This document shows, piece by piece, positions 1 through 64,000 of a stretch of DNA of 64,000 nt. The stretch covers positions 148,180,001-148,244,000 of the forward strand of contig CM097882.1 in NCBI GenBank assembly GCA_044892505.1, in the 5' to 3' direction. The notes beneath the pieces are model-generated. The model saw only the letters and a list, made by a program, of their open reading frames with translations, had not been told where the DNA came from and did no database searches. Source of the stretch: Schmidtea nova. Taxonomy: Eukaryota. Within the stretch, counting starts at the first letter, position 1. The number at the start of each line of letters is the position of its first letter. Both the position numbers and the translations under genes were made by a program.

Positions 1-2645
1 AATAAATCAAATTGGAGATGGTTCTTTCAAAAATTCTTGTTTAAACGAAAATTTAAATCTTTAACCAAAATTTTACACAAATTTTGAATTCTGCCATTTT
101 GATGGCGGTATATATACCATCGATTGTGTGTTACCTTCACTAATGCAGTAAAACAAATTGTTCTAGAATGTTCTTTTTATTTTCTCTAAATTAATTCTAA
201 TAATTTTCCGCCGAATTAAATCAATATTTTTACGTAATAATTTTTATAGACCATAAATAATTTATTTTTAATCCAAAAGTTTTATTTTTGAATCAAAATT
301 TTTTCAATTTGATTGAATTTGCTATATTTTGATCAAGATTAGTTCTTTTTATCTTTAATGTGAAATTTTATGATAAAGTCGAAATTTTCTTCTAAAATTT
401 TGTTAATTTTTTCTGCACTGAAGTTTTATTACACAATTCTGTTCTCTATGGACATTTTCAATGGGTTTTCCACCTATTATAACTTTCAAACGTTCTTCTT
501 TTGACGACTTTTAATTTTCTCGAGGTTTCAGTGTAAAGACTTGCAAATTCACAGCTAGCGCGTTCTCTACTGGTTGATGTGCTTGAGTCCAATTCACCTT
601 TTTGACGTTTTTCACTTAATCGCTTCGGTTTCTAATAGGTGTTTGGGTTAAAATTGAATCCTGCGCGCTTTCTACTTGTGGGGTTACTGCTTCATTAAAA
701 CAATTTGCAGTTTTTGCCCAACAGCAAATTACAAGTAAAACTTGATAGTATTAGGTTATTGGGTTATTGGTGAAATTCAAGTTACCAATCAAATTTCTGA
801 CTCCAATGCAGGCTTTATTAATCAATAGAATATCAGTTAACAATAGGAATATTTATTGATATCATAGCTGGTTTCACAATTTACACTGGTACAACCAATC
901 AATAATATGAGACAATTAATAGTGCTTATTACGATACGTATGTGAAGAGTAGCACTCGTCTATAATGTTGGGTATTTGTTTAGTTAGTCAGTGCTGTTTG
1001 CCTGACTCCTCGGTGTTTTTTAAAATTAATTCAATAAAATCACCCAACACAGAATAATTTATTCGAAACTATTAAAATTATCTGACACAATTTCTGACAC
1101 AATAAGTCTCTGTATAAAATTTCACAATAACTTTTATTTAACTGCTTTCCAACTTTGCGCAGGGATACGTCTCCCAAAGGAAGATCTCGCTTTCTGGTAT
1201 GCTTGAAGAATGAATTTAACTTCAAACTTTATAAACACTACTCCTAACTCGTTTGATGGGTTCTCTCGTTCAAAATTCGTTTACTTACTTTTAACTTCGA
1301 CCACTCTGATAACTTTGATATTTGACTCTCCTTTTTATAGTGCTCCTTTTGATGGATTTTCCACTTTCTAATGAAACTGTTTGGCGGTGTTTCCCGATTT
1401 GACATTTGCAAAACTAGCAATTATCCCTCCGTCATCTAAGTTCTTCGGATCTCCTTTAAAATTAATTTTATCAAGATTTCCCATTATCTCGGGTTTCGCA
1501 TTAACCAATTAGTTCTTAATTAATTTCTTAATTCTTTTCTTCTGGCCCCCTATTAATTTTATTTTATACCAATTTTACCCGCTAAATCTCTATTATCAAA
1601 TTTTCTAAATTTTTAATTAATTTCATTAATTTAAAAATTACTTTTAAACTTTTATTATTTTTATTGATTTTAACTAAGCATTTATGGCTTTTATTTTTGT
1701 ATTTGAGCATCTTTTGTTCAACCCCAACAATAATATCTGCCTAACAAGCACAAGCTACTTGTAGTTCCTCCGTTATTTATATATTAGTATAATATTTTTA
1801 TATATTGANNNNNNNNNNNNNNNNNNNNNNNNNNNNNNNNNNNNNNNNNNNNNNNNNNNNNNNNNNNNNNNNNNNNNNNNNNNNNNNNNNNNNNNNNNNN
1901 NNNNNNNNNNNNNNNNNNNNNNNNNNNNNNNNNNNNNNNNNNNNNNNNNNNNNNNNNNNNNNNNNNNNNNNTTGTTTATTTTATCTTATGATTATGATTG
2001 TGTATGGTACTGTGCATACCGGAACCCCCCTTATCATTATTTAGGTGCTTTATGTTTGGGGGTTATGGTTTATTTTTTATTATTATTATTACAATTCAAA
2101 TTGAAAATTTGAATTCATCAGCTTACTATAGTAATAAACTATAGTAAGCTAAAGCTGAATAATTGAAAAATTGATTAAAATTGCCAAGCAAATTGACAAT
2201 GAAGAAATTATAAATACAACAAGAAAATAAAAAGTTTGAATAGCCAAGGAAAAATTTAAAGATAAAACAAGAATTGAAGAAAGAAATTGAAAGATAAATT
2301 ACTAAACAGAAACAAATAACTAAGGAAATAATAATTGAAATTAAGAATTGTCAAGCAAATTGGAGACAAAAAAATTGATTTTTAAAATTATATCATAACT
2401 ACAGCTGTTTCCAAGATTTTGGAATCATTAATTGAAATTTAACAAAATAGAGAATTGGAAAAAGAACGACTTGAAAATTACCGAAACCTACAATTTGTGA
2501 AAGACGACAGTTCAATATATATATATAGAAACAAATAACATTATGGAAGATAAATCAACAAGTAGAGCATTCTAAAGTAACGAATTATATTCCATTCCAA
2601 CTAAACATTCAATAAACCCTCCAAAAACAAGTAAATCGTAACTTT

Positions 2646-2648
<3 letters not shown>

Positions 2649-2693
<45 letters not shown>
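2649..2693. repeat. (AT)n microsatellite
   Basis: Direct reading. Confidence 0.95.
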
Positions 2694-2696
<3 letters not shown>

Positions 2697-4220
2697 CAAA
2701 TATTAATTTATATATACTAATAAAAAGGGATTGTTTAAATCACCAAAAAACGCACTTCTCTCTCTGATTCAAAAAATACTAAGCAAGAAGAAAATATCAA
2801 TCAAAAAATATATAATTAATAGCAGCAAACATTTCCCCCTCTATTTCAAAAACGAAGAATCATCAATTTCAAAAGCAAAACAATGAATCATCAATTTACG
2901 AACCAAAATAACAGATCATCAGTTTCCAGACAACAACTACATTGGAATTTAAATAAAATGTTTAAATATTTTCTACTTTTATTTTGTCTTGTTACAGCTG
3001 CTAAACTACTGATTTATATTTAACAATGGGTAACTAACAAATTGCTTCTTTGCTTTGACTAGAAATTGAACCGAACAAACTTTTCTCAATAAATTCCTCA
3101 ATCCATTTCTTAATAATTTTCTCTCGATAAGTTTCTCACTGAATTTCTCTGTAAATTTCACTCGATAACACCTTTCCCAAAAATATTTCTAATACCCATT
3201 CTTCATGCAACTTTATAATACCACTTGAATTCTAATTTAACTGTGATGCCTTTTTGCTTTTCTAACGCGTCAAAGTTTTCGAAACTTGAAAAAAAATTAT
3301 TTTCTACTTTGCTTTTCTTTTTCTTTTACAGCTCTAGTCTTATCTCTGAGAGCGGCCGAGATATGCCTTGCTTTCCCTTTTTGTTGTTCCGACATTTTCT
3401 CCTTGCATTCTGATACCTTTGTCAGGCTGTCAAGATATAATTTTCTTATTGATTTTTTGCTTTTCGATTTCGAAATTCCTTTTACATTTTTGTACTTTTA
3501 ATAAGTAATGACATCGCGCTCAATCGAAAAAGCAGTTAAAAATTATTGTCAATTTTACAGACACTTGTCATTGTTAGAAAACGTATTAAAGATTTGTGTT
3601 AACTGTAATTTCAAATAAAATTTTCTGTATTGAGTTATTTTCGTGAATTAATCATAAGAACATCAATGAGTCTGATAAATAGTACTGACTAAATTGAATA
3701 AATACCTAACATCCTTATACGATATATCTAAACTAAATTTTACATTTATTCAATAATAAATATTTATTTTCTTGTTCTTTGTTTTGTCTCTTACATTTGC
3801 TAGGGTTTTCATATTATTTTATATATAAATTACTTCTTGAATTTTTTGTTTTATTTTAATATTTTGTCTTTTTATTTTAATTATGCGCCTTTGAAGATTT
3901 ATTGAGCGTCTATGTGAGATTTTGAATAAACTTTTTGTGTGTGTTTAGATTTGGAGCTTATCACGCTATTTAAACAAATTTGTATTTTAGTTTTAGTTTT
4001 CACCAAACATTACTATTACAATATTCAATAATTTATACATAAATAATAAAGAACTTTCTCAATAATTGTTTAAGTAAAATGCGGTTATATTAACATTCAG
4101 TTATATTTTCTCTTACATATATAGGTTATAGTTTTTATGTTTAAAGATAGACAGTAAAGTGAAAATGAACATAAGTCTTCTATCGACAGCATTTCAACTC
4201 ACGGAAGTACTTGGTAAATT

Positions 4221-4742
4221 ATAGTTCTAGAAACAGCGCTCACTTTTTGTGAGTACCCAGCCAGTAGTTATGAGGTTATTAAAGCAATCGTCGCCTAAAG
4301 GTACCAACAATACACTAAACATTTACACAGTGTTCTGCTAAATAAGTGAAGTTGGCTGACGAAAAAGAAGTTGAATTATTGATTTCAGCGTTGTATTAAT
4401 AGGGATTTTTACATTACACTCACAAACTCTGTTATCGGGATTTATGGGTGATGTTAAGAATTTCATTATACACAACATGATTTTTTTTCAGAAAAATTTG
4501 AATTAACTCTACGCCATTTTTTAAATGATAGTTCTGGAAACAGCGCTCACTTTTTGTGAGTATTCAGCCAGTAGTTATGAAGTTATTAAAGCAATCGTCG
4601 CCTAAAGGTACCAAAAATACACTATACATTTACGCAGTGTTCTGCTAAATAAGTGAAGTTGGCTGCAAATAAGAAGTTGAATTATTGATTTCAGCGTTGT
4701 ATTTATAATGACTTTTACATTACACTCACAAACTCTTTTATC
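4221..4742. repeat. Direct duplication of about 215 bp (4221-4436 and 4528-4742)
   Basis: atagttct[a/g]gaaacagcgctcac...cacaaactct occurs twice, 307 bp apart. Confidence 0.85.
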
Positions 4743-5475
4743 TTGACACCGTCCTGAGCTCCTAAGTGCATTAAATGATTGATTTGATTTGAATTCTATT
4801 TTTATTCCATGTCTGTGATCTTAAACATTATTTTCAATGTTGATTTTTACTAAATTATTCTTTTTATTTAACATTATTTTAAACATTGATCATGCTTTTT
4901 CCTATTTTAATACTATTTATAATCTTTTCCCATTCAATTTTCTTATGGTACTTCGAATGTAAATTCGACCTGCAATAGAATTGTGTGCTCTTTTGAGATA
5001 CCTATTTCTATCGTTTTCTTTATATTGACAAACTCACGGAATGCTGTCTGTATGCCTAATAGATTGGTCGTTGTAACTTCTGCGTTTTAGTATTTTAATT
5101 ATTCGTGTTTAATGATCCTCTTTCATGATGATTTTACTTTGTATTTTTTGTTTTCGTGGATTTTAAACTATCGTAGTTGTGCGTTTGTATTTTTTACACA
5201 TTTAAACAAATAAAAAATTCACATTTGTCATCCCAACATGGATATAGAAAACTGAAGTAAACCCAATAAAAACATTTTTAACGACTTACTTCATTCAATT
5301 AAAGCCATCAAGATCTTCATCTTATTTAATATCAGTATAATCTAATATTTCAATCATCTCTTTGGAAACTTCACGTTGATTTGATTTACCTTTATCTTCT
5401 ATACTTTCTAAATCTTTATTTTTTTGGGCTGACTCAAGTGAAGTTTCCAATTTATTTTAATGAAAAGAAAATACA

Positions 5476-5479
5476 CAGG
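5476..5479. repeat. 4-bp target-site duplication CAGG (partner at 36746-36749)
   Basis: acaCAGG|tgctgg at the left end and ccaaca|CAGGtaa at the right end. Confidence 0.9.
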
Positions 5480-5869
5480 TGCTGGTGTGTTGGTTGGATG
5501 GACAACTGAGATCATTAAGATTTTATATGTTAGGGTGATCTCGCCAACATAAAAACATTCCCCCGCTGACACCCATGATGTATCCCTAACTACTCATCAT
5601 GTTGGTGTTGTGTCAACGTTGTGAAATGACAAGGCAGGTGAGCAACCTTTCGGCTACTATTCCCTTGTTTATTCACGGGTCCACCACTACCGATAGAAGG
5701 TGTTTGTGGATTTCTTTCGGTCCCTTTATAACGCGCTCCTTCCTTTGCTCTAGGGTAATTTAATTTTAACGTATCTGCAGCTTTTAAATGAATCAGGTTT
5801 TCATTACATTCAATTCTCAAACATTCCACAAGCAAACAAGGCAAGTCAAATCATTCATCTATAATACAT

Positions 5870-6451
5870 TTATTTATAACTTAACAACACGGATGGTCTG
5901 ATTACATTCCATAATTCCTGCTCCGAGAGTCCACTGAGCAGATCGACCTCTATGCCCAGGCGTTCGGCATATGCTCGACGCTCTCTACGTTTCTTCGCTC
6001 CGAGGCGATTCCTTCGCTTTGTCCTTTGAGACCCTTGTGGAATTATTGTGGTTGCTTCAGTAGTTGTAGTTACTGTTGTCTCCTTTTCGGTTTGTGTACT
6101 CGCAGTAACCGCTATCGAGTTTACCCATCGGTTGAAAGTGCTTGCCCGGATCACTGGGCGTAACTGTTCCGTTATGAATTCTTGGGTCGACACCTTGAGA
6201 TAATTCGACAGTTCCAATTTCAACGCTGCGACCTCTCTAGCCTGCTCGTCGGCTACCTGTTCAGCTCGATGCCTCGCTTGTAGAATGGCCTTAACCCTCT
6301 CGGGATTAAACCACGTCGTTTTGACTCTTTGATGTTCATCGCTTAACTGACGTAAGCGGCTCTCAAGGACTCGGGAACGTGCCTTGTGTTCTCGTGCCTC
6401 TTGTTTGTAGTTTCGATTTTGGTTCTCGCTCATATCTGTAAAATGTGACAT
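5870..6451 (-). CDS. LTR-encoded ORF, 193 aa, coiled coil plus Arg-rich segment (3' LTR copy)
   Basis: ATG-initiated; open in both LTRs; contains QRTKRRNRLGAKKRRERR. Confidence 0.55.
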   Translation of the reverse strand: MSHFTDMSENQNRNYKQEAREHKARSRVLESRLRQLSDEHQRVKTTWFNPERVKAILQARHRAEQVADEQAREVAALKLELSNYLKVSTQEFITEQLRPVIRASTFNRWVNSIAVTASTQTEKETTVTTTTEATTIIPQGSQRTKRRNRLGAKKRRERRAYAERLGIEVDLLSGLSEQELWNVIRPSVLLSYK

Positions 6452-6631
6452 TAATTAGGGTATGGGTAATCTGTCTGGTTTTCCAGTCACAGTTTTCTTA
6501 TCAAACAATTGTGCTTCATCCTCATGCTCTTCTCATACATTCGAAACCAAAAATAAAACCCTTTTAAAACGAATACATTTATTTTTCTATTTATAACAGG
6601 TATTCCCTCTCTGAATGTGTCTCTCTCGCGA

Positions 6632-7258
6632 TTAACTGAACGATCGCAACTCCTGATCGGCAGAATTCTCGTCTCGGCGAATTCCAGTTTCGTGGTACAG
6701 TTCTGGTGCTGGGTACCAACTCAATTTATCCCGGTAGATAAATACTTCCCATAGACGAAGATCCTTGGGCTCCGGATGTTGATCCAATGAGACGCTTCCT
6801 GGAGCGTTTGGGTAGACTTGGACTTCCCCAGTGTCGCTACACCGAGGCCTGTCCAGCAGCAAGTATCCGAGTTGGTAAAATGCGTGTCCTGACATCATCC
6901 CTGTGCTTAGCAGCCAGCGGGGTTGATTTGCATCATCCACGAACTGATAGAACCATCGGTCAGATTTCTGTTCGGTAGGGTTCGAGGAGGACACCCAATT
7001 GGCATCTCCTTCCCACCTCAATTGCCACTGGAATGCGCACGCTGGGATGCTAGCAGCCATACTCATGTGGTTTCTCACCCATCGACGCAGGTGTCGACGT
7101 GCTAGTTTGATAATTTGACGTGGAGCTTCCCTCTCTCCTTTGATCTCGAAATTCGCATTAGGCCTGACGACGGAGCGGATGCGCCGTTTCCTTCGGAAGG
7201 TACGATCTTCCATCTTCACGGTTAGTGAGTCTATAGGCTTCCCTAGACAGCTTTCCAT
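6632..7258 (-). CDS. LTR-encoded ORF, 208 aa, basic N-terminus, Trp-rich globular part (3' LTR copy)
   Basis: 627-nt open frame with normal globular composition; open in both LTRs. Confidence 0.55.
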   Translation of the reverse strand: MESCLGKPIDSLTVKMEDRTFRRKRRIRSVVRPNANFEIKGEREAPRQIIKLARRHLRRWVRNHMSMAASIPACAFQWQLRWEGDANWVSSSNPTEQKSDRWFYQFVDDANQPRWLLSTGMMSGHAFYQLGYLLLDRPRCSDTGEVQVYPNAPGSVSLDQHPEPKDLRLWEVFIYRDKLSWYPAPELYHETGIRRDENSADQELRSFS

Positions 7259-8685
7259 TTTGACCGTGTTGCTCGGAGCTGAAGAAGATGTCTAGATTAA
7301 TTGACAGACACTGCTGCTGATCACAACTATATATACCGTTCGACCTACCCGACTTATCGACCAATTCTCCGTAGGCCTCAGCAGATCATTTGTATTCTAC
7401 TAGACAAGTGACTGCGATGTAACGTAGGCCGTGGTTAACGCTTTATTTTGTGAACTAATTCACTCCGCACTTTTCTCAGACTGTTTAGCTACGCTAAATT
7501 TGTATTATTGTTTACGATGTTATTTTTATATTTATTTTTCATCAGCCGTACTCAGTCACTCAACAATTTTCTATCAATGATCATAACCATCAACTATCAA
7601 CGATCATGTTACTTTGGGGAACTCTAACGATCTCTTACCGAGAATACCTTCTAATGTCCATCATTTTATCGGTTCTCAATGCATGTAACTTGTTTATTAC
7701 ATCTCTCGGGGGCTGGATACGTGTGATAGAATGCGCAGTCGACTACTATTACTCCTTGATGCTGTACCCTCCGTCTCTGAATTCATAGGGTCATACGACT
7801 TATGCCTTGCATACTATTATTCTCGTCAACACTCAATTTATCAGCACTGGTGTTACTTGTTATATGTACATGTCCCTTGTCTAGATATCGCCATGATGTA
7901 TACCATTCATACGAGGCTGTCTTTACTTTAATTGAATTTACGATCGCTAGATTTTACTAGATACCCTATGTGCATTCACCCCCTTCCGCTTACCAAATAT
8001 TTAGGAAACTTATGGTCCCGCCGCATCGGTACCTCACATGAAAATGTGTTGCACCGAGAGGCCAAGAATCCGTCAGGCTGTTAGGCCTCCGGAAAATCCT
8101 TATCGATTTTAGCATAGTTACAAATTATAATTATGAGGGTTTAAGATAATAATACAACTCGAATTTACCTTTTATTTCCACTTCCAATCAGATTTCCAAT
8201 ATTTTCTACAAGTTGTCAGTATTTCACACTCACTTACACTTGGTAAAAATAACATTGACAAATACTGATTTGACTCCGGTATTTATACTAAACCGGTGTT
8301 GTTGGTCAGCCAATCAGCATCGAGTGTGTGTGTCTGTTTGGTCATTCTTTTGTGCTTGTCGGCTTTTTGCTGCCTAATTTTACTCAATGATTTGTTTGTT
8401 TAATCATGCGGTAAGTTTATTTTTGTGTGATTTAATTTTTATTTTATTTTGTTTTAGGTCTTCGGTGACGTCCGCCCACCTACTGTCAATTTCAGATTTT
8501 TTTCTGCTTCGCATGAGTGAGTTTTTGAGTTTTATTTTGTTCTGATTACTGCTTTATTTCTTTTAGATGTTGCCGCTCATTTGCTACTTTTTATGCTGGT
8601 AATTTATTTTGTTGTTATTTTTTGTAGCTTTATTTTATTGATTGTATATTATTTTCGGATGCTGCTCGATTTGGCTGGCCCAACA

Positions 8686-8705
8686 TCACTCGGGGTCCCC
8701 TAAAA
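8686..8705 (-). promoter_or_regulatory. Atypical polypurine-tract region (sense TTTTAGGGGACCCCGAGTGA|TGTTGG)
   Basis: Occupies the PPT position just before the 3' LTR, but the only purine run is AGGGGA, within a GGGGACCCC palindrome. Confidence 0.4.
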
Positions 8706-8887
8706 TTGCGTCCCGCAATTACATGCATATACCTACTTCAACATACATAAAAAGTTCGTGACAGAATTCACATTCAAAACCACATAAGGTGGTAGCCTTT
8801 ATACACATTCATACAAAGTCACACATTGTCATTGTCCTGTTTTTATTGTTACACAGTTCAATGTTTCTGGCTCATAGGGGTCGATTT

Positions 8888-9412
8888 TCAGGTCCTTTCA
8901 CTGGTTGACTGCAATTCGTATCGGGCTTGAATTTGTCGCAGATGGCTTCTCATTCTTTGTTGGGTTTTTGCTTCTCTTCTGGCGCATCTACACATTATCG
9001 TTTGTTGTTGTTTGAGGCTTCTGATTCGGTACAGGGTATATGTGATCACGATGATCAGGATGATTGTCAATATTGTCATTGTGACTATTCCAGCGATGAT
9101 CCATCTGTTTCGGATTTCAGATTCGATTTGGGTTTGGCCTTTGATTGGCTTTAGTTGATATTGAAATGTTCTGTGGATTTCTCGGATCTTCTCGATTTGA
9201 TTGAATAGGGTTTGTAAGGGTTTGCGATGATCATGACTGATTCGCATTTGTCGGATTAATTGTTTCAAGTCTTCTCTGACTTCGTTTAGTTGTTTTTCAA
9301 TCTCTTGGGATATCTCGTTTGACAGGGTTCTTTGGATTTCGGTTGTTGAACAGTTCATTATTGTTGTAGTTAACATAATCGTTAGGATTGGTAGGGTTTT
9401 GAGCCAGATCAT
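8888..9412 (-). CDS. Small type-I membrane protein (signal peptide, helical ectodomain, TM helix, basic tail), 174 aa
   Basis: Hydrophobic N-terminus MIWLKTLPILTIMLTTTI; TM WIIAGIVTMTILTIILIIVITYTLY followed by RIRSLK. Confidence 0.75.
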   Translation of the reverse strand: MIWLKTLPILTIMLTTTIMNCSTTEIQRTLSNEISQEIEKQLNEVREDLKQLIRQMRISHDHRKPLQTLFNQIEKIREIHRTFQYQLKPIKGQTQIESEIRNRWIIAGIVTMTILTIILIIVITYTLYRIRSLKQQQTIMCRCARREAKTQQRMRSHLRQIQARYELQSTSERT

Positions 9413-9485
9413 TTCTGATTATTCTACTGATTAATACCTGTTACATCGATTTGTACATTTTTACACACGGATTTTTCGCCTCTTT

Positions 9486-10646
9486 TTACACATCTGTCTC
9501 CTCTGGTTCATGGAACCCTTCATCTTGGAGTTCCATTGATGGTGGTGGTATAAACGGTAACCACACCACTCTACTTCTCCACATTGCAATTTCATCTTGA
9601 TACGTTCGAGAGATTTGTATCTCTTCATCTAACAGATACTCCATATAGTCTGATTGTTCGCTCAGAGTTTCGATTTGTCTTTCCATTTCTTCCATTTTTC
9701 TCTTAAGGGCTTCTACTTCTGTTGGTTCGGTTTCTACTTCTATGGTTTCTTTCTCTGCTTTCAGGGTTATTATCTGCTGTTTCAGTTCCTCGTTTTCTTT
9801 CGTCAAATTCGTTATGTTTTCCTCGTAAGCTCGGTTTGATTCCGCATGTCTTTCTTTCACTGCTTTCAACTCCATTTTCTTTTGAGTCACCACCCCTTGA
9901 TAACCATTTACATCTCTTTCCAGGCTTTCTTTTTCCCTGATCAACTTTTGTCTTTCCGCTTCCTCTTTCTGTCTAATGCCTCGCATTTCTCCATTTATCA
10001 TCTGTATTTGCCATTGCGTTTTCTTTAGTTCCTTTGACTGTTCTCGAATAAATCGCTGTCGTTTTCGACTCCATTCTTTGTTTGTCTGTTCTTGTCGCTT
10101 TCTCTGTTCCAATTCCTCTTTCAATTCGTCTATCTCTTGATACAATTTCCAATCTTCGCTGTGTGCTGTCCTTCTGATTATCTCTTTGGCTTCTTTATAC
10201 ACTCGTTTCGACTCCATCTTCCAATGTCTCGCTTGAGCTTTGATTGCTAGTATTTTTACCTCCATCTTTTCCTCTTGTTTCTCCCTCTCTTCTCTTCGCG
10301 TTTTCATCATGTTTTTGTACTGTTCTGCTTGTTTTCTCATCAATTGATAGGTCTCTTCTATCTTCTGTCGACTTCGTACATTCGTTCCTTTTAGCTTCTC
10401 TATTTGTGTTGTCAGTTGTAGTATCTCTTTATTCACTTCCTCGAATTCTAATTGATATAACTCCATTCGTCTTTCGCATTTTAGTTTCTCGTAGAAATTG
10501 TTTGTCATCACTTCGTGTAATTCCCTGGTTCTTTGTTCCACTTCCACTTTACATCTCCTTTCGATTTCTCTTTCTATTGCTTCTCGTTCGTTCGCCATCT
10601 CGTTTCTCGTTTCATCTTCGATTACATGTTCATTTGCATTTTCCAT
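9486..10646 (-). CDS. Long coiled-coil protein, 386 aa, ends in ETDV
   Basis: 1.16-kb ATG-initiated ORF, E/K/R/Q-rich with heptad character. Confidence 0.8.
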   Translation of the reverse strand: MENANEHVIEDETRNEMANEREAIEREIERRCKVEVEQRTRELHEVMTNNFYEKLKCERRMELYQLEFEEVNKEILQLTTQIEKLKGTNVRSRQKIEETYQLMRKQAEQYKNMMKTRREEREKQEEKMEVKILAIKAQARHWKMESKRVYKEAKEIIRRTAHSEDWKLYQEIDELKEELEQRKRQEQTNKEWSRKRQRFIREQSKELKKTQWQIQMINGEMRGIRQKEEAERQKLIREKESLERDVNGYQGVVTQKKMELKAVKERHAESNRAYEENITNLTKENEELKQQIITLKAEKETIEVETEPTEVEALKRKMEEMERQIETLSEQSDYMEYLLDEEIQISRTYQDEIAMWRSRVVWLPFIPPPSMELQDEGFHEPEETDV

Positions 10647-10735
10647 TCTGTAATTTACAAATTTACACTGGTTATACTATACGTTTATGGTTGTTGTCGA
10701 TTTTTACACTTTATTTACAGGGTCGTTCACTCTGA

Positions 10736-12073
10736 CTACTCTAACCATCCTTTCGTTGACTTCGTGTTCATCACTGTTGTACTTGTTTTCTTTTCGATTT
10801 CCAACTCTACGTATAGGTTGTCGTCGTACAACATTTCCCACATTTTTTGGTGTGGTATGAATTTTGGTTCTCCTGTCGCTAATGAACATTCGGTGGTTGG
10901 TCTTTTGTAAGCTTCGTGCTTACCATCGATTTTAAATATCCTCACGATCGTTTCTTTCGAGATTTTGACCCTCATTATCGCCTTTGTCTCTAGCGGCCAT
11001 TCTAATATATCGTCGTAACCACCTTTACACAACGCAAAGAATAATGACACATGCGTTTCCTTTCCTGATCCATCTCCATTTGGATAAATTCTCATCCGGA
11101 CTTTGTATCCGTTTTTCCACAGATAGAATGGTGGACTTGTTACCGACACTTGACTTCCTGCTTTTGCTGCTGCGAACTTTTCGTTGAAGTTCTTGATTTT
11201 CCATACATATGGTGCAACAGGTAAACTCTCGATATCCTCTGCATCTCGCACCCATATTTGATGTCGTACATTTACCTCCTTTACTAGCGTCTCTATGACT
11301 TTGATTTTCTCCATCATTTTCTCTCTGGTGAGCTCGAATTGCTCTCTCGTTTCCAGTAATAACTCCGTCATTATCCTCTGAGATTCGATTTCTTTTCCCA
11401 GCTTCTGTATGGTTTGTTCCATTCCGTTTAAATTTTCTGTTAACATCTCTGCGTGTTGTACCGTCTCTGTTTCTAAATGCTCTTTCATTTCTTTGCTCGT
11501 TTTCTTTACTACACATCCTTGTTTGCTCCATACGCACTTTCTTGGCCTTGCTTCACATCGTTCCCAATGTTCTCTCAACATCACCTCTTCTCCGGCTTCA
11601 CAATTACTTGGACAAATTCCTCTGAATTTTCCGCACACTTTCTCTTCTGCTACATTGAGATGTTCTGTTTCGATTATCTCTCTTGTCTCTCTTTGTTCAC
11701 AGTATTGACATTCTATTATTTCTGCTTTGCACTCGTTCTTGTGACTTTTCAGCTGCTTGATGGTTATTGTCTGTTGACACTTTTCGCATAGCGCTTTCTT
11801 GTTTTCGCATTTCTCCAGATGTTGTCTTAACTCGATTATTTGTCCTTTCCATTCGCATGGTTGGTTTATACACTCTGTTTTTATCTTCCAGATTTCCTTT
11901 TGGATTGCTTTGTCTGGTTTCGTCTCGTTGATTAGTAGTTTATCGTCACACTCTGGACACTTTCTTGTCTCACTTTCACTGATTATTTGCAATATACACT
12001 TGGTGCACATCCTGCATCCACATTCGGTTTGTCTCGGTTTCAACAGTAAATTTTTACACTTTACACACGTCAC
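10736..12073 (-). CDS. TRAF: TRAF-family protein (RING, TRAF zinc fingers, coiled coil, MATH)
   Basis: RING CVKC...CGCRMCTKC...CPEC; zinc fingers CINQPCEWKG...HLEKC; MATH motifs YVWKIKNF, SPPFY...GYKVRMRIYPNGDG, THVSLFF, DDILEWP. Confidence 0.95.
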   Translation of the reverse strand: MTCVKCKNLLLKPRQTECGCRMCTKCILQIISESETRKCPECDDKLLINETKPDKAIQKEIWKIKTECINQPCEWKGQIIELRQHLEKCENKKALCEKCQQTITIKQLKSHKNECKAEIIECQYCEQRETREIIETEHLNVAEEKVCGKFRGICPSNCEAGEEVMLREHWERCEARPRKCVWSKQGCVVKKTSKEMKEHLETETVQHAEMLTENLNGMEQTIQKLGKEIESQRIMTELLLETREQFELTREKMMEKIKVIETLVKEVNVRHQIWVRDAEDIESLPVAPYVWKIKNFNEKFAAAKAGSQVSVTSPPFYLWKNGYKVRMRIYPNGDGSGKETHVSLFFALCKGGYDDILEWPLETKAIMRVKISKETIVRIFKIDGKHEAYKRPTTECSLATGEPKFIPHQKMWEMLYDDNLYVELEIEKKTSTTVMNTKSTKGWLE

Positions 12074-12238
12074 ATTTACTCCTCATTGTCGATTCTCTCC
12101 TCTAAGAATCTTGATTGTTTGGTAGTCTGCTTCACTTTCTGCTCTCATTCTACAACAATATTTACATCAATTTCCCCATATTTTTGATTTTTTCTGGTTC
12201 TTTATTTACACGTATTTACACAATTTTCCGCTTATTCA

Positions 12239-12589
12239 CTATACATCCTCAGTTGAATCTGGCTCTGGATACACGTCTATTTCATTTACAATCCAGCTCG
12301 TCCAACTATCCGGTATCTCTTCCTCTTCATGTCTCGTTAATCTGTCAATTTCCTCTGCTTGCCAATTGTTTACTTCATTTAATGTTCGGTTCTCGTTCTG
12401 TAATTCGTTTATCTGTATTTGTTGGATCTCGATTTTGTTCATTGCTTCAAAATTACAGTTATAACTTTCGGTTAGTAATTGCGTTTTGGCCGTCAACTGG
12501 CTCTGTAATTCGTTTATTGTTCTGGCTAGCAGGTCACATTGCACTTTCCATCTTGTCATCATCGACATCTCTGTGGTTTCTTGATTCAT
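12239..12589 (-). CDS. Short coiled-coil protein, 116 aa
   Basis: ATG-initiated heptad-rich ORF with TATAAATA at 12651-12644 upstream. Confidence 0.6.
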   Translation of the reverse strand: MNQETTEMSMMTRWKVQCDLLARTINELQSQLTAKTQLLTESYNCNFEAMNKIEIQQIQINELQNENRTLNEVNNWQAEEIDRLTRHEEEEIPDSWTSWIVNEIDVYPEPDSTEDV

Positions 12590-12823
12590 CGTTTTTCTAG
12601 ATTATATACATCATTCTCTTTTTTCTGTTTTTATGTTTTATAATATTTATACCCATACGTATACGGTTATGCATTGGTTTTTACAATATTATTTACACTC
12701 ATATTCCACCCTCTATACAACTATCACTGGTTTTCCTTCGTACAGTTCCTCGTCCTCGATCTGTACCCACATCTCTTCAAAGGGTACAAAACAAGGATAT
12801 AAAGGTAAGTACGGTTTTTTTAA

Positions 12824-12962
12824 TGACTCATAGGTAAGATTTATTTGGATCACTCATTGGTATGGCTCATTGGTATGACTCATCAGTATGACTCATCAGT
12901 ATGACTCATCAGTATGACTCATTGGTATGACTCATCAGTATGACTCATCAGTATGACTCATC
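12824..12962. promoter_or_regulatory. Tandem 13-bp array of AP-1/GCN4-type sites (ATGACTCAT)
   Basis: Seven TGACTCA at 12876, 12889, 12902, 12915, 12928, 12941 and 12954, plus one at 12824. Confidence 0.75.
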
Positions 12963-13109
12963 AACAAATATTAACAAAGACAATGCAATCCATGTGCAAA
13001 GAAACAAAGACATTGCAATCCATGTGCAACGAAACAAAGACTAATGAAATATAATTTTTAATAATAATAATTTTTTGTACAGAGATAAATTGTGTGTGTG
13101 TGTGTGTTT

Positions 13110-13216
13110 AAGACAAATTACTGTACTCATTGAACGCGCGTTTCACGCGCGTTCTTCTTCCTTGTTTTATAAGACAAATCACAGTACTCATTGAACGCGC
13201 GTGAAACGCGCGTTCT
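13110..13216. repeat. 61-bp tandem unit with a perfect 10-bp-stem hairpin, loop inverted between copies
   Basis: GAACGCGCGT-TTC-ACGCGCGTTC (13132-13154) and GAACGCGCGT-GAA-ACGCGCGTTC (13193-13215); runs into an N-gap. Confidence 0.85.
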
Positions 13217-14389
13217 NNNNNNNNNNNNNNNNNNNNNNNNNNNNNNNNNNNNNNNNNNNNNNNNNNNNNNNNNNNNNNNNNNNNNNNNNNNNNNNNNNNN
13301 NNNNNNNNNNNNNNNNNNNNNNNNNNNNNNNNNNNNNNNNNNNNNNNNNNNNNNNNNNNNNNNNNNNNNNNNNNNNNNNNNNNNNNNNNNNNNNNNNNNN
13401 NNNNNNNNNNNNNNNNNNNNNNNNNNNNNNNNNNNNNNNNNNNNNNNNNNNNNNNNNNNNNNNNNNNNNNNNNNNNNNNNNNNNNNNNNNNNNNNNNNNN
13501 NNNNNNNNNNNNNNNNNNNNNNNNNNNNNNNNNNNNNNNNNNNNNNNNNNNNNNNNNNNNNNNNNNNNNNNNNNNNNNNNNNNNNNNNNNNNNNNNNNNN
13601 NNNNNNNNNNNNNNNNNNNNNNNNNNNNNNNNNNNNNNNNNNNNNNNNNNNNNNNNNNNNNNNNNNNNNNNNNNNNNNNNNNNNNNNNNNNNNNNNNNNN
13701 NNNNNNNNNNNNNNNNNNNNNNNNNNNNNNNNNNNNNNNNNNNNNNNNNNNNNNNNNNNNNNNNNNNNNNNNNNNNNNNNNNNNNNNNNNNNNNNNNNNN
13801 NNNNNNNNNNNNNNNNNNNNNNNNNNNNNNNNNNNNNNNNNNNNNNNNNNNNNNNNNNNNNNNNNNNNNNNNNNNNNNNNNNNNNNNNNNNNNNNNNNNN
13901 NNNNNNNNNNNNNNNNNNNNNNNNNNNNNNNNNNNNNNNNNNNNNNNNNNNNNNNNNNNNNNNNNNNNNNNNNNNNNNNNNNNNNNNNNNNNNNNNNNNN
14001 NNNNNNNNNNNNNNNNNNNNNNNNNNNNNNNNNNNNNNNNNNNNNNNNNNNNNNNNNNNNNNNNNNNNNNNNNNNNNNNNNNNNNNNNNNNNNNNNNNNN
14101 NNNNNNNNNNNNTTTCAACAAATATTTAAAAATAAAAACAAACAGATAAAAATGTCACAAATAACAACCAATTGATAAAAAAAAAATATAATAAAAATTT
14201 TAAAATAAAAAATTTATTTTCCTCAAAATAAATTCGTCACAATAATGTTTGTTAAAAATCAAAATCATCAATATTCTTTTTTCGCGTGAATTTTCTTTTT
14301 TCTTTAAAAATTTTTCTTATTGGCCTATAGTCTATAATAATAATAATAATAATAATAATGAATAAAATAAAATAAAAAATAAATTTACC

Positions 14390-17215
14390 TCAATATATAC
14401 CGGTGGATGTAGATGGCTGATCACGCAATTGCTGCTCCATCCTCACCAGGTATTCGTGGAGTCTGCGTGATTCAGCCGTTTCGCCATCATCGAATTCTTC
14501 ACCGTCATCATCAAATCCATCAGGTTCGGCTGGGGTATTGGTTTGATCATAACCTATAATAGTATTTTCTACCCTATAGTGCCCATATGCGAAACTTTTG
14601 TTTTTCGACACCCAATTGCGTTTGTCGTCGTTGCAATTGAGTGCCGTTTTTGTATTTTTCACACTGTAAACCTGATGATTTTTTGAGACTATACGAAACT
14701 GCGGGACTTTATATATTTTACTTGTTGTGTAACAGTCTAGGTAATTCGAATGGTTAAGTCCCGCAGTAGCCAAACATATGCCCTTGGCTTTTAAACACTC
14801 CTCGTCGCCAAGTAAACCATAGCATTTAGGCCGAAGAAAAACCCACTCTTCATATTTGAAGCCCTTATTTTCGTCCTTAAACTTTCCTATAACAGAATCC
14901 AAATTACGCGAAAATAAGGGATGGCTCGGGTCATAGTTTGAAGTATCTAAAAGTTGATCCCTCACCATAGCGGGCAAAAGAACAGAAAGCCTACAATTAA
15001 CAATTTCAAGAAAAAAGGAGTCTGTGTCTCCTGCTGCAATATTAATCTTACAATTAAACTCTTTCCTATATTTCTCTAACTCTATATATTGTAGTTCATA
15101 CATTCTTAGTTTAGACAAGTCCAAGACCGTCTGTCCTATATAACTTGGCCTATCTAAACACACAGACTCCTTCCTCAAAAGCACTGATATAAGATTATGG
15201 TCAATTTTCGTTGATTTTCTAAAATACGGGCTACTGCTATATGTAATTAATTTACGTGCCGAATTGCACAGTCTTAAATTGATACGTTTTTTCAGATTCT
15301 CTACGATTTTGCCGTAGAGACTGTTATTTAATAACTTAAAATAATTTTTGTCGAGTTTCGTGGTGGAAGAAGCTCTCAAAGCAGTATTTGTATCCACGTA
15401 TTTCTTAAAAAGCCTACTTTGATGATATTTAATAGCTCGATGAATTTTGGTCACTACAACACCTAACCTCAGAAACATCTGCAAAAGTCGCCAATGAAGC
15501 ACATAGTTTTTCTTAGGCATGTGCGTCAAAAGCAACTTATGCACCTTCGAACCTGGCACACACATCTTTTCAGCAGCTACTGGTAAATCATCCAGTAAGT
15601 CGTGAATAGATGCCGGTATCTCTAAATCCACTTCTATGGTATAACCATAGTTAAGTGAACATAAATCAACCGTAGTGCACTCCAACAAGATGTCATGAAG
15701 CAAGTGGTCATCCGTGACCCAAACAAAGTCCCCGTCCGGTAAGTTTTGTGAAAGAGCCCAGCCATACAGATTATTAATATCTATATACAGCAACTCTGTA
15801 TCTGGGCCTGATTTAACATGATGTTTATTAACGAAAGTGAGGCCGCCCCTGATTCCACCCTCAAAAAAGTTGTACATCTCCATATCTTGCAAAAGCTCGA
15901 TAGGAGATTCCAAAGTCATTAATGCAGAACACCAGCTCATACCTGGTATACCCAAAAAATTCAACGGCTCAAGTTTATTATGAGCTATACTCTTTGCACG
16001 AAATTGTTGAAAATAATCAGCCAAAAGAAATATGTCGAGTTTCATGTAAACCATCATATAATCAAATAATGAGGTACACGAATTTTCTCTCCATATTTCT
16101 TTTGCCTTTTCATAATCAGCAATTTCGACACCTTCCCAAATCGGCGGCAATTCAGTGGTCGACCTCAAGACAGATAAAGATGTAGCAACATCATATGGAA
16201 AAATTCCCTTACTGGTGATAATAGTCCCGGTAAATTCCGAAGAAGTAAGAGGAAAAGATGTTAGAGTTTTTACTAAGTTATTTAAAGATTCGCTAGCAAA
16301 TTGATACGAATCGATGAACTTCACTGTGAGTGATCCGATTCTCGCAAAAAGACTGAGAAACTTCTCACTGGTGACAGGAACACAGCTAATGTTCCACGAC
16401 TCGTATTTAGAAAGTCCGAATTTGAGGATATGATGTAAATCATATCCCCGTAGATTATGAAAAACTATCGGCAAAGTGTGTCGAATTTGCCTATTTATAT
16501 TACATTCGTTGCATGCTGCTCCTAGGTAAGCACCTGTAAAGTGATCGTGGTCTTTAACAGGATTTACTAAAATATTTTCACACAAGTAGCAGTGTGTTGC
16601 ATAAGAAAAATGTTGTATGTCTTCGTAGGTTAATATTATTTGCTTATTTTTATTTGCGAAATAATAGGGCGTTACGATTTTGCGACTTATATTTTCAATT
16701 TCTTGCAGGAATTTGGCAACGCAATCAAGGCCATAGAAGGATTTATATAATTTAACCCCAGTGAAATTATTAATAAGTAATAAACCCGCAGAAATGGGCA
16801 AATGTTTTTGGTAATATTTCGAGTCGTGAGGTAAAATTGCCTCAAAATCGGCATAAATTACAAAAGGAGGGGTCACTGTCTTCGTCCAGTCGCTAAAACG
16901 TAAAAATTTATTATTAGGAAGTGTATACAAAGTTGTGCCTATTTGGTTGGCATCACAAAGACCACGATGTCTCTTGAATGTATCTGAATTACGGAAGCCA
17001 TGCAAGCACCTAGGACACCATTTATTATAAATTCTCACTGGGGTTATCGCCGAAGTTTTACAATTTAAAAATTTGTCGATGTTATATATTCCTGCGTAAT
17101 GAAATTCTTTTTTATTTTCAATTAAAAGTAGGTTTATGACAGTGCCCCCCACTACTTTACTTTTATAGATAATATCGATGAATGGATGTTTCATCACTTC
17201 ACTTTTATTAGTCAA
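14390..17215 (-). CDS. polB: Family-B DNA polymerase, Polinton/Maverick (DNA_pol_B_2)-like, with a Zn/endonuclease-VII-like insert
   Basis: ExoI IYADFEA, ExoII FHNLRGYD, ExoIII YMKLD; motif A YIDINNLYG, motif B KLLNNSLYGK, motif C GDTDS; insert CYLC...DHDHFTG...ACNECN. First ATG is at 17194. Confidence 0.93.
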   Translation of the reverse strand: MTNKSEVMKHPFIDIIYKSKVVGGTVINLLLIENKKEFHYAGIYNIDKFLNCKTSAITPVRIYNKWCPRCLHGFRNSDTFKRHRGLCDANQIGTTLYTLPNNKFLRFSDWTKTVTPPFVIYADFEAILPHDSKYYQKHLPISAGLLLINNFTGVKLYKSFYGLDCVAKFLQEIENISRKIVTPYYFANKNKQIILTYEDIQHFSYATHCYLCENILVNPVKDHDHFTGAYLGAACNECNINRQIRHTLPIVFHNLRGYDLHHILKFGLSKYESWNISCVPVTSEKFLSLFARIGSLTVKFIDSYQFASESLNNLVKTLTSFPLTSSEFTGTIITSKGIFPYDVATSLSVLRSTTELPPIWEGVEIADYEKAKEIWRENSCTSLFDYMMVYMKLDIFLLADYFQQFRAKSIAHNKLEPLNFLGIPGMSWCSALMTLESPIELLQDMEMYNFFEGGIRGGLTFVNKHHVKSGPDTELLYIDINNLYGWALSQNLPDGDFVWVTDDHLLHDILLECTTVDLCSLNYGYTIEVDLEIPASIHDLLDDLPVAAEKMCVPGSKVHKLLLTHMPKKNYVLHWRLLQMFLRLGVVVTKIHRAIKYHQSRLFKKYVDTNTALRASSTTKLDKNYFKLLNNSLYGKIVENLKKRINLRLCNSARKLITYSSSPYFRKSTKIDHNLISVLLRKESVCLDRPSYIGQTVLDLSKLRMYELQYIELEKYRKEFNCKINIAAGDTDSFFLEIVNCRLSVLLPAMVRDQLLDTSNYDPSHPLFSRNLDSVIGKFKDENKGFKYEEWVFLRPKCYGLLGDEECLKAKGICLATAGLNHSNYLDCYTTSKIYKVPQFRIVSKNHQVYSVKNTKTALNCNDDKRNWVSKNKSFAYGHYRVENTIIGYDQTNTPAEPDGFDDDGEEFDDGETAESRRLHEYLVRMEQQLRDQPSTSTGIY

Positions 17216-17242
17216 GTCAACTAACGCATTTTCGTCATACGA

Positions 17243-17329
17243 TGAGTCATCGATGACGTCATTTATGAGTCATCGGGGGTCATGGATGACTCATCGATGA
17301 CGTCATTTCCTTTGTTCTGCGATGACTCA
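17243..17329. promoter_or_regulatory. Cluster of four AP-1 (TGA[C/G]TCA) and two CRE (TGACGTCA) sites in the ank-polB spacer
   Basis: AP-1 at 17243, 17266, 17287 and 17323; CRE at 17254 and 17298. Confidence 0.7.
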
Positions 17330-17345
17330 TGGTGCACACTTCTGT

Positions 17346-18614
17346 CTACTTCCACTGTATTGCGATATCCATGATGGAATTGTTCTTTCCATTTTTCCCT
17401 TCGATTTTGGCTCCTGCTTCGTATAACTCGTTTAGCACTTTGCAGTTCGTCTTCTTCCTTGCTGCGATTATCATGATTGTATCTCCGTTATCATCAACCG
17501 TATTCATATCTGCTTCGCACTTGACCATTGCTTTCGTTATTTCTAGCACTTCGTTTTCTTTCTTTCGACGTAATGCCCAGTGTATTGGCAATCTCCCATC
17601 TTTTGATAATAGGAATGCCACTGGCATTTGATTTTTGATCGTTTCTATGTCGGTCTCGTTATAATCTCCTTGTGCGTATCTGTGCACTTTCTCTGTAATT
17701 GCTCCTAATATCTCCAACGAATTTTTATTCTCTTTGAATTCCGATAATCTTTCCTGCGCTTTTGCTACGATTGCGTCTAGTCTCTCTTGGTAATCAGCTT
17801 TTGCGTTGAACAACACTGCTTTGCTTCTTATTCGTGTTTGCATCTGTTTCATCCGTTGGTCTTGATACACTGCTTGTCGGAAGAATTGTCCATACTTCAA
17901 TGCTTCCACCAGCTCTTTATATCGCTTGCTTATTTCTTTGTGCTGCTTTTGGATGTCATAGAAATGTTCGAAGCTCATATCCGGATTCCATTGCTTATCA
18001 CACCATTTCTTGATTAATCCGAATAATTCCCTCTTTCTGTCTTCCAACTTGTATTCTCTTGGGTTCTCGCTAACTCGTAACGTATCTCTCGCTATCAATA
18101 CTGCAAGTGTTTTTGGATCGTACGTTACTTCTAATAGATGTTTCAGTAACGCATTTTCTCCCCCTGTGAACACTTCATTACAATCTATGACCCACGAATC
18201 TCCTTCTGGCCGTTTCCACTTTAGCAATATTCTCCAGGTTCTACTGTTTCTTACTCCGATTGCTTGTTTCAGGATAGATCCTCTGGTTAGTTCATCGATT
18301 TCCCACGTGGCATTTTCCGTAATATACTTCAGTATTCGGTGATTCGCTCTATCAATTGCATGATTCAAGAATGTTCGTCCTTCTTTATCTTTTGTCATCC
18401 AATTCGATCTGGTGTTTCCGAAAAGCTTGATTATTTCATCGTTTCTTCCATGAATCGTCATCATCATAAGTGGAGTGATTCCTTCCCAATTTATTTTGTC
18501 GATCTCTCCTCCACCCTCGAGTATCATCTCTACGATCTCTTTTACTTTTTCGTTTCCACTGTGCTTGATTGCATTGTGCAACGCTGTGTTACCGTCTTTG
18601 TCTTGTAGATTCAA
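17346..18614 (-). CDS. Ankyrin-repeat protein (in-frame continuation of pol after one TAA)
   Basis: Repeats QDKDGNTALHNAI, NWEGITPLMM, KDKEGRTFLNHAI, SKDGRLPIHWAL, DDNGDTIMIIAA. There is no ATG start: the frame reads TAA-ACA-TTG directly after pol. Confidence 0.88.
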   Translation of the reverse strand: MNLQDKDGNTALHNAIKHSGNEKVKEIVEMILEGGGEIDKINWEGITPLMMMTIHGRNDEIIKLFGNTRSNWMTKDKEGRTFLNHAIDRANHRILKYITENATWEIDELTRGSILKQAIGVRNSRTWRILLKWKRPEGDSWVIDCNEVFTGGENALLKHLLEVTYDPKTLAVLIARDTLRVSENPREYKLEDRKRELFGLIKKWCDKQWNPDMSFEHFYDIQKQHKEISKRYKELVEALKYGQFFRQAVYQDQRMKQMQTRIRSKAVLFNAKADYQERLDAIVAKAQERLSEFKENKNSLEILGAITEKVHRYAQGDYNETDIETIKNQMPVAFLLSKDGRLPIHWALRRKKENEVLEITKAMVKCEADMNTVDDNGDTIMIIAARKKTNCKVLNELYEAGAKIEGKNGKNNSIMDIAIQWK

Positions 18615-18617
18615 TGT

Positions 18618-21600
18618 TTAAGGGATTTCCTCTAACAGCGTCCTTGTTATTGGATGTGCTGTTCTATCCTTTGCATACTCCATTACATTCTTTCGAACTT
18701 CTGTCAATATATTGAAATCGAGCCACCATTTCCATTCTGGTATAATTTCTCTGGTCCTCTTTGCAAGTTCCTTGATGTCTATTGCTTCTCTTCGATTGTC
18801 TTCTAGACTTGCTTGCGGCTTTGGTTGTACTCGCAACATATTAATTCTCGCCGTCTGTGATCTTGTCATCACCCGTTTCTCTGGTGATAGAGTTGCTGTC
18901 TTTGATATTTTCCTGCATCGACATGCATTCACGTATATTGGTCTTACCAATGGATTGTTCACCAATCGTACTCGCACATTATTTTCGTTCACTGTTGTTA
19001 TTTCATATGGCCCTTTGCCTGGTCGTTGGAGTTTCTTCACCGTACCGGGTATTATCTCTGGTGTTTCGATTATCACCCAATCTCCAACTTTTAAATCATG
19101 TGCTTTCACATTCTTTTTCTGATCATGCAGATCCTTGTAACTCTCTTGATAGAACTTGATGTTTAGTTCCGCCGTTTTCCAGATTTCTTGCATTCTTTCT
19201 TTGAACTTTGTAACGTAATCGTCAACCTCCATATACTGTGATAATGGTGGTTGGTACTCCAAATCGATTGGTAAGTTGCAATCTCTTCCGTACATCAGTT
19301 GGAATGGACTTAGCTTTGTTGCCGCATGTATTGACATTCTGTATGCCATTAAACACAGGTTTATATACTCGTCCCAGTCAGTCTGATGTTTACTGACGTA
19401 ATTTGACAACATGCCTATCAATGTTCCATTGAATCTTTCTGTTTGTCCGTTCGTTTGTGGATGGTATGGGGATGTTCGTAATTTCGCAATTCGGAAGTAG
19501 TTCGTAACTTCGTCTAATATTTCACTCATGAAATTCGTTCCTTGATCCGTTAGGATTTTCTTTGGTGTTCCGTATCTGCAGCATATCTCTTCCACCAATA
19601 TTCTCGCGACTGTTTTTGCCTTTTGATTCGGCATTGTGAATGCTTCTGGGAACTTTGTTAGATAGTCCGTGACTACTAATATATACTGATTCCCTTTTAA
19701 ACTTTCCGGCAATGGCCCAACTACGTCCATTGCTATCGTCGCCATAGGTTCTGCAGGTATTGGCATAGGTTTCAGTGGTGTTTTCCACTTCGTTCCGACG
19801 TTCTTTCTTGTCGCACAGGTTACGCAGTTCTTTATCCATTCTTTCACATCATCTTCCATGGTTGGCCAAAAATACTTTTGCCTCAATCTCCCGATTGTCT
19901 TTTTCGCTGACATATGTCCGCCTAATTTTCCGTCATGATATTGAGTCATGATTTCCTTTCGTCTATTCGCAGGTAAGCACATCAATCTCCGTTCTCCATC
20001 TTGTATCAATAACCATCCTTTTTCCAACACGTATCTATGTTGATATTTCTGCATATGTTCGCGTAACACTTGGTTCTTGCCGAATATTTCTATCCCCCTT
20101 TCTTTCAAATACTTGCTGATCAATCCCAACTCCTCGTCTTCGAGTTGATCTTTCCTTAATTCGCTGAAATCCAAATCCTCCGCTATTAATGCACATATTT
20201 TTAGAGCGTTCAGGTTCACCAATTCTGGAAATGTAAACCTTGACATGCAATCCGCGTTTGCATTTGATTTTCCTGCTTTAAACTTTATGAACGGTGAGTA
20301 TTCTTGTAACTGCATCGCCCAACGCATCAATCTACTTGATGATTCTTTATGTTGACCTAACCATACCAATGGTTGATGATCCGTCGAGATATATATTTCA
20401 TGACCCCACAATAGGTATTTGAAATGCTTGATTGCCAATATTATCGCATAGGCTTCTCTTTCCGTGACTGAGTAATTTCTTTCATGCTTCCTGAATGTTC
20501 GACTGTAATATCCAATTACTCTTTCCTTGCCTTCTTCATCGAATTGGCCTAGTACTGCTCCTGCTGCATATCCACTTGCGTCTGTTGCCAACAGAAATGG
20601 CTTCTTAAAATCTGGATGGACCAATATTGGCGCTGTAATCAGCTTGTCTCGTAATGTCTCAAATGCTGCTTGCTGTTCTGCTCCCCACACAAACGACACA
20701 TCTTGTCTTACCAATTCCTGCATTGGCTTTGATATTCCTGCATAGTCCTTGATAAACTTTCGATAATATCCACACAATCCCAAAAATTCTTGTATTTGAG
20801 TCACTGTCTTTGGTGGTGGACATTCTTTGACTTTCTCAATATTCCTTGGATCTGGTTCTTTACCTTTTGCTGATACAATGTGACCTAAGAATGTCACTTT
20901 CTCTTTTGCCCAATCGCATTTGGACGGCTTCAATTTCAGTTTCCACTGTCTCAATTTCACGAACACATTTCTGATATCTTGTAAGTGATCTTCAAATGTT
21001 GCGGAGTAGATTAATAGATCGTCGATATACACCATGCATTGTTTTATGCCATGTGTTACGAAATTCATGCATCTCTGGAATGATGCTGGCGCGTTTGTTA
21101 ACCCAAACGGCATTTTCTTGAATTGGTACAGATCTCGTCCGATTGTGAAAGCTGTCTTTTCTTTATCCTCGTCTTTCATTTTTATCTGCCAAAATCCGCT
21201 TTTTAAATCCAGTGACGTGAAATAGGCTGCTCCTTGTAGCGTCAACAACATTTCGTTTATGTCTGGCAGTGGGTACGTGTCTCTTTTCGTAACGGCATTT
21301 AATCGTCTGTAATCGATACAGAATCTCTGAGTTCCATCCTTCTTTTTCACCATCACCACTGGGAATTGCCAGGGTGAGCAACTAGGTTCGATGACCTCTG
21401 CATCTAACATCTTTTGTACCTCTTCTTCTGCTACTGCTTTTTGAGCTTCTGCCAGTTTATATGGTCGTAATGCGATTGGCGTTTCGTCCGTCAACGGTAT
21501 CGTGTGTAATGTTACATCGCATGTTCCTAAATCTAAATCCGATGCTGCGAATATATCTTGATACTCCATCAACAGTTTCTGTAGCTGTTCTTTTTGTCGT

Positions 21601-24317
21601 TCATCCAACAACACACTGTCGATTTTCCATGGTAATTCGCCTTTGCCTTTCTCATTCTTGTCTGGTATTTCGATTTCGGACATGGGTGTCAATTTACCCA
21701 AATTCTCATTCTCGTATATTATCTTGTCCTCTTCGTTGAAGTTTACCAGATTAATCGGTATCTCACCTTCTTGGTTTATCGTAACCAGTTCTCTTGCCAT
21801 TGGTAATTCCTTCTTCGCTTCGAACTTCTTACTTGGTTCGAATATCATGTCTCCTTTTATTGTCGAATCGATCTTGACATAGCACATCATTTCGTGCCTC
21901 GCTGGCACTACTATTTGTTCCGCATTTGCCACTTTAACTTTCATTCTGCAGATTTTTCCTGTTCTATCTTTTAGTTTCATTGCTCCTAGATCAATTACGA
22001 TTTCCTTGAACAGGTCTGGCATCAGGTCAGTTCCAATAATACATGGTACACTCAGCGATGGTATTACAGCGATGTACGTGTTGATCTCTGCACCTCGATG
22101 CTTAATTTTTACAAACCATCTTCCGGCTACTTCTACTGTCTCTTGACTGCACGCGATTACATGTACATTCGTCTTCTCGATTTCTCCTTGGTTTTTCTCT
22201 GGTATATAGTTAATGTCGATTGCTGAAATATTTGCGCCTGTATCGATCATGGCTTCGATTTCTCTTCCGTTTATTTCTACGGTTGTTGTTAAGATCGGTC
22301 CCATATTTGTGGACATAACTGCTATCGTGTGTGTGTCTTCTAACGAGTCTACGCTTCTACCTCGTTTTACTTTGCATCCTTCGGGAATTATCGGGTATAT
22401 ACTTGTCATCGGCATCATCTGTATCATATTCGGCTTCGCTTTGTATATCGGTTCGTTATACATTGACTGAGGTGGAGCGCTGTATCTCCAATTCTCAACT
22501 GCACTCTTTTCGTTATACTGTGGGATCTGGTTTATATTCGCTTGTCCTCCTTGATCGTCATCGTCATCGTTGCTTGAATCATCTTGTGTTCGATATCCCC
22601 TCACTCTTTCCCATAATCCTTTCCTTTCTTTCTTTAGTTGTCGTCTTGCTTGCTCATCTTGCATTATCTTTTTGAATTTCCTTCCAACATCTTCATTTGT
22701 TCCTTTCATTTTTGCAAGTATTTTCAACAATCTCTTTATTCGATGTATGTCTTTTGAGTGTCCGTGTAACACCATTGTTTTCGCGAGAAATGGTAAATAC
22801 CCTACTACCATTTTCCAATTCACTTTCTTTTCTCTCTTGTAGATATCGAAACACGCTAACATTTGCGTAATTATCACTCTGACGATTTGTATTATCAATA
22901 TAACACCCAGTATTCCAGCCATCATTTGTCCGAATATCAGGAATCTTCCCCACATTGCCTTCATCATATTTTCTGTGGCTTTCTTGAAATGTGCCGGTGA
23001 CAACAGCAGTTCATAATTCGGTCCTTCTCGATAATTCGTTCCTCCCGTTATCGTTACGATATTTGACAGTAATGCTTCTCTTCTTGCCGGGAATAATATA
23101 TTCTGCCTTGCTGCTTCCAAATCTTTTGGACTATAGATTCCGTTGTTTGAGACATCTACGTCGCTGAATTGTCTATCTTTTGATAACTGCATTAGCTCAA
23201 ATTCTCTTGGTGCTATCACTTCGGTTCTTCCTGGGAACATAACCCATTTGCCATCTGGCTTCTGATAAAGCGGTCCGTACGCGTTACTACAGTTGAATGG
23301 ATTTGGTTCAAAACCTGGTGGATTGATGATTCTCGTCACCGGTTGAACGTATCGTACTTTTCCTTTATAATCGATTTCTAGTTCGTTTGTACATTGTCCA
23401 GGTTTCAACTGCGTTGTTGCTGCTAGCGATGCATGTGTCTTTTCGCAAATGTATACATACATTGCCTCTCCAACCACTCTTCCGAAATGTCCTTCTCTCA
23501 GTGGTAATAATGGCATCGCGCTATCTGGATTAGTAATCGCTACGGCCAACTTTGTCTTCAATATTTCTCGATTCAGTATACAATCGTTGTTTATCAGATC
23601 GTAGTACACTTTTTGTAATGAGGCTTGTCCTCTATGGAATAAGAAGTCCATTTTATTATTCACATACAAGTGTAGTTTGATATCCATTGTGTCGATTTTG
23701 GGTTTCGCATTCGGCACTTCCTGCTTTGACACGTATATTCCTGGATAGTTCGTTTCGTATACCGTTGTACTACACTTAAGGGTTGCTTTCCCTTTTATGA
23801 ATCTCATTCCCACATCCTGATTTGTGGTTATCAACACTGTTGGTGTGGTTCTCATCTCTATCCGTTTTTCTCTATGATCTGGTTTCAGTTGTCTTTTGTT
23901 CTCTAAAGCCTCTTTGAGATGTTTTGCTCTAGCTTTGTCATCATCGTCTTCTTCCTGGAACGTTTTTCCTTGAATTTCGTCGAACTTTGCTCCTTGTAGC
24001 AGTTGTAATTGACATTCGTTCATTTTTGGTTTGTATACCAATGTTGACATTCCCGTTTGACACATGCTCCTGTCAATTTTACACATGGATAACGTTTTCA
24101 TTTCTCCTGTGGTCGGTTCGAAGAATGCTTCGTAGCTTTTCAGTTCGACTATATACGTATCCATCACCACTAAGTTGGTTGCGGGTACTCCGAATATTGG
24201 GTAGGTTTCTCCTTGACAATATCCTTCTCCTCCCGTAATCCGTCCTGCTACATAATACGTCTGTTGCAACATCATTCGTGGTTTTCCTTTTATCTTTATT
24301 TTGTCTCTCGTTGTCAC
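18618..24317 (-). CDS. pol: Env(C-terminal part)-Pol fusion ORF: class III glycoprotein ectodomain and TM, then PR, RT, RNase H, integrase
   Basis: Glycoprotein segments YVNNKMDF...NDCILNREIL, GEAMYVYIC, NGIYSPKDL...ILFP and TM FLIFGQMMAGILGVILIIQIV. PR IDTGA; RT YIDD; RH TDAS, TDHQPL; IN H-H-C-C, MDVVGP, TDQG, TERFN, GPY. Confidence 0.96.
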   Translation of the reverse strand: MTTRDKIKIKGKPRMMLQQTYYVAGRITGGEGYCQGETYPIFGVPATNLVVMDTYIVELKSYEAFFEPTTGEMKTLSMCKIDRSMCQTGMSTLVYKPKMNECQLQLLQGAKFDEIQGKTFQEEDDDDKARAKHLKEALENKRQLKPDHREKRIEMRTTPTVLITTNQDVGMRFIKGKATLKCSTTVYETNYPGIYVSKQEVPNAKPKIDTMDIKLHLYVNNKMDFLFHRGQASLQKVYYDLINNDCILNREILKTKLAVAITNPDSAMPLLPLREGHFGRVVGEAMYVYICEKTHASLAATTQLKPGQCTNELEIDYKGKVRYVQPVTRIINPPGFEPNPFNCSNAYGPLYQKPDGKWVMFPGRTEVIAPREFELMQLSKDRQFSDVDVSNNGIYSPKDLEAARQNILFPARREALLSNIVTITGGTNYREGPNYELLLSPAHFKKATENMMKAMWGRFLIFGQMMAGILGVILIIQIVRVIITQMLACFDIYKREKKVNWKMVVGYLPFLAKTMVLHGHSKDIHRIKRLLKILAKMKGTNEDVGRKFKKIMQDEQARRQLKKERKGLWERVRGYRTQDDSSNDDDDDQGGQANINQIPQYNEKSAVENWRYSAPPQSMYNEPIYKAKPNMIQMMPMTSIYPIIPEGCKVKRGRSVDSLEDTHTIAVMSTNMGPILTTTVEINGREIEAMIDTGANISAIDINYIPEKNQGEIEKTNVHVIACSQETVEVAGRWFVKIKHRGAEINTYIAVIPSLSVPCIIGTDLMPDLFKEIVIDLGAMKLKDRTGKICRMKVKVANAEQIVVPARHEMMCYVKIDSTIKGDMIFEPSKKFEAKKELPMARELVTINQEGEIPINLVNFNEEDKIIYENENLGKLTPMSEIEIPDKNEKGKGELPWKIDSVLLDERQKEQLQKLLMEYQDIFAASDLDLGTCDVTLHTIPLTDETPIALRPYKLAEAQKAVAEEEVQKMLDAEVIEPSCSPWQFPVVMVKKKDGTQRFCIDYRRLNAVTKRDTYPLPDINEMLLTLQGAAYFTSLDLKSGFWQIKMKDEDKEKTAFTIGRDLYQFKKMPFGLTNAPASFQRCMNFVTHGIKQCMVYIDDLLIYSATFEDHLQDIRNVFVKLRQWKLKLKPSKCDWAKEKVTFLGHIVSAKGKEPDPRNIEKVKECPPPKTVTQIQEFLGLCGYYRKFIKDYAGISKPMQELVRQDVSFVWGAEQQAAFETLRDKLITAPILVHPDFKKPFLLATDASGYAAGAVLGQFDEEGKERVIGYYSRTFRKHERNYSVTEREAYAIILAIKHFKYLLWGHEIYISTDHQPLVWLGQHKESSSRLMRWAMQLQEYSPFIKFKAGKSNANADCMSRFTFPELVNLNALKICALIAEDLDFSELRKDQLEDEELGLISKYLKERGIEIFGKNQVLREHMQKYQHRYVLEKGWLLIQDGERRLMCLPANRRKEIMTQYHDGKLGGHMSAKKTIGRLRQKYFWPTMEDDVKEWIKNCVTCATRKNVGTKWKTPLKPMPIPAEPMATIAMDVVGPLPESLKGNQYILVVTDYLTKFPEAFTMPNQKAKTVARILVEEICCRYGTPKKILTDQGTNFMSEILDEVTNYFRIAKLRTSPYHPQTNGQTERFNGTLIGMLSNYVSKHQTDWDEYINLCLMAYRMSIHAATKLSPFQLMYGRDCNLPIDLEYQPPLSQYMEVDDYVTKFKERMQEIWKTAELNIKFYQESYKDLHDQKKNVKAHDLKVGDWVIIETPEIIPGTVKKLQRPGKGPYEITTVNENNVRVRLVNNPLVRPIYVNACRCRKISKTATLSPEKRVMTRSQTARINMLRVQPKPQASLEDNRREAIDIKELAKRTREIIPEWKWWLDFNILTEVRKNVMEYAKDRTAHPITRTLLEEIP

Positions 24318-24761
24318 TTATCCATGTTTAAACAATGCTTCGCAGTCTTCTCCTTGCAACACGATTGGTTCTCTTTCCGTTCCTGACATGACAATTGCTG
24401 AATAATGTCCTCTCCCACAGTAGAATGCGAATCTCGTCTTCTGCACCTTGCATTCATTCACCATTGTCTTTATGAGTTCTGCTTCTTGATACACGTGGTA
24501 CCATTGTTCCTTTTTAATCTCTCTCAACTCTACTGGAGTTGCATCTTTGCATTGCTCCGTACCTCTCAATGAGTACTTTTCTCCCAATTTCATTTGATCA
24601 CAATCAAATACTTCGAACGTTGTTACACCTTCTGTGCTTAACAACCATACTAACATCATCATGATTATCGAGTTTAAATTCAACGTCGATCTTCCGTTTC
24701 CTTGCATCGTTTGTCTATTCTCCATTTCTTTCAATACTCCTTCGAGTTTCTTTCTCATCAC
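24318..24761 (-). CDS. env: Envelope glycoprotein N-terminus (signal peptide plus first Cys-rich segment), split from the rest by one in-frame TAA
   Basis: Hydrophobic NSIIMMMLVWLLSTEG, then FEVFDC...C...YHVYQ...ECKV...FYCG..H, as in chuvirus-like glycoproteins. Same frame as 18618-24317; ATG at 24758. Confidence 0.85.
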   Translation of the reverse strand: MMRKKLEGVLKEMENRQTMQGNGRSTLNLNSIIMMMLVWLLSTEGVTTFEVFDCDQMKLGEKYSLRGTEQCKDATPVELREIKKEQWYHVYQEAELIKTMVNECKVQKTRFAFYCGRGHYSAIVMSGTEREPIVLQGEDCEALFKHG

Positions 24762-24779
24762 GTTAGACCCTTCTTTTGT

Positions 24780-25427
24780 CTATTTCTCTTTTATGAACTT
24801 TTCCCATCCTCCTTTTCTGAGGATGTAGGGTTCAATTTCTTTCTCGATAATCATCGCCGTATTCTTGATATGTCTTCCCATCGGACTTGACTTCGGACTT
24901 CCTCGGCTTAGCGTTAACAAATTGTAAATCGTATACGAGATTGCCACTAAATATTTGCTATCCGTCTCTGCTCCGTTAAGTAGCCTTTTTATTAACATCG
25001 TGGTTCCTTGCCAATCTAGATGGTTCGATTTTGTTTTTGCTTTGATTAATTCTGGCATGATCGGTGCTATTGCATTGTGTAGCATCTTTGCCTTTGTACT
25101 AGGTTCATTTATTCGCCACAAATTTTTTAATTCCGGGTCGATTATTGCTAACACATCCATTATCGTTTTGGTGAGCCATTCCTCTCCTTGACAAACTTGA
25201 TTCTCCTCTTTTCCTCTGATCTCTGCGATTTTATCTAATTTCTTCAAGCAAATCTCCCATTGCTCTTGTCTCTTTTCTTCCCTTGTCTTTGGGATTGTTG
25301 TTGCTGGATCTATCTTTGGTCTTCCTCTTGGTCGTTTTTCCATTCCAGTTTCCATTCTACAAATCTCGCTGCTCTTCCGGTTTCTTCTGTAACATCTCTT
25401 CCTTCGTTCGCTCGCTGTTCCAACCAT
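24780..25427 (-). CDS. Bcl-2-like protein with an N-terminal AT-hook-like motif
   Basis: BH2-like EPYILRKGGWEKF; BH1-position LDWQGTTMLI; helical pattern; KRPRGRPK. Confidence 0.65.
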   Translation of the reverse strand: MVGTASERRKRCYRRNRKSSEICRMETGMEKRPRGRPKIDPATTIPKTREEKRQEQWEICLKKLDKIAEIRGKEENQVCQGEEWLTKTIMDVLAIIDPELKNLWRINEPSTKAKMLHNAIAPIMPELIKAKTKSNHLDWQGTTMLIKRLLNGAETDSKYLVAISYTIYNLLTLSRGSPKSSPMGRHIKNTAMIIEKEIEPYILRKGGWEKFIKEK

Positions 25428-28400
25428 CTTTCCATTTCTTGAGTAAACTGGGGTTGTTCTTGCTCGTCTTCTGAATCGTTTACCATTTCTATGACTACCT
25501 CCTGTTCCACTCCTTGATCGTCGATTTCTGCTGGTGACGTTATTGGCATCTCTATTATTCTGTCGAAAATATTCGCCGTTGGTTTTTGAGTCAACTTCGT
25601 TAATTCTTCTATCGCTTCGTCACTGTCTGTTAATATCTCATCTACGTCATATGCTTCTGGCGGTGTTCTCTCTCTCGTTTTTATTGGTGTTGTCCTTGTT
25701 TGTCCCGAACTTGTTCCTGGGATCATTGTTGACTTCATCGGACTTGGTGCACTCATGCTTCCTTTCGCTTTCTTTTCCTCTTTAAACTTCAGTGGTTGAC
25801 CCACTATCTGTGCCACTGTTAGCGTATTCATAAGATCCAATTGTACTGGTGTCAGCCAGATTTCTAAGTTATTATCCAACGATCGTCCTTGATGTTGCAG
25901 GTGGAATGGTAGTTCGTACATCAGTTTCTCTTTAACACTTTTCACTTTCTCTGTTAGCATCACCCAAAACTCTTCTTTTCTTTGATTCGGATACATTATC
26001 CTCAAATGTATTTTCTGTGGCGTTTCTTCCGCAAATTCTTTGTTTCTCCACTTTTTTATTACATTGTCTAGTTGCTCTGGACACCACTCATTAACTCTTT
26101 TGTATTCTGCTGTCGCTTTAGCTACTTTTCTCAAGTTCGTTATGTCTTCTCCATTTGCGATTATGAATTGTGCTAAGCCTTTTATTGTTTGTCTTTTCCC
26201 CCGAGTATTTCCTCCCAACAGTTCTATTAATTCCTCCGTTTTCTGTTTCTCCAATTCTGCCCATATTACTGCAGTTTCTGGTCCGTCTAAGTCCGTTGGT
26301 AATAACCTCCTTGTTACCATACATATTCGTTTCGTATTCAGTTCATATCTGTCTTCTCCTTCCGGATCTTCTTCATACACGCCTCTTGTTACTTTCCAAC
26401 ATTTCTCTTTGTCGTCCCATTGTTTCTCTACTGGCGTCAATCGTCGTCTGTTAAGATCCAATTCTCCCAATATTGTCTCCCATTCTGGCTTTATCTGCCA
26501 GTTCCGATAGATTTCTACTATCTGCCTCAACTTGCACATAATGTCTTCTTGTCGTGCCTTTTTCCTTTCCTCATCTCTTGGTGTTGCTCTTGGCACGTCA
26601 TCCATTCTGATGACATGTATTGTCTGATAATTGTCCCATATGCCGATTTTATACGCTCGTCTTTCGTCACGTTCATTCAGTAGATGTTCGTCTTCCCGTT
26701 CTCGTTGTAATATCGTCTCATTGATGACATCTACTATTTCTCCTACTTTACTATCTGGTATTACCTCAATTTGTCTTGTCTCTTCGTTTGGTAATCTCAC
26801 GGTGATCTTCAGATCTGATACCTCTCCTCGCTTAAACATTTCTTTCCCCATCTTTGCAATTAGCTTGTCCGTTTTGAAGTTCGAATGTCTCGTTTGACTT
26901 GTATCTCGTATGTTCTCGATACATTGCTTCAAATTCCCATACTCGCTTTTTGTCAATTCCTTTCGATGTTTCTTGATTTGTTGGATGATCTGCTCTATCA
27001 TCGTATTCAAATTCTCTGCCAAAATTCTTTCTTTTGCCTCTAGCAACTGAGGTTTTATTCTCATCTCATAACACGTATTCGCTTCTTTGACGATTCCTTG
27101 TAAGTTCTCTTCCTTCTTGGTGTTGCATATAGATAACGTCGTTATTTCTCCTGGCCAGATGCCTGTGTCTATCATATGCGTTCCTTTTCTCACCAATCCG
27201 TTTTCCGAATATATGAATTTGTCTTTGTACGAGCTTCCCAATCTGTCTTCAACCCATCTGTAAATTCCGTCCGTCATTGGGTTCTTTATCCAGATTCTCG
27301 GTGAACACTCGTTTATCCATATTTGTATTATGTATTCGTTGAGTGGTTCTTTCAATAACTTCTCTATGAACTCCTGTATTACCCTCACTTCTCTTTCTTG
27401 TAACCACTCTTTATACTTCGTTTGCCATACTGCTCGTATGAACTTTCGGTATCGTTTCTTGTCGATAAACTCCTCGTTATGGATTACTTCCAACGCATTA
27501 TCCATCAGCTTCTGGATTTCATCTTCCTTTACTGACACTGTTTCTATTGTCTCGACCACTTCCATCTTTTTGTCCTCGTTTTCCGGTTCCTTTAGCATGT
27601 CTCCTGCCAGACTGCTAACTTCGCTATCGTCTTCTTCATCTGACAACTCTTGTCTTGGGTGTCTCAGCATCCCAATATGCGCGGTTGGTCTCGCTTCGTT
27701 TTTGCTAACTTCCTGTATTAGTTCATTCTCTTCTCCCGTTATTTCGACTTTTCCCATCCTCTTCTTCAATTCGTCTATTTCTTCCAACCGTCTTCGTCTT
27801 ATTTTTCCCTTAAATATTCGACTGATCCGAGTTTGATGTTTCACTGGTGGTGGGATTTTCTCCGGTTCCACCTCTCTGATGATCATCACGTTTATTTTTG
27901 TCTCCGTTACTCCCATATCTTCCCATATATCAGTCATCTTTAACTTCACTTCTGGCAAATCCTCTGTTTGTAGGAATGCTTCTCTGGGCAGTTTCGTTAC
28001 TCCCGGAATCATCTCATTTACTTTATTGAACAGTCTTTCCACTTCTTCTTTTACATCGTATTTGAATCGAAACACGTGATCATTCGGCATGATCACCAAC
28101 ATTCCTCTTTGTTTGATTCTCACTTCTTCTTCTTGATTCGCTTCTTTTTCTGTTTCTTTTTCTGTTTCTGTTTCTTTTTCTACTTCTTCAACTTTTTGAT
28201 TCTGCTCTGCGGCTTCTACTTCTTGATTCACTTCTTCTTGTTTTTGCTCTTCTTTTCTTTTCTCTTTAACTTCGAATTCGTCCGACTCATCTTGCTGCTT
28301 CTCTTCCATCATTGCTCGCATCATGTTGATCCTTGGATTTCCCTTTTTTAACTGTTGTAACCGTTGTTGTCTGACTTGTTCTTCTTCTCGTCGTATTCTA

Positions 28401-29632
28401 GCCCATTCTTGATTATGCTTCTGTTGACTCTCCCTATTTTCTCTTTCAGCCTCAGCTTCTATTACCTGGATCATGTTTATCTTTGGTTGAGCAGCTTGTT
28501 GGCTTCCCTTTGCCATGCTTTCGATTATCTCGTGTAATCTAGATACCTCCTGTCTCAACTTGGCTTCTTTCATACTGGCTTCGTTTGTACTGCTATTCGG
28601 GTTGTTACGTTGTTGACCCTGATTCCCATAGCTTGGTCGATTTCCGTAATTCTGTCTATTTCCACTGTTTGACCAACTTCTCTGTTGATTACACTCTCTT
28701 GACATGTGTCCCGCTTTTCCACATGTGTAACACGTTTTCCCATAACATCGATTCTCCGAATGACCTTTTTGTCCACACAGTTTACAGGCTACATTCTGAA
28801 AACAATCTTGTTGCCAATGTCCGTTTTTCCCACACGTCTGACATTGCCTATTCTGTCTGTCATTGTAACTATTTCCTCCATTCGTATTCGCCGTGATATA
28901 TCCGTTATTCTTCCTCGCTGGCGGTTCTTTGAACAATCTCTGTGAATGGGGAATACTTTGATTCATGTTTCTTTTTCCTTGTTCTTCATCTTCTGTCGTT
29001 TTTCCCATTACCGCCGTAATTCTCATGTCGTTCATTGCCATATGCAATTCGAATAGGTTGGCTGCCTCCAACGCTTCATCTACTGTTTTACATCCTTTGC
29101 ATCCCACTTGTGCTCTGATGTCAGGTCTCCTGAGACCTCGTACAAATAACGCTGTCATCAATTCCTCATCCACTGGGCTTCCTCTGTTGAATGCCAGTTT
29201 CGCCAACTTTCTTAATTCACTTGCGTACACTGCATTTGACTCATTTCTCTTCTGTTTTCTTGCTGAAAACTCATCGAATGCTTCATTCAGCACTTTATTT
29301 ATTCCAAACGTCTGTTGGAAGAACTCCTTGATTGTTTCCCACGTTCTGGGTGGATTACTTCCAGATCTCTTTTCAATATACAGATCCAATGCGCTATCTT
29401 TCAAGTATAGCGGGATTCGATTTGCTAACGTTTCTGCACTCCATCCGCATATATCCACGAATATGCCAAATTCCTTTAGAAACGTGTCCAATCTACTGGC
29501 GTCTCCATTGAATGGTTCGCCCTTGAATTTTTCTCTCAGATCCTCTCTGTGATCACTCATCCCGATTCCACTGTCTTGGAATACTGTACTAGTTTTCTTT
29601 GCTTCTATTTCACCACTTGTTTCTGGATTCAA
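25310..29632 (-). CDS. gag: Gag (capsid, three CCHC zinc knuckles) with a very long C-terminal extension
   Basis: Retrotransposon-gag-like PFNGDASRLDTFL...LYLKDSALDLY; knuckles CQTCGKNGHWQQDC, CKLCGQKGHSENRC, CYTCGKAGHMSREC. The frame stays open without an ATG up to 30007. Confidence 0.93.
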   Translation of the reverse strand: MNPETSGEIEAKKTSTVFQDSGIGMSDHREDLREKFKGEPFNGDASRLDTFLKEFGIFVDICGWSAETLANRIPLYLKDSALDLYIEKRSGSNPPRTWETIKEFFQQTFGINKVLNEAFDEFSARKQKRNESNAVYASELRKLAKLAFNRGSPVDEELMTALFVRGLRRPDIRAQVGCKGCKTVDEALEAANLFELHMAMNDMRITAVMGKTTEDEEQGKRNMNQSIPHSQRLFKEPPARKNNGYITANTNGGNSYNDRQNRQCQTCGKNGHWQQDCFQNVACKLCGQKGHSENRCYGKTCYTCGKAGHMSRECNQQRSWSNSGNRQNYGNRPSYGNQGQQRNNPNSSTNEASMKEAKLRQEVSRLHEIIESMAKGSQQAAQPKINMIQVIEAEAERENRESQQKHNQEWARIRREEEQVRQQRLQQLKKGNPRINMMRAMMEEKQQDESDEFEVKEKRKEEQKQEEVNQEVEAAEQNQKVEEVEKETETEKETEKEANQEEEVRIKQRGMLVIMPNDHVFRFKYDVKEEVERLFNKVNEMIPGVTKLPREAFLQTEDLPEVKLKMTDIWEDMGVTETKINVMIIREVEPEKIPPPVKHQTRISRIFKGKIRRRRLEEIDELKKRMGKVEITGEENELIQEVSKNEARPTAHIGMLRHPRQELSDEEDDSEVSSLAGDMLKEPENEDKKMEVVETIETVSVKEDEIQKLMDNALEVIHNEEFIDKKRYRKFIRAVWQTKYKEWLQEREVRVIQEFIEKLLKEPLNEYIIQIWINECSPRIWIKNPMTDGIYRWVEDRLGSSYKDKFIYSENGLVRKGTHMIDTGIWPGEITTLSICNTKKEENLQGIVKEANTCYEMRIKPQLLEAKERILAENLNTMIEQIIQQIKKHRKELTKSEYGNLKQCIENIRDTSQTRHSNFKTDKLIAKMGKEMFKRGEVSDLKITVRLPNEETRQIEVIPDSKVGEIVDVINETILQREREDEHLLNERDERRAYKIGIWDNYQTIHVIRMDDVPRATPRDEERKKARQEDIMCKLRQIVEIYRNWQIKPEWETILGELDLNRRRLTPVEKQWDDKEKCWKVTRGVYEEDPEGEDRYELNTKRICMVTRRLLPTDLDGPETAVIWAELEKQKTEELIELLGGNTRGKRQTIKGLAQFIIANGEDITNLRKVAKATAEYKRVNEWCPEQLDNVIKKWRNKEFAEETPQKIHLRIMYPNQRKEEFWVMLTEKVKSVKEKLMYELPFHLQHQGRSLDNNLEIWLTPVQLDLMNTLTVAQIVGQPLKFKEEKKAKGSMSAPSPMKSTMIPGTSSGQTRTTPIKTRERTPPEAYDVDEILTDSDEAIEELTKLTQKPTANIFDRIIEMPITSPAEIDDQGVEQEVVIEMVNDSEDEQEQPQFTQEMERWLEQRANEGRDVTEETGRAARFVEWKLEWKNDQEEDQR

Positions 29633-30516
29633 CTCTTCTTCTTCACTACTCTCTGTTTCGTTATCTCTTGATTCGCTTCTTGTTCTGTTTTCACTGACTA
29701 GTTCACTGTCTATCGTTTCTACTTCGTTTTGTACTTCTAGATCCTCTGGGGTTTCTTCTTGATTCTCTTTATTACTCGAATTATCGCTGATCTCTGCTGG
29801 TTTATTCTTTTGTTGCGCTGTTTTATTTCCTGGTCTTGTCTTTTTCGCTGTTTTTCTTTCTTCTTCTGTTAGGATCGCTTCTGTGTTGACCTTTTGTTGC
29901 GCTACTTTAGCTGCTGCTTTTGCCTTTTTTGCTGCTTTTCTTTCTGCTTCTGTTAGGATTGGTATTATACCTGTCCTTGTTTCGCGTTCCGTAATTTTGT
30001 CTATTACTCAACTTCTTATATTCTCAACTGATTTTTCTACTTCGCTTTTGCTTTGCTTCTTCTTCGATTTGGTTCCTTTGATTGCTCTGACTGCTAGATT
30101 GCCTTGATTTGCTTGATTGATTTGTTTCCTTAAAACAAATAATCACTTACACGATACATCCCCGTTATCGTGTTTCTCGTCCCTCTCACGGGTGTAGTCA
30201 TAATTCATGAAGATCCCCATTTTTCCCATTTCCCTTGATTTTAAGTCTATTTAAATTATCTATGCAGTCGTATAAATTATCTATACTTCATCAAATACAC
30301 CAATTACTTTTCCCCAGTTCCCCAATTACTTTGTCGCTCAGCGCTTTTATTATCCCCTTTATTTTCCTCAGGCTTCTCTGGCTCTGAGTTTAAATTTCCC
30401 CTTATCTATCGACTACTCTGTCTCTCGACTACTCACTCGCACTCTTAACTGTGTTAACTACTTCATTTCAACTCTCATCTCTACTCACCTTTAATTTAAC
30501 TGACATCTCTCGTTGG

Positions 30517-30980
30517 CCTGTTGGGCTTTCCAATCAGCGCCTTTAATCTCACCTGTTATCTCGACTTTATTTCTCTCAACATCACTCATTATCCCATTAG
30601 CCTGCTGGGTTTTCCAGTCAGCGCTTTTAATCTCACTTTTTACTCCTGCTTCGTTATTCTCGACCTCGATTGTCGTTTCTTTAGCCTGCTGGGTTTTCCA
30701 GTCAGCGCTCTTATTATCCTCCGTTTATCTCTTTACTATCGACCTTTAATCGTTCTTTACTCCGATGATCATCACTTTTTGACCTGCTGGGTCTTCCAGT
30801 CAGCGTCCTCAATTTCACTACTTTATTATTACTCACTTTTATTCTCTCGATCTTTCCTGATCGTTATCATTGACCTGCTGGGTTTTCCAGCTAGCGTCTT
30901 TACCACTTTACCTGTCTTAACAAACCGGTTTCATTTTACTCTCGTCGAATCTCATGGTCTGCTGGGTTTTCCAGTCAGCA
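30517..30980 (-). repeat. Six copies of a 23-nt hairpin motif separated by 60-75-nt dissimilar spacers
   Basis: cctgctgggttttccagtcagcg-like copies start at 30517, 30601, 30685, 30783, 30874 and 30958. Confidence 0.9.
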
Positions 30981-31307
30981 CCCTATACTTACTCACTTTA
31001 TTTTATTACTCCTCTCTGTATGCATACTTTAACATCACTAGGCCACATAATCAGCTTTACTCGCATTTATCAATACCCAGGTGCGCACCTTTAACTTCCT
31101 CGTTACCAATTTGGTTTCTTTCAACCGTTATTCTTCATTATTCGCTATTCATTTTTACTATTCATCATTTATCCTCATTATCAATTATTCATCTCTATTA
31201 TCGCTTGTTTAACTCGACTATCCGGATAGTTTTGTACTTAATTTAGTCCTCATTTGCCTCAATTCGTCGTCTTTCTCGTGGGCTTTTTACTCCATATCTT
31301 ATTCTGG

Positions 31308-31830
31308 ACGAGAACTACGCTCACAGCTGAGAACTATGCTCACTAACGCGGGCTGCGTTTACTACGAGACTAGGCTCACTGGCGAGAACTACGCTCAATG
31401 ACGAGAACTATGCTCACTAGCAAAACATAGTTGTTACGAGGGTTTTGCTTACTGATGGAAACTCTGTTTGCTCCGGAGATTATGTTCCCTGATGAGAACT
31501 ATGCTCACTGATGGTGACTACAGGAACTTCCTGATGAGAACTAAGCTCACTTTGATGACTATGTTTATTAATGAGAACTCTGCTCACTATTAGGCTTGTG
31601 TTCGCTAACGAGAACCGTGCTCACTATGATGTTGTGTTTTATGACGAGACCTACGCTCACTAAGATGTTATGTTTTATGACGAGACCTATGCTCACTATG
31701 ATGTTATTTTTATGACGAGACCTATGCTCACTATGATGTTAGGTTTTATGCCGAGACCTATGCTCACTATGATGTTATGTGTTATAACGAGACCTATGCT
31801 CACTATGAGACCTAGGCTCACGAACGAGAA
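31308..31830. repeat. Degenerate tandem array (about 15 copies of gaga[a/c]ctatgctcact, 33-34-bp period in the regular part)
   Basis: Recurrent gacgagacctatgctcactatgatgtt units. Confidence 0.85.
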
Positions 31831-32524
31831 CTCGAAATATCATCTCTCAGTGGTTGCATGTGTTTCTTCGGAGATGTTCATCTCTCAGTGGTCACTTATG
31901 CTTCTTCGGAGAATCTATTGTCGCGCTTCGTTAAGTTCTATCTTTCAAGAACTATGGGCAAATCCTTTCTCTTTAGGACCCCCTTTTATTATTTCCTTTC
32001 TTTCAAGGATTTCATTTAACCTCGAGTTTTCCATTTACTCGGCTCATCTACTACACCCCTTTATTCTGTTATCTATTCATCGACTTCTCTACTTGATTTT
32101 ATTTAATGCGAGCTGATAACGTGCCTTTTATCATATACCACATTTCTCTACTCATCTTACTCATTTCCTTGCTTTCTCTCTCTCTTTACTGATCAGTTTT
32201 AACATCCTCTTTTTATAGTTTTTTCTGCGCGCGCCTAAACCTCGTTGAGTTGTCCCTACCTTTCGCCCCAACCAAAATATATAAAAAGATCGCATTGGTC
32301 CACTGATGCACGATGTGGTGATCAATCACACCACAAGAGCTTTCCAATATCCGCGATTGGCCCCTTTCTACACATCTCGGGTAAGTTGATCAGTTGGTTC
32401 CCCCAATGGGTGCTTATCGGACTACTCGTAAGTAGCTCATGATTACTTAGGTCATTTTTACCAAATCATTGTTAAACCCTCATAATTTCAACAACAACTG
32501 TACTTGTTCAAAACTTTATTTCTA

Positions 32525-32983
32525 TTAAAAGTACACTGTTATTTTCTCGGATACGGGAAGGTTGCACATAGGACATCGTTCATTTATTTTACAGTCATTA
32601 CAGAATCGAAAATGCCCACATGGCAACAACATTATCTGTATTTTGTTTATTTCACAGATATAACACGTCAGATACTGTCTCGTATATTCGGTTGTCATTC
32701 TTATCCACTCATCGTGTTTTGTTGTTAACTGTTGTTCTAGCCTGTGGCACTCGATATTCATCTCAGGGTTGTTTAGTCGCTCTTTATACCATTGATATCG
32801 TGTTGCTGTATCCACTGTATTCTTATTCTCACTTAAGCTCATCATCCTTTCAGCTCTTTCTGTGTTGTTTGTCGGTTCATGATATTCTCCTACTTCGAGT
32901 CGTTTTAACTTTCTCATTACTGTTTTTACTGCCTCGTTGTTTGTATCGAAAAACGTTTGCATTTCTTTTATTTTGTTCTCCAT
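32525..32983 (-). CDS. Coiled coil plus C-terminal IAP/MDM2-type C3HC4 RING protein, 152 aa
   Basis: CYICEINKIQIMLLPCGHFRFCNDCKINERCPMC, ending ITVYF; no BIR domain seen. Confidence 0.85.
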   Translation of the reverse strand: MENKIKEMQTFFDTNNEAVKTVMRKLKRLEVGEYHEPTNNTERAERMMSLSENKNTVDTATRYQWYKERLNNPEMNIECHRLEQQLTTKHDEWIRMTTEYTRQYLTCYICEINKIQIMLLPCGHFRFCNDCKINERCPMCNLPVSEKITVYF

Positions 32984-33170
32984 CCCCTGAATGAATTCTC
33001 ATTAATTTCTGTCGATTTTTATTTATTATTTATTATTTCTATTCTACGGTAGCCCTACTGTTCGCTTTCTGTTGTTCTGTTTTGCGTCGTTACTTGCGTA
33101 TCCACCCGTGTTCTTGAATGTCGCCCCGACATGATCATTGTTAGTTGTCTACATACATATCATTTTCATG

Positions 33171-33354
33171 CATACTTTTCAACATACTTTTACATTACGT
33201 CATTCATACTTTTCATCACTTTTCATACTGTTATTCCACATACTATTCCTCATACTTCATTCATCCTCATACTTCCAATCCATTATCATTCATACTTTCA
33301 TTCTCATGCATACTTTTATCACGTTCATCAATCTTATTATTTTACACTCATACT
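33171..33354. repeat. Cluster of ten CATACT hexamers (AGTATG on the sense strand)
   Basis: Counted at 33171, 33183, 33205, 33224, 33239, 33251, 33268, 33291, 33309 and 33349. Confidence 0.75.
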
Positions 33355-33518
33355 TTTATTTATTATTTTTCAACCCGATTCATTCTTGCTTCAGGCCCCT
33401 CAAACCCTCTGTTATCATTTACTTTACTTTTCCTCGCTAAATTCACTTCATCCCGGTTCCTGCGCTCTAAAACTGTCCGCAGATATAAAATTCACTTGTT
33501 CCCACAAAGATCGATTTA

Positions 33519-33536
33519 ATCCCGGCTGAGCCCCCA
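33519..33536 (-). promoter_or_regulatory. Primer-binding site, tRNA-Pro-like (TGGGGGCTCAGCCGGGAT)
   Basis: Matches the known tRNA-Pro PBS TGGGGGCTCGTCCGGGAT at 16/18; lies 6 nt inside the 5' LTR boundary. Confidence 0.85.
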
Positions 33537-33932
33537 AATTTATGCTGGTGTGTTGGTTGGATGGACAACTGAGATCATTAAGATTTTATATGTTAGGGTG
33601 ATCTCGCCAACATAAAAACATTCCCCCGCTGACACCCATGATGTATCCCTAACTACTCATCATGTTGGTGCTGTGTCAACGTTGTGAAATGACAAGGCAG
33701 GTGAGCAACCTTTCGGCTACTATTCCCTTGTTTATTCACGGGTCCACCACTACCGATAGAAGGTGTTTGTGGATTTCTTTCGGTCCCTTTATAACGCGCT
33801 CCTTCCTTTGCTCTAGGGTAATTTAATTTTAACGTATCTGCAGCTTTTAAATGAATCAGGTTTTCATTACATTCAATTCTCAAACATTCCACAAGCAAAC
33901 AAGGCAAGTCAAATCATTCATCTATAATACAT

Positions 33933-34514
33933 TTATTTATAACTTAACAACACGGATGGTCTGATTACATTCCATAATTCCTGCTCGGAGAGTCCACTGA
34001 GCAGATCGACCTCTATGTCCAGGCGTTCGGCATATGCTCGACGCTCTCTACGTTTCTTCGCTCCGAGGCGATTCCTTCGCTTTGTCCTTTGAGACCCTTG
34101 TGGAATTATTGTGGTTGCTTCAGTAGTTGTAGTTACTGTTGTCTCCTTTTCGGTTTGTGTACTCGCAGTAACCGCTATCGAGTTTACCCATCGGTTGAAA
34201 GTGCTTGCCCGGATCACTGGGCGTAACTGTTCCGTTATGAATTCTTGGGTCGACACCTTGAGATAATTCGACAGTTCCAATTTCAACGCTGCGACCTCTC
34301 TAGCCTGCTCGTCGGCTACCTGTTCAGCTCGATGCCTCGCTTGTAGAATGGCCTTAACCCTCTCGGGATTAAACCACGTCGTTTTGACTCTTTGATGTTC
34401 ATCGCTTAACTGACGTAAGCGGCTCTCAAGGACTCGGGAACGTGCCTTGTGTTCACGTGCCTCTTGTTTGTAGTTTCGATTTTGGTTCTCGCTCATATCT
34501 GTAAAATGTGACAT
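33933..34514 (-). CDS. LTR-encoded ORF, 193 aa (5' LTR copy)
   Basis: Copy of 5870-6451 with one amino-acid difference (G/D). Confidence 0.55.
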   Translation of the reverse strand: MSHFTDMSENQNRNYKQEAREHKARSRVLESRLRQLSDEHQRVKTTWFNPERVKAILQARHRAEQVADEQAREVAALKLELSNYLKVSTQEFITEQLRPVIRASTFNRWVNSIAVTASTQTEKETTVTTTTEATTIIPQGSQRTKRRNRLGAKKRRERRAYAERLDIEVDLLSGLSEQELWNVIRPSVLLSYK

Positions 34515-34694
34515 TAATTAGGGTATGGGTAATCTGTCTGGTTTTCCAGTCACAGTTTTCTTATCAAACAATTGTGCTTCATCCTCATGCTCTTCTCATA
34601 CATTCGAAACCAAAAATAAAACCCTTTTAAAACGAATACATTTATTTTTCTATTTATAACAGGTATTCCCTCTCTGAATGTGTCTCTCTCGCGA

Positions 34695-35321
34695 TTAACT
34701 GAACGATCGCAACTCCTGATCGGCAGAATTCTCGTCTCGGCGAATTCCAGTTTCGTGGTACAGTTCTGGTGCTGGGTACCAACTCAATTTATCCCGGTAG
34801 ATAAATACTTCCCATAGACGAAGATCCTTGGGCTCCGGATGTTGATCCAATGAGACGCTTCCTGGAGCGTTTGGGTAGACTTGGACTTCCCCAGTGTCGC
34901 TACACCGAGGCCTGTCCAGCAGCAAGTATCCGAGTTGGTATAATGCGTGTCCTGACATCATCCCTGTGCTTAGCAGCCAGCGGGGTTGATTTGCATTATC
35001 CACGAACTGATAGAACCATCGGTCAGATTTCTGTTCGGTAGGGTTCGAGGAGGACACCCAATTGGCATCTCCTTCCCACCTCAATTGCCACTGGAATGCG
35101 CACGCTGGGATGCTAGCAGCCATACTCATGTGGTTTCTCACCCATCGACGCAGGTGTCGACGTGCTAGTTTGATAATTTGACGTGGAGCTTCCCTCTCTC
35201 CTTTGATCTCGAAATTCGCATTAGGCCTGACGACGGAGCGGATGCGCCGTTTCCTTCGGAAGGTACGATCTTCCATCTTCACGGTTAGTGAGTCTATAGG
35301 CTTCCCTAGACAGCTTTCCAT
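34695..35321 (-). CDS. LTR-encoded ORF, 208 aa (5' LTR copy)
   Basis: Copy of 6632-7258 with two amino-acid differences (D/N, F/L). Confidence 0.55.
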   Translation of the reverse strand: MESCLGKPIDSLTVKMEDRTFRRKRRIRSVVRPNANFEIKGEREAPRQIIKLARRHLRRWVRNHMSMAASIPACAFQWQLRWEGDANWVSSSNPTEQKSDRWFYQFVDNANQPRWLLSTGMMSGHALYQLGYLLLDRPRCSDTGEVQVYPNAPGSVSLDQHPEPKDLRLWEVFIYRDKLSWYPAPELYHETGIRRDENSADQELRSFS

Positions 35322-36342
35322 TTTGACCGTGTTGCTCGGAGCTGAAGAAGATGTCTAGATTAATTGACAGACACTGCTGCTGATCACAACTATATATACC
35401 GTTCGACCTACCCGACTTATCGACCAATTCTCCGTAGGCCTCAGCAGATCATTTGTATTCTACTAGACAAGTGACTGCGATGTAACGTAGGCCGTGGTTA
35501 ACGCTTTATTTTGTGAACTAATTCACTCCGCACTTTTCTCAGACTGTTTAGCTACGCTAAATTTGTATTATTGTTTACGATGTTATTTTTATATTTATTT
35601 TTCATCAGCCGTACTCAGTCACTCAACAATTTTCTATCAATGATCATAACCATCAACTATCAACGATCATGTTACTTTGGGGAACTCTAACGATCTCTTA
35701 CCGAGAATACCTTCTAATGTCCATCATTTTATCGGTTCTCAATGCATGTAACTTGTTTATTACATCTCTCGGGGGCTGGATACGTGTGATAGAATGCGCA
35801 GTCGACTACTATTACTCCTTGATGCTGTACCCTCCGTCTCTGAATTCATAGGGTCATACGACTTATGCCTTGCATACTATTATTCTCGTCAACACTCAAT
35901 TTATCAGCACTGGTGTTACTTGTTATATGTACATGTCCCTTGTCTAGATATCGCCATGATGTATACCATTCATACGAGGCTGTCTTTACTTTAATTGAAT
36001 TTACGATCGCTAGATCTTACTAGATACCCTATGTGCATTCACCCCTTTCCGCTTACCAAATATTTAGGAAACCTATGGTCCCGCCGCATCGGTACCTCAC
36101 ATGAAAATGTGTTGCACCGAGAGGCCAAGAATCCGTCAGGCTGTTAGGCCTCCGGAAAATCCTTATCGATTTTAGCATAGTTACAAATTATAATTATGAG
36201 GGTTTAAGATAATAATACAACTCGAATTTACCTTTTATTTCCACTTCCAATCAGATTTCCAATATTTTCTACAAGTTGTCAGTATTTCACACTCACTTAC
36301 ACTTGGTAAAAATAACATTGACAAATACTGATTTGACTCCGG

Positions 36343-36350
36343 TATTTATA
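36343..36350 (-). promoter_or_regulatory. Candidate LTR TATA box TATAAATA (copy at 8280-8287)
   Basis: About 400 nt inside the sense start of the LTR, flanked by a CCGGT/ACCGG inverted repeat. A CCAAT motif lies upstream; TCAGT and a GTAAGTG donor (36300-36294) lie downstream. Confidence 0.5.
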
Positions 36351-38166
36351 CTAAACCGGTGTTGTTGGTCAGCCAATCAGCATCGAGCGTGTGTGTCTGT
36401 TTGGTCATTCTTTTGTGCTTGTCGGCTTTTTGCTGCCTAATTTTACTCAATGATTTGTTTGTTTAATCATGCGGTAAGTTTATTTTTGTGTGATTTAATT
36501 TTTATTTTATTTTGTTTTAGGTCTTCGGTGACGTCCGCCCACCTACTGTCAATTTCAGATTTTTTTCTGCTTCGCATGAGTGAGTTTTTGAGTTTTATTT
36601 TGTTCTGATTACTGCTTTATTTCTTTTAGATGTTGCCGCTCATTTGCTACTTTTTATGCTGGTAATTTATTTTGTTATTTTTTGTAGCTTTATTTTATTG
36701 ATTGTATATTATTTTCGGATGCTGCTCGATTTGGCTGGCCCAACACAGGTAACTTGCAAGTAGTTAATTCAAAATACACGATAACGCCAAATAACAAAGT
36801 AAAAATATAACACAATAGGATGAATAAACAAGGATAAAAAAAATTTTAAAATCACCAACCTAGTAGGTATACAATCCCGAATTTCATAAGACTGATAATC
36901 ACACTATAAAGAAAAATTTAGTAATAATTTGATTTTTTTCGACTTTTACTTTCTTTTAAAATTTTAATATTTAGTTTTTCAATAATAAGAGCATATGAAA
37001 TTAATAAGTAAAAACCACAATCCTGTGTGTAGGAAAACAATCAATTTGAAATAAGCCTGATGAAAATAATATATATTCAGTATTGACATTGATGGCATCT
37101 TTGACAGCCTATCCCGTTGATTTTTATTGATTGTGCTGGGATTCGGCACTGTTTGCACATTACACATATTGTGTTTGGGATTCGATGGTTTTTGGTTGAA
37201 TTCTTTATTGGTTTCACTCTGTACAAACAATTGCGGATTTTAATTCTCATCCATTAGACCGACATTGGAAAATTCATTAACCTGACTCATATTGCAGCCA
37301 CTGAAAATCGAAGACTCATTAGAAATGTTTAAGAACGAGAATTGTTGGAGATTGTTTTGAAATTGTTGAAGTAAATGAGAATTTGCCATTCCAAACGGAG
37401 TACATAACTAAGATGAAGACGAAAGAATTGTCGTATTCTATGATTGATGATTGTTATTGACACGATCAGATAGTTTATAAGTATTCGGTTCAGATAGCTT
37501 CTTTTCACTCAGTATCTCCACAGATCTCGGATTCATCACAACGTTTGGATTTGAAAATATTTCATTTGACTTCTTTTTTGATTTTGAATTAAAAATAGTT
37601 AGTTCTTGTTGGATCATGTTGGATTTATTTGAAAAAAGTATCTCAGAAAAAGTAATTATTAAAACAAAGCTATTTAAATCTTCCATTCAATAATTATTTA
37701 ATAAATTAATTAATTAAAAAGAGAAATTTATAATTTAAGGCACTACACTGTTTAAACAACCCAAAACTCATTTTAAAAATTCAAATAAAAGAATTTCAAA
37801 AAATATGGGAAAAGAGAAAAAAACAAACATTATTTATTTATAAAGAAGACCGTAGTAAAAAATGCGTACAAAACAATTCATCAATTAAATCAGTAATAAT
37901 ACAGAGGAATGAGACATTCGTTATTAGTTCAATCGAGAAATTTCTCGTATTTGGTTTACATAACATTTTCGGCATAATAATTTGATATTAGCTTCTGAGC
38001 GATCAGTTGCCCATACAAAACAATTGGACTCGTTTGACAATAATCTTAAACAATTCTAAAATATAGACAAGATGATTATAATCTCATTGTAAATAAACAT
38101 TTTAAACACAGAAATGCTTATTAAATTTTGAAAAGAAGCACTGTAACCGTATAATTACAATTGTAA

Positions 38167-39369
38167 TTATATCAGTCTTAGACAATAATTCAAAAAAATT
38201 TCATTGGAATACGAATTTTTCGGCACTACTAAATTATTGTGGCTTAAATAAGTTTCTACCTCTGGAATAAAACAATTTCTAGATAAATCTGCAGTTACCC
38301 AATTTGCTTTCCAATATACTGGTAAAGCGTTTTTATTTAGGCATTTAAGTGCACGGGGATTCAAAGATCTATAAATGGGTTTTGTCATATAATCTCCCGA
38401 GGAATTACTGCATAAAAGTATCGTTACACGATCTTTTTATACCTTAAATTCGGGTGCAATTTTTTCATTTCTTGATATAAATGAATTATTGGGCATTTTT
38501 TCCAGCTAAGCCCATTTTCATCGGCATTGAAAACGTGTTTCGATGTGTATCCTTGCTTATCAATTATTTTTAAAAATTTTTTCTGGATATGATATGGCAG
38601 CTTCATGATCTGCCGATGCAATTTCACCTTGAATTTTTATATTGTGAAGTGAAAACAGCATTTTTGAATTTTGTCTAATTATATTACTATCCAATGGAAT
38701 CCTTTTTTGACAGCTATTATCAATCCAAGTGCTAAGTGCTTCCTCCATTTTTTCAATTATTGGCACACTGTGACGAGATGAATACTTTGAGGATTTCGAA
38801 GATATTTCAGTAGCAACACACCTAATCCCCTTGTCTTTTTTCTTGATTGTACGGACTGTCGCCTCATTTAAATTTAAGGTTTTTGTAATGTGTGATGCAT
38901 TTTCTGCTTTTAACAACCGATCTAAAATTTGCATTTTTATTTCTAAAAAAACTTTTTCTTCCAAGTTGTTTTGTTATTCTCACCAGACATTGTTATTTAG
39001 GCCTGAAAATTATTTTTCAAAAAATAGTCTTATAACTTTACCTGAAAAAAATTAATAAAATCGGTATTTAAATATTTTTGTTTCCTATTACACAAGTCTA
39101 CACAATATATTTTTTTTATTTCACAAAACAATATGGTTTGCAGACTTGCTATGGTCTTCACAAAATGACAATATATATAAACAAAATATAAATAAGAAAT
39201 AATAAAATCTGGGTATTCCACGAATTGTATTTTACGTCAATAATATAATGTTCTAAAAAAATAAAAATCGTGTTGTAGAAGAACCGTGTTGTAAGAGGTT
39301 TTCGGGAATTTTTTATCGTGTTACAGTGAAATCGTGTAGTAGGATACCGTGTTGTAGGAGGGATACCTA
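38167..39369 (-). pseudogene. Tigger/pogo (Tc1-mariner) transposase remnant with 5' terminal region
   Basis: CENP-B-like HTH (QILDRLLK...NEATVRTIKK; EKMEEALSTWI), VFNADENGL and PRALKCLNK...YWKAN in broken frames; terminus-like TA|TAGGTATCCCTC at about 39369. Confidence 0.8.
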
Positions 39370-39411
39370 TAGTTTCCATAACAAAAACTTAAGTTCATAA
39401 CAAAATATTAA

Positions 39412-41045
39412 ATTTCCATAACAAAAACATAAAAAAGAATGATTTTAATACAAAAAATTACAAAAAAATAACTATATAAATAAATTATTTATTAGATGCA
39501 TATTTTTCCGCCGAGTGAATTTTTTTATTAAATCACAATTACTTGAAAAGAGAATATTGACAAACGAAAACGACGAAAAAAATCTCAGACTTAAAGAAGC
39601 TATTCTCATTAGAGACAAACAACCAAAAATTAACTCTAAAGAGGAAATTAGTGAAATCGCCCACTTACTATCTTGTTAAAAAACATGTGGTTCTACAAAT
39701 AAGAAAGTATAAAAGTAAAAGGAAGATATAAAAAATGGAGAAAGAAAAGTGATAGTACAGAGAATTTATGGGCATTTCAAAGAGATATAATATAATTAAA
39801 TTGTAAAATTATAAAAAAATAAAATCAAATATTAAGGGTTAGAAAATTGAAAATGTAGAGTGCAGGCAATAAAAATTTAAAATTTAAAAAAAGGATAAAT
39901 CTATTTATTCGAAAAGAAATTTAGAAAAATTTTTAAAAAATTTTGGAGTTTTTATTTTATATTTTTAACAAAATAAACATTTAAAAAACAATTAAGAATT
40001 TAAAAAATCTATTAATCCGATTAACATCCAATGAAAAGGAAGAGAAATCACGAAAAAAGAAACAACAGAATGAATGAAGATACCAGTTATTTGCCGAATT
40101 AGAGATTGACGAGGATTATTTGATAATCGAAAATTTTCTCACTTAATAAAATTATTTTTTCAGCAAAGGCTTATTTTGTTACTTATTTATTAATTAATTT
40201 AATACTTGAAAGGTCATTATATAATTCTTCACAGCTAATGGGAAAATAAGACTGAACCTGCAATATTGTGAAAATGTTTAAAGCGATACACGTATAATGC
40301 GGAACACTTTCCGGGACAGTTTTCAGTGAGGGACAAATAACTCAAATCCTGGATGTCTAATCACTTTAGGATAATCTAAATAAATTTGCGGAATATTTGA
40401 TTTTTTGCGACCTAAAATTGATTTGTTAAATATTAAGTAATTCTTTAAATTAACAAAACTATCGTATTAATATTTTATGATAAACAGTTATTTCAATCTT
40501 GGAAAATGAAAGAAGACTTGAACTTCAAGTACTGCAAAATAAATTAGCGAATCAGTTTTGAATTTACCGGCTAATGAAAGCATCTGCATTCTCGGAACAG
40601 AAGCATCTTATAAAACTATTGGTGTTGTATAATCTCGATAGCAAAATGGAATAGAAAGAATCAAATACAATGACAAAATTTTAGAGACATTATTGTATAA
40701 CATGGAAGGATTTATTTTAAAGTGACCAGATGTCCGGATTATGCGGAACTGTTCGGGATTTGAGTAGTTTGTCCCTCACTGAAAACTGTCCTAGAAAGTG
40801 TTCCGCATCATACATGTATCGCTTTTAACATTTTCGAAATTAAATCTTAATATTTTCACAATATTTCAATAATTTTTCCATTAGTTGTGAAGAATTCTAT
40901 AATGACCTTTCAAGTAATTGTGATTTAATAAATAAAAATTCACTCGGCGGAAAAATATTCATTTAATAAATTATTTATTTATAGTTATTTCTTCGTAATC
41001 TTTTGTATTAAGATCATTATATTTTAAATTTTTGTTATGGAAACA
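39412..41045. repeat. Long imperfect inverted repeat (foldback/MITE-like): arms 39412-39550 plus 40205-40380 versus 40715-41045
   Basis: For example ccgccgagtgaattt / aattcactcggcgg and gacagttttcagtgagggacaaa / tttgtccctcactgaaaactgtc. The left arm is interrupted by about 650 bp. Confidence 0.75.
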
Positions 41046-41200
41046 AGAATAAAAATATTTGGTTTAATTAATTTACTAAATATAATTTTTATTTTCAATT
41101 TTTAATTATCATAATTATCTTTTTGTTTTACCTTTGATCTTTTTTAATATTAATATCAATAATTCCCATGATGGATGACTATAGATCAAAATTTCTTTAA

Positions 41201-41591
41201 CCCTTACAATACTGTAGGGCCATATTGTCCCAGAGAATTTCTAATTATTACTAAACTAATTTAAATGCTTACAAATGCATCGGGATCTGGAATTTTAGTA
41301 CTGTACGGTCATAGGCTCGTAAACATGTCCAAACCTATCTGCTTTGTTGATGTTTGCTTTATTTCTTTTCTATAACATTTTACTATCATAAAATACTGTT
41401 GGGACACATACGACCCACTCACCAATACTATTGGGACAACATGTTCCAATTATTATTTTCCAATAATCAATAAATAATATGATCATTTATTTAAATATTT
41501 ATTTTCCCCGTCAAACTAAATCAGCAATAAATGTTTTGTGCTATAAATACTACATGAATTATTAAAATAAAAAAAAATCGTATTGAAAGGG
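41201..41591. mobile_element. piggyBac-type MITE
   Basis: TTAA|CCCTTACAATAC ... GTATTGAAAGGG|TTAA (12-bp TIR, one mismatch). Confidence 0.8.
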
Positions 41592-43318
41592 TTAAATAAG
41601 TATACAATATTTCAGCACAGCCTTTATCAAGTGTGTAAGTCATCTATTATGGGAATTATTGATATTAATTTTTAATTAATTAATGCTTTATATTATCGCA
41701 CAAATAAATAATCTAACAAGTTTGTGCACGTTAGTTTTAGGCGTTTTTTTAAATTTTGATTTGAACATGTCCCGCATTCCAATAAAAAATAAGTCTTCAC
41801 TTTAAAATATTCAGATATTAGAATTACTCATGAATGAGAAAATATCCGGATAGTCATACCTAATATACAACGAAAATTTCAATTAAAAAGTAATAATAAA
41901 ATTAAGAGGATTGTCTTGATCTAGTCTAACATTGCGATAAGAATTATATTACTTATTCAGAATTAATTCTAATATAGGTCTCATAACTAATTGTCTTTAT
42001 TACATTACATATTATAAAAGTTTTCTTTAAATAATATTTTAATTAACGTTTCGATGAAAGTAATTTATAGAGATATATTAGTATCATTACAACAGAGCAT
42101 CGAGATCGATTTGCGAAGGTCTTCAAGATAATGGAACCTAATGAAATCTTGTAAATAAATTTTGAAGAGTTTTATAGTTCTGACAGAACCTGTACCACAA
42201 ACTTTACATATTTCATTGATGACATTCCTGGGATGTTGTATTTTTGAAATTTGAAGATCACTCAATAACTACGGTATTTTTGCATAATTTATAGTTCAAT
42301 TTATAAAAACTAAAGTAATTTAAAAATTTTGAACTATTATGAATTTTTAAATATGTACAAAATTATAACAACTGCATTTATAGCAGGGTAAAACAAATTA
42401 GTAAGTGTCAAACTGATTATAGCGACAATTAAAATACTAAAAAATATTAAATTCTAGTGACATAAATAATAGTTATTCATCACTAACTTGACACCTGTAA
42501 CATTCAACATGGAAGTCCCTATCGTTTACAACTATTCTGACTACTTCATCTGAATCCTATAAATTAAATAATACTAACAAACTTATGTTAAAATAAATGA
42601 AATTTAAAAACATAAAAATAACATAACAAAGTTAGTTACCATTAAATAAAAATTATTTATTAATCTTTTTGCTCCTTAAGCTCGTTACCCCCTTCACTTT
42701 GCACACATTTTACTAAGTAAGATCGAGTATTTTGCGTGACAATGTTTAACACAAAGTGATATCACTTGAAAATTTCCCAGTTATCAATTATGTATAAAAT
42801 CATTTATAGATCTTGGCCAATTTTAACAAATTATAATTGATACGTTTAATCATAATATATCAAGTAGAAAATAACTGAAAAATAATTCTTTTTTGATTGA
42901 TCGCAAAAATATATTCTTTAAAAGTTCTATTAGAATAAATTAAAACGAAAGGAGAACTTGAAATATACATGTAAAGAGAAACCTATTATGTAATCAAGTT
43001 TTATTATCTTCCGTTTATTGCATGATGAGTATTTGATTTTTTAATTGGATATATGACGTAACGATTGTTGTAACTGTTCAGATATTTATATGACTAACCA
43101 TACTCAAAAAGACAGAATAAGATTGTTATATTAAATATTAAATGGTTGTTAAAAATTCAAATAATAGACAGAAACAATACGAGTTATTTGAAATTATGAC
43201 TGGAAATTAAAAAACGTTGTAAAAATAGCCGGAATATTAATAGTGTGTAGTGATAAATTATTAGGAAAACAATTAAGGTCTTATATTAAATTTCAATATT
43301 TTAGAACAAATGACTCTA

Positions 43319-43473
43319 CAGGTTGTTGAAAAAGTTGGTACCGAATTTTGTGTGTGTGTAAATTCGGTACCGAGCATAACATTTAATAGAGCATGAATCT
43401 GAAAATGCTTCCTTTAAAAGTAAACCCAGGAAGTTAGATTAATACAAATATCATTTTAAAATACATTACCTTT

Positions 43474-43510
<37 letters not shown>

Positions 43511-43674
43511 TTTCATTTAAAAAAAAATGAAATCATTGAAGATCGAACACAATCAAAGATTTTCGACTTTTTTACATATTCTTTAAAATGACTCATGTTC
43601 TATTGAATTTTATGCTTGTTTTGATGAGTACTACACACACTAAAATTTCAGCACCACCTTTATTCATCATCCTG
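43319..43674. mobile_element. Tc1/mariner-type MITE (degenerate)
   Basis: TA|CAGGTTGTTGAA ... TTCATCATCCTG|TA with extended imperfect inverted arms. Confidence 0.55.
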
Positions 43675-44079
43675 TAAAAGTTTTTCATCTAGTCCAATTT
43701 AAAGATTCAGCAATATCGTGATTTAAGTTTTATTTAGAGAAAAGAGCAAAAATTTGTTTTCGTTAAAACTCAAAATTAAAATTTTTCCAAAAATGTTTAT
43801 GTAAGTTATTTAAGGTTTTTCGAAAACATTTATGGATTAAAGCATTTAAATTTATTTGTATAATAAAAATATACATCTAAGTAACAAACAGTGTTTACAA
43901 TTTTAAAAAGCCCATCGAATGACGGTCGGATATTTTAAATTTACAAAGTAATGGATATGTAATGTAAATAAATAATTAAATTAAATAATATAAATTGAAT
44001 AAATAATGCACCTCTTTTCCATACTTTACAGCAATAAAATACTATAATTACTTGATATTTGCAAAAATTTTTATTGCAA

Positions 44080-44113
<34 letters not shown>

Positions 44114-44883
44114 GCTCTAATATAAGCTTTTTGAGGCTTTTTAAGAGCAAAATTTGTAGCATCAATAGAAATTTTACAAAATTGAAATATGTGAAATTAA
44201 ATATGGCTTATTTTGACAATTAAGTAGTCACAAAATACTAAATTTATGTGTATAACAAAGAACAAAGACACCATGAACATTTAAAGACTAAATCGAGTCT
44301 GATGATTGCAAATATGAAAGTCACTTTTGACTCCTCCAAAAATAGTAGTATAAATAAATAATAACATTTAATAGAATCATGAATATCTACAGATTAATTT
44401 TTCAGAATTTTCCTCGCTTTTAGACTGGATGAAATTTGTAAATGCTAGCAGACATAATAATAAAAATAAAATATTTTTTTTCAAAAATCTATGGAAGAAC
44501 ATGGAAGATAGTAAAAAGTAATTTGCATGCAATTGTCTCTTGTATGGAACTTCAGGAGCATCTCAATGTAACATCCAACATAAGTCTATTAGCATTGGAA
44601 GCGACTATTTTTCGATTGCGTCAACGATGTTCATCACTACACTATCCGTATTTTATGGGAAAAGGTCAAGATGAGACATAAGCAAATGAATTTTAAGAGA
44701 CATATTACATATCAAACTGTTACATGACTGGAGTAGCGATTCGAAAAGTTCCGTGTAATTCGGAGAAAGATGGTTGCCCAGAAATTTATATAGATCTAAA
44801 CTGCTTCCATTTCCAAGCTAATGTTTTGTAACAAAGAACAATAAATGCGAGATTATTTTCGAAACCCTTATATTGGTATAATC

Positions 44884-45403
44884 CAGTGATTCCCAACCTA
44901 TTTTGGCTAAGGGCCACTTTTGTTTAGTTGGAGGGCACGAAGGGCCAAAAGGTTAAAATAACTAAAAATTACGAAGATAATTATTAAACAATTATTATAA
45001 AAAAATTTCAGAAGAGCGGAAATGAAATCAGATTGTTAGTGAAAAACTACTAAAAGTAAATTTAAACACAGATTTTACTATTATATGCCCATCTAGCTAC
45101 TGAAATATATTAATTTGGTGAATGCAAACGACCCCTCTCTCTTGTAAGGCTGAACGCGCCCTCTCTCTTGTAAGACTGAACGCGCCCTCTCTCCTACTTT
45201 GCCATGGAAATAGTAAGAGAGGGGGGCACGCTTGTCCGACGTCAATGGTTTATTTAACTATACTGATATATCATAGTTTTAAACTAAATTTAGGGCAAAC
45301 GTTTTCTATGGAAGGTGTAATTGTGATATATTTTTAGTGTTCTTTGTTGAGAAGCCGAGGGCCACTTTTTTATGTCCGGCGGGCCACAGGTTGGGAACCA
45401 CTG
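44884..45403. mobile_element. hAT MITE inserted in the Merlin left TIR
   Basis: CAGTGATTCCCAACCT...AGGTTGGGAACCACTG with a perfect 8-bp TSD GTATAATC. Confidence 0.92.
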
Positions 45404-45514
45404 GTATAATCCTATTATAAGATGTTTTAAAAAACAAGATGTTTTAAAATATTAAAATTAAAAAAACAATAAAAAATGATAATTATAAAACGGAATACTA
45501 TTAAGACCAAAGTT

Positions 45515-45975
45515 GATGGTTTCGTCTGGTCGTGCTCATTGCCATGCAGGAAGACGTATTCTATCCGATATTCATCGATTTTTTATGACAGTAAATTGCC
45601 TCTTCGACAACAAATACTAACGATATTCTTCTGGTCGAAAAATATGTAGCAGGATGAAATTTTTTCCGACTTAAGAGTAAATAAAAATACTCTGTCGGAT
45701 AAATGCAAGGAACTCCGCGAATTGTGTGCATTGGGATTATCGGATTTCAATGAAACGATTGGTGGTCTTGATAAATCTGATAATCCACTGGAAGTTGAAA
45801 TTGATGAATCATTCTTCTTTAAGCGTAAATATAATCGTGGTCGCCTCGGTTCATATAAATGGGTTTTCGGGGCCTATGAACGAGGCTCAAAGAAATGTTT
45901 CTTGGAAGTAGTACCAAATAGAAATGCCGAGACTTTATTGGAGATTATAAACAGACGAATACAACTAGAACGAGG
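45515..45975 (+). pseudogene. Merlin transposase, N-terminal half
   Basis: DGFVWSC...CRKTYSIR, VEIDES, RKYNRGR, KWVFGAYERG, VPNRNAETLL; one in-frame TAG; 5' end missing. Confidence 0.88.
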
Positions 45976-46204
45976 GCTCATATGCTCCTACCATAAGATG
46001 TACGGAGACAAAGCCCAACATTGCTATGTCGGTTGTAGGTGGAACAACCGACTTCCAACATGCCTGCCTCGCAACCTTTGCATCTATCACGCAATATTTA
46101 AGACCGAGGCCAAAACATGCTTGGAAGGCTGCCGTTTCCATACTGGTAATCACAATACCAGTAACGTTAATCAAAATTCGTATAATAAGCCTTCGGAAAA
46201 CTGA
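45976..46204 (+). pseudogene. gag: CsRn1-type gag 3' fragment with two CHCC zinc fingers and a GGAAAAC -1 frameshift site at its stop
   Basis: CSYHKMYGDKAQHCYVGC and CIYHAIFKTEAKTCLEGC; TCG GAA AAC TGA overlaps the pol frame (-1). Confidence 0.75.
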
Positions 46205-49200
46205 AAACGCCATCGAACTCTCCCACAGTTTTTGATGGCGATCCCATAACCTGTGGACTCTTTTCTGTTCCCGCCGTACCTCATTCCCAGAACTCTAATG
46301 AAGTCGATGCCCCCATTCACTTCGTTATCGATAGCGGTTCCATCATCTCATTCCTACCTAATCGGTTCGGAATTGATAATAATCAAAAAAGGTCCTTCCG
46401 GACAGCCAGTGGCGAAAACTTTTCCACTATTGGAACAAAAAACTTAACATTCCAAATTCCTGGTCTGTCCAAAACTTTTTCATGGACATTCCAAGTCGCC
46501 GAGGTGATTCATCCACTCTTAGGTGCCGATTTTCTTGATGCCGAAGGTTTACTCCCTGATTGCAGAGAACGCAAATTAATCCTCTCACAACACACACCTA
46601 GAGCTCAAGTTCTTGACCACCTCTGTAGCGACGCCCTCAATGTCTTACCCGCCACACCTTGCTATATACAACAATTACTAAAGACGTTCCCAAACGTCGA
46701 AAAGAGATCAAACAATCACAAACAAACTCCCTCTTTTCTACACGTCATAGTCACCAATAACGGTATGCCTAACAGAGAACGTATGCGACCACTCGCGCCC
46801 GAGAAGCTCACACTTGTCAAGGAAGAATTCAATAAGCTACTCGAAGCCGGTACTATACACCGATCGAATTCCCCTTGGGCATCACCCATCCATGTGGTTA
46901 CAAAAAAAGACGGATCTATCCGCGCCTGTGGTGACTACAGACGCCTCAACAAAGTCACTATACATGACTCTTACCCCATGCCACTTATATCAGACGTTCT
47001 TTCGAGATTACCTGAAGTTACAATCTTCTCCACTCTAGATCTAAAAAAGGCTTACCACCAAATCCCGGTAGCACCAGAAGACATCCCGAAGACCGCTGTT
47101 ATCACCCCTTTTGGCTTGTTTGAATACAAATACATGCCATTCGGTCTCCGAAACGCAGCTCAAACGTTCCAGCGACACATTGACAATATTTTAGGAGACA
47201 AGAAATACATGGTGGCATACATCGATGACATCCTCATCGGGTCCAAAGATGCAACGGAACATCTTGAACATATCAAAGAAGTGTTCAGGTTATTGCACAA
47301 TAACAATTTGCAAATTAACTTGGACAAATGTTCCTTCTTTCAATCGGAAATAAAATTCCTTGGACACCTTGTATCGACGTCCGGAGTAAGACCACTTCCA
47401 GAACGCCTAGATACAATCCGCAATTTTTCACGACCAAATACAGTTTCCCAAATGCGCAGCTTCTTAGGAACTGTTAATTTCTGTCACCGATTTATTCCAA
47501 GGATATCCGAGGTCACCGCACCTCTTTCCGCTCTCTGTAGCGGCCCAAAACACTCTCTCCTACCGTGGAATGACGAACTGGAAAGAGCTTTTCAATCCGT
47601 CAAGGACGCAATGTCGACAGCACAATCTTTGTCATATATAAAGAACAATCTACCCCTATTTTTAACTACCGATGCGTCCAACATTGGCATTGCTGGAGTT
47701 CTCGAACAGAACAACACAGGGTGTCAAGAGAAAATCGAATTCTTTTCACGCAAATTAACCACACAAGAACAACGCTATTCCACGTTTGACCGCGAATTAT
47801 TAGCGATTTATGAATCAGTCCGCCACTTCCGCTACTTACTCGAAGGCAGATCTTTTTCTATTCAGACGGACCATAAACCGCTAGTTCACATGATGGAAAT
47901 GAAGACCCCTTCACCAAGACAGGGACGTCAAATCAGCTACCTATCAGAATTCGCGTTCACTATCACCCATCTCCCAGGTCGCCAGAATATTGTAGCAGAT
48001 TATCTATCGCGAAATCTTGTTGCAACGATCACTACTGAGCCGATCTTCACTGACGACGTTCTCAGGTCTCTACCACCTTCCCCAAAAGACCTGTCATTCT
48101 TCCAAAATACAACGGTTTTCGATAAAGGCATCTACTACGACAACGCCTTATCTGGAAATATCCGCCCAATTTTGCAAGAAAAGTTAAGGCGCGAAGCTTT
48201 CAACCACACCCACAACCTTCACCATCCGGGCACGTCTGCAACATACAATCTACTACGTTCTCGTGTCATTTGGCCAAGTATGAGACAAGACGTAAAATAC
48301 TGGTGTGAATCTTGCTTAGGATGCCAACAACACAAAATCCACCGACATACTCGACCACCCTTACATAACTTTCCAACGGGAAACCGTTTTGAAGTGGTGC
48401 ATGTCGATCTAGTTGGACCTCTTCCTCCAGACAACGGTTACACACATATATTAACCATGCTGGAAAGAAAAACTCATTTTCCAGTCGCTGTTCCTTTAAA
48501 ATCCATTTCTGCTTATATTGTAGCATCGGCGATCATAGAACATTGGATCTCGATATTTGGTGTTCCTCTACATTTCATTACCGATCAAGGACCCCAATTC
48601 GAATCCCATCTTTTTAAACAACTTTCGACACAACTAGGAATTAAACACCTGAGGACTAGTACCTACCACCCACAAACAAACGGAGCTGTCGAGCGGTTTC
48701 ACCGCACACTCAAGACATCCCTCCGAATACTTTCTACTTCAAAGAACTGGACAAAGGCCCTACCTTTTGTTCTACTAGGATGGCGCAATACGCCATCAAA
48801 AACAACAGGTTCGTCTCCAGCTCAACTACTGTTCGGTACTAACGTCATGTTACCAAACGAACTTGTCGAGCTAAACGGCGAACCAACTTTAGAAAATCTA
48901 GCGGATGCAAGAAACCATTTCCTATCTTTGGACTCAAACCCAAATTTTTCAATGTCAAACACTTACAAACCATATATTCCCAGATCTTTTGATCGCGCAA
49001 CTCATGTATGGATCCGCTCAATTGCCGATATCGGCCTAAAACCACGCTACGAAGGACCGTATTCCCTTCTCCAAATACTTGATAACGGCACTGCAAAAGT
49101 TTCCATTAATGGAATGGATACAATTATAAATCTAGCCCGTCTCAAGCCAGCTTTTGGTTATATGGAAGAAGACCCCAGTCCTACAAATATCACATCGCAT

Positions 49201-49686
49201 GCTGAGACACAAGACTTTACACCACCAAATCCTCCAGACCCCATACAAACCCATAATCTGCAGAGGGATAACCCGACCGTCGTTCGCTTACCTCAGCAAT
49301 TTTTATCATCACCGAAATTACTTCCAATCAAAAATGAAATCACTCCATCCCTCATAACTAATCACCCCACCACTCAGTTACAAATCGAAAACCCATCACC
49401 CAGCACATTACAACCAATAGCTAACCAGAAACAAATACCAATACAGAGAACAACACAATCATCGCAACCAGATAACACATGGTTTATCCCGGCAACTATA
49501 TTGGATCAGCAAACTCAATCAACTCCTACTTCAAAATATACTCTGAAACCCATCCTAAAATCATCGAATAAGATACCCAAGGCACAACAAATTAAGAAAG
49601 TGCGTATAGCAGAATGGCATCGAACTAAAAGAATCGGCGAAAACCCAAACTTACCAATCCGCCTATCTAGAACTAACGACTTGTAA
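46189..49686 (+). CDS. pol: Ty3/gypsy (CsRn1 clade-like) pol: PR-RT-RH-IN, apparently intact
   Basis: The frame is open from 46189 and includes FVIDSGS (PR), YIDD, TDAS, TDHKPL, HHPG...CLGC, HVDLVGP, TDQG, VERFH and GPY. Confidence 0.95.
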   Translation, partial: AFGKLKTPSNSPTVFDGDPITCGLFSVPAVPHSQNSNEVDAPIHFVIDSGSIISFLPNRFGIDNNQKRSFRTASGENFSTIGTKNLTFQIPGLSKTFSWTFQVAEVIHPLLGADFLDAEGLLPDCRERKLILSQHTPRAQVLDHLCSDALNVLPATPCYIQQLLKTFPNVEKRSNNHKQTPSFLHVIVTNNGMPNRERMRPLAPEKLTLVKEEFNKLLEAGTIHRSNSPWASPIHVVTKKDGSIRACGDYRRLNKVTIHDSYPMPLISDVLSRLPEVTIFSTLDLKKAYHQIPVAPEDIPKTAVITPFGLFEYKYMPFGLRNAAQTFQRHIDNILGDKKYMVAYIDDILIGSKDATEHLEHIKEVFRLLHNNNLQINLDKCSFFQSEIKFLGHLVSTSGVRPLPERLDTIRNFSRPNTVSQMRSFLGTVNFCHRFIPRISEVTAPLSALCSGPKHSLLPWNDELERAFQSVKDAMSTAQSLSYIKNNLPLFLTTDASNIGIAGVLEQNNTGCQEKIEFFSRKLTTQEQRYSTFDRELLAIYESVRHFRYLLEGRSFSIQTDHKPLVHMMEMKTPSPRQGRQISYLSEFAFTITHLPGRQNIVADYLSRNLVATITTEPIFTDDVLRSLPPSPKDLSFFQNTTVFDKGIYYDNALSGNIRPILQEKLRREAFNHTHNLHHPGTSATYNLLRSRVIWPSMRQDVKYWCESCLGCQQHKIHRHTRPPLHNFPTGNRFEVVHVDLVGPLPPDNGYTHILTMLERKTHFPVAVPLKSISAYIVASAIIEHWISIFGVPLHFITDQGPQFESHLFKQLSTQLGIKHLRTSTYHPQTNGAVERFHRTLKTSLRILSTSKNWTKALPFVLLGWRNTPSKTTGSSPAQLLFGTNVMLPNELVELNGEPTLENLADARNHFLSLDSNPNFSMSNTYKPYIPRSFDRATHVWIRSIADIGLKPRYEGPYSLLQILDNGTAKVSINGMDTIINLARLKPAFGYMEEDPSPTNITSHAETQDFTPPNPPDPIQTHNLQRDNPTVVRLPQQFLSSPKLLPIKNEITPSLITNHPTTQLQIENPSPSTLQPIANQKQIPIQRTTQSSQPDNTWFIPATILDQQTQSTPTSKYTLKPILKSSNKIPKAQQIKKVRIAEWHRTKRIGENPNLPIRLSRTNDL

Positions 49687-49762
49687 CCTAGGGCGGGCAC
49701 CAATACTAACACTTCTAAAATCTTTTTTTTGTTTTCTTTTAAGAAAAACGCTCCGCGTTACT

Positions 49763-50098
49763 GGATGGGGGGTAATGTAATGTTCTGTGGACACCCGTTT
49801 GAATACAAAATTCTGACATAAATAGATGTTTATGAGTGTTTTATGTACCTCTGAAACTGTGTGAATCGGAGTTGTAAAAAGGTTGTTAGACATGTGAAAA
49901 TTTTATTATTTGTATATTTTATTGTACATTGTTTAGGATTATGTGAATTGGGGTTGTAGAAAGAATTATTAAATATGTAAAAATTTTATTATTTGGATAT
50001 TTTATTGTCCATTGTTTAAAAGAGTTTGTTAAGCGGTTAACCCGCGCAGAAATTAATACAAATAAATATTTTAAAGAAAGTTATTAAAACTTATTACT
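49763..50098 (+). repeat. PPT (GGATGGGGGGTAA) and probable 3' LTR starting TGTAAT at 49776
   Basis: Purine tract directly before TG, 77 nt after the pol stop. The right boundary is uncertain and no 5' LTR is present for comparison. Confidence 0.55.
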
Positions 50099-50100
50099 AA

Positions 50101-51498
50101 TTGATTTTCATTATGATAAAATTAATTTATATTTTTGAATTCATCCACAGTATCTTTACAAACAACTTGTTGCAAGCAGATATTAGACTGATAGACATCG
50201 CCAGGAATATTGAATCTGTTAATGCTACGGCAACTTATAATGTTGAATTTGTCAATATGAAGTGGAAAATAAACGTCTTTTATTACAAATACTTTCTAGA
50301 TGTCAGACCATTGAAAGTTTCAACTAACGGTAAAGGTTTGGAAGTGCCTATCAATTCCTATGGATACATCACTACGGAGTCCAAGGAATCAATGTTGGGA
50401 TATTTCCGCATCAATGATAAATATGGAATCAGCAGATTAGTTGAATCGCATGATAAGCGCTATCAGCCGATTTACATCGCTAACGTGCCAGTGATTATTC
50501 TGCCTGAAATCCCAGAAATAGTCGCCTTAGAAATGAAGGGATTTATGGAACTATCTAAAACTTTAAAACCAAATATTTTTAATAAACAATGCTATGCCAA
50601 AGTTGTTATTGTGCTCTACTTTTATGTCAATCTTAGTGATAACATTGAATTTGTTACCGAGAGAGAGAAATTTATAAAGATCGAAATATGTGTACAGAAT
50701 ATATTTCTCCGTTTAAAATTGATATTTAATCAACTCCCGTGGGAAATAAGGATCGAGTTCTTGGTGGATAACTTGCCTATTTTGACTCCAAAAATATGCT
50801 TGAGTGACTTTAAAGGTCCCCGTTATCCGGTTTCAGTGAATAGTTATGGCAGATTGAGTTTAAGTGCCCGGGAATTGCTCGAACCTTTTAAAAGTGATTC
50901 TTCTAGTAGATGTTTTAAGTCGGAAGGCCAAATGCCGTTCACCGGTATGGCTTTAATGTTGAATGCTACTTTCTATAGGTCTTTGACAATGATCGTCCAA
51001 CATTATTACATCGACATTATTTTCGGATTGTTTGTATTCATTGTCTGTACAATATGCATTTTTGAAGGTTCTTATATGATGAACTTATTAATCTTAAGAA
51101 AATTACGATTTTATTGTCAGTTGATGTCCTATCAAGATCCGAAAGTGAATGTAGTTAGAGTATGTACTGTACCATCAAATCCATATGTGTATCGTTTTTA
51201 CGTGGTTATTCAATCTTATGAGATCCTCCTTGGGCGATTACCCGATGGTTTCGATAGAGCTTTGGTGCGACCCGGAATCCTACTTTCCCTGTTATCCGAC
51301 AAAGCTAAAGTACATTCATATTTTTTTGTAAATTTATGTAAATTAATCAGCGAGGGAACAAAAATAAAATTGATGAATCGGCAACAACACCAAAAATCTG
51401 AATACCTTGGTGTGGTTTCCGGTTCATCAAACGAGGATCATCAGCGATGGTTGGGCCGCATACCGATCGATACAAAATTCAGGAATTTACATGCATGA
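50101..51498 (+). CDS. Orphan intronless 465-aa ORF, signal peptide plus TM, weak ADAM/M12B-like pattern, no HExxH
   Basis: A 1.4-kb open frame in AT-rich DNA; first ATG at 50113; TM IIFGLFVFIVCTICIF. The last codons run into Merlin sequence. Confidence 0.6.
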   Translation: MIFIMIKLIYIFEFIHSIFTNNLLQADIRLIDIARNIESVNATATYNVEFVNMKWKINVFYYKYFLDVRPLKVSTNGKGLEVPINSYGYITTESKESMLGYFRINDKYGISRLVESHDKRYQPIYIANVPVIILPEIPEIVALEMKGFMELSKTLKPNIFNKQCYAKVVIVLYFYVNLSDNIEFVTEREKFIKIEICVQNIFLRLKLIFNQLPWEIRIEFLVDNLPILTPKICLSDFKGPRYPVSVNSYGRLSLSARELLEPFKSDSSSRCFKSEGQMPFTGMALMLNATFYRSLTMIVQHYYIDIIFGLFVFIVCTICIFEGSYMMNLLILRKLRFYCQLMSYQDPKVNVVRVCTVPSNPYVYRFYVVIQSYEILLGRLPDGFDRALVRPGILLSLLSDKAKVHSYFFVNLCKLISEGTKIKLMNRQQHQKSEYLGVVSGSSNEDHQRWLGRIPIDTKFRNLHA

Positions 51499-51727
51499 TG
51501 TGGTTATCCATTCGATGAATTTTCTTTCGCCAGACGACCCCAGCATACATACACAAAACATCGAGTCAACTTGGGCACATGCGAAGAGGAAGTTGAGAAA
51601 TGAATTCGGATCACGAGAAATATATTTGGCAGGTTATTTGTCAGAGTTTTTGTTCAGGAGGATGTGTCCCAAGTTCAAAGTGTTCAACGAGCTAATAATT
51701 TTGATTGGTAATAATGTTTTTGAATAA
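51430..51727 (+). pseudogene. Merlin transposase, C-terminal half
   Basis: TRIISDGWAAY, H..V.HS.NF, HTQNIESTWAHAK, YLSEFLFRR. Confidence 0.9.
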
Positions 51728-53010
51728 AGTGAATAATTGAAAAATAAATTTATGGTAATTATTTTCAGTATTTATGGAAGCATGTATTAGTTATGCTTAA
51801 TAGTATTCCGTTTTATAATTATCATTTTTTATTGTTTTTTAATTTTAATATTTTAAAACATCTTATTTTTTTTAAAACATATCATAGGATTATAACCTTA
51901 TATTAATAACGAAAAAATCGAAAATATAACTATATTTTAGCTACAGGCAAGTGTAAATAACATTTAAAGGATTTTGTGATATGCATTTAATTATAACCGC
52001 TGCCATGGTGAATTAATTATTTCCCATTTCCAAGAATTGTATAACTCAATTAATTTTAGATTACCTTAAAATTTCAATTAAATTTTATTTTGTTTTATTT
52101 GATTAGCATTATATATAAAAATCCAAATAAACTTGATTAAAAACGAATTAAAACTCCAGACACTTAAAAATAGGCCTTAATATTCCATTTTTTAATTGTA
52201 ACGGTTGTAATAAAAAAAACTATGTCCAAATAAAAAATCATGTAAATAAAAACTAACTTTACGAGGAATTATTGGTTGCAAACAGATAGCGCATCTCGGT
52301 GCGAAAGTATTATGATAGTCTATAATACAGTAAATATTATTATTTCGATCGACAGTGAATGGAATTCCATCAAGACATTTCTGACATATGCTACATTTAA
52401 AACATCGAGGATGAAAATCTTTACCGAGAGCTTCTAGTATCTATGAAAACAAATGAAATGAGAAAAGTTTGTCAATTAAAGTAATAAATAAATAAAATTA
52501 GGAAAGTAGACCAAAAAATTGAGAAGATTTAATTTTTCTAAAATGAATTACTAACAATTTTTGAAAACTAAATGAATAGCTTGACTTTAAATGGCGCCGT
52601 GATTGATAAAAAAAAGACCTATGTTTATAAAAGCTAAAAATATAGTCACTTTATGGCACATTCAAATGCGCTTGTAGTGCAAAAGCCTGGAACAAAATCA
52701 ACAATTGAAATTGTAACACACCAACAAGCTTTTATGAGATGAAATTCTGTTTACCACTAATTCAAAAACACAATGAATATTGTCTAAAATGCTTATCATT
52801 TTTAGAGCTTCTAAACCACTAAAGAATGTGTTTGTACTTTAATAGCAATTAATATTTGCAAATTTCTCACAATTGATAATCGAAAATAAACTGAGATTTC
52901 AATTGGCTATTTTGTGAATAATAAACATAAAACCTGTTTCATCATTTGCTAGGCAATTAATTATTTGGCACAAAAATAATATTCTAAAACACAAACAAAT
53001 CAAAAATTGA

Positions 53011-64000: not shown

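What the first reader, a model, noticed from the sequence alone, without database searches (positions are those of the whole stretch)
5480..36745. A 31-kb retrovirus-like element with the gene kit of a large DNA virus
Seen: one TSD-flanked LTR unit, with LTRs differing at only about 0.3% of sites, holds at least nine internal genes: RING, gag, Bcl-2-like, env-pol-ankyrin, polB, TRAF, two coiled-coil ORFs and a membrane protein. It also has LTR ORFs. Established: typical Ty3/gypsy elements are 5-10 kb; the size precedents are plant Ogre elements and planarian Burro elements. Inference: this is a recently active, enveloped giant retroelement that manipulates host death and immune signalling and carries its own DNA polymerase. 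I do not know this combination from any described retroelement.
Basis: partly seen in the sequence, partly recalled or inferred. Interest (0 to 1): 0.96.

Follow-up and report, generated by a model that had tools for sequence, protein, structure and literature searches.

The report
Burro-type giant retroelement with borrowed polB
This is a real 31-kb retrovirus-like element of a giant type already described in planarian flatworms (Burro); the one apparently new feature is a recently acquired, truncated DNA polymerase gene from a Maverick-type DNA transposon.

Summary
Window 5480-36745 is one minus-strand LTR element of 31,266 bp, with 3.2-kb LTRs (10 mismatches and one 3-nt gap), TG..CA ends and a 4-bp duplication (CAGG). 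Tools confirm the RING ORF, gag, a class-III fusion glycoprotein in frame ahead of PR-RT-RNaseH-IN-ankyrin, polB, a TRAF-like gene, two coiled-coil ORFs, a one-pass membrane ORF and two non-random LTR ORFs. The "Bcl-2-like" call has only weak support.

The combination is not undescribed. Published accounts of planarian Burro/GYPSM1 elements (PMC6431247) already report size over 30 kb, gag-CCHC, BCL2-like, env in frame between gag and pol, ankyrin, MATH/TRAF, and the idea of interference with apoptosis and ubiquitin pathways.

The polB is real: 59% identical to Maverick/adintovirus protein-primed PolBs, with every conserved residue kept in the part present. It lacks about 330 N-terminal residues. 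It sits in a roughly 4.4-kb block of foreign base composition that also contains the assembly gap and is bounded by AP-1-like repeat arrays. I read it as a recent pick-up, not an old core gene.

This copy's long polyprotein frame is interrupted four times. I could not identify the host or find other copies.

The parts
5480..36745 (-). Whole LTR element, 31,266 bp; internal region 8686-33542 (24.9 kb)
   Evidence: Self-BLAST LTR pair. All large ORFs are on the minus strand. GC is about 40% against about 25% in the flanks.
5476..5479 (.). Target-site duplication CAGG (left copy); the right copy is at 36746-36749
33543..36745 (-). Upstream (5') LTR in element orientation, 3203 nt, TG..CA ends
5480..8685 (-). 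Downstream (3') LTR, 3206 nt, 99.6% identical to the other LTR
34698..35354 (-). LTR ORF A (219 codons; twin copy at 6635-7291); no family match
   Evidence: shuffle test
33936..34517 (-). LTR ORF B (194 codons; twin copy at 5873-6454); no family match
33519..33536 (-). Primer-binding-site-like 18-mer starting TGG, 6 nt from the LTR; the matching tRNA was not identified
   Evidence: Sequence read. No tRNA gene in the window for comparison.
32528..32998 (-). RING-finger ORF (157 codons) in the leader, upstream of gag
   Evidence: Pfam zf-C3HC4_3, E 5e-9
31307..31912 (-). Tandem repeats in the leader (19-, 36- and 38-nt units)
17349..30007 (-). gag-to-ankyrin polyprotein region (about 4,300 codons). 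It is interrupted by one frame change and three in-frame stops, and is listed as one part.
   Evidence: No canonical slippery heptamer where the frames overlap.
29126..29413 (-). gag capsid-like domain (Retrotrans_gag)
   Evidence: Pfam E 1.6e-5, above the curated cutoff
28688..28858 (-). CCHC zinc knuckles (nucleocapsid-like)
   Evidence: Pfam zf-CCHC E 1e-10; weak PDB nucleocapsid hits
24790..25300 (-). Status inconclusive; bounds approximate.
   Evidence: No sequence hit anywhere. Low-confidence models. Non-significant Foldseek hits, all Bcl-xL. GGW motif.
22836..24686 (-). Envelope-type class III fusion glycoprotein domain with a C-terminal membrane anchor, in the pol frame upstream of protease
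   Evidence: Pfam Monjiviricetes_fusion E 1.8e-55 and 1.1e-11; hydrophobic anchor
22014..22286 (-). Aspartic protease
   Evidence: Pfam RVP
20874..21350 (-). Reverse transcriptase
   Evidence: Pfam RVT_1 E 9e-37
20298..20687 (-). RNase H
   Evidence: Pfam RT_RNaseH and RT_RNaseH_2
19419..19973 (-). Integrase (H2C2 zinc domain plus core)
   Evidence: Pfam Integrase_H2C2 and rve
17397..18596 (-). Ankyrin-repeat region following integrase in the same frame
   Evidence: Pfam Ank_2 E 1.6e-18 and 9e-7
12850..17300 (-). Compositionally foreign block (approximate bounds): polB, its AT-rich 3' flank, the assembly gap and further repeats
   Evidence: Sliding skew; third-codon-position composition
17233..17330 (-). 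Array of ATGA(G/C)TCAT and TGACGTCA (AP-1/CRE-like) units at the upstream edge of the block, just before polB
14393..17269 (-). polB: uninterrupted 959-codon ORF of the Maverick/adintovirus protein-primed PolB type (exonuclease plus polymerase). It lacks about 330 N-terminal residues. The first ATG is at 17194.
   Evidence: 138 of 138 conserved columns kept
13217..14112 (.). Assembly gap (N, estimated length). It lies in non-coding repeat DNA inside the foreign block. It was not filled or looked up.
12823..13216 (-). Repeat region at the downstream edge of the block. It holds a ~60-nt unit with an internal palindrome that abuts the gap, a 30-nt repeat, and 8 copies of a 13-nt TGATGAGTCATAC unit. 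A TATAAATA follows near 12650.
12242..12601 (-). 120-codon charged (coiled-coil-type) ORF
10739..12082 (-). TRAF-like gene (RING, TRAF zinc finger, MATH domain). The RING begins upstream of the first in-frame ATG.
   Evidence: Pfam MATH_2 E 4e-27 and others. About 25% identity to cellular TRAF2/3/5..
9489..10676 (-). 396-codon ORF, 50% charged residues (coiled-coil-type); no family match
8891..9418 (-). 176-codon ORF with one predicted membrane-spanning segment
   Evidence: only weak sub-threshold Pfam hits

Best explanation
The interval is one full-length, minus-strand copy of a Burro-type giant Ty3/gypsy endogenous retrovirus.

How it works (inferred from the domains, not shown here): it spreads as an LTR retroelement. 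That means transcription from the LTR, tRNA-primed reverse transcription, and integration by its integrase, which left the 4-bp duplication. Its long polyprotein frame carries gag, a possible Bcl-2-like part, a class III (rhabdovirus-G-like) fusion glycoprotein, PR-RT-RNaseH-IN and ankyrin repeats. Separate accessory ORFs (RING, TRAF-like, coiled-coil, membrane, LTR ORFs) share the element's A-rich composition, so they are long-standing residents. They most plausibly act on host ubiquitin, NF-kB and cell-death signalling. Arrays of AP-1/CRE-like motifs followed by a TATA-like box suggest internal promoters for the 3' accessory genes.

The polB is a 5'-truncated protein-primed PolB derived from a Maverick/adintovirus-type element. 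It sits in a roughly 4.4-kb compositionally foreign block inserted into or next to an AP-1-like repeat array. It arrived recently, and nothing here shows it is part of the replication mechanism. I cannot tell from this window whether it was picked up before this copy integrated (so that it travelled with the element) or was inserted afterwards.

This copy is young but not intact: its polyprotein frame has four interruptions.
For: Structure: LTR pair, TG..CA ends, duplication and PBS-like site.

Domains.

Match to the published Burro description (PMC6431247): size over 30 kb, gag with CCHC, env in frame between gag and PR with hits to mononegavirus fusion glycoproteins, ankyrin, MATH/TRAF, and RING-type and coiled-coil motifs.

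polB:
- E=0 and 59% identity over about 900 residues to PolBs that sit in ordinary Mavericks (A32-like ATPase, rve integrase). 33% identity to a named adintovirus PolB.
- No other Maverick gene is present in the element.
- Third-position A/T skew is -0.17 for polB, against +0.34 to +0.64 for every other internal ORF and -0.12 to +0.02 for three Maverick polBs.
- The skew shifts sharply at about 17300 and about 12850.
- 12 of the window's 13 ATGAGTCAT sites fall in two clusters at exactly these two edges, where 0.7 sites are expected for the whole window.
- 138 of 138 family-conserved columns are kept, as expected for a recent arrival.

Relatives at 43-49% pol identity carry different cargo behind pol, so this position is a variable cargo zone.
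Against: - The host was not identified and no Burro reference sequence was available, so 'Burro-type' rests on architecture and the literature, not on identity or phylogeny.
- dUTPase and BIR, reported for Burro1, were not detected.
- TRAF is a separate downstream gene here, not part of the polyprotein.
- Several features are what a domesticated gene would look like rather than a random insertion. The polB block is co-oriented with all other genes, lands exactly between ORFs, keeps an uninterrupted ORF that begins at a conserved Met, and has its own AP-1/CRE-like array. An integral role is therefore not excluded.
- No other copy of the family could be examined.
Confidence: 0.75

Rival explanations
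1. One reading: polB is an integral, functional part of the element's kit. A giant retroelement would then use its own B-family polymerase/exonuclease, for example for second-strand synthesis or proofreading of a 28-kb genome.
For: - Uninterrupted 959-codon ORF with all exonuclease and polymerase motifs kept.
- Same strand as all other genes, in an intergenic slot, preceded by an AP-1/CRE-like array like the one before the next accessory gene.
- Two relatives carry a DEDDh exonuclease gene at the same position behind pol. That hints at a recurring preference for nucleic-acid enzymes there.
Against: - polB is the only internal gene without the element's compositional signature, so it has not shared the element's long-term history.
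- It lacks the N-terminal third of its Maverick homologues.
- Conservation of motifs is equally explained by recency.
- No relative in the databases has polB inside its LTRs. In L003 the adjacency arises because the LTR element is inserted into a Maverick's polB.
- The published Burro description does not mention a polB.
Confidence: 0.12
2. The polB block, or the join across the gap, is an assembly artefact. A Maverick-derived sequence would have been wrongly threaded into the element at repeat arrays, or two copies of the family would have been scaffolded together.
For: - The assembly gap lies inside the foreign block.
- The block is bounded by similar short-repeat arrays, and a repeat unit abuts the gap. 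These are typical places for assembly errors.
- The gap length is only an estimate.
Against: - The ankyrin-to-polB junction lies in uninterrupted sequence. Maverick homologues have coding sequence, not repeats, at the corresponding point, so there is no shared repeat to mis-join on.
- Both halves carry near-identical LTRs in the same orientation with matching 4-bp flanks.
- Genes on both sides of the gap share strand, and the genes outside the block share composition.
Confidence: 0.12
3. The element is not a Burro in the strict sense. It would belong to a wider, mostly unnamed clade of Ty3/gypsy elements with an in-frame class III env that is common in aquatic metagenomes, and its host need not be a planarian.
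For: - The nearest pol relatives, all from metagenome assemblies, reach only 43-49% identity. They share the env-PR-RT-RH-IN fusion, ankyrin tails and variable cargo.
- dUTPase and BIR were not found.
- The host was not identified.
Against: - The size class, the 3-kb LTRs and the specific set of gag-CCHC, env in frame, ankyrin, TRAF/MATH, RING and coiled-coil motifs match what is published for Burro and for nothing else in the literature searched.
- The AT-rich flanks (about 75% A+T) fit planarian genomes.
Confidence: 0.25

Closest known systems
Burro / GYPSM1 giant gypsy-like LTR retrotransposons of planarians (Jurka 2007; Grohme et al. 2018; Arkhipova & Yushenova 2019, PMC6431247)
   Same: - Total length over 30 kb with an internal region of about 25 kb.
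- gag with a Retrotrans_gag motif and CCHC knuckles.
- env homologous to mononegavirus fusion glycoproteins, placed in frame between gag and PR.
- PR-RT-RH-IN followed by ankyrin repeats.
- MATH/TRAF, RING-type and coiled-coil motifs, and a BCL2-like motif reported just upstream of env.
- Accessory ORFs that in some members are polyprotein sub-domains instead.
- The same proposed role in apoptosis and ubiquitin pathways.
   Different: - TRAF is a complete separate gene downstream of pol here.
- A RING ORF sits upstream of gag.
- dUTPase and BIR were not detected.
- Bcl-2-likeness is unproven.
- A Maverick-type polB block is present, which the published description does not mention.
- Sequence identity to Burro1-4 could not be measured.
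Maverick/Polinton elements and adintoviruses (protein-primed PolB)
   Same: The polB ORF is a clear homologue: 59% identity to PolBs in metagenomic Mavericks and 33% to a coral adintovirus PolB, with all exonuclease and polymerase motifs. Those Mavericks also carry Bcl-2, RING and TBP accessory genes.
   Different: Only the polymerase gene is present. It lacks about 330 N-terminal residues. There is no Maverick integrase, packaging ATPase, protease, capsid gene or terminal inverted repeat. It lies inside an LTR element.
Unnamed metagenomic relatives (loci L003, L004, L007, L008 from ENA assembly ERZ25039515)
   Same: 43-49% pol identity, the same env-PR-RT-RH-IN fusion, gag with CCHC, ankyrin tails in some, and LTR-bounded elements with a variable cargo zone behind pol.
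   Different: They are mostly about 15-16 kb with short LTRs (about 300-400 nt); L007 exceeds 20 kb. Their cargo is an ISG20-like exonuclease or unknown ORFs. None has polB, TRAF or RING inside its LTRs.
Errantiviruses (insect gypsy-type endogenous retroviruses) and other env-capturing LTR elements
   Same: They are Ty3/gypsy backbones that acquired a viral fusion glycoprotein.
   Different: Errantivirus env is a separate ORF downstream of pol and is of the baculovirus F type. Here env is a class III Monjiviricetes-type protein in the pol frame, upstream of protease, and the element is three to four times larger.
Complex retroviruses and foamy-like fish endogenous retroviruses with accessory ORFs
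   Same: They carry accessory genes beyond gag-pol-env, with coding sequence reaching into the LTR. Here there are also candidate internal promoters.
   Different: They belong to a different reverse-transcriptase lineage (Retroviridae), are much smaller (17 kb or less), and have no DNA-polymerase cargo.

Membership tests
Ty3/gypsy (Metaviridae) LTR retroelement | Two direct LTRs with TG..CA ends, flanked by a short target-site duplication | tested here: met
   3.2-kb LTRs at 99.6% identity, with CAGG on both sides
Ty3/gypsy (Metaviridae) LTR retroelement | pol domain order PR-RT-RNaseH-IN | tested here: met
   RVP, RVT_1, RT_RNaseH, Integrase_H2C2 and rve, in that order in one frame
Ty3/gypsy (Metaviridae) LTR retroelement | gag with a capsid-like domain and CCHC nucleocapsid knuckles | tested here: met
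Ty3/gypsy (Metaviridae) LTR retroelement | tRNA primer-binding site next to the 5' LTR and a polypurine tract before the 3' LTR | tested here: inconclusive
   An 18-nt TGG-initiated site lies 6 nt from the LTR, but the tRNA was not identified. The stretch before the 3' LTR is only weakly purine-rich.
Ty3/gypsy (Metaviridae) LTR retroelement | RT/IN groups with Ty3/gypsy in a phylogeny | tested here: inconclusive
   The best named hits are Ty3/gypsy-type polyproteins at 36-42% identity. No tree was built.
Burro (planarian giant gypsy-like elements) | Total length over 30 kb, internal region up to about 25 kb | tested here: met
   31,266 bp in total, 24.9 kb internal, compared with PMC6431247
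Burro (planarian giant gypsy-like elements) | env-like fusion glycoprotein in frame between gag and protease, related to mononegavirus glycoproteins | tested here: met
   Pfam Monjiviricetes_fusion E 2e-55, in the pol frame upstream of RVP
Burro (planarian giant gypsy-like elements) | Extra host-type motifs: ankyrin after IN, MATH/TRAF, RING-type zinc fingers, Smc-like coiled coil | tested here: met
   Their positions differ from Burro1: TRAF and RING are separate ORFs here.
Burro (planarian giant gypsy-like elements) | BCL2-like motif upstream of env | tested here: inconclusive
   No sequence-level hit. Only non-significant Bcl-xL fold hits on a low-confidence model, plus a GGW motif.
Burro (planarian giant gypsy-like elements) | dUTPase between PR and RT, and a BIR domain (reported for Burro1) | tested here: not met
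   No PF00692 or BIR hit, even at E up to 1 on the PR-RT linker
Burro (planarian giant gypsy-like elements) | One giant ORF1 polyprotein (about 4,900-5,100 aa) from gag through pol | tested here: inconclusive
   A region of about 4,300 codons from gag to ankyrin is present, but this copy has one frame change and three in-frame stops. No slippery site supports programmed frameshifting.
Burro (planarian giant gypsy-like elements) | Sequence identity to the Burro1-4/GYPSM1 reference sequences | not testable with these tools
   Repbase sequences and the Grohme et al. paper are not held. The protein databases hold nothing closer than 49%.
Burro (planarian giant gypsy-like elements) | Host is a dugesiid planarian | not testable with these tools
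   Host not identified. The roughly 75% A+T flanks are consistent with it.
Maverick/Polinton/adintovirus | [quoted passage not shown] | tested here: met
   This applies to the gene only, and its N-terminal third is missing.
Maverick/Polinton/adintovirus | Maverick-type integrase, A32-like packaging ATPase, protease, capsid genes | tested here: not met
   tblastn with every ORF of the neighbouring Mavericks fetched at that point (L001, L002, plus those in L003) found only polB in the element
Maverick/Polinton/adintovirus | Terminal inverted repeats around the unit | tested here: not met
   Self-BLAST on both strands shows no inverted repeat around 12.8-17.3 kb
Errantivirus | env as a separate ORF3 downstream of pol, baculovirus F-type | tested here: not met
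   env lies upstream of protease in the pol frame and matches a different fusion-protein family

The most novel reading that the evidence does not exclude
A lineage of giant Burro-type retroelements uses the slot behind pol to collect nucleic-acid enzymes: a Maverick PolB (exonuclease plus polymerase) here, and an ISG20-like DEDDh exonuclease in two relatives. It then travels with them and uses them, either to raise the fidelity or processivity of DNA synthesis for a 25-30 kb retro-genome (a parallel to the proofreading exonuclease of large RNA viruses), or to trim excess cDNA and avoid innate sensing.
Probability: 0.1. Interest if true: 0.85.

Novelty: new variant of a known kind. Interest (0 to 1): 0.42.

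Why it matters
The main result is a correction. The striking gene kit is not a new kind of element. It is the already published Burro architecture, including the env gene in frame between gag and pol and the apoptosis and ubiquitin accessory domains.

What remains of interest is narrower:
- It is a clean example of a DNA-transposon or virus polymerase gene sitting between the LTRs of a retroelement.
- A compositional clock (the A-rich third-position bias shared by all resident genes but absent from polB) separates old cargo from new.
- Relatives carry an interferon-type exonuclease in the same slot.

If surveys of other copies showed that these enzymes are kept and travel with the elements, that would bear on how retroelements exceed the usual 10-kb size limit and on gene flow between Mavericks and endogenous retroviruses.

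Tried and rejected
- Host identification failed. An exact-protein lookup of an LTR ORF found nothing. There are no tRNA or Rfam hits in the window. The flanking ORFs give only transposon fragments. TRAF's nearest homologues are only about 25% identical and come from scattered animal groups.
- Other copies of the family could not be found. The nearest PolB is 59% identical and the nearest pol 49%, so the source genome is evidently not in the protein collections. A 23-mer from the ankyrin/polB junction has no match in metagenome contigs. PolB has no relative in the viral contig collection.
- I first thought L003 (env-pol followed by polB on the same strand) might be a second polB-carrying retroelement. 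I rejected this. Its 3' LTR ends exactly where polB homology begins, and the downstream genes are syntenic with Mavericks, so there the LTR element is inserted into a Maverick.
- Short PolBs of about 800 residues (P0026, P0029) might have been retroelement-borne. Their contigs are ordinary Mavericks or transposon-rich DNA.
- Bcl-2 tests gave nothing significant: Pfam at E up to 1, the PDB sequence search, a full phmmer search of 1.84 billion representatives (0 hits), comparison with a Maverick Bcl-2 ORF, two AlphaFold runs (both low confidence) and Foldseek.
- Programmed -1 frameshifting between gag and the next frame: there is no canonical slippery heptamer in the overlap.
- The Grohme et al. 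2018 paper and the primer table of PMC8532177 are not held, so no Burro sequence could be compared.

Full report
**Observation.** Self-comparison of the window gives one long direct repeat pair, 5480-8685 and 33543-36745. It aligns over 3206 columns at 99.6% identity, with 10 mismatches and one 3-nt gap. Each repeat starts with TG and ends with CA, and CAGG lies immediately outside both ends. The unit has about 40% G+C against about 25% in the flanks. All large ORFs lie on the minus strand. On that strand an 18-nt sequence beginning TGG lies 6 nt inside the upstream LTR, where a tRNA primer-binding site belongs.

**The gap, tested first.** N occupies 13217-14112. No claimed gene is read across it. 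The polB ORF ends at a stop 278 nt before the gap, and the next ORF begins about 600 nt beyond it. Both flanks are AT-rich non-coding DNA. On the far side, a ~60-nt unit with an internal palindrome starts right at the gap edge, which is the kind of sequence that breaks assemblies. Frame continuity is therefore not an issue. Physical continuity cannot be proven from the window. It is supported by matching orientation, near-identical LTRs and the matching 4-bp flanks.

**Gene content.** In element orientation, the Pfam scans give this order:
- LTR
- RING ORF (zf-C3HC4_3, E 5e-9)
- leader tandem repeats
- gag (Retrotrans_gag plus CCHC knuckles)
- an all-helical stretch
- a fusion glycoprotein of the Monjiviricetes class III type (E 2e-55) with a membrane anchor
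- protease, RT, RNase H, integrase and ankyrin repeats
- polB
- the gap
- a 120-codon charged ORF
- a TRAF-like gene (RING, TRAF zinc finger, MATH; MATH_2 E 4e-27)
- a 396-codon ORF with 50% charged residues
- a 176-codon ORF with one membrane segment
- LTR

Each LTR has two sense-strand ORFs of 219 and 194 codons. Only 2 of 2000 shuffles produced one frame that long and none produced two. The ORFs are therefore not chance, although they match no family.

**State of this copy.** The region from gag to ankyrin (about 4,300 codons) is not one ORF. It has four interruptions:
- one change of frame between the gag part and the helical stretch
- one in-frame stop between the helical stretch and env
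- one in-frame stop inside env
- one in-frame stop between integrase and ankyrin

No canonical slippery heptamer lies where the two frames overlap, so programmed frameshifting has no support. The RING finger of the TRAF gene starts upstream of its first in-frame ATG. That implies an upstream exon, a non-AUG start or one frameshift at its extreme 5' end. polB has no internal interruption.

**Bcl-2-like.** This is the only gene name I could not verify. There is no Pfam hit even at E up to 1, no PDB sequence hit, and no hit at all in 1.84 billion representative proteins. Two single-sequence AlphaFold models were poor, with pLDDT 46-48. The model is all-helical, and its top ~24 Foldseek matches are all Bcl-xL, but at E 0.4-1. 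The stretch ends in a GGW motif that aligns with the C-terminal GAW of a Maverick Bcl-2 ORF. The literature reports a BCL2-like motif at this position in Burro elements. The call is plausible but unproven.

**What it is.** Arkhipova and Yushenova (PMC6431247), summarising Jurka 2007 and Grohme et al. 2018, describe the planarian Burro/GYPSM1 elements as follows:
- gypsy-like, over 30 kb, with up to 25 kb internal
- gag with Retrotrans_gag and two or three CCHC knuckles
- a BCL2-like motif
- an env homologous to mononegavirus fusion glycoproteins, placed in frame between gag and pol (called the first such case)
- PR-RT-RH-IN and ankyrin
- MATH/TRAF, which in one species is a separate accessory ORF
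- RING-type and Smc-like motifs

The authors suggest that these elements are proviruses that tinker with apoptosis and ubiquitination. The differences here are a separate full TRAF gene downstream of pol, a RING ORF upstream of gag, no detectable dUTPase or BIR, and polB. I could not measure identity to Burro1-4, because the sequences and the original paper are not held. I also could not identify the host. Membership is therefore architectural.

The nearest pol relatives in the databases are 43-49% identical and come from metagenome assemblies. They share the env-pol fusion, ankyrin tails and variable cargo.

**polB.**
- The 959-codon ORF matches proteins carrying PF03175 at E=0 and 59% identity over about 900 residues. 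It is 33% identical to a named coral adintovirus PolB.
- The contigs of the nearest homologues are ordinary Mavericks, with an A32-like ATPase, an rve integrase and accessory Bcl-2, RING and TBP genes. One short-PolB contig is transposon-rich DNA without those Maverick genes.
- The window's protein aligns to residues ~333-1232 of a 1242-residue homologue, so about 330 N-terminal residues are missing.
- Of 147 alignment columns conserved at 95% or more among 94 homologues, all 138 in the part present are kept. The nine lost all lie in the missing N-terminal part.
- No other Maverick gene, and no inverted terminal repeat, is present in the element.

**polB is recent cargo.** Third-codon-position composition separates it from everything else. 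RING, gag, the helical stretch, env, pol, ankyrin, the 120-codon ORF, TRAF, the 396-codon ORF and the membrane ORF all have A/T skew of +0.34 to +0.64. polB has -0.17. Three Maverick polBs from other contigs have -0.12 to +0.02.

A sliding window shows the A-rich signature stopping at about 17300 and resuming at about 12850. The foreign block therefore spans about 4.4 kb at the estimated gap length, and it contains the assembly gap. Its two edges coincide with two clusters of ATGAGTCAT (AP-1-like) units. These hold 12 of the window's 13 sites, where 0.7 are expected for the whole window. The upstream cluster also holds two TGACGTCA sites. The downstream cluster is followed by a TATAAATA and the next ORF.

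My reading is that an AP-1-type internal promoter array was the point at which a 5'-truncated Maverick polB was acquired. TRAF, RING and the other accessory genes are compositionally native, so they are old residents. polB is new. Its perfect motif conservation is what recency predicts and does not by itself show selection.

**What cannot be decided here.** Three scenarios remain open:
- The block was acquired before this copy integrated, so that it travelled between the LTRs.
- The block was inserted into the resident copy afterwards.
- The block is an assembly error.

Several points favour a real and possibly pre-integration acquisition. The block has the same orientation as all other genes, it sits in an intergenic slot in a region that is mostly coding, its ORF starts at a conserved Met, and the junction lies in uninterrupted sequence where Mavericks have coding sequence rather than repeats. 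Caution is warranted because the gap lies inside the block, repeats lie at both edges, and no second copy is available. My estimates are:
- about 0.8 that polB really lies in this copy
- about 0.45 that the element lineage moves with it
- about 0.1 that it has a role in the element's replication

**Relatives.** L003 looked like a second case of env-pol followed by polB. However, its 3' LTR ends where polB homology begins, and the genes beyond are syntenic with Mavericks. There an LTR element sits inside a Maverick's polB, which at least shows that the two element types meet physically.

L008 (15.5 kb between LTRs) and L003 each carry, directly behind pol, an ORF with an RNase_T/DEDDh exonuclease domain. 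The hits are at or above Pfam's cutoff (32.8 and 24.8 bits against 24). The two ORFs are homologous to each other (E 7e-21), and L008's is closest to ISG20L2 and ISG20 in the PDB. L007 is a relative of more than 20 kb with ankyrin and a SUMO-like accessory ORF. The position behind pol is thus a variable cargo zone, and twice it holds an exonuclease. This is the basis of the speculative novel reading.

**Literature on polB in LTR elements.** Four full-text searches combining LTR/retroelement, Burro, Maverick/adintovirus and polB or DNA polymerase terms found no description of such a combination. The library is incomplete, so this is absence of evidence only.

**Verdict.** The interpretation that it is an undescribed kind of element is wrong, because it is a Burro-type giant retroelement. 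The polB is genuine and, as far as I could find, not reported for such elements. It is truncated, compositionally foreign, recent, and entangled with an assembly gap. Interest is moderate.

Noticed in passing
L008:19559-21610 and L003:13230-14726: Two LTR-bounded relatives (43-45% pol identity to the window's element) carry an ISG20/ISG20L2-like DEDDh exonuclease ORF directly behind pol. The hits are Pfam RNase_T at or above the cutoff and PDB 7yw5 at 8e-12, and the two ORFs are homologous to each other at E 7e-21. An interferon-type exonuclease as retroelement cargo seems worth a separate look.
   Followed up: partly
L003:2-396, 15964-16355 and 16320-22869: An LTR element of about 16 kb from this clade is inserted into the polB gene of a Maverick. 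Its LTR ends where polB homology starts (at about residue 190), and syntenic Maverick genes follow. This shows that the two element types meet physically in nature.
   Followed up: yes
window 45405-51894: This is a second GC-rich transposon on the plus strand. It has a 1060-codon RT-RNaseH-IN ORF (53% identical to a gene in L001), an upstream ORF with a weak IS1595/Merlin-type DDE hit, and a 465-codon ORF with no match. Unusually, the unit is bounded by ~100-nt inverted repeats (92% identical) rather than direct ones.
   Followed up: partly
window 17233-17330 and 12823-12961: There are two arrays of AP-1-like ATGAGTCAT units, and the first also holds CRE-like TGACGTCA. Each lies just upstream of an accessory gene and at an edge of the foreign block. 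The second is followed by TATAAATA near 12650. They are candidate internal promoters or enhancers.
   Followed up: partly
window 11990-12082: The RING finger of the TRAF-like gene begins before the first in-frame ATG, and the nearest upstream ATG is in another frame. The 120-codon ORF just upstream is in the same frame as TRAF, so a spliced two-exon gene is conceivable.
   Followed up: no
window 33936-35354 and 5873-7291: Each 3.2-kb LTR holds two sense-strand ORFs (219 and 194 codons). They are far longer than shuffled sequence gives (2 of 2000 shuffles for one, 0 of 2000 for two). They are the most GC-rich part of the element and have no detectable homologues in the libraries scanned.
   Followed up: partly
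L001, L002, L006: The Mavericks that hold the nearest polB homologues carry their own small accessory genes: Bcl-2 (PF00452), a RING of the same zf-C3HC4_3 type as the window's leader ORF, and TBP. Mavericks and Burro-type elements thus draw on a similar pool of host-interference genes.
   Followed up: no
L004:17034-24564 and L008:2334-5753: In two metagenome contigs the retroelement is joined to bacterial-type genes (luciferase-like monooxygenase, Mnh antiporter, MacB/ABC efflux, TetR). This is either a chimeric assembly or a host with bacterial-derived DNA. It was not resolved.
   Followed up: no
window 38170-38436; 4215-4742; 53010-54548: The AT-rich flanks contain a DDE_1 transposase fragment (Pfam E 1e-4) and two short direct-repeat pairs (222 nt at 93% and 180 nt at 99%). 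They are probably further transposon debris.
   Followed up: no

Follow-up and report, generated by a model that had tools for sequence, protein, structure and literature searches.

TRAFs form trimers through their coiled coil and MATH domain, bind the tails of receptors or adaptors with MATH, and use the RING and zinc fingers for ubiquitin signalling. To our knowledge, viruses usually recruit host TRAFs rather than encode one, and a TRAF-like open frame inside a retrovirus-like element raises the question of whether it is a working cargo gene of that element, where it came from and what it could do there. We addressed this in the window (the whole stretch of 64,000 nucleotides analysed here) and in related copies.

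The TRAF gene lies in a giant LTR retroelement

The frame belongs to an LTR retroelement of 31,266 bp on the minus strand (5480-36745), the strand on which all its features below are read. Repeat comparison placed the 5′ LTR at 33543..36745 and the 3′ LTR at 5480..8685. The two LTRs, about 3.2 kb each, are 99.6% identical (10 mismatches and 1 gap in 3206) and are flanked by the 4-bp target-site duplication CAGG, indicating a young insertion. From the 5′ LTR the order is RING ORF, gag, fusion protein, protease, RT, RNase H, integrase, ankyrin repeats and a four-ORF cassette. The RING ORF (152 aa, 32525..32983) encodes an IAP-type RING without a BIR, as judged by Pfam and by a search for the BIR pattern, which was negative across 30001-33545; this ORF measures 156-158 codons stop to stop in the majority of 150 scored matches. 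Pfam and ORF analysis assigned 24780..30007 to gag with CCHC knuckles and a linker to env, and Pfam assigned 18618..24758 to a mononegavirus-type fusion glycoprotein followed by protease, RT, RNase H and integrase, and 17350..18617 to ankyrin repeats, which are in frame with pol in uninterrupted copies. The polyprotein of the window copy is broken by one frameshift and three in-frame stops; in other copies its frame is open across the gag-env-pol joins (2,736-3,127 codons), with a transmembrane segment and a short tail at its end. Because the BIR is absent, we classify the element, by its sequence, as a Burro-type giant Gypsy and not Burro1 itself.

The cassette between the polyprotein and the 3′ LTR consists of ORFs of 116, 470, 386 and 174 codons, the second being the TRAF gene. 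The first (12239..12589) is a coiled-coil-like accessory ORF of 116 aa with a dN/dS of 0.059, which lies 5′ of TRAF in all three families described below (A, that of the window copy, B and C). The third (9486..10646, 386 aa) is likewise coiled-coil-like with a dN/dS of 0.117, and the fourth (8888..9412, 174 aa), recognised as an ORF and by cross-family comparison, has two hydrophobic stretches. The 116-aa protein matched no family over the cut-off, and profile comparison with TRAFs gave a probability of 4%; in every one of the three families it has an acidic patch followed by paired tryptophans and, close to its end, an invariant E-P-D-S. The end of the 386-aa ORF (9486-9530) contains D-E-G-F-H-E, which is found in family B too, and E-T-D-V; we take the former to resemble a beta-TrCP degron mimic and the latter a class I PDZ-binding end.

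Elsewhere in the element, two ORFs of 193 and 208 codons without a Pfam match lie within the LTRs (5870-6451 and 6632-7258, repeated at 33933-34514 and 34695-35321), and families B and C have relatives of the 193-aa ORF at 31-34%. Tandem repeats in two sets (units of about 84 bp and 36 bp) occupy 30500-31808 between the RING ORF and gag. Outside the element, the window contains nested inverted repeats over about 1.6 kb (39413-41043), likely a non-autonomous DNA transposon, and a second, unrelated Gypsy-type pol (973 aa) with a 461-aa ORF lacking a Pfam match (46765-51498, plus strand), this region being flanked by inverted repeats near 45405-45505 and 51796-51894.

Domain architecture and damage in the window copy

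The sequence-only reading had described a complete RING-zinc finger-coiled coil-MATH protein at 10736-12073; the architecture was confirmed, whereas the completeness was not. The minus-strand frame 10736-12082 comprises 448 codons stop to stop without an intron, and ORF analysis with family alignment defined the gene as 10736..12148, 470 codons from the family ATG at 12148; the start proposed earlier, position 12073, is an internal GTG. At codon 22 (12083..12085) the window copy, alone among the 30 closest copies, has an in-frame stop, six codons before the first RING cysteine, and the next in-frame ATG (12010) falls within the RING. The window copy cannot make the full TRAF protein.

The RING finger (11948..12067) has eight cysteines, with Cys for the usual His, and was recognised by its ligand spacing, the Pfam TRAF3-type RING match (E 1e-4) being under the cut-off. 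Five TRAF-type zinc fingers (11453..11872) were assigned by ligand spacing and the structural model, again with a Pfam zf-TRAF match (E 9e-4) under the cut-off. The ligand count thus comes to eight RING ligands in TRAF spacing plus five zinc-finger sets, and the N-terminal part matches the solved N-terminal structures of TRAF6, 5 and 2. TRAF2, 3 and 5 have a RING plus five fingers. In an AlphaFold model (pLDDT 92, pTM 0.48), residues 207-284 form a long helix, a predicted coiled coil (11231..11464). The MATH/TRAF-C domain (10796..11209) was found by Pfam over the cut-off (E 4e-27) and by structure matches: mammalian TRAF1/2/3/5 were the best solved structures for MATH (E 1e-24 to 1e-26), and Foldseek on the model returned TRAF3/1/2/5 TRAF domains first (E ~1e-17). 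The element TRAF differs from these mammalian proteins in being the orthologue of no single one and in its peptide groove, where alignment shows the polar residues kept and the serine patch of human TRAF2 replaced. Since the groove also varies among families A, B and C, the binding targets cannot be assumed.

The TRAF gene is maintained by purifying selection in family A

From 855 candidates 40 copies were scored and the best 30 taken, so that intactness is overstated. The gene was open over its full length in 27 of these 30 closest copies, with stops in L001 (the window copy), L011 and L015. When the list was ranked on MATH alone, about 62 of 75 family rows (assigned by eye) had the full frame. 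The mean pairwise dN/dS of TRAF across the 30 copies was 0.093, with 0.058 for the N-terminus and RING, 0.100 for the fingers, 0.081 for the coil and 0.099 for MATH; variants common to at least two copies gave 0.091 and singletons 0.26. As controls we used 14 of the 20 fetched upstream loci, leaving out six rearranged ones, and obtained 0.011 for RT, 0.027 for RNase H, 0.030 for integrase, 0.016 for env and 0.093 for ankyrin. The TRAF value is therefore 3-8 times those of RT, RNase H, integrase and env (0.011-0.030). Element sequence extends through all 20 upstream loci, which follow the standard ankyrin-pol order in 14 cases and are deleted, rearranged or interrupted in six. Genome-wide probes of 29 bases found 145 and 142 sites for TRAF and 129 for RT, about one TRAF per RT, and the gene is thus standard equipment of the family.

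Instead of being pseudogenised, absent or neutral in most copies, the TRAF is a family-wide cargo gene under purifying selection that is broken in the window copy. A neutral passenger decaying in the element would look like the broken window copy, of which this description is true; for the family it is refuted by dN/dS values of 0.09-0.24 in three families and by retention at about one TRAF per RT, and we give it practically no weight.

Related families and the element-like codon style

A search with a sister protein of the TRAF found families B and C, which have the same cassette as family A in the same fixed order. Family B accounts for about 107 of 113 scored matches by frame length (8 fetched) and family C for 5 matches (4 fetched). 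Identity of the TRAFs is 52% for A-B, 46% for A-C and 43% for B-C; the RT of families B and C is 91-94% identical to that of family A. The RT, RNase H and integrase regions are present upstream in four of the five B loci and in one of the four C loci; upstream sequence in two further C loci is limited to env, protease and ankyrin, and the last gave no match there. TRAF dN/dS was 0.109 in family B (8 copies) and 0.239 in family C (4 copies). A fourth family, D (L081, L082), has MATH alone, inside a gag polyprotein.

At four-fold third positions the TRAF gene has A 0.59 and T 0.05, close to env-pol (A 0.56, T 0.08) and unlike seven host TRAF frames (A 0.30-0.41, T 0.20-0.41), and its codon usage correlates with that of env-pol at r 0.89 and with that of pooled host TRAFs at r 0.53. 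The A-rich sense-strand codon style ascribed to the gene in the sequence-only reading was hence borne out against env-pol, and the long residence in the element proposed there agrees with this style and with three families at 43-52% TRAF identity.

The position of the gene bears on a reading in which TRAF serves the element's own proteins, either relaying a signal from an FN3-transmembrane polyprotein tail or acting as a scaffold for the cassette proteins. In all three families the polyprotein immediately ahead of TRAF has a transmembrane segment and a conserved cytoplasmic tail at its C-terminus, the cassette order is fixed, and family D has an FN3 match in the region equivalent to that tail, the only family in which one was found. 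The tail shows a weak P-x-E/Q resemblance and not a full TRAF-binding motif, and gene neighbourhood alone does not show binding. We regard this reading as quite unlikely.

Some features of these families stand apart from the TRAF itself. The polyprotein C-terminus (L041:521-3301; L093, L100) has, in all three families, W-P-D-V/I in the tail behind the transmembrane segment, which we take to resemble the Box1 motif of cytokine receptors. L103, L107 and L113 are likely inter-family recombinants: family-C cassettes lie behind an ankyrin region 79-81% like that of family A with RT-integrase missing, and a family-B cassette adjoins an env 98-99% like that of family A.

The element TRAF was probably captured from a flatworm host

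In a careful 44-row tree the element TRAFs formed one clade (100/100), and three unnamed proteins were its sister group (100/98). P0047, P0176 and P0164, the nearest sister proteins, could be host or element genes. Support for the wider triclad clade was below 80 in this tree, which included six long-branch rows, and 99 in a quick tree. After removal of 14 rows (long branches and duplicates), the element TRAFs, the named Dendrocoelum and Dugesia TRAFs and the host intronless genes made up a 17-row clade (100/99) whose base was poorly resolved. The best-ranking named full-length matches among 1.84 billion representatives were also Dendrocoelum and Dugesia TRAFs. These sequence comparisons make a triclad flatworm the likely host of the element. 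In a MATH-only tree, family D, on a long branch, joined A, B, C and the unnamed sisters (99/95), which suggests from sequence a single capture for families A-D.

The triclad TRAF2-like proteins (D. japonica TRAF2-like A; Dendrocoelum lacteum TRAF-2, -4 and -5; host L051, L055, L056, L057 and L083) share with the element TRAFs the architecture, the C-G-C RING variant and a common clade, and are intronless in the genome studied. They differ in that identity is only about 28-33%, and in that the element TRAF has the element codon style, an altered MATH groove and hundreds of mobile copies. Since the host members of this clade also lack introns, each being one open frame, and share the Cys-for-His RING, neither feature marks capture. 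We rejected the Cys-for-His RING as an element-specific character, as it is common to host and named triclad TRAFs and occurs in a few echinoderm TRAF3-like proteins. Of the earlier proposal of a retro-captured host gene, host origin is therefore supported by the tree, whereas intronlessness carries no weight as evidence. The element TRAF was likely captured once, long ago, from the flatworm host's own TRAF group, as far as the sequences indicate. The scored candidates did not include the donor gene, and no host orthologue of P0103 turned up in the 113 that were scored out of 2,783; metagenome contigs yielded no locus for P0047, and viral contigs no relative of the TRAF.

The opposite direction, in which host intronless TRAF genes derive from element copies, would fit the intronless state of the host clade members and the poorly resolved base of the 17-row clade. 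It conflicts with the finding that no host gene nests within the element TRAF clade, with the lack of element codon style in host genes and with the presence of orthologues of the host subgroups in Dendrocoelum and Dugesia (host L055, for instance, is sister to Dugesia japonica TRAF2-like A). We consider it very improbable; a much older element-to-host transfer may have occurred.

A foreign insert upstream and a model for expression

A foreign piece at 12779..17349, present in the window copy only, contains a likely Polinton-type DNA polymerase frame (14390-17269) and stands in for about 2.6 kb of the tail of the polyprotein. Its codon style is unlike that of the element, and its DNA has a 66% match in L046, to the polymerase of a Polinton-like element there. 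By site count, eight AP-1-consensus sites (12824..12960) are part of this piece; each of the other 29 copies has 0 or 1. An AP-1 feed-forward promoter 0.7 kb upstream of TRAF was therefore rejected, the array lying in the foreign insert and being absent from the other 29 copies. AP-1-consensus sites occur at both ends of the piece, with four more at 17243-17323 in addition to the eight at 12824-12960, and sequencing runs cover its first part to great depth. The Polinton-like element itself (L046:1056-9901; A32-type ATPase, integrase-chromo and polymerase) occupies another position within the polyprotein tail.

An acceptor-like YAG directly precedes the TRAF ATG (12150..12170) in 28 of 29 copies with a located start, and in families B and C too. 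Across three families all 9 of 9 cassette starts have a YAG within 8 nt of the ATG, as against 121 of 516 background ATGs, the nine starts being homologous across families and so not nine independent tests; within family A the proportions at cassette starts were 25/25, 28/29 and 28/28 copies with a located start. Four runs of uncertain type cover the stretch, and among the rows listed no joint fell at the predicted acceptors. TRAF may thus be translated from a cis- or trans-spliced sub-genomic mRNA that uses the AG before the ATG.

Possible functions of the element TRAF

Classic decoy TRAFs lack the RING. The RING region is the most constrained part of the element TRAF, whereas decoy TRAFs are without one, and a RING-dependent function is for this reason likely. 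The protein would trimerise through its coiled coil and MATH, bind receptor or adaptor tails with MATH and take part in ubiquitin signalling through RING and fingers. Its pro-survival output would pass through a host TRAF2/3-type stress pathway (TAK1-p38/JNK, TBK1 or AKT) and not through NF-kB. According to PMC7586133, knock-down of planarian TRAF-2A/B leads to more cell death, and the IAP cargo of Burro1 is reported to protect stem cells (as cited in PMC13465017). On the strength of the RING constraint, this cell death and this protection, we lean towards a pro-survival protein, a RING-dependent signalling adaptor or ubiquitin ligase that would keep the host cell from dying during element activity, a reading we hold to be probable on balance.

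NF-kB, one of the outputs that the sequence-only reading had named for TRAFs, is doubtful here, because PMC13563047 reports that no clear NF-kB homologues have been identified in Schmidtea, divergent RHD genes being present (see also PMC4484250). A Rel-homology search of the genome, run without a positive control, gave 0 matches. cIAPs usually contact TRAF2. A contact of this type between TRAF and the element RING protein, a partner considered earlier, is not expected, because the latter has an IAP-type RING without a BIR.

The features of MATH also admit a counter-defence role, in which TRAF dampens antiviral signalling by poisoning host trimers or by degrading a sensor or restriction factor through MATH and RING. 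The MATH groove differs among A, B and C as if tracking host targets, family D keeps MATH alone in its polyprotein in a decoy-like form, and host TRAF2, 3 and 5 homologues are TBK1-regulated response genes according to PMC13563047. A pure decoy would not need a conserved RING and five fingers, an objection that leaves the degradative version unaffected, and there is no sign of positive selection, the dN/dS of MATH being 0.099. We judge this role unlikely, though worth keeping in view beside the pro-survival reading.

A broader and rather more speculative proposal, to which we assign a low probability, is that the Burro lineage acquired an entire working TRAF ligase in a single ancient capture. 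The ligase would be expressed from its own spliced mRNA, in the manner of the accessory genes of complex retroviruses, and would form a self-contained survival module with the membrane tail, ankyrin repeats and IAP-type RING, the MATH-only form of Burro1 being a reduced descendant of that capture. Were this so, the TRAF expansion of planarians would consist in part of such element copies, in their hundreds, and these could contribute to the survival of host stem cells.

Relation to known Burro elements

Burro1/GYPSM1 and Burro2-4 of Schmidtea mediterranea (Jurka 2007, Grohme 2018) are described in PMC6431247, which also reports MATH_TRAF_C in the Burro1 polyprotein and in an accessory ORF of a Dugesia tigrina element. 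TRAF expansion (PMC6109357) and Burro1 expression (PMC8532177) have been treated, and a review has appeared (PMC7958881). As described in PMC6431247, Burro1-4 resemble the present element in exceeding 30 kb, in their long LTRs, in a mononegavirus-like env in frame between gag and pol, in ankyrin repeats and in RING and MATH_TRAF_C cargo, and the layout of Burro1, with MATH inside the polyprotein, is that of family D (L081, L082). The element studied here differs in having a stand-alone full RING-finger-coil-MATH gene in its 3′ cassette and a RING protein without a BIR. For the BCL2-like segment of Burro elements, a Pfam and PDB search of 24780-25619 gave no match. The Burro-like element of Dugesia tigrina, compared by description only, likewise has MATH_TRAF_C outside a polyprotein of about 5,100 aa, in an accessory ORF (PMC6431247); as described there, however, the ORF is upstream and only MATH is named, whereas here the gene is downstream and full length. 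The B-IAP of Burro1 (Lee et al. 2026, as relayed by PMC13465017) is also a captured cell-survival gene in a Burro element; it is a caspase inhibitor with BIR plus RING backed by functional tests, whereas the TRAF is known from sequence alone.

The TRAF gene is accordingly a fuller version of a cargo already known from Burro elements. Our literature search found no description of a full-length, selected TRAF in a 3′ cassette, and Grohme 2018, Lee 2026 or their supplements may contain one. Here selection has preserved a whole TRAF in a retrovirus-like element while three families diverged, and beside the Burro1 IAP the gene offers a second cargo for asking how giant elements persist in planarian stem cells. 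It also calls for caution in gene counts, as at least 145 family-A sites and about 107 family-B matches (by frame length) are element copies. The host TRAF expansion is real too: on C2, large tandem arrays of short MATH genes or exons (G000:C2:405-455 Mb, L061-L080) form a clade separate from the element TRAF.

What the first reader, a model, noticed from the sequence alone, without database searches (positions are those of the whole stretch)
14390..17215. Full-length Polinton-type DNA polymerase B inside an LTR retroelement
Seen: an uninterrupted ORF of more than 930 aa, co-oriented with pol, starting about 150 nt after the ankyrin stop, with all exonuclease and polymerase motifs intact. No Polinton ATPase, capsid, protease, separate integrase or TIRs are visible. 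Established: this polymerase family belongs to Polintons and related dsDNA viruses, and retroelements copy their genome with RT alone. Inference: a captured polymerase could finish plus-strand synthesis of an oversized genome with proofreading, or amplify an episomal DNA form, making this a retro/DNA-virus hybrid.
Basis: partly seen in the sequence, partly recalled or inferred. Interest (0 to 1): 0.92.

Follow-up and report, generated by a model that had tools for sequence, protein, structure and literature searches.

The report
Truncated Polinton polymerase inside planarian retroelement
A real, intact-looking DNA-virus-type polymerase gene sits inside a young 31-kb "Burro-like" retrovirus-like element of a flatworm-type genome, but it lacks its priming domain and looks like a very recent passenger fragment, not a working part of a retro/DNA-virus hybrid.

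Summary
The ORF is real: 14390-17215 on the minus strand, 941 codons, first ATG at 17194. [quoted passage not shown] Relatives reach 59 % identity and lie in canonical Polintons. All 115 invariant columns are kept, and the fold matches phi29, adintovirus and bidnavirus-type polymerases.

It lies inside a 31,266-bp LTR retroelement (5480-36745). The LTRs are 3.2 kb and 99.6 % identical, and the target-site duplication is CAGG. The architecture matches the published planarian "Burro" giant Gypsy elements.

It is not full length. About 350 N-terminal residues are missing, covering the terminal-protein domain and the Cys half of the vOTU domain.

The block is compositionally foreign. Third-codon AT skew is -0.17, as in native Polinton PolBs, against +0.27 to +0.68 in every Burro gene window. 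No other Polinton gene or TIR is present. Two Burro-like relatives with readable sequence after pol, and the published Burro domain lists, lack PolB.

Best reading: a recently acquired Polinton gene fragment, either nested after integration or transduced shortly before. There is no evidence that it replicates the element.

The decisive test, a survey of other copies in the same genome, could not be run because the host genome is in none of the collections. An 896-nt gap hides the 3' junction.

The parts
5480..36745 (-). Burro-like giant Gypsy-type LTR retroelement, 31,266 bp, one insertion event
   Evidence: Two 3.2-kb direct repeats differing by 10 mismatches and one 3-nt gap. TG...CA termini and the identical 4-bp flank CAGG on both sides. 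Domain content. Matches the published Burro description (PMC6431247).
33543..36745 (-). 5' LTR in element orientation
5480..8685 (-). 3' LTR in element orientation
17346..29632 (-). gag - env-like - PR - RT - RNase H - IN - ankyrin polyprotein region, given as one part. Domains: CCHC knuckle about 28688-28738; fusion-glycoprotein domain 22836-23861; PR 22014-22286; RT 20874-21350; RNase H 20298-20687; IN 19419-19973; ankyrin repeats 18312-18611 and about 17349-17612. In this copy it is read in two frames (one frame change after gag, possibly programmed), and the env-pol-ankyrin frame has three internal in-frame stops.
   Evidence: Pfam hits; counts only; domain coordinates. Env in the same frame as PR-RT-RH-IN, as described for Burro.
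14390..17215 (-). Polinton-type protein-primed PolB gene, 5'-truncated once (about 350 N-terminal codons absent). First ATG at 17194; frame open from 17269. Retained C-terminal piece of vOTU with the invariant His, 17051-17194; CCHC finger 16955-17017; ExoI 16832-16864; Endonuclease VII/HNH-like insert 16496-16597; ExoII 16430-16468; ExoIII 16016-16060; motif A 15752-15787; motif B 15296-15337; motif C 15011-15031; KxY-like 14870-14887. Unique acidic and helical tail 14393-14557.
13000..17270 (-). Compositionally foreign, Polinton-like block; bounds approximate. The left edge lies between 17195 and about 17345. The right edge lies between about 12980 and the gap or inside it.
   Evidence: AT skew on the coding strand is about 0 here and +0.3 to +0.5 on both sides. 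Third-position skew is -0.17 against +0.50, chi-square p 1.6e-59, with no overlap of 900-nt windows.
14113..14389 (-). Very AT-rich (15 % GC) stretch after the PolB stop. It resembles the AT-rich repeat region that follows PolB in the Polinton of L004.
13217..14112 (.). Run of N (896 nt). It hides the 3' junction of the block and was not filled.
17242..17330 (.). Cluster of four ATGASTCAT (AP-1-like) and two TGACGTCA (CRE-like) palindromes between the ankyrin end and the PolB ATG. It contains a 24-nt unit present twice.
12823..12978 (.). Tandem array with a 13-nt period and eight ATGASTCAT sites, on the far side of the gap and upstream of the 3' accessory genes
   Evidence: Similar arrays lie upstream of gag in the Burro-like locus L007.
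8888..12589 (-). 3' accessory genes with Burro-type composition: 116-aa coiled-coil-like ORF 12239-12589; TRAF-like gene 10736-12073 (RING, TRAF zinc finger, MATH); 386-aa ORF 9486-10646; 174-aa ORF 8888-9412
32525..32983 (-). RING-finger (zf-C3HC4_3) ORF between the 5' LTR and gag

Best explanation
[quoted passage not shown] It lost its 5' end, meaning the terminal-protein domain and the Cys half of the vOTU domain.

Together with some 3' flank, it is embedded as a foreign block of about 3-4.4 kb in the 3' accessory region of one young Burro-like giant Gypsy retroelement of a planarian-type genome. It is a very recent arrival.

It got there by one of two routes. One is a DNA-level insertion or rearrangement in this copy after integration. 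The other is transduction-type capture (read-through plus non-homologous recombination) shortly before the last retrotransposition. The second route is plausible because Burro-like elements and Polintons lie side by side and co-oriented in a related assembly.

Shown: identity, truncation, foreign composition, absence of the rest of a Polinton, and absence from the Burro-like relatives that could be read.

Inferred: it is a passenger. The element is still copied by its own RT. Without a terminal protein and TIR origins the polymerase cannot start protein-primed replication of anything on its own. If it is transcribed, that would be from the LTR-driven genomic RNA or from the adjacent AP-1/CRE-like site cluster.
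For: Identity:
- More than 2,500 homologues, the best at 59 % identity, with precomputed PF03175 plus PF02945.
- The closest relatives with context (L003, L009, L001) are canonical Polintons with an rve integrase, an A32-like ATPase, an adenain-like protease and convergent small ORFs.
- The window's protein groups with these in a distance tree, with an ordinary branch length.
- The AF2 model (pLDDT 86) matches phi29 polymerase at E 1e-19 and TM 0.7, and adintovirus and bidnavirus-type PolBs at E 1e-57 to 1e-48.

Truncation:
- Homology starts at residue 349 of P0001.
- An invariant Cys-Phe (20 of 20) lies in the missing part, 109 residues before the invariant His that the window keeps.
- The TP-vOTU-Exo-palm architecture comes from PMC11161782.
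- tblastn with the N-terminal 360 residues of seven relatives found nothing elsewhere in the window; the only matches were two short ones at the PolB's own 5' edge.

Foreign and recent:
- Third-position AT skew is -0.17 in PolB and -0.18 to +0.04 in four native Polinton PolBs.
- It is +0.36 to +0.64 in gag, pol, ankyrin, TRAF, RING and orf386.
- The 900-nt window ranges do not overlap, and p = 1.6e-59.

Not a family feature:
- L006 and L007 lack PolB after pol. L005 has a whole Polinton next to it.
- None of 20 IMG/VR PolB loci has an RT.
- Burro domain lists in PMC6431247 do not include PolB.

Disruptive junction: the ankyrin region ends after the first helix of a repeat, and no continuation was found.

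Youth explains intactness: LTR divergence is 0.3-0.4 %, which predicts only about 5 substitutions in 2.8 kb.
Against: - Only one copy could be examined, so presence in sister copies is untested.
- The ORF is perfectly open and co-oriented, and it retains every conserved catalytic column.
- It starts at a Met that its three closest relatives also have at that position.
- It sits directly downstream of a cluster of AP-1/CRE-like sites of the kind that Burro-like relatives carry upstream of gag. That is what a newly recruited, independently expressed accessory gene would look like.
- Burro elements are known collectors of accessory domains.
- The element's TSD and near-identical LTRs show it integrated as a unit. 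Nothing excludes that PolB was already on board.
- The retroelement's own polyprotein frame carries three internal stops while PolB has none. Both a later arrival and chance could produce this.
- The 3' junction is hidden by the gap.
Confidence: 0.68

Rival explanations
1. Genuine accessory gene of a Burro subfamily. The polymerase core was captured and is retained by selection. It is expressed from the internal AP-1/CRE-like cluster or a subgenomic RNA. It acts on primed DNA, for example by completing or proofreading the long plus strand or by amplifying unintegrated DNA, without needing its own terminal protein.
For: Intact catalytic core. Co-orientation and a tidy start at a conserved Met. 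A site cluster immediately upstream. A 31-kb genome is unusually long for RT alone, and Burro elements accumulate cargo. There is a precedent for a Polinton PolB moving into another virus class, the bidnavirids.
Against: No terminal-protein domain and a split vOTU. No compositional amelioration, whereas ankyrin, TRAF and RING cargo are fully Burro-like. Absent from the Burro-like relatives that could be read and from published Burro inventories. Intactness is expected from youth. The neighbouring ankyrin region looks clipped.
Confidence: 0.12
2. Strictly post-integration nesting. A Polinton, a piece of Polinton DNA or a processed copy of its PolB transcript landed in this particular Burro copy after it had integrated, with loss of the rest. 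It has never passed through reverse transcription. This is one of the two routes inside the best explanation, listed separately because it is the reader's own refutation scenario.
For: Fully native Polinton composition. An AT-rich 3' flank like that behind PolB in L004. A clipped ankyrin end. Polintons are present and piRNA-targeted in planarians (PMC8532177). Burro-like and Polinton sequences are found adjacent in two loci of another assembly.
Against: No TIRs, no TSD of its own and no other Polinton gene. It would require an insertion plus deletions within the short time allowed by 99.6 % identical LTRs, while leaving a clean 941-codon ORF in the sense orientation.
Confidence: 0.4
3. Assembly artefact. 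The scaffold joins a Burro copy to Polinton sequence, or two different Burro copies across the gap, so the arrangement does not exist in the genome.
For: An 896-nt run of N lies directly behind the PolB block. Burro elements are a known assembly problem (PMC11410931). One contig of the comparison assembly looks chimeric (L006).
Against: The ankyrin-PolB junction lies in uninterrupted sequence. The two LTRs share one TSD and are 99.6 % identical, as expected for a single element spanning the gap.
Confidence: 0.05

Closest known systems
Burro / GYPSM1 giant Gypsy-like LTR retroelements of planarians (Grohme et al. 2018; Jurka 2007; reviewed in PMC6431247)
   Same: More than 30 kb long with multi-kb LTRs. 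Gag with CCHC knuckles. A mononegavirus-type fusion glycoprotein domain in frame between gag and PR-RT-RH-IN. Ankyrin, MATH/TRAF and RING cargo. An AT-rich (>70 % A/T) host.
   Different: No PolB is listed among Burro1-4 or Dugesia tigrina domains. In this copy the polyprotein is split (one frame change, three internal stops) and TRAF is a separate downstream gene. The closest database relatives of its RT-IN are only 51-54 % identical. It is therefore Burro-like, not one of the described families as far as could be tested.
Polinton/Maverick (and adintovirus) protein-primed PolB
   Same: 59 % identity to PolBs that lie in canonical Polintons. All Exo and Pol motifs present. The Endonuclease VII/HNH-type insert is shared with relatives. 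The fold is phi29-like.
   Different: Lacks the TP domain and the Cys half of vOTU. No integrase, capsid, ATPase, protease or TIRs accompany it. It has a 55-residue acidic and helical C-terminal tail longer than in any of 24 relatives.
Bidnaviridae (parvovirus lineage that acquired a Polinton PolB; PMC11161782)
   Same: A Polinton PolB gene moved into a different class of element. Bidnavirus- and 'densovirus'-labelled PolBs are among the best structural matches.
   Different: [quoted passage not shown] Here the TP is gone, the recipient is a reverse-transcribing element, and there is no sign of use.
Gene transduction by retroviruses and LTR retrotransposons (onc capture; reviewed in PMC6431247)
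   Same: A co-oriented, 5'-truncated foreign gene lies in the 3' half of an LTR element whose own reading frame is defective, with non-homologous junctions.
   Different: The captured gene comes from another mobile element, not the host. No element genes appear to have been replaced except perhaps the end of the ankyrin region. Whether the block ever passed through reverse transcription is unknown.
Teratorn (piggyBac-herpesvirus fusion; PMC5601938, PMC10175614)
   Same: A physical chimera of two classes of mobile or viral element.
   Different: Teratorn is a complete fusion in many copies with both gene sets retained. Here there is one copy, with a single truncated gene from the second partner.

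Membership tests
[quoted passage not shown] | ExoI-III and polymerase motifs A, B, C and KxY with their catalytic residues | tested here: met
   D123/E125, N254/D259, Y390/D394, D479/Y484, K627/Y634-G635, D730-T-D732 and K780 are invariant in 25 sequences. 115 of 115 invariant columns are kept.
[quoted passage not shown] | Direct match to the Pfam model PF03175 | tested here: inconclusive
   No hit even at E <= 10 for the window's protein. Relatives at 59 % identity score 1e-31 to 1e-32, and most homologues carry a precomputed PF03175 hit. The reason for the miss is unexplained.
[quoted passage not shown] | phi29-like fold (the protein-primed subgroup) | tested here: met
   The nine best PDB matches are all phi29 polymerase chains, at E 1e-19 to 1e-16 and target TM 0.62-0.71. 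RNA/DNA-primed PolBs follow at E 1e-11 or worse with TM < 0.32. The TPR1 and TPR2 subdomains were not delimited separately.
[quoted passage not shown] | N-terminal terminal-protein (TP) domain followed by a vOTU protease domain (eukaryotic pPolBs; PMC11161782) | tested here: not met
   Alignment starts at residue 349 of P0001. Twenty of 24 relatives have 207-485 residues before that point. The invariant Cys lies in the missing part and only the invariant His is retained. No N-terminal homology was found elsewhere in the window; the only matches were two short ones at the PolB's own 5' edge. Calling these domains TP and vOTU rests on the paper, not on a fold test here.
Polinton/Maverick element | rve-type integrase, DJR major and minor capsid proteins, A32-like ATPase and adenain-like protease next to PolB | tested here: not met
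   tblastn with all called proteins of three Polinton loci found only PolB pieces, generic RING similarity and the retroelements' own integrases. The 896-nt gap is too short for these genes.
Polinton/Maverick element | Terminal inverted repeats and a TSD of its own around the block | tested here: not met
   No inverted repeat pair brackets the block. The right edge is partly hidden by the gap.
Burro-like giant Gypsy LTR retroelement | LTRs with TG..CA ends and a TSD; PR-RT-RH-IN order; total length above 30 kb | tested here: met
   Length is 31,266 bp.
Burro-like giant Gypsy LTR retroelement | Env-like fusion glycoprotein domain in frame between gag and pol; gag with CCHC knuckles; ankyrin, MATH/TRAF and RING cargo | tested here: met
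   PF24664 at 1.8e-55 lies in the same open frame as PR-RT-RH-IN. zf-CCHC, Ank_2, MATH_2/TRAF and zf-C3HC4_3 hits. Features as listed in PMC6431247.
Burro-like giant Gypsy LTR retroelement | Sequence relationship to the described Burro1-4 / GYPSM1 | not testable with these tools
   No Burro reference sequence is reachable. The closest RT-IN in 15 billion proteins is 54 % identical, from unnamed ENA contigs with the same env-in-frame architecture.
   Exact-match scans for an ankyrin 29-mer and an LTR 26-mer found nothing. No PolB above 59 % identity and no fragment above 52 % exists in the protein collection.
   Third-position skew is identical to native Polinton PolBs and outside the range of all Burro genes. 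The gene is truncated and the neighbouring ankyrin end looks clipped.

The most novel reading that the evidence does not exclude
The truncated polymerase is a newly recruited accessory gene of an active Burro subfamily. It would be transcribed from the internal AP-1/CRE-like site cluster. It would be used either as a primer-dependent, proofreading, strand-displacing polymerase that helps complete the 31-kb DNA copy, or as a terminal-protein-less decoy that interferes with resident Polintons. That would be the first reverse-transcribing element known to carry a family B DNA polymerase.
Probability: 0.12. Interest if true: 0.8.

Novelty: new member of a known kind. Interest (0 to 1): 0.35.

Why it matters
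If the block is a one-off passenger, the finding is an ordinary case of one mobile element ending up inside another. Its value is then limited to three points:
- it documents a Burro-like giant retroelement with a clean TSD and near-identical LTRs;
- it shows that Polintons and Burro-like elements exchange or interrupt each other in flatworm-type genomes;
- it illustrates how third-codon composition can date cargo inside a retroelement.

If sister copies carry the same block, it would be the first DNA-virus replication gene captured by a retroelement. It would also be a live example of how chimeric virus lineages such as bidnavirids begin, and it would bear on how a 31-kb retroelement genome is copied. 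A simple copy survey in the source genome decides between these.

Tried and rejected
- **Direct family and structure-sequence searches.** Pfam and PDB sequence searches with the protein gave no polymerase hit. A profile of 25 sequences reached phi29 only at E 0.2. Family assignment therefore rests on homologues, conserved columns and fold.
- **Search for other copies.**
  - Exact scans of metagenome and viral contigs with a Burro ankyrin 29-mer and an LTR 26-mer gave 0 hits.
  - A short junction-proximal PolB query for fragments gave at most 52 % identity.
  - A filter-free search of 1.8 billion representatives with RT-IN gave at most 54 % identity.
  - The host genome is not in the collections.
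- **IMG/VR relatives of PolB.** They are 25-33 % identical, on contigs of 5.6-23 kb (most 14-23 kb), and none has an RT.
- **AP-1/CRE-like arrays as a Polinton feature.** I first considered this because L002 has such an array behind a PolB fragment. I rejected it because that array is 94-96 % identical to the region upstream of gag in the Burro-like L007.
- **A shared truncation point with L004's PolB.** That would have pointed to one ancestral capture. I rejected it because L004's homology starts much further upstream, at residue 222 of P0001.
- **Which element is nested in which in L004/L005.** A 300-400-nt direct repeat lies at the contig start and just before PolB. It has no clear LTR end, so this stays unresolved.
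- **RING ORF shared between the Burro element and Polintons.** The similarity is limited to the RING domain, 36 % over about 40 residues, and is too generic to claim exchange.
- **Continuation of the clipped ankyrin repeat downstream of the block.** None was found.
- **Literature.** No report was found of a PolB inside an LTR retroelement.
Full report
**1. Observation**

The ORF listing finds an ORF at 14390-17215 on the minus strand, with 941 codons from a TTG. The first ATG is codon 8 at 17194, and the frame is open from 17269. At this composition, a 941-codon open frame has a chance probability of about 2e-30. The ORF is co-oriented with the retroelement genes. The ATG lies 151 nt after the end of the ankyrin-repeat coding region at 17346.

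The window contains four runs of N. One of them, 13217-14112 (896 nt), starts 277 nt after the PolB stop. It was not filled.

**2. The protein**

Direct searches were unhelpful. Pfam reports only a weak Endonuclease VII match at residues 207-240 and no PF03175, even at E <= 10. PDB sequence search finds nothing.

The homology search is unambiguous.
- More than 2,500 proteins match, the best at 59 % identity over 94 % of the query. Most carry precomputed PF03175 (DNA_pol_B_2) and PF02945 hits.
- Relatives rescanned here hit PF03175 at 1e-31 to 1e-32.
- In an alignment of 25 sequences, every exonuclease and polymerase motif residue is invariant and present in the window's protein.
- The window's protein keeps 115 of 115 columns invariant in the other 24 and 75 of 80 near-invariant ones, as the relatives do among themselves.
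- Its branch in a distance tree is not elongated.

The structure agrees.
- An AlphaFold2 model has pLDDT 86 and pTM 0.81.
- Its best solved matches are phi29 DNA polymerase chains, at E 1e-19 and target TM 0.62-0.71. Other family B polymerases fall far behind.
- Its best viral matches are bidnavirus- and 'densovirus'-labelled, adintovirus, MELD-virus and adenovirus polymerases.

The protein is therefore a protein-primed family B polymerase of the Polinton/adintovirus group. The Endonuclease VII/HNH-type insert is shared with its relatives. Such inserts are known in Polinton pPolBs (PMC11161782).

**3. It is not full length**

BLASTP against the closest relative, P0001 (1242 aa), starts at that protein's residue 349. 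Twenty of 24 relatives have 207-485 residues before that point.

According to PMC11161782, Polinton pPolBs begin with a terminal-protein (TP) domain that primes DNA synthesis. A vOTU cysteine protease domain follows, before the exonuclease and palm domains.

In the part that the window lacks, the relatives have an invariant Cys-Phe (20 of 20). It lies 109 residues upstream of an invariant His (24 of 24) that the window keeps as H39. This fits a Cys...His dyad cut in two.

tblastn with the N-terminal 360 residues of seven relatives finds no such sequence elsewhere in the window. The only matches were two short ones at the PolB's own 5' edge. Weak similarity to the relatives continues for some 20 codons upstream of the ATG and then ends.

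The ATG itself is a Met that the three closest relatives also have at that position. The C-terminal 55 residues are acidic with one helix and are modelled with low confidence. They form a tail longer than in any relative.

**4. The surrounding element**

A self-comparison shows two 3,206-bp direct repeats at 5480-8685 and 33543-36745. They differ by 10 mismatches and one 3-nt gap. They start with TG and end with CA, and are flanked on both sides by CAGG. This is one LTR-element insertion of 31,266 bp, and it spans the gap.

On the minus strand, the element carries the following, in order:
- a RING-finger ORF;
- gag with CCHC knuckles;
- a Monjiviricetes-type fusion glycoprotein domain (PF24664, 1.8e-55), in the same open frame as PR, RT, RNase H and IN;
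- ankyrin repeats;
- the PolB block;
- a 116-aa ORF;
- a TRAF-like gene with RING, TRAF zinc finger and MATH domains;
- two further ORFs.

This is the architecture described for the planarian Burro/GYPSM1 giant Gypsy-like elements (PMC6431247). That description includes the otherwise unique env domain in frame between gag and pol, and the ankyrin, MATH/TRAF and RING cargo. The AT-rich flanks fit planarian genomes, which are >70 % A/T (PMC11410931). PolB is not among the domains reported for Burro1-4 or the Dugesia tigrina element.

In this copy, gag is in one frame. The env-pol-ankyrin region is in another frame that carries three internal in-frame stops (counts only). The frame change could be programmed. 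The stops suggest a defective copy.

**5. The PolB block is compositionally foreign**

| Region | Measure | Value |
|---|---|---|
| Retroelement genes | AT skew, coding strand | +0.30 to +0.51 |
| PolB | AT skew, coding strand | +0.01 |
| 277 nt behind the PolB stop | GC content | 15 % |
| Burro genes, pooled | third-codon AT skew | +0.50 |
| Burro genes, 34 windows of 900 nt | third-codon AT skew, minimum | +0.27 |
| PolB | third-codon AT skew | -0.17 |
| PolB, 7 windows of 900 nt | third-codon AT skew, maximum | -0.13 |
| Four native Polinton PolBs | third-codon AT skew | -0.18 to +0.04 |

The pooled difference between Burro genes and PolB has chi-square p = 1.6e-59.

The ankyrin, TRAF-like and RING genes are presumably also acquired cargo. 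They are fully Burro-like in composition.

The skew changes between about 17200 and 17350 on one side, and between about 12700 and 13000 on the other.

The inference is that PolB has been copied as part of this element for very little time, if at all.

**6. Nothing else of a Polinton is present**

I ran tblastn with every called protein of three Polinton loci. It finds only PolB, a generic RING match and the integrases of the window's two retroelements. No inverted repeats bracket the block.

The AT-rich stretch after the stop resembles the AT-rich tandem-repeat region that follows PolB in the Polinton of L004.

The ankyrin coding region ends after the first helix of an ankyrin repeat, and no continuation is found downstream. 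The left junction may therefore have clipped it.

**7. Relatives elsewhere**

The closest PolBs with context lie in canonical Polintons.
- L003 has an rve integrase with chromodomain, an A32-like ATPase, Bcl-2 and TBP ORFs.
- L009 has an adenain-like protease.
- L001 is also a canonical Polinton.

The closest relatives of the Burro-like RT-IN are 51-54 % identical, and most carry the same env-in-frame architecture. All four that were looked up come from one ENA assembly.
- L006 (pol followed by an ankyrin ORF) and L007 have no PolB.
- L008 ends too early to tell.
- In L004/L005, a Burro-like polyprotein is followed 4 kb downstream by a complete, co-oriented Polinton.
- In L002, a PolB fragment abuts sequence that is 94-96 % identical to the region upstream of gag in L007.

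So the two element classes do land next to or inside each other. A co-oriented adjacency of this kind is what a read-through capture would need. Which element is nested in which in L004/L005 could not be settled. One contig of that assembly, L006, looks chimeric, so these adjacencies carry a caveat.

Polintons are present and piRNA-targeted in Schmidtea (PMC8532177).

**8. What could not be tested**

The host genome is absent from every collection.
- No protein is closer than 59 % to PolB or 54 % to RT-IN.
- There are no exact matches to ankyrin or LTR oligomers.

**9. Interpretation**

- **Shown:** a Polinton-derived, 5'-truncated but catalytically intact-looking pPolB gene lies as a young, compositionally foreign block in the accessory region of a young Burro-like element.
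- **Inferred:** it is a passenger.
- **ORF intactness:** the LTR divergence predicts about five substitutions in 2.8 kb since integration. By my own rough estimate, that gives well under one expected stop. An open frame is therefore not evidence of selection.
- **Function:** without TP, without the complete vOTU and without TIR origins, the enzyme cannot start protein-primed replication by itself. This inference follows the model in PMC11161782.

Two routes remain open.
- **Insertion or rearrangement after integration.** I put this at about 0.4.
- **Transduction-type capture shortly before the last retrotransposition.** I put this at about 0.3. A minority of that, about 0.12 overall, is real recruitment as an accessory gene.

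Features that keep recruitment alive:
- the clean start at a conserved Met;
- co-orientation with the element;
- the cluster of four ATGASTCAT and two TGACGTCA palindromes immediately upstream;
- an eight-site ATGASTCAT array on the far side of the gap.

ATGASTCAT has 13 matches in the window, 12 of them in these two clusters, against 0.78 expected. There are none in the LTRs. Burro-like relatives carry such arrays upstream of gag. The block therefore appears to sit within, or next to, an internal regulatory module of the element.

**10. Novelty**

No report of a family B polymerase inside an LTR retroelement was found. On present evidence this is a known kind of element (Burro-like) carrying a nested or transduced fragment of another known kind (Polinton).

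- My first notebook entry lists raw ORF bounds from the ORF listing in the polyprotein region. I wrote it before I recognised these ORFs as pieces of one reading frame.
- The output lists per-segment tblastn bounds for PolB genes of fetched relatives. This shows where their frames change. Neither is repeated here.
- In one search, I laid two overlapping fetched stretches of one public contig end to end, unchanged, for a self-comparison.
- Consensus lines printed by the alignment tools were not used.

Noticed in passing
window 17242-17330 and 12823-12978; L007 928-1466; L002 1360-1829: Dense clusters of the AP-1-like palindrome ATGASTCAT, with two CRE-like TGACGTCA in the first cluster, flank the PolB block. 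There are 13 matches in the window, 12 of them in these two clusters, against 0.78 expected, and none in the LTRs. Burro-like relatives carry 51-nt-period arrays of the same motif upstream of gag. This is possibly an internal promoter or enhancer for the 3' accessory genes.
   Followed up: partly
window 5870-7258 and 33933-35321 (inside both LTRs): Each 3.2-kb LTR contains two sense-strand ORFs of 193 and 208 aa with no Pfam match, in the most GC-rich part (46-49 %) of the element.
   Followed up: no
window 32525-32983; L001 2411-2863; L004 18630-19052; L003 12382-13431: The Burro-like element has a small zf-C3HC4_3 RING ORF, and so do two Polinton relatives (36 % identity over the RING only). 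One Polinton relative also carries Bcl-2 and TBP ORFs, and Burro elements are reported to carry BCL2-like and BIR motifs. The two element classes may draw on a similar pool of apoptosis- and ubiquitin-type cargo.
   Followed up: partly
window 14390-17215: Pfam does not report PF03175 for this protein even at E <= 10, although relatives at 59 % identity score 1e-32. The reason is unexplained.
   Followed up: partly
window 14393-14557: The PolB ends in a 55-residue acidic stretch plus one helix that none of 24 relatives has at that length. It is modelled with low confidence, and its origin is unknown.
   Followed up: no
window 13109-13216: Two 47-nt repeats, each holding the palindrome-like GAACGCGCG(N5)CGCGCGTTC, abut the gap. 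They are followed by a (CA)n run and two 30-nt repeats at 12973-13032. Whether they belong to the Burro element or to the foreign block is unknown.
   Followed up: no
window 8888-9412: The last ORF before the 3' LTR (174 aa) has a weak GP41-like match (E 0.002), although the element already has an env-like domain between gag and pol.
   Followed up: no
window 45405-51894: A second, unrelated Gypsy-like RT-RNase H-IN ORF lies at 46504-49686 on the plus strand, 31 % identical to the Burro-like pol. It is followed by a 465-aa ORF without family hits. The region is GC-rich and bracketed by an inverted 100-nt match at 45405-45505 and 51796-51894.
   Followed up: partly
L001 and L002 (ENA ERZ25039515): In two Polinton relatives, the N-terminal (TP/vOTU) part and the polymerase part of PolB are called as separate ORFs in different frames, with one frame change each. 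This may be a shared defect or a regular feature of that Polinton family.
   Followed up: no
L006 17034-24564: The contig that carries a Burro-like element continues into genes with bacterial-type Pfam hits (Bac_luciferase, NAD_binding, MnhB). That assembly probably contains chimeric contigs.
   Followed up: no
L005 2-396 and 15964-16355: A 400-nt direct repeat (90 % identity) containing TATA-like motifs lies at the contig start and immediately upstream of the Polinton PolB. It could be an LTR remnant or a shared promoter module.
   Followed up: partly
window 31488-31808: Tandem repeats (about 78-83 % identity between copies) lie in the region between the RING ORF and gag.
   Followed up: no

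Follow-up and report, generated by a model that had tools for sequence, protein, structure and literature searches.

We found that copies of a giant Ty3/gypsy element in the genome of Schmidtea nova encode Gag, the envelope glycoprotein (Env) and the polymerase (Pol) in a single reading frame that continues to a C-terminal transmembrane (TM) segment. Judging from sequence features, we consider it somewhat probable, on balance, that this is a membrane-threaded Gag-Env-Pol chain, in which Pol would hang on the cytosolic side of Env and enter particles by its own anchor. The window, by which we mean the whole stretch of DNA analysed (64,000 nt, positions 148,180,001 to 148,244,000 of contig CM097882.1, assembly GCA_044892505.1), contains a damaged copy of such an element, which is of the Burro type, and the stretch under study (18618..24761) is its env-pol part.

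A damaged Burro-type element in the window

The element spans 5480..36745 on the minus strand (31,266 nt, with 3.2-kb LTRs), a length that by arithmetic would become ~29.3 kb if the nested insert were swapped for the sister length. The minus-strand ORFs follow the order RING, Gag, 279-codon, 153-codon, 1899-codon, ankyrin, PolB-like and TRAF-like, and four ORFs from 25619 to 17346 have a common frame and are separated by single stops. The features are as follows.

36746..36749, second copy 5476-5479, unstranded: target-site duplication of 4 bp, CAGG, read from the sequence
33543..36745, minus strand: 5′ LTR, TG...CA, ~3.2 kb, containing ORFs of 194 and 219 codons
33519..33536, minus strand: primer-binding site, starting 6 nt behind the 5′ LTR
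32525..32998, minus strand: accessory RING-finger ORF upstream of gag (PF13920, E 5e-9)
25310..30007, minus strand: Gag, with CCHC knuckles and a first Met near 29560, and middle part of the polyprotein
24780..25619, minus strand: ORF with a BCL2-like domain (~24790-25300), by profile match to Bax
24618..24700, minus strand: internal signal-peptide-like segment, by hydropathy, with a signal peptidase site predicted at its end; dN/dS 0.035
22926..24617, minus strand: predicted class III (gB/chuvirus-G-like) Env ectodomain, interrupted by the stop 24318-24320
22760..22925, minus strand: Env TM helix (22869-22925), followed by a weaker hydrophobic segment, by hydropathy
22287..22759, minus strand: linker between Env and protease, polar, basic then acidic, by sequence
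22014..22286, minus strand: aspartyl protease (PR), DTGA at 22244 (PF00077)
20298..21350, minus strand: reverse transcriptase (RT; YIDD) and RNase H (RH) (PF00078, PF17917, PF17919)
18618..19973, minus strand: integrase (IN) (PF17921, PF00665); the stop 18618-18620 is private to the window copy
17346..18617, minus strand: ankyrin-repeat part of the polyprotein, in the same frame as Env-Pol
12780..17349, minus strand: nested PolB-encoding element, incomplete, 4.57 kb, replacing 2.59 kb present in sisters
10736..12082, minus strand: accessory TRAF-like ORF (RING, zinc finger, MATH); the sister ORF matches PF22486, PF21355, PF02176 and PF21363
8888..10676, minus strand: two more accessory ORFs from the ORF list, one of 396 codons and coiled-coil-like, one of 176 codons with hydrophobic stretches
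5480..8685, minus strand: 3′ LTR, TG...CA, pairing with the 5′ LTR

The element thus has the PR-RT-RH-IN order, CCHC Gag, TG...CA LTRs, primer-binding site and short target-site duplication of Ty3/gypsy (Metaviridae) elements; the primer-binding site is, we assume, tRNA-Pro-like. Short-repeat arrays with units of 36 nt and about 50 nt lie at 30500-31810, in the leader that separates gag from the RING ORF, a conserved domain of ~100 aa lies between PR and RT in the window family, and the two accessory ORFs at 8888..10676 gave no Pfam match above the cut-off. The two LTRs are 99.6% identical across 3206 nt, yet this copy has four coding breaks and its nearest sisters are only 96-97% identical; possibly the decayed copy was mobilised in trans after decay, or its LTRs were homogenised. 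Elsewhere the window holds a second Ty3/gypsy-like pol ORF without env (46189-49686, plus strand, 1165 codons, motifs by eye), transposase-like fragments at 45650-46204 and 38560-38973, and a 465-codon ORF at 50101-51498.

Burro (GYPSM1) of planarians is described, in the text section devoted to it, as a ~30-kb Ty3/gypsy element with one ORF1 of 4,873-5,140 aa that starts with Gag and CCHC knuckles and continues with a BCL2-like domain and an env, with mononegavirus fusion-protein matches, in frame before PR; ankyrin repeats and MATH/TRAF are also present, and BIR, SUMO-like and dUTPase-like domains were identified by HHpred (PMC6431247). According to the text of a further account, BURRO1 RNA rises on loss of SMEDWI-2 (PMC8532177). 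The window family resembles Burro in its giant size and multi-kb LTRs, its single ORF of ~5,000 aa, its env in frame between the BCL2-like domain and PR, and its ankyrin and MATH/TRAF cargo. Unlike in Burro, TRAF/MATH forms a separate ORF downstream of the polyprotein ORF, and no BIR was found; Pfam gave no match to BIR, SUMO-like or dUTPase-like domains in the window element or sister ORFs. By the features tested, the element would be grouped with Burro.

The BCL2-like assignment comes from a profile of four family members that matches Bax at E 0.003, a weak match that rests on related families: Pfam Bcl-2 matched three of the four members but not the window family's own sequence, and phmmer with that family's domain alone found no BCL2 structure.

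Eight of 20 sister copies are open from Gag to a C-terminal TM segment

A DNA search of the genome (best 40 scored of 894 candidates) gave 30 loci picked by similarity, the window among them. The frame is open from the signal through RT in 21 of the 29 sisters, the remaining eight being broken, each elsewhere. The stop at 24318-24320 (Env residue 147), which splits the window's env, occurs at that place in none of the 29. Up- and downstream flanks were taken for the 20 best-scoring sisters: in 12 of them nothing interrupts the frame between Gag and the Env TM, in 13 it is open from PR onwards, through the ankyrin repeats and about 870 further residues, and in 8 the whole frame is unbroken from Gag to the C-terminal TM. 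The stop 24780-24782 is also private to the window copy (0/20 sisters). All 12 sisters with an open upstream stretch have their first Met at codon 122, from which the polyprotein of the unbroken sisters has about 4,960 residues (by arithmetic), in the order Gag, BCL2-like, signal, Env, TM, PR, RT, RH, IN, ankyrin, second signal, FN3-like ectodomain and TM.

The window copy cannot itself produce this full chain, and its Gag frame terminates early after a frame change near 25350. We rejected programmed frameshift or read-through at its breaks, since the sisters are open there and each copy is broken elsewhere.

The initial annotation had taken 18618-24761 as one open frame, with Gag as a separate ORF. 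The frame is indeed common to this stretch, but in the window its env part is interrupted by a stop, and in sisters it runs on past IN. In 12 of the 20 sisters no break parts Gag from the Env TM, so gag does not stand apart as a gene in this family, and the separate Gag ORF of the window is an effect of damage in that copy. The idea that Gag is a gene apart and that Env-Pol begins at its own ATG at 24758 fits the ORF map of the window copy alone; it is hardly credible given that none of the 20 sisters has a stop at that place, that no Met is conserved before the signal, and that Gag and Env also share a frame in two other families and in the database proteins P0004, P0015, P0021, P0023 and P0024.

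A second sample, picked by protease alone (best 40 scored of 530 candidates, giving 30 loci including the window), had env directly upstream in 30/30, and the Env TM and PR lay in one open frame in 27/30; env-less copies numbered 0/30. The in-frame position of env upstream of PR-RT-RH-IN, first noted in the window, therefore holds in sister copies, including at the junction between TM and PR.

These counts also bear on splicing, which could produce distinct mRNAs, for a Gag-Pol that lacks env or for an Env-Pol started from a leader, so that the genomic single frame would not be the main product. The env of Drosophila gypsy is made from spliced RNA, and splicing would solve the stoichiometry problem that a single chain poses; moreover, in the window family Met codons occur 13-30 residues ahead of the signal core. 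We nevertheless regard this explanation as quite improbable: every protease-picked copy retains env, a crude scan of 12 sisters (a weak test) detected pyrimidine-rich acceptors neither upstream of the signal nor in the stretch from TM to PR, and the frame is open across all junctions at dS 0.1-0.2, which argues that read-through translation is selected. Over 20500-27500, contigs of four runs of unknown kind, possibly DNA and so silent on splicing, had splice-type ends for the element strand in 0/15 joints.

Pairwise dN/dS was computed from unbroken stretches alone, 12 upstream and 13 downstream; the pairs are non-independent and the values descriptive. We obtained 0.035 for the signal region, 0.03 for the ectodomain, 0.044 for the BCL2-like domain, 0.04 for PR, 0.013 for RT and 0.022 for IN, and dN was 0 for the Env TM among 12 sisters. 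The signal region, Env, PR, RT and IN are under purifying selection in sister copies.

Internally deleted copies (L056, L116, L119, L126, L129, L133) have lost RT-IN and retained env and PR.

Env has the predicted fold of a class III fusogen

PF24664 (Monjiviricetes_fusion) matches both pieces of the window's split env, with E 1.3e-11 and 1.8e-55. We predicted the structure of a sister ectodomain from an 87-sequence alignment (pLDDT 88.6) and compared it with 48,161 chains using VIA-align; ranks 1-11 were all class III fusogens. The best match was herpesvirus gB (HSV; Z 9.4, rmsd 7.3, 402 aligned), with HCMV gB (Z 8.7) below it and rabies, Chandipura and thogotovirus proteins lower. Furthermore, the Env sequence profile also finds gB, weakly (E 0.007), and 13 cysteines are at least 90% conserved among the 87 ectodomain sequences. 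The class III ectodomain proposed from the window alone is thus upheld by profile and fold matches alike, and Env is predicted to be a gB/chuvirus-like fusogen. The further succession described at the outset is likewise found in one frame: a signal-like hydrophobic stretch at about 24618-24700, the Env TM helix (KD19 2.55), a linker of ~200 residues, PR (DTGA), RT (YIDD), RNase H and IN.

A predicted internal signal and a proposed cytosolic Pol

Topology was derived from hydropathy and from motif rules written for this analysis: a signal required a 10-mer KD of at least 2.2 plus a small-residue site by the -3/-1 rule, which over five candidate sites is permissive. We applied these rules to 21 relatives, namely three families of this genome and 18 database proteins in which a longer chain encloses the N-terminus of Env. 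A signal-like segment precedes Env in 20 of the 21 (10-mer KD 2.4-3.5), the sole miss being P0005 (1.92), and in each of the 21 it belongs to the highest-scoring 1% of sequence windows. Between its end and the conserved [FY]DC with which Env begins lie 6-14 residues. As a Met lies within 12 residues of the segment in only 6 of the 21, it would be internal and not a start; by these simple rules it reads as an internal signal peptide.

In the window family this signal is modest (KD19 1.52) and sits some 1,640 residues into the chain, which would suit a signal used part-time, untranslocated chains serving as cytosolic Gag-Env-Pol that supplies Pol to capsids and translocated chains supplying Env. 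The strong, conserved h-region of the relatives speaks against such partial use, and an unfolded cysteine-rich domain of 550 residues within a cytosolic Gag-Pol would presumably be a poor assembly substrate; we hold part-time use to be very improbable.

The Env TM follows the signal by 524-560 residues in all 16 relatives measured. Behind it, a weaker second hydrophobic segment (KD19 1.0-1.7) is present in 16/16; if this segment crossed the membrane, Pol would end up in the lumen and the model would fail. The Env TM is flanked by basic residues on either side, with no clean inside bias of charge. The simplest threading would keep Gag-BCL2 in the cytosol, with the signal as its anchor, place Env in the lumen, and leave the part from PR to ankyrin cytosolic between two anchors. 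Pol had initially been proposed to be made as the cytoplasmic tail of Env: its cytosolic side is still the best reading, but the route would be co-translational cleavage at the internal signal of a single Gag-Env-Pol chain.

A putative second glycoprotein after the integrase

The window carries the 4.57-kb PolB element in place of 2.59 kb that in sisters encode a second signal, an FN3-like ectodomain and the C-terminal TM; the intact post-IN stretch absent from the window is found, for instance, in sister copy L051:5764-7707. Behind a second signal-like segment it has an ectodomain bearing 8 sequons and FN3-like motifs, which leads through a stalk to the C-terminal TM. All complete relatives share this layout, with a sequon-rich ectodomain, and the post-IN region is, from these features, likely a second type I glycoprotein. 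A second signal and a terminal TM after IN occur in the window family, in both other families (L102, L104) and in P0002, P0003, P0006, P0007, P0008 and P0013. The window family's C-terminal part contains two signal-like segments, which the simple type I model leaves unexplained. The dN/dS of the C-terminal ectodomain is 0.08-0.25 (12 of 20 copies), and the ectodomains of different families gave no mutual alignment at E below 0.01. It has no Pfam match; FN3 identity (Atlas score 0.79; single-sequence model, pLDDT 38) is a lead only.

The nested insert is an incomplete copy of a ~7.7-kb element with inverted terminal repeats and one ORF of 1357 codons for a family-B DNA polymerase (motifs by eye), for which Pfam gave only Endonuclease_7 (E 0.0013). 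We take it to be Polinton-like. Other copies include L151-L153, and 39/39 listed other copies (of 2495 candidates) are 100% identical over 544 nt; it looks like a very young minimal element. That PolB is cargo of a subfamily was rejected: 0/20 sisters carry it, and 39/39 other junction matches lie on the PolB side only.

Relatives with the same order and the timing of Pol release

A family search of the genome (best 68 scored of 3413 candidates) yielded at least two more families in which a single frame covers Gag, Env, PR, RT and IN, their RT being 47-48% identical to that of the window family. These families (L071-L112) have four CCHC knuckles and no ankyrin repeats, and their env dN/dS is 0.12 in the 18 of 30 loci used. 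The same order is found in database proteins P0002-P0009, P0013, P0020, P0021 and P0023, the last reading Ty3 capsid, CCHC, Env, PR, RT, RH, IN. Env and PR share one chain in eight database proteins of 1582-3865 residues, six of them also with RT and IN, and among the best 150 of 938 representatives the top matches are long chains in this order, most lower ones being stand-alone glycoproteins of ~650 residues. The distribution suggests that the Gag-Env-Pol single-chain arrangement is old.

Two to four aspartyl protease domains, mostly with intact DTG/DSG, are present in relatives P0002-P0011, P0016 and P0021; at least one lies between the Env TM and RT, and in six proteins another directly follows IN. 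Such tandem proteases might dimerise within one chain. The window family has a single protease domain, and ankyrin repeats occupy the place after IN.

Many relatives have a protease beside each anchor, and the one protease of the window family lies about 200 residues past the Env TM; such placement would fit a release in cis at an early stage. The polyprotein and topology could then be as proposed while the tether is brief: the protease would free Pol at the ER, and Pol would join Gag through genomic RNA or protein contacts, as it does in foamy viruses, so that Env would not deliver it. Retroviral proteases, however, normally activate by dimerisation during assembly, and the window family has only one protease domain; we think such a brief tether unlikely.

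Proposed mechanism

The model that we favour is the membrane-threaded chain whose Pol enters particles by its anchor. Directed by the internal signal, the Env ectodomain would enter the ER lumen; host signal peptidase would cut behind the signal, parting Gag from Env-Pol, as signal peptidase does at the HCV core-E1 junction (PMC5402940). The cleaved signal would likely remain as membrane anchor of the Gag-BCL2 half. The Env TM would stop transfer, leaving PR to ankyrin as a cytosolic loop, which the second signal would close while starting the second type I glycoprotein. The Gag and Env-Pol halves would then meet on the same membrane, Pol would enter particles via its anchor and not as Gag-Pol, and the element's own protease would free Gag, RT and IN. 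Against this model, a 1:1:1 output of Gag, Env and Pol is awkward, and so is a trimeric Env carrying a dimeric protease.

A wider picture is possible but doubtful as a whole: Burro-type elements may be retroviruses built like flaviviruses, with a membrane-threaded chain, Pol packaged as a loop between two anchors, an Env signal peptide doubling as a BCL2-mimic tail anchor, a fast-diverging FN3-like glycoprotein as attachment protein for the gB-type fusogen, and, in relatives, duplicated proteases beside the anchors freeing Pol. The polyprotein of Flaviviridae likewise starts with capsid, internal signal, envelope and TM, continues with protease and polymerase, and is cut by signal peptidase and a viral protease. 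The likeness is one of analogy without homology, as the fusogen here is class III and not class II and the elements are reverse-transcribing.

Discussion

Unlike in a canonical errantivirus or a chuvirus-G Bel/Pao element, env does not lie downstream of pol in the window family. This order, which the initial annotation had presented as new, is already described: an in-frame env between gag and pol was published for Burro in 2019 (PMC6431247), and a second study reports gB-type GAG-ENV-POL errantiviruses in Nematoda, Bryozoa and Platyhelminthes and lists six Schmidtea elements (PMC13524379). The window family shares with the latter a gB-type env between gag and pol, and its env shares most motifs, by eye, with Smed_errantivirus_5 and _6 (PMC13524379). 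The main text of that study treats ORF order and not the making or packaging of Pol, with 0 occurrences of "polyprotein", "in-frame", "fused" or "Burro", and it cites the nematode ERVs of Sacco et al. 2022 as a case of env before pol in a metavirus (PMC13524379). The window family and these nematode elements both place env before pol. The latter reportedly have a continuous gag-env-pro-pol ORF and are said to be compact and without apoptosis and ubiquitin cargo, unlike the window family, in which such cargo is present.

The text section on Burro mentions no internal signal peptide, membrane topology or second glycoprotein after IN, although its figure may differ (PMC6431247). Within the literature compared we found no account, for these elements, of a Pol tethered by Env, of such a topology, of cleavage at an internal signal, of a second glycoprotein or of the additional proteases of relatives; Grohme 2018, Sacco 2022, figures and supplements may treat the topology or the C-terminal protein. 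The gene order is therefore in print, while the working of such a chain is not, within that literature.

Taken together, if the predicted topology is true, a multi-phylum class of elements would package its enzymes without a Gag-Pol precursor, a route that to our knowledge is not known in retroviruses and errantiviruses, and such elements would carry a two-glycoprotein entry system. With at least three such families in this genome, represented by many unbroken copies under purifying selection, the question is answerable with tissue RNA and proteomics.

Follow-up and report, generated by a model that had tools for sequence, protein, structure and literature searches.

The open reading frame (ORF) at positions 24780-25427 of the analysed window, a 64,000-nucleotide stretch of a Schmidtea nova contig, is a polyprotein fragment, bounded by a frame break on one side and a stop codon on the other. 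It carries a helical Bcl-2-like domain of 162 amino acids (24783-25268, minus strand), which is unbroken in the window copy, forms part of the polyprotein in other copies and, judged from sequence comparison, is very probably a diverged Bcl-2 homologue. The explanation that we favour, with moderate confidence, is that this domain would be anchored in the endoplasmic reticulum (ER) by the env signal sequence and would damp host cell death. The domain is maintained under purifying selection.

The ORF is enclosed by an LTR retrotransposon of 31.3 kb (5480-36745) with TG...CA ends. The 5' LTR (33543-36745) and the 3' LTR (5480-8685), both on the minus strand, are 3.2 kb each and 99.6% identical over 3,206 columns. 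A 4-bp target-site duplication, CAGG, is found at both element ends, at 5476-5479 next to the 3' LTR and again flanking the 5' LTR. The element reads, all on the minus strand, from an accessory RING-finger ORF (32525-32983; Pfam zf-C3HC4_3 E 5.3e-9) through tandem repeats to gag (25353-29560), which the ORF and Pfam scan shows to hold three CCHC knuckles along with a long region lacking annotation. The Bcl-2-like segment follows, and then env (22836-24617), a Monjiviricetes-type fusion glycoprotein (Pfam PF24664, Monjiviricetes_fusion, E 1.1e-11 and 1.8e-55). Protease, reverse transcriptase (RT), RNase H and integrase (18621-22290; Pfam) are in frame with env, and an ankyrin-repeat region lies behind integrase (17346-18617; Pfam Ank_2 E 1.5e-18). 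Beyond it are an accessory TRAF/MATH ORF (10736-12010; Pfam MATH_2 E 3.4e-27) and a coiled-coil-like accessory ORF of 386 aa (9486-10646).

This element is a Burro-type giant Gypsy retrotransposon, matched to published Burro by the description of its layout. It is an LTR element of about 30 kb whose other copies encode a single polyprotein of about 5,000 aa, env is placed in frame after the BCL2-like motif and ahead of protease, and the CCHC knuckles of Gag, the protease-RT-RNase H-integrase order, ankyrin repeats and MATH/TRAF are all present. According to the Burro section of PMC6431247, Burro1-4/GYPSM1 of Schmidtea mediterranea and a Burro-like element of Dugesia tigrina likewise exceed 30 kb and encode one polyprotein of about 5,000 aa (4,873 and 5,140 aa are given). 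The same section describes a Gag with three CCHC knuckles, the protease-RT-RNase H-integrase order, ankyrin repeats, tandem repeats, TRAF/MATH and RING cargo, and an in-frame env, akin to mononegavirus fusion proteins, immediately behind a BCL2-like motif, all of which are shared with the window element. The motif is reported there for Burro-2 to -4, with env in frame between BCL2 and protease. The original prediction had stated that viral Bcl-2 homologues are not typical of retroelements, which this description contradicts; Bcl-2 in a retroelement is already published for planarian Burro and is not new here (PMC6431247). The window element differs from the Burro elements of that section in that its Bcl-2-like domain escapes Pfam and its BH1 is degenerate, and in that TRAF/MATH forms an accessory ORF past pol, whereas published Burro has it within ORF1 or upstream. 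Pfam matched no BIR domain in the scanned ORFs, a set which excludes the ORF at 12239-12589, small ORFs and an N-masked stretch, and this too differs from published Burro. SUMO/ubiquitin-like and dUTPase-like motifs gave no hmmscan match; the published Burro ones came from HHpred, according to the Burro section of PMC6431247. GAG-ENV-POL errantiviruses with an HSV/gB-type Env have been reported in Platyhelminthes, Nematoda and Bryozoa, and like the window element they carry env between gag and pol (PMC13524379); neither 'Bcl' nor 'Burro' occurs in the main text of that report.

Further features of the element and its surroundings were observed. Each LTR contains two ORFs (193 and 208 aa; 5870-7258 and 33933-35321, minus strand) without significant Pfam match, and just inside the 5' LTR, at about 33517-33535 (minus strand), is a primer-binding-site-like sequence which we take to resemble a tRNA-Pro site. 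A membrane-protein ORF of 174 aa lies at 8888-9412 (minus strand), and its equivalent in another copy has a weak GP41 match (E 0.0011). Another copy (L068:1-3678) has about 860 aa of polyprotein past the ankyrin repeats without Pfam match. The nested insertion at 12779-17349 carries a 934-aa ORF (14390-17194, minus strand) which by eye resembles a protein-primed family B DNA polymerase; Pfam gave Endonuclease_7 (E 0.0013) and no polymerase match for it. The end of this insertion is 100% identical at 39 of the 39 other matches listed, none of which is joined to the ankyrin region, so the insertion is a separate, very young repeat. Elsewhere in the window, a separate Gypsy pol ORF with RT, RNase H and integrase (46765-49686, plus strand) is followed by a 461-aa ORF without Pfam match (50113-51498), and the two are bracketed by 81-nt inverted repeats (45425-45505 and 51796-51876). 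Nested inverted repeats at 39413-41043 resemble a foldback or MITE-type element.

The ORF at 24780-25427 runs on the minus strand from Met to TAG over 215 aa, and the plus strand across it is closed. It had been described as a Bcl-2-like ORF between gag and env; the position is correct, but the ORF is not free-standing, since in other copies the segment is inside a single gag-env-pol polyprotein of about 5,090 aa (open frames 5,075-5,114 aa). The genome copy search scored 150 of 1,120 candidates, comprising 137 copies at 79-100% identity (window copy included) and 13 at 68-69%. The segment lies in an open frame of more than 5,000 aa in about 30 of the 150 scored copies (the count is 32, two of which have an internal TAA). 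Conservation in other copies, proposed as a check of the original prediction, was thus found for the segment, which is kept in frame in the polyprotein, and not for the TAG. At the lower end of the ORF, the TAG (24780-24782, minus strand) is a sporadic nonsense lesion of the window copy. A stop occupies this position in none of the 29 other fetched copies and in 2 of 126 copies in a genome-wide pattern count that is independent of ranking. Identity between the window copy and the second carrier is 94.7%, where the 30 copies compared span 93.5-95.4%; as the second carrier is mid-range and no near twin, the two stops probably have separate origins. At the upper end, comparison with other copies places a frame break at 25345-25360 (minus strand) that parts the domain from the gag frame. 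Other copies align from about residue 18 of the ORF and stay in the gag frame further upstream; about 25 residues at the start of the ORF are off-frame sequence foreign to the protein. The window copy has further stops at 24318-24320 (in env) and 18618-18620, and the 4.6-kb nested insertion replaces about 2.6 kb of the polyprotein's end. Broken in several places, the window copy probably makes none of the proposed products.

These lesions bear on the earlier proposal that read-through of the TAG would supply the domain with a membrane anchor. Designed read-through at the TAG of a separate ORF would be consistent with the in-frame position of the anchor after the TAG in the window copy and with the one other copy that has a stop at the same position. 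Since 124 of the 126 copies lack the stop, read-through is unnecessary, and neither carrier is a near twin of the other. The off-frame start of the ORF and the other lesions of the window copy likewise leave the proposal unsupported, and we give it next to no credence; programmed read-through was rejected on the stop counts and on the comparison of the two carriers.

Selection was measured on ten copies chosen by an env motif (45 pairs), because copies ranked by similarity to the domain gave a value of 0.014 that is biased low. dN/dS of the domain is 0.030 at a dS of 0.255, as compared with 0.063 for the linker between domain and env, 0.041 for the hydrophobic segment before env and 0.035 for env in the same ten copies. 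Low dN/dS common to linker, signal and env shows that the polyprotein is selected, and does not show the role of the domain. Between two subfamilies, dN is 0.16 for the domain, 0.51 for the linker and 0.016 for env.

Within the domain, the BH2-like YILRKGGWEKF is present at the C-terminus as predicted (24795-24827, minus strand), and its GGW is invariant in 16 of 16 aligned domains. When eight clade members were scanned one by one, this stretch gave a weak Pfam Bcl-2 match in two of them (E 0.09 and 0.14). The DWQG that had been assigned to the BH1 position is also present (25005-25016, minus strand) and is conserved in the clade, but it was rejected as BH1 since the alignment places BH1 17 residues later, at TDSK (24954-24965, minus strand). 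TDSK aligns with NWDR/DKDK of sister families, itself aligned with NWGR of Bcl-xL. Clade members have TDSK or TDNK at this position and lack NWGR; a clade-specific insertion of about 11 residues, in or adjoining which DWQG lies, precedes it. That BH1 is degenerate speaks against a canonical groove for BH3 binding. A conserved L-x-x-I-A helix, located 124-142 residues ahead of BH2, is found in 16 of 16 sequences and might serve as the domain's own BH3-like ligand. Upstream of the domain, the AT-hook-like KRPRGRPK was confirmed at 25314-25337 (minus strand). One sister family has GRGRPRK at a similar place (Pfam AT_hook E 0.059, below cut-off), and no such motif was seen in two other sister families. 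In one copy, the AT-hook-like motif is preceded at a distance of about 330 residues by the last occurrence of a recurring polyprotein motif, a candidate cleavage site.

The evidence for Bcl-2 ancestry is transitive and positional, as the match runs via sister families and the direct match between clade and host profiles is weak. Direct searches returned little: the window ORF has no Pfam match (E<=1), and neither the ORF nor a clade-only profile matches a PDB sequence, the sole PDB row for the ORF being chance. External homologues were absent at E<=0.1 among proteins of similar length and, in a weak test, among proteins of 3,258-5,000 aa. The sole match in a search of 1.84 billion representatives, an ankyrin protein sharing a GGW-like stretch only, was discarded. 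Scanned for Pfam Bcl-2, the genome yielded host-type genes split by introns as well as numerous repeats, the latter in frames that reach about 3,080 aa. At least 14 loci have Bcl-2-family exons in short open frames and are probably host genes or pseudogenes. Three sister families, represented by four loci, have a BH1 that ranges from near-canonical GINWDR to altered GIDKDK and GIDENR, and one of them, in frames of about 3,070 aa, is a more compact element.

Sister families have the same order as the window's clade, namely Bcl-2 domain, linker, hydrophobic segment and env. The Pfam cut-off for PF00452 (31.4 bits), which the window domain fails, is passed by two sister-family members (34.1 and 34.3 bits); two others score 24.1 and 28.9 bits. 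A pattern for the start of env gave 824 matches genome-wide as compared with 65 for a control. Of the 30 env starts that come first along the genome, 22 belong to the window's clade and eight to sister families, and a GGW lies 64-74 residues upstream in the same open frame in 28 of these 30, the other two having an intervening stop. Domain-only profiles of clade and sisters were matched by hhalign at 87.7% (E 3.4e-6, 66 columns, one gap). With an HMM built from sisters only, nine clade sequences score 13.2-20.6 bits, a range that was reached by 1 of 900 shuffles, as compared with 0.3-2.6 for reversed sequences. Removal of the last 20 residues (BH2) leaves the register the same and lowers the match to sisters to 9.3% (P 0.0035), with 33 of 900 shuffles reaching the window's score; much of the sister-family signal is thus BH2. 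The sister profile in turn matches the intron-split Bcl-2-family genes of the same genome at 94.5% (hhalign), whereas the clade profile reaches only 4.3% against these genes directly. Similarly, a mixed profile retrieves Bcl-xL (E 2.7e-8) and the clade-only profile does not. Profile homology covers helices 4-8, indirectly via the sister families.

An unrelated helical domain, whose GGW match would be due to chance or to a retained remnant, would account for the lack of a direct family, sequence or significant structure match and for the weak signal after BH2 removal. It would leave unexplained why position and spacing before env equal those of domains that score as Pfam Bcl-2, why the alignment is collinear and near gap-free over 66 columns with its register recovered without BH2, and why the predicted helix pattern fits Bcl-2, and we consider it improbable. 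In the fold comparison proposed with the original prediction, the models are all-helical, but pLDDT is low and no significant Bcl-2-fold match stands among the Foldseek rows. AlphaFold model 1, from seven clade sequences, has a pLDDT of 48.9, and model 2, from 16 sequences with sister families included, has 51.0. Foldseek found nothing at E<=0.001 for these two low-confidence models. Bcl-2-family chains make up 9 of the 46 rows listed for model 1, which was built without sister families, and 45 of the 45 rows listed for model 2 (E 0.17-0.75, TM 0.19-0.26), none of them significant; the latter result is partly circular as the alignment of model 2 included the sister families. TM-scores to Bcl-2 chains are 0.19-0.29 over both models, with an rmsd of 9-16 A. 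VIA searches with these low-confidence models gave best Z-scores of 5.1-6.2, mostly for unrelated helical proteins, and Bcl-2 chains are absent among the listed rows of three such searches. In one VIA list the first row is ORFV125, an apoptosis inhibitor of Orf virus (Z 5.7, rmsd 3.1, 75 aligned), tied with unrelated rows. A viral structure library gave nothing significant, alcelaphine herpesvirus A9 (E 1.4) and adenovirus E1B small T (E 4.2) being the rows of interest.

The domain may be compared with known Bcl-2 proteins. It shares with the Bcl-2 family (PF00452; Bcl-xL, Bak, Bax) a BH2-like motif, a predicted eight to nine helices and a downstream hydrophobic segment, and, via the sister families, collinear helices 4-8. 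It differs from that family in having no NWGR and no clear BH3 or BH4, in being embedded in a polyprotein, and in that its anchor would be a signal sequence that lies about 45 residues past BH2 and leads into Env. Viral Bcl-2 proteins of herpes-, pox-, asfar- and adenoviruses are captured and diverged homologues in which similarity may vanish while the fold is kept, and they are free-standing genes of DNA viruses. The window domain is linked to them by weak rows (ORFV125, A9 and E1B small T), none of which is significant.

The proposed anchor is a hydrophobic segment before env (24618-24683, minus strand), a putative signal or signal-anchor sequence. An env signal sequence in frame about 35 codons past the TAG had been predicted, and a hydrophobic core of 13 residues was indeed seen to start 35 codons past the TAG in frame with env, which we infer to act as a signal peptide. 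The segment has a 13-residue hydropathy of 2.15-3.22 and ends 9-11 residues before the DC motif of env at 30 of 30 loci; it is short, with a 19-residue hydropathy of about 1.5. No hydrophobic anchor was found before the TAG, where the best 19-residue hydropathy is 0.79 (same region, another copy), in agreement with the original prediction. Unbroken copies have domain, linker, hydrophobic segment and env in one reading frame and in fixed order. The idea that the env signal sequence supplies the missing C-terminal anchor therefore survives by way of polyprotein fusion and fails by way of read-through. The hydrophobic segment would act as an internal signal sequence that sends Env into the ER lumen. 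After cleavage by signal peptidase, the product on the Gag side, whose last domain is the Bcl-2-like one, would remain on the cytosolic side of the membrane and keep the hydrophobic segment as its C-terminal anchor. Anchoring of the domain in the ER membrane by the env signal sequence is likely by this route; the segment may be cleaved and released instead of retained. Flaviviral capsid or core proteins have a comparable topology, with a signal segment as C-terminal anchor. No statement of a signal-sequence anchor was found in the literature searched, and the Burro section of PMC6431247 does not mention anchoring by the env signal; Grohme 2018, Lee 2026 or their supplements may describe the domain together with an anchor.

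Various roles can be proposed for a domain in this position. Under the favoured reading of an ER-anchored death suppressor, the domain would protect the host cell that expresses the element, probably not via a canonical NWGR groove. This anti-death reading is supported by its context, namely the RING and TRAF cargo of the element and the B-IAP protein of Burro1, which is reported as anti-apoptotic with a function in stem cells (Lee et al. 2026, Dev Cell, as cited in PMC13465017). B-IAP is a different protein, described there as BIR plus RING; the RING ORF of the window element is without a detected BIR. A less likely role is that of a matrix-like tether, in which a Bcl-2-derived domain has lost its part in apoptosis and keeps the precursor of Gag close to Env at the ER so that particles can assemble. 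The degenerate BH1 behind its clade-specific insertion, a placement between Gag and the signal sequence of Env that is fixed in all sampled families, and within-family selection as strong as that on env are consistent with a tether. However, the signal sequence by itself would tether Gag, sister families retain a near-canonical BH1 (GINWDR), RING and TRAF give the element further cargo related to cell death and ubiquitin, and the cited anti-apoptotic activity of Burro1 B-IAP (PMC13465017) also speaks against a tether. We hold equally tentatively to a more general proposal, that one hydrophobic sequence would be used twice, as Env signal peptide and then as tail anchor, and that the domain, having lost NWGR under strong selection in this clade, would be either a matrix-like Gag tether at the ER or a non-canonical death regulator at the ER.

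The families in this genome provide a BH1 series, from near-canonical to fully degenerate, that can be used for functional comparison. Should the domain prove to suppress cell death from an ER anchor, the elements would have a second anti-apoptotic route beside the reported B-IAP, which would strengthen the view that they shield the stem cells in which they reside.

Follow-up and report, generated by a model that had tools for sequence, protein, structure and literature searches.

Giant Burro-like elements have RNA genomes near the size limit of retroelements, and one such element, found in 64,000 nt of DNA from Schmidtea nova (the window hereafter), raises the question of what a 27-nt hairpin, iterated six times in its leader, does for an RNA of this kind. 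The array is a precise six-fold candidate with natural variants, through which the escape from splicing and the choice of RNA for packaging become testable. A preliminary description of the locus had proposed a packaging or export role for the array, which is plausible on the sequence. This reading is considered here together with a more specific one, in which the hairpins would link splicing to packaging, and with several alternatives.

The host element and its leader

The window contains a minus-strand LTR element (5480-36745), whose 31,266 nt include 896 N and a probable 4-kb insertion. Its main parts, from the 5' end of the sense strand, are the following:

33543..36745, minus strand: 5' LTR, 3203 nt, with two ORFs of 208 aa (Arg-rich N-terminus) and 193 aa
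33519..33536, minus strand: primer-binding-site (PBS) candidate, 6 nt past the 5' LTR
32525..32983, minus strand: RING-finger ORF, 152 aa, between PBS and arrays (PF13920, E 5e-9)
31307..31822, minus strand: second leader array of at least 14 19-nt units, weakly structured, with a GUGAG motif in common with the hairpin spacers
25310..29560, minus strand: gag; three CCHC knuckles, long C-terminal extension, open frame beginning at 30007
17346..24779, minus strand: env (class III fusion protein, PF24664), protease, RT, RNase H, integrase and ankyrin in one frame
5480..8685, minus strand: 3' LTR, 3206 nt, with 10 mismatches and 3 gap columns against the 5' LTR

From the 5' LTR onwards the order is PBS candidate, RING ORF, two arrays, gag, PF24664, protease, RT, RNase H and integrase, followed by ankyrin, an endonuclease-VII ORF, the 896-N gap, a TRAF/MATH ORF and further ORFs. 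Judging from its sequence, the element is a Burro-like gypsy with the order gag-env-pol. The insertion is young, since the LTRs are 99.6% identical, have TG...CA ends and are accompanied by a 4-bp target duplication. The frame of this copy is broken between gag and env, inside env and before the ankyrin region, and in-frame stops of the env-pol frame are located at 24318-24320 and 18618-18620. The PBS candidate presumably resembles tRNA-Pro. No row of the supplementary PBS table of PMC13524379 matches it.

The element agrees with the description of planarian Burro, on whose maps tandem repeats are drawn (PMC6431247), and it fits the GAG-ENV-POL class of nematodes, bryozoans and flatworms, as outlined in PMC13524379. 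Features shared with Burro/GYPSM1 are a length above 30 kb, 3.2-kb LTRs, env between gag and pol, three CCHC knuckles, and MATH/TRAF, ankyrin and RING domains. On the other hand, TRAF is here a separate downstream ORF, unlike in Burro, the likeness to which is judged from its description. The BIR, BCL2, SUMO-like and dUTPase motifs of Burro were found neither at Pfam E 0.01 nor in two PDB sequence searches; some Burro motifs were detected in the review by HHpred only (PMC6431247).

The closest proteins are env-pol or gag-env-pol polyproteins of 2.6-4.1 kaa with 42-48% pol identity, and relatives at 42-45% pol identity, such as P0134 and P0135, are single CCHC-env-pol polyproteins of 3.9-4.1 kaa. 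No named Burro protein is among the 240 pol matches listed, and the TRAF search gave matches at 24-29% only. Related leaders were sought by scanning GTDB contigs with a 15-sequence env-pol alignment; the two loci obtained from 11 candidates are short, leaderless pol fragments, and the hairpin is absent from both (best score 9.4 bits). The relatives L001 and L002 and the protein P0149 sit in bacterial-labelled genome bins, most likely through contamination.

Some other features of the element may be mentioned. The presence of a RING ORF (32525-32983) besides the TRAF and ankyrin ORFs suggests that the element interferes with ubiquitin and immune signalling of the host. None of six ORFs is depleted in AATAAA, so that a role in poly(A) suppression is without support. 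The segment 12800-17350, with lower GC, no strand skew, a 934-aa endonuclease-VII ORF and the 896-N gap, has TGACTCAT repeats, which we take to be AP-1-like, on both sides, and it is probably a nested or captured element. The second leader array has fold energies of -1.4 to -4.2 kcal/mol and window z values of at least -1.8, and its U-G/U-A alternation favours the sense strand; it could be an enhancer array or a set of single-stranded protein sites. Part of it has a 36-nt period, and it is also AUG-free over 415 nt.

The Arg-rich LTR protein had been named earlier as a possible partner of the hairpins. Its 208-aa ORF, with Arg-rich stretches, occurs at 34695-35321 and 6632-7258. As a Rev-like partner it found no support: homologue searches gave three weak matches only, to Ig-repeat proteins at residues 66-123, atlas matches were uninformative, and the predicted model (pLDDT 32) was unusable. 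The relatives P0150 and P0151 hold Ig domains in polyproteins.

Geometry and covariation of the hairpins

Copies are numbered 1 to 6 along the plus strand; the sense RNA corresponds to the minus strand, so copy 6 comes first:

30956..30982, minus strand: copy 6, heading the array on the sense RNA; double change at basal pair 3
30872..30898, minus strand: copy 5; bulged A one pair lower, 10 bp kept
30781..30807, minus strand: copy 4; double change at basal pair 2 (common to copy 5), loop A-to-G
30683..30709, minus strand: copy 3; same sequence as copy 2, and the sole copy without an upstream donor-like motif
30599..30625, minus strand: copy 2; double change at basal pair 1 (common to copy 3)
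30515..30541, minus strand: copy 1, last on the sense RNA; double change at an upper-stem pair, loop A-to-G
30338..30360, minus strand: decayed seventh unit, 5' flank and 5' arm alone, 196 nt from copy 1

The six stem-loops of the preliminary description, with their spacing of 84-98 nt, were recovered at start-to-start distances of 84, 84, 98, 91 and 84 nt (array 30515-30982). The stem is not the 7-bp one with a single bulge then described, in which the three basal pairs and a G were overlooked: the 27-nt unit comprises 3 bp, a bulged G, 3 bp, a bulged A, 4 bp and a 5-nt loop, and every copy has 10 Watson-Crick pairs, both single-base bulges and an A-rich AARRC pentaloop. The unit sequence quoted at that time is exact in copies 2, 3 and 6; copies 1 and 4 carry the A-to-G change in the loop, and in copy 5 a two-base swap shifts the bulged A one pair down, with that bulge and the 10 pairs retained. 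The array lies ~2.5 kb from the PBS and ~0.95 kb ahead of the likely gag AUG, in a leader of ~4 kb. Its location had been given as just upstream of gag, which is true of the side but loose as to distance: 508 nt separate it from where the open frame begins, and 955 nt from the likely AUG (29560).

Each hairpin has a fold energy of -10.9 to -11.6 kcal/mol as RNA. All six appear in both the MFE and the centroid structure of a 541-nt sense region (z -3.15; 0/100 shuffles as stable), and all six fold on the antisense strand too, with equal significance (z -3.93). In a 1-kb context the pair probabilities are 0.84-1.0 (0.86-0.99 in copy 6), except in the lower half of copy 5, where the lower five pairs reach ~0.43 and the upper five 0.98. 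A pairing descriptor, built from these same copies, matches the leader (3982 nt) exactly at 5 places and none of 200 shuffles at any; on the same strand of the whole window there is one other exact match, which is all-A/T. A covariance-model search of the window gave no seventh full copy (next match 14.6 bits vs 55-66), and the decayed unit at 30338..30360 receives no score. Rfam, including IRE, hammerhead, TAR, CTE and Psi, gave 0 matches in 64 kb at the gathering score, and the 5 sub-threshold matches in 30000-33600 (E 0.29-5.3) fall on none of the hairpins; a tRNA-like element was sought and none was found. In 30626-30871, three spacers hold a second small hairpin of 4-5 bp with similar ends (C-G, G-C, A-U, then U-A, C-G or U-G); this would speak for the sense strand.

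The compensatory change formerly seen in copy 1 is real, and it is joined by double-sided changes at three further pairs, each of them basal, which brings the total to 4 of the 10 pairs (6 cells). In a fixed register 59 of 60 cells are paired, the sole exception being in copy 5, and slid registers pair just 13-45%. The covariation check that had been suggested gave a score reached by 1 of 500 shuffles, which has to be read knowing that it rests on six related copies, whose kinship alone can outscore the tool's shuffles. When the four double changes were simulated as eight independent substitutions, all matched in 0 of 2,000,000 trials; the analytic value is ~1e-7, assuming four events read by eye from six related copies. 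Ungapped pairwise identity among copies is 81% in the stem, 83% in the bulge columns and 87% in the loop, against 21-49% in the flanks, and both bulges persist in 6/6 copies. These double changes, together with bulges that are kept while the flanks decay, give good support to a selected, repeated stem-loop in the part of the leader that separates PBS and gag. Sequence is kept in the upper stem, loop and bulges, and the basal stem is kept in pairing alone, as one expects of a protein-binding site resting on a base whose sequence is free.

The same data bear on a neutral origin, according to which the array would be a decayed tandem repeat whose arms were kept complementary by template switching between inverted arms. 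One-step arm copying would yield double changes without G-U intermediates, as observed, and some spacers still align. Nevertheless, arm copying should erase the bulges, which all copies have kept, and the identity of 81-87% in loop and upper stem stands against that of the flanks; besides, reverse transcription tends to delete direct repeats. We hold this origin to be extremely improbable.

What the hairpins prove is pairing within a single strand, the strand and the polymer not being set thereby: there are no G-U pairs in 60 cells and sense and antisense energies are equal, so hairpins alone leave both the strand and the choice between RNA and DNA unfixed. The sense-RNA reading is based on the leader position and on the strand-specific donor-like motifs described below. 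A DNA-level element has been weighed in two forms, an insulator or enhancer array, and single-stranded DNA hairpins or integrase attachment-site mimics during reverse transcription. The lack of G-U pairs would suit it, and so would a fold energy of -5.5 to -6.3 kcal/mol as DNA. Related to this, gypsy, ZAM, Tirant and accord of Drosophila are env-bearing gypsy elements that likewise carry a 5'-UTR repeat array, and those repeats are described as DNA insulators or protein-binding sites in PMC8872304, where the word 'hairpin' does not occur, whereas the present array covaries as a stem. A likeness to the LTR ends points in the same direction. The preliminary description had equated the core 6-mer with the sense LTR terminus; this holds in five of the six copies and fails in one, and a match at least as long is seen at 4.0% of 3037 control positions ending in CA. 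With the other LTR end copy 1 has 8 nt in common, as 0.26% of controls do. The LTR ends being near-inverted copies, the two matches are not independent; the test, besides, was post hoc. Moreover, a duplex site gives no cause for the co-change of partner bases 16-26 nt apart, and the arms are unequally spaced owing to the bulges. A role in DNA is considered distinctly improbable.

Hairpins of fixed shape might also be recognised by host factors, dynein-adaptor or dsRNA-binding proteins, for RNA localisation or stability. Shape read-out fits the fixed bulge geometry, and localisation signals are known to take the form of repeated bulged hairpins; the stems, however, are short (10 bp) and GC-rich, with no Rfam family match, and signals of the Egalitarian type are longer and AU-rich. 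The chance of such a role appears to be small.

The spacers had been called dissimilar and purine-rich, which they mostly are: purines make up 68-77%, and among the 10 pairs of five spacers most align no better than z 1.7, the departures being one pair at z 4.7 and two at z 2.3-2.7. Selection for C-poor linkers was rejected as specific evidence, given that other non-coding windows of the leader are equally C-poor. All array spacings are multiples of 7 (84, 84, 98, 91, 84, and 196 to the half copy). With two free lengths, the simulated P is 0.013 for a divisor of at least 7 and 0.09 for a divisor of at least 4; when the half copy is included, the values are 0.001 and 0.02, respectively. No 7-nt periodicity was found inside the spacers (lag-7 z -1.0; phase test p 0.21), and a weak 3-nt periodicity has p 0.01 as one of 13 periods tested.

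An antisense coding repeat, or an array processed into small RNAs as CRISPR-like guides, was also considered. A stop-free frame of 248 codons runs over the array on the plus strand (30500-31246; P 0.008 vs 500 shuffles of that 1.1 kb) with five of the six hairpins in one frame, and the weak 3-nt periodicity of the spacers would agree with it. This hydrophobic frame is devoid of Met, the spacings of 98 and 91 shift the frame around copy 4, and several other antisense frames of at least 150 codons exist along the A-rich element. As to guides, no match to the spacers longer than 15-18 nt exists elsewhere in the window (best E 0.002 and 0.012), and a 10-bp stem is too short for microRNA processing. 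Both variants are very unlikely.

Splice-site-like motifs and the start of gag

Three further features surround the array or follow it:

30483..30999, minus strand: 5' splice-site-like cluster, with GT at 30996, 30836, 30552 and 30488 (8-9/9) and weaker sites at 30992, 30911 and 30636
30128..30146, minus strand: acceptor-like site, the T-richest among 17 pyrimidine-rich AG sites of the element; putative in its use as acceptor
29561..30156, minus strand: 596-nt stretch in which no frame has an AUG, running up to the likely start of gag

GT sites were scored over 9 positions of the 5' splice-site consensus. The 30.4-kb sense strand contains seven sites of at least 8/9, four of them within the array or at most 60 nt from it; the remaining three are one LTR site counted twice and one in pol. 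Spacer-only shuffles yield 0.45 such sites at the array (P 0.0014), and a GTRA motif lies 10-14 nt upstream of 5/6 hairpins (P 0.0009), although these P values are too optimistic, because the units have one ancestry and the window and the pattern were picked after inspection. Four-letter patterns common to at least five upstream windows number 4 of 512, and all are donor-like. There are no such sites on the antisense strand, and the non-coding sense sequence elsewhere (3827 nt) has none at 8/9; by the looser GTRAG criterion the array shows no enrichment (5 vs 4.0, P 0.34). In duplex energy with the 5' end of U1, sites 30552 and 30488 rank first and fourth among 1505 GT sites.

Sites of at least 7/9 are fewer than in synonymous shuffles both in gag (4 vs 9.0, P 0.02) and in env-pol (5 vs 11.6, P 0.005); this depletion is absent in the ankyrin, TRAF, 10646 and EndoVII ORFs, and depletion at 8/9 is absent in every ORF. 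The donor-like motifs by the hairpins point to a coupling with splicing. The sole 9/9 site is 30488, downstream of all six hairpins; if it were the true donor, the hairpins would remain in the spliced RNA, and 90-odd upstream AUGs would stay as well.

A 14-bp hairpin contains the acceptor-like site and exposes the AG at the tip, a structure that could regulate the site or else explain the T-run without splicing. The interval 30115-30175, at the start of the AUG-free stretch, has two strong sense-strand hairpins (window z -4.8), one with the acceptor-like AG in its loop and the other with the last upstream AUG. The stretch itself holds no AUG, where dinucleotide shuffles have a mean of 5.0 and reach zero in none of 2000, and it is the longest of 589 gaps, the N run apart. 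About 99 AUGs precede it, so expression of gag probably depends on splicing, on entry of ribosomes inside the leader or on a promoter of internal position.

In 11 of the 25 relatives compared, the alignment of Gag begins near residue 146-166 of the open frame and 24-99 residues past the relatives' own starts, so that gag most likely starts at the AUG at 29560. In 29561-30146 the frame of gag runs without a stop through 149 codons ahead of its first Met, and through 44 more past a single stop (30008-30010); this extension is Lys/Ala/Glu-rich, has an internal duplication and may be a coding extension reached by splicing.

A translation element, in which the hairpins would recruit ribosomes or initiation factors (IRES or shunt) and bypass the RING ORF and the 99 AUGs, could be proposed from these observations, since cap scanning through the leader is impossible and the AUG-free stretch is preceded by two strong hairpins (~30115-30175). 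Even so, 13 AUGs lie between the interior of the array and the start of that stretch, so that ribosome entry at the array would not evade them, and isolated identical hairpins are atypical of IRES architecture. This role is improbable.

Candidate roles of the array and known systems

The reading that we tentatively favour, from the sequence and by analogy, is that the hairpins are protein-bound, probably as sites of the Gag nucleocapsid, that they block the adjacent donors and that they mark unspliced RNA for packaging. The unit would consist of a donor-like motif, a short A-rich linker and the double-bulged hairpin. The gag-env-pol mRNA would arise by splicing into the 30128 acceptor, with some or all of the hairpins removed, and the model predicts a spliced mRNA with this named acceptor. 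The likeliest protein would be the three-knuckle nucleocapsid of Gag, which might bind the hairpins cooperatively at 10-14 nt from the donors and hinder or divert U1, so that the leader would stay unspliced and the RNA would be committed to export and packaging. Six copies could provide avidity and a threshold of Gag concentration in the choice of the ~28-kb genome. Ligand, splicing and packaging are here drawn by analogy with retroviral Psi and the RSV decoy donor. Against such a switch, copy 3 is without a donor-like motif and the loop is without G in 4/6 copies.

Like retroviral Psi (HIV-1, MLV, MMTV, MPMV), the array consists of bulged stem-loops amid unpaired purines in the 5' leader between PBS and gag, it adjoins donor-like sites, and its element encodes CCHC knuckles. 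In contrast, it is one hairpin given six times at 84-98 nt and not a set of unlike hairpins, it lies ~2.5 kb away from the PBS, with 1 kb between it and the AUG, and its host is a gypsy element; a palindromic loop is missing from the hairpins, and no self-complementary dimerisation motif was found in their AARRC loops. A typical Psi lies nearer the PBS than this. Retroviral Psi is located in the 5' UTR, combines stem-loops, bulges and unpaired purines, and is removed or refolded by splicing (PMC12789967).

The negative regulator of splicing (NRS) of RSV is a 5' splice-site decoy to which U1 binds, as stated in PMC9143442. The array resembles it in having U1-complementary donor-like sequence in a purine-rich setting, which could hold the balance towards unspliced RNA; however, the RSV element is single and lies inside gag, ~300 nt past the donor, whereas here several donor-like sites occur, each with a repeated hairpin, upstream of gag.

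The likeness to coat-protein operators formerly drawn is partial. In common with the PP7, MS2 and Q-beta operators and their cassettes, the array has a lower stem, a bulged A, an upper stem and a short loop, with a tolerant base and dissimilar spacers. According to PMC7952577 the MS2 operator requires a 2-bp upper stem, which does not agree with the 4 bp of the array (5 in copy 5), and PP7 has a looser rule, an upper stem of at least 4 bp and a loop of 5-8 nt with a U/A segment, which the array fits on geometry. The hairpins have in addition a bulged G, the analogy is one of shape alone, and the element encodes Gag; the leviviral coat-protein Pfam family was found in none of the 18 ORFs scanned.

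A plain multivalent packaging or export signal, with hairpins and GUGAG binding Gag or an export factor and with no role in splicing, draws on the same structural evidence and on the same location, with the PBS on one side and gag on the other. GUGAG may be a motif for protein on single strands, since it is found again, 15 times, in the second leader array, where the donor bases on the exon side are poor; zinc knuckles favour G-N-G. Looped purines are bound by MMTV Gag, according to PMC8096270. Such a signal leaves unexplained the concentration of four of the seven best donor-like sites at the array, the depletion of such sites in gag and env-pol and the AUG-free stretch, and no Rev- or Rex-like partner was found in the homologue, atlas and structure-model examination of the LTR protein. 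It is the chief competitor of the switch, possible though doubtful. Taken jointly with the splicing switch, that is, as a protein-binding mark on the genomic RNA irrespective of splicing, the reading becomes fairly probable.

A bolder form of the switch can be imagined, in which the array would be a natural counterpart of the MS2/PP7 cassettes, made of modules of decoy donor and double-bulged hairpin at 7-nt multiples; a Gag lattice might nucleate on them in register and flip the 28-kb RNA from splicing to packaging above a threshold. We regard this as unlikely. If the ligand turned out to be small and specific, it and the hairpin might be used together as an orthogonal RNA tag.

Structured leaders, decoy donors, bulged-A operators and UTR arrays are all known; the iterated double-bulged hairpin with donor-like motifs is a new combination. 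In the open-access literature searched, neither an array of covarying hairpins in the leader of a Burro-like element nor the cis-acting RNA signals of giant Burro-like elements were found described.

Besides the element described here, the window holds other mobile sequences. The region 45400-51900 contains a second element with a gypsy pol ORF on the plus strand (46189-49686), followed by an 83-nt tandem pair and an ISXO2-type transposase fragment, the whole set lying between 100-nt inverted repeats; it resembles an LTR element lying nested inside a DNA transposon of the Merlin type. A long interrupted inverted repeat at 39413-41043 (arms 39413-39548/40908-41043 and 40183-40349/40756-40935) probably represents nested non-autonomous DNA transposons.
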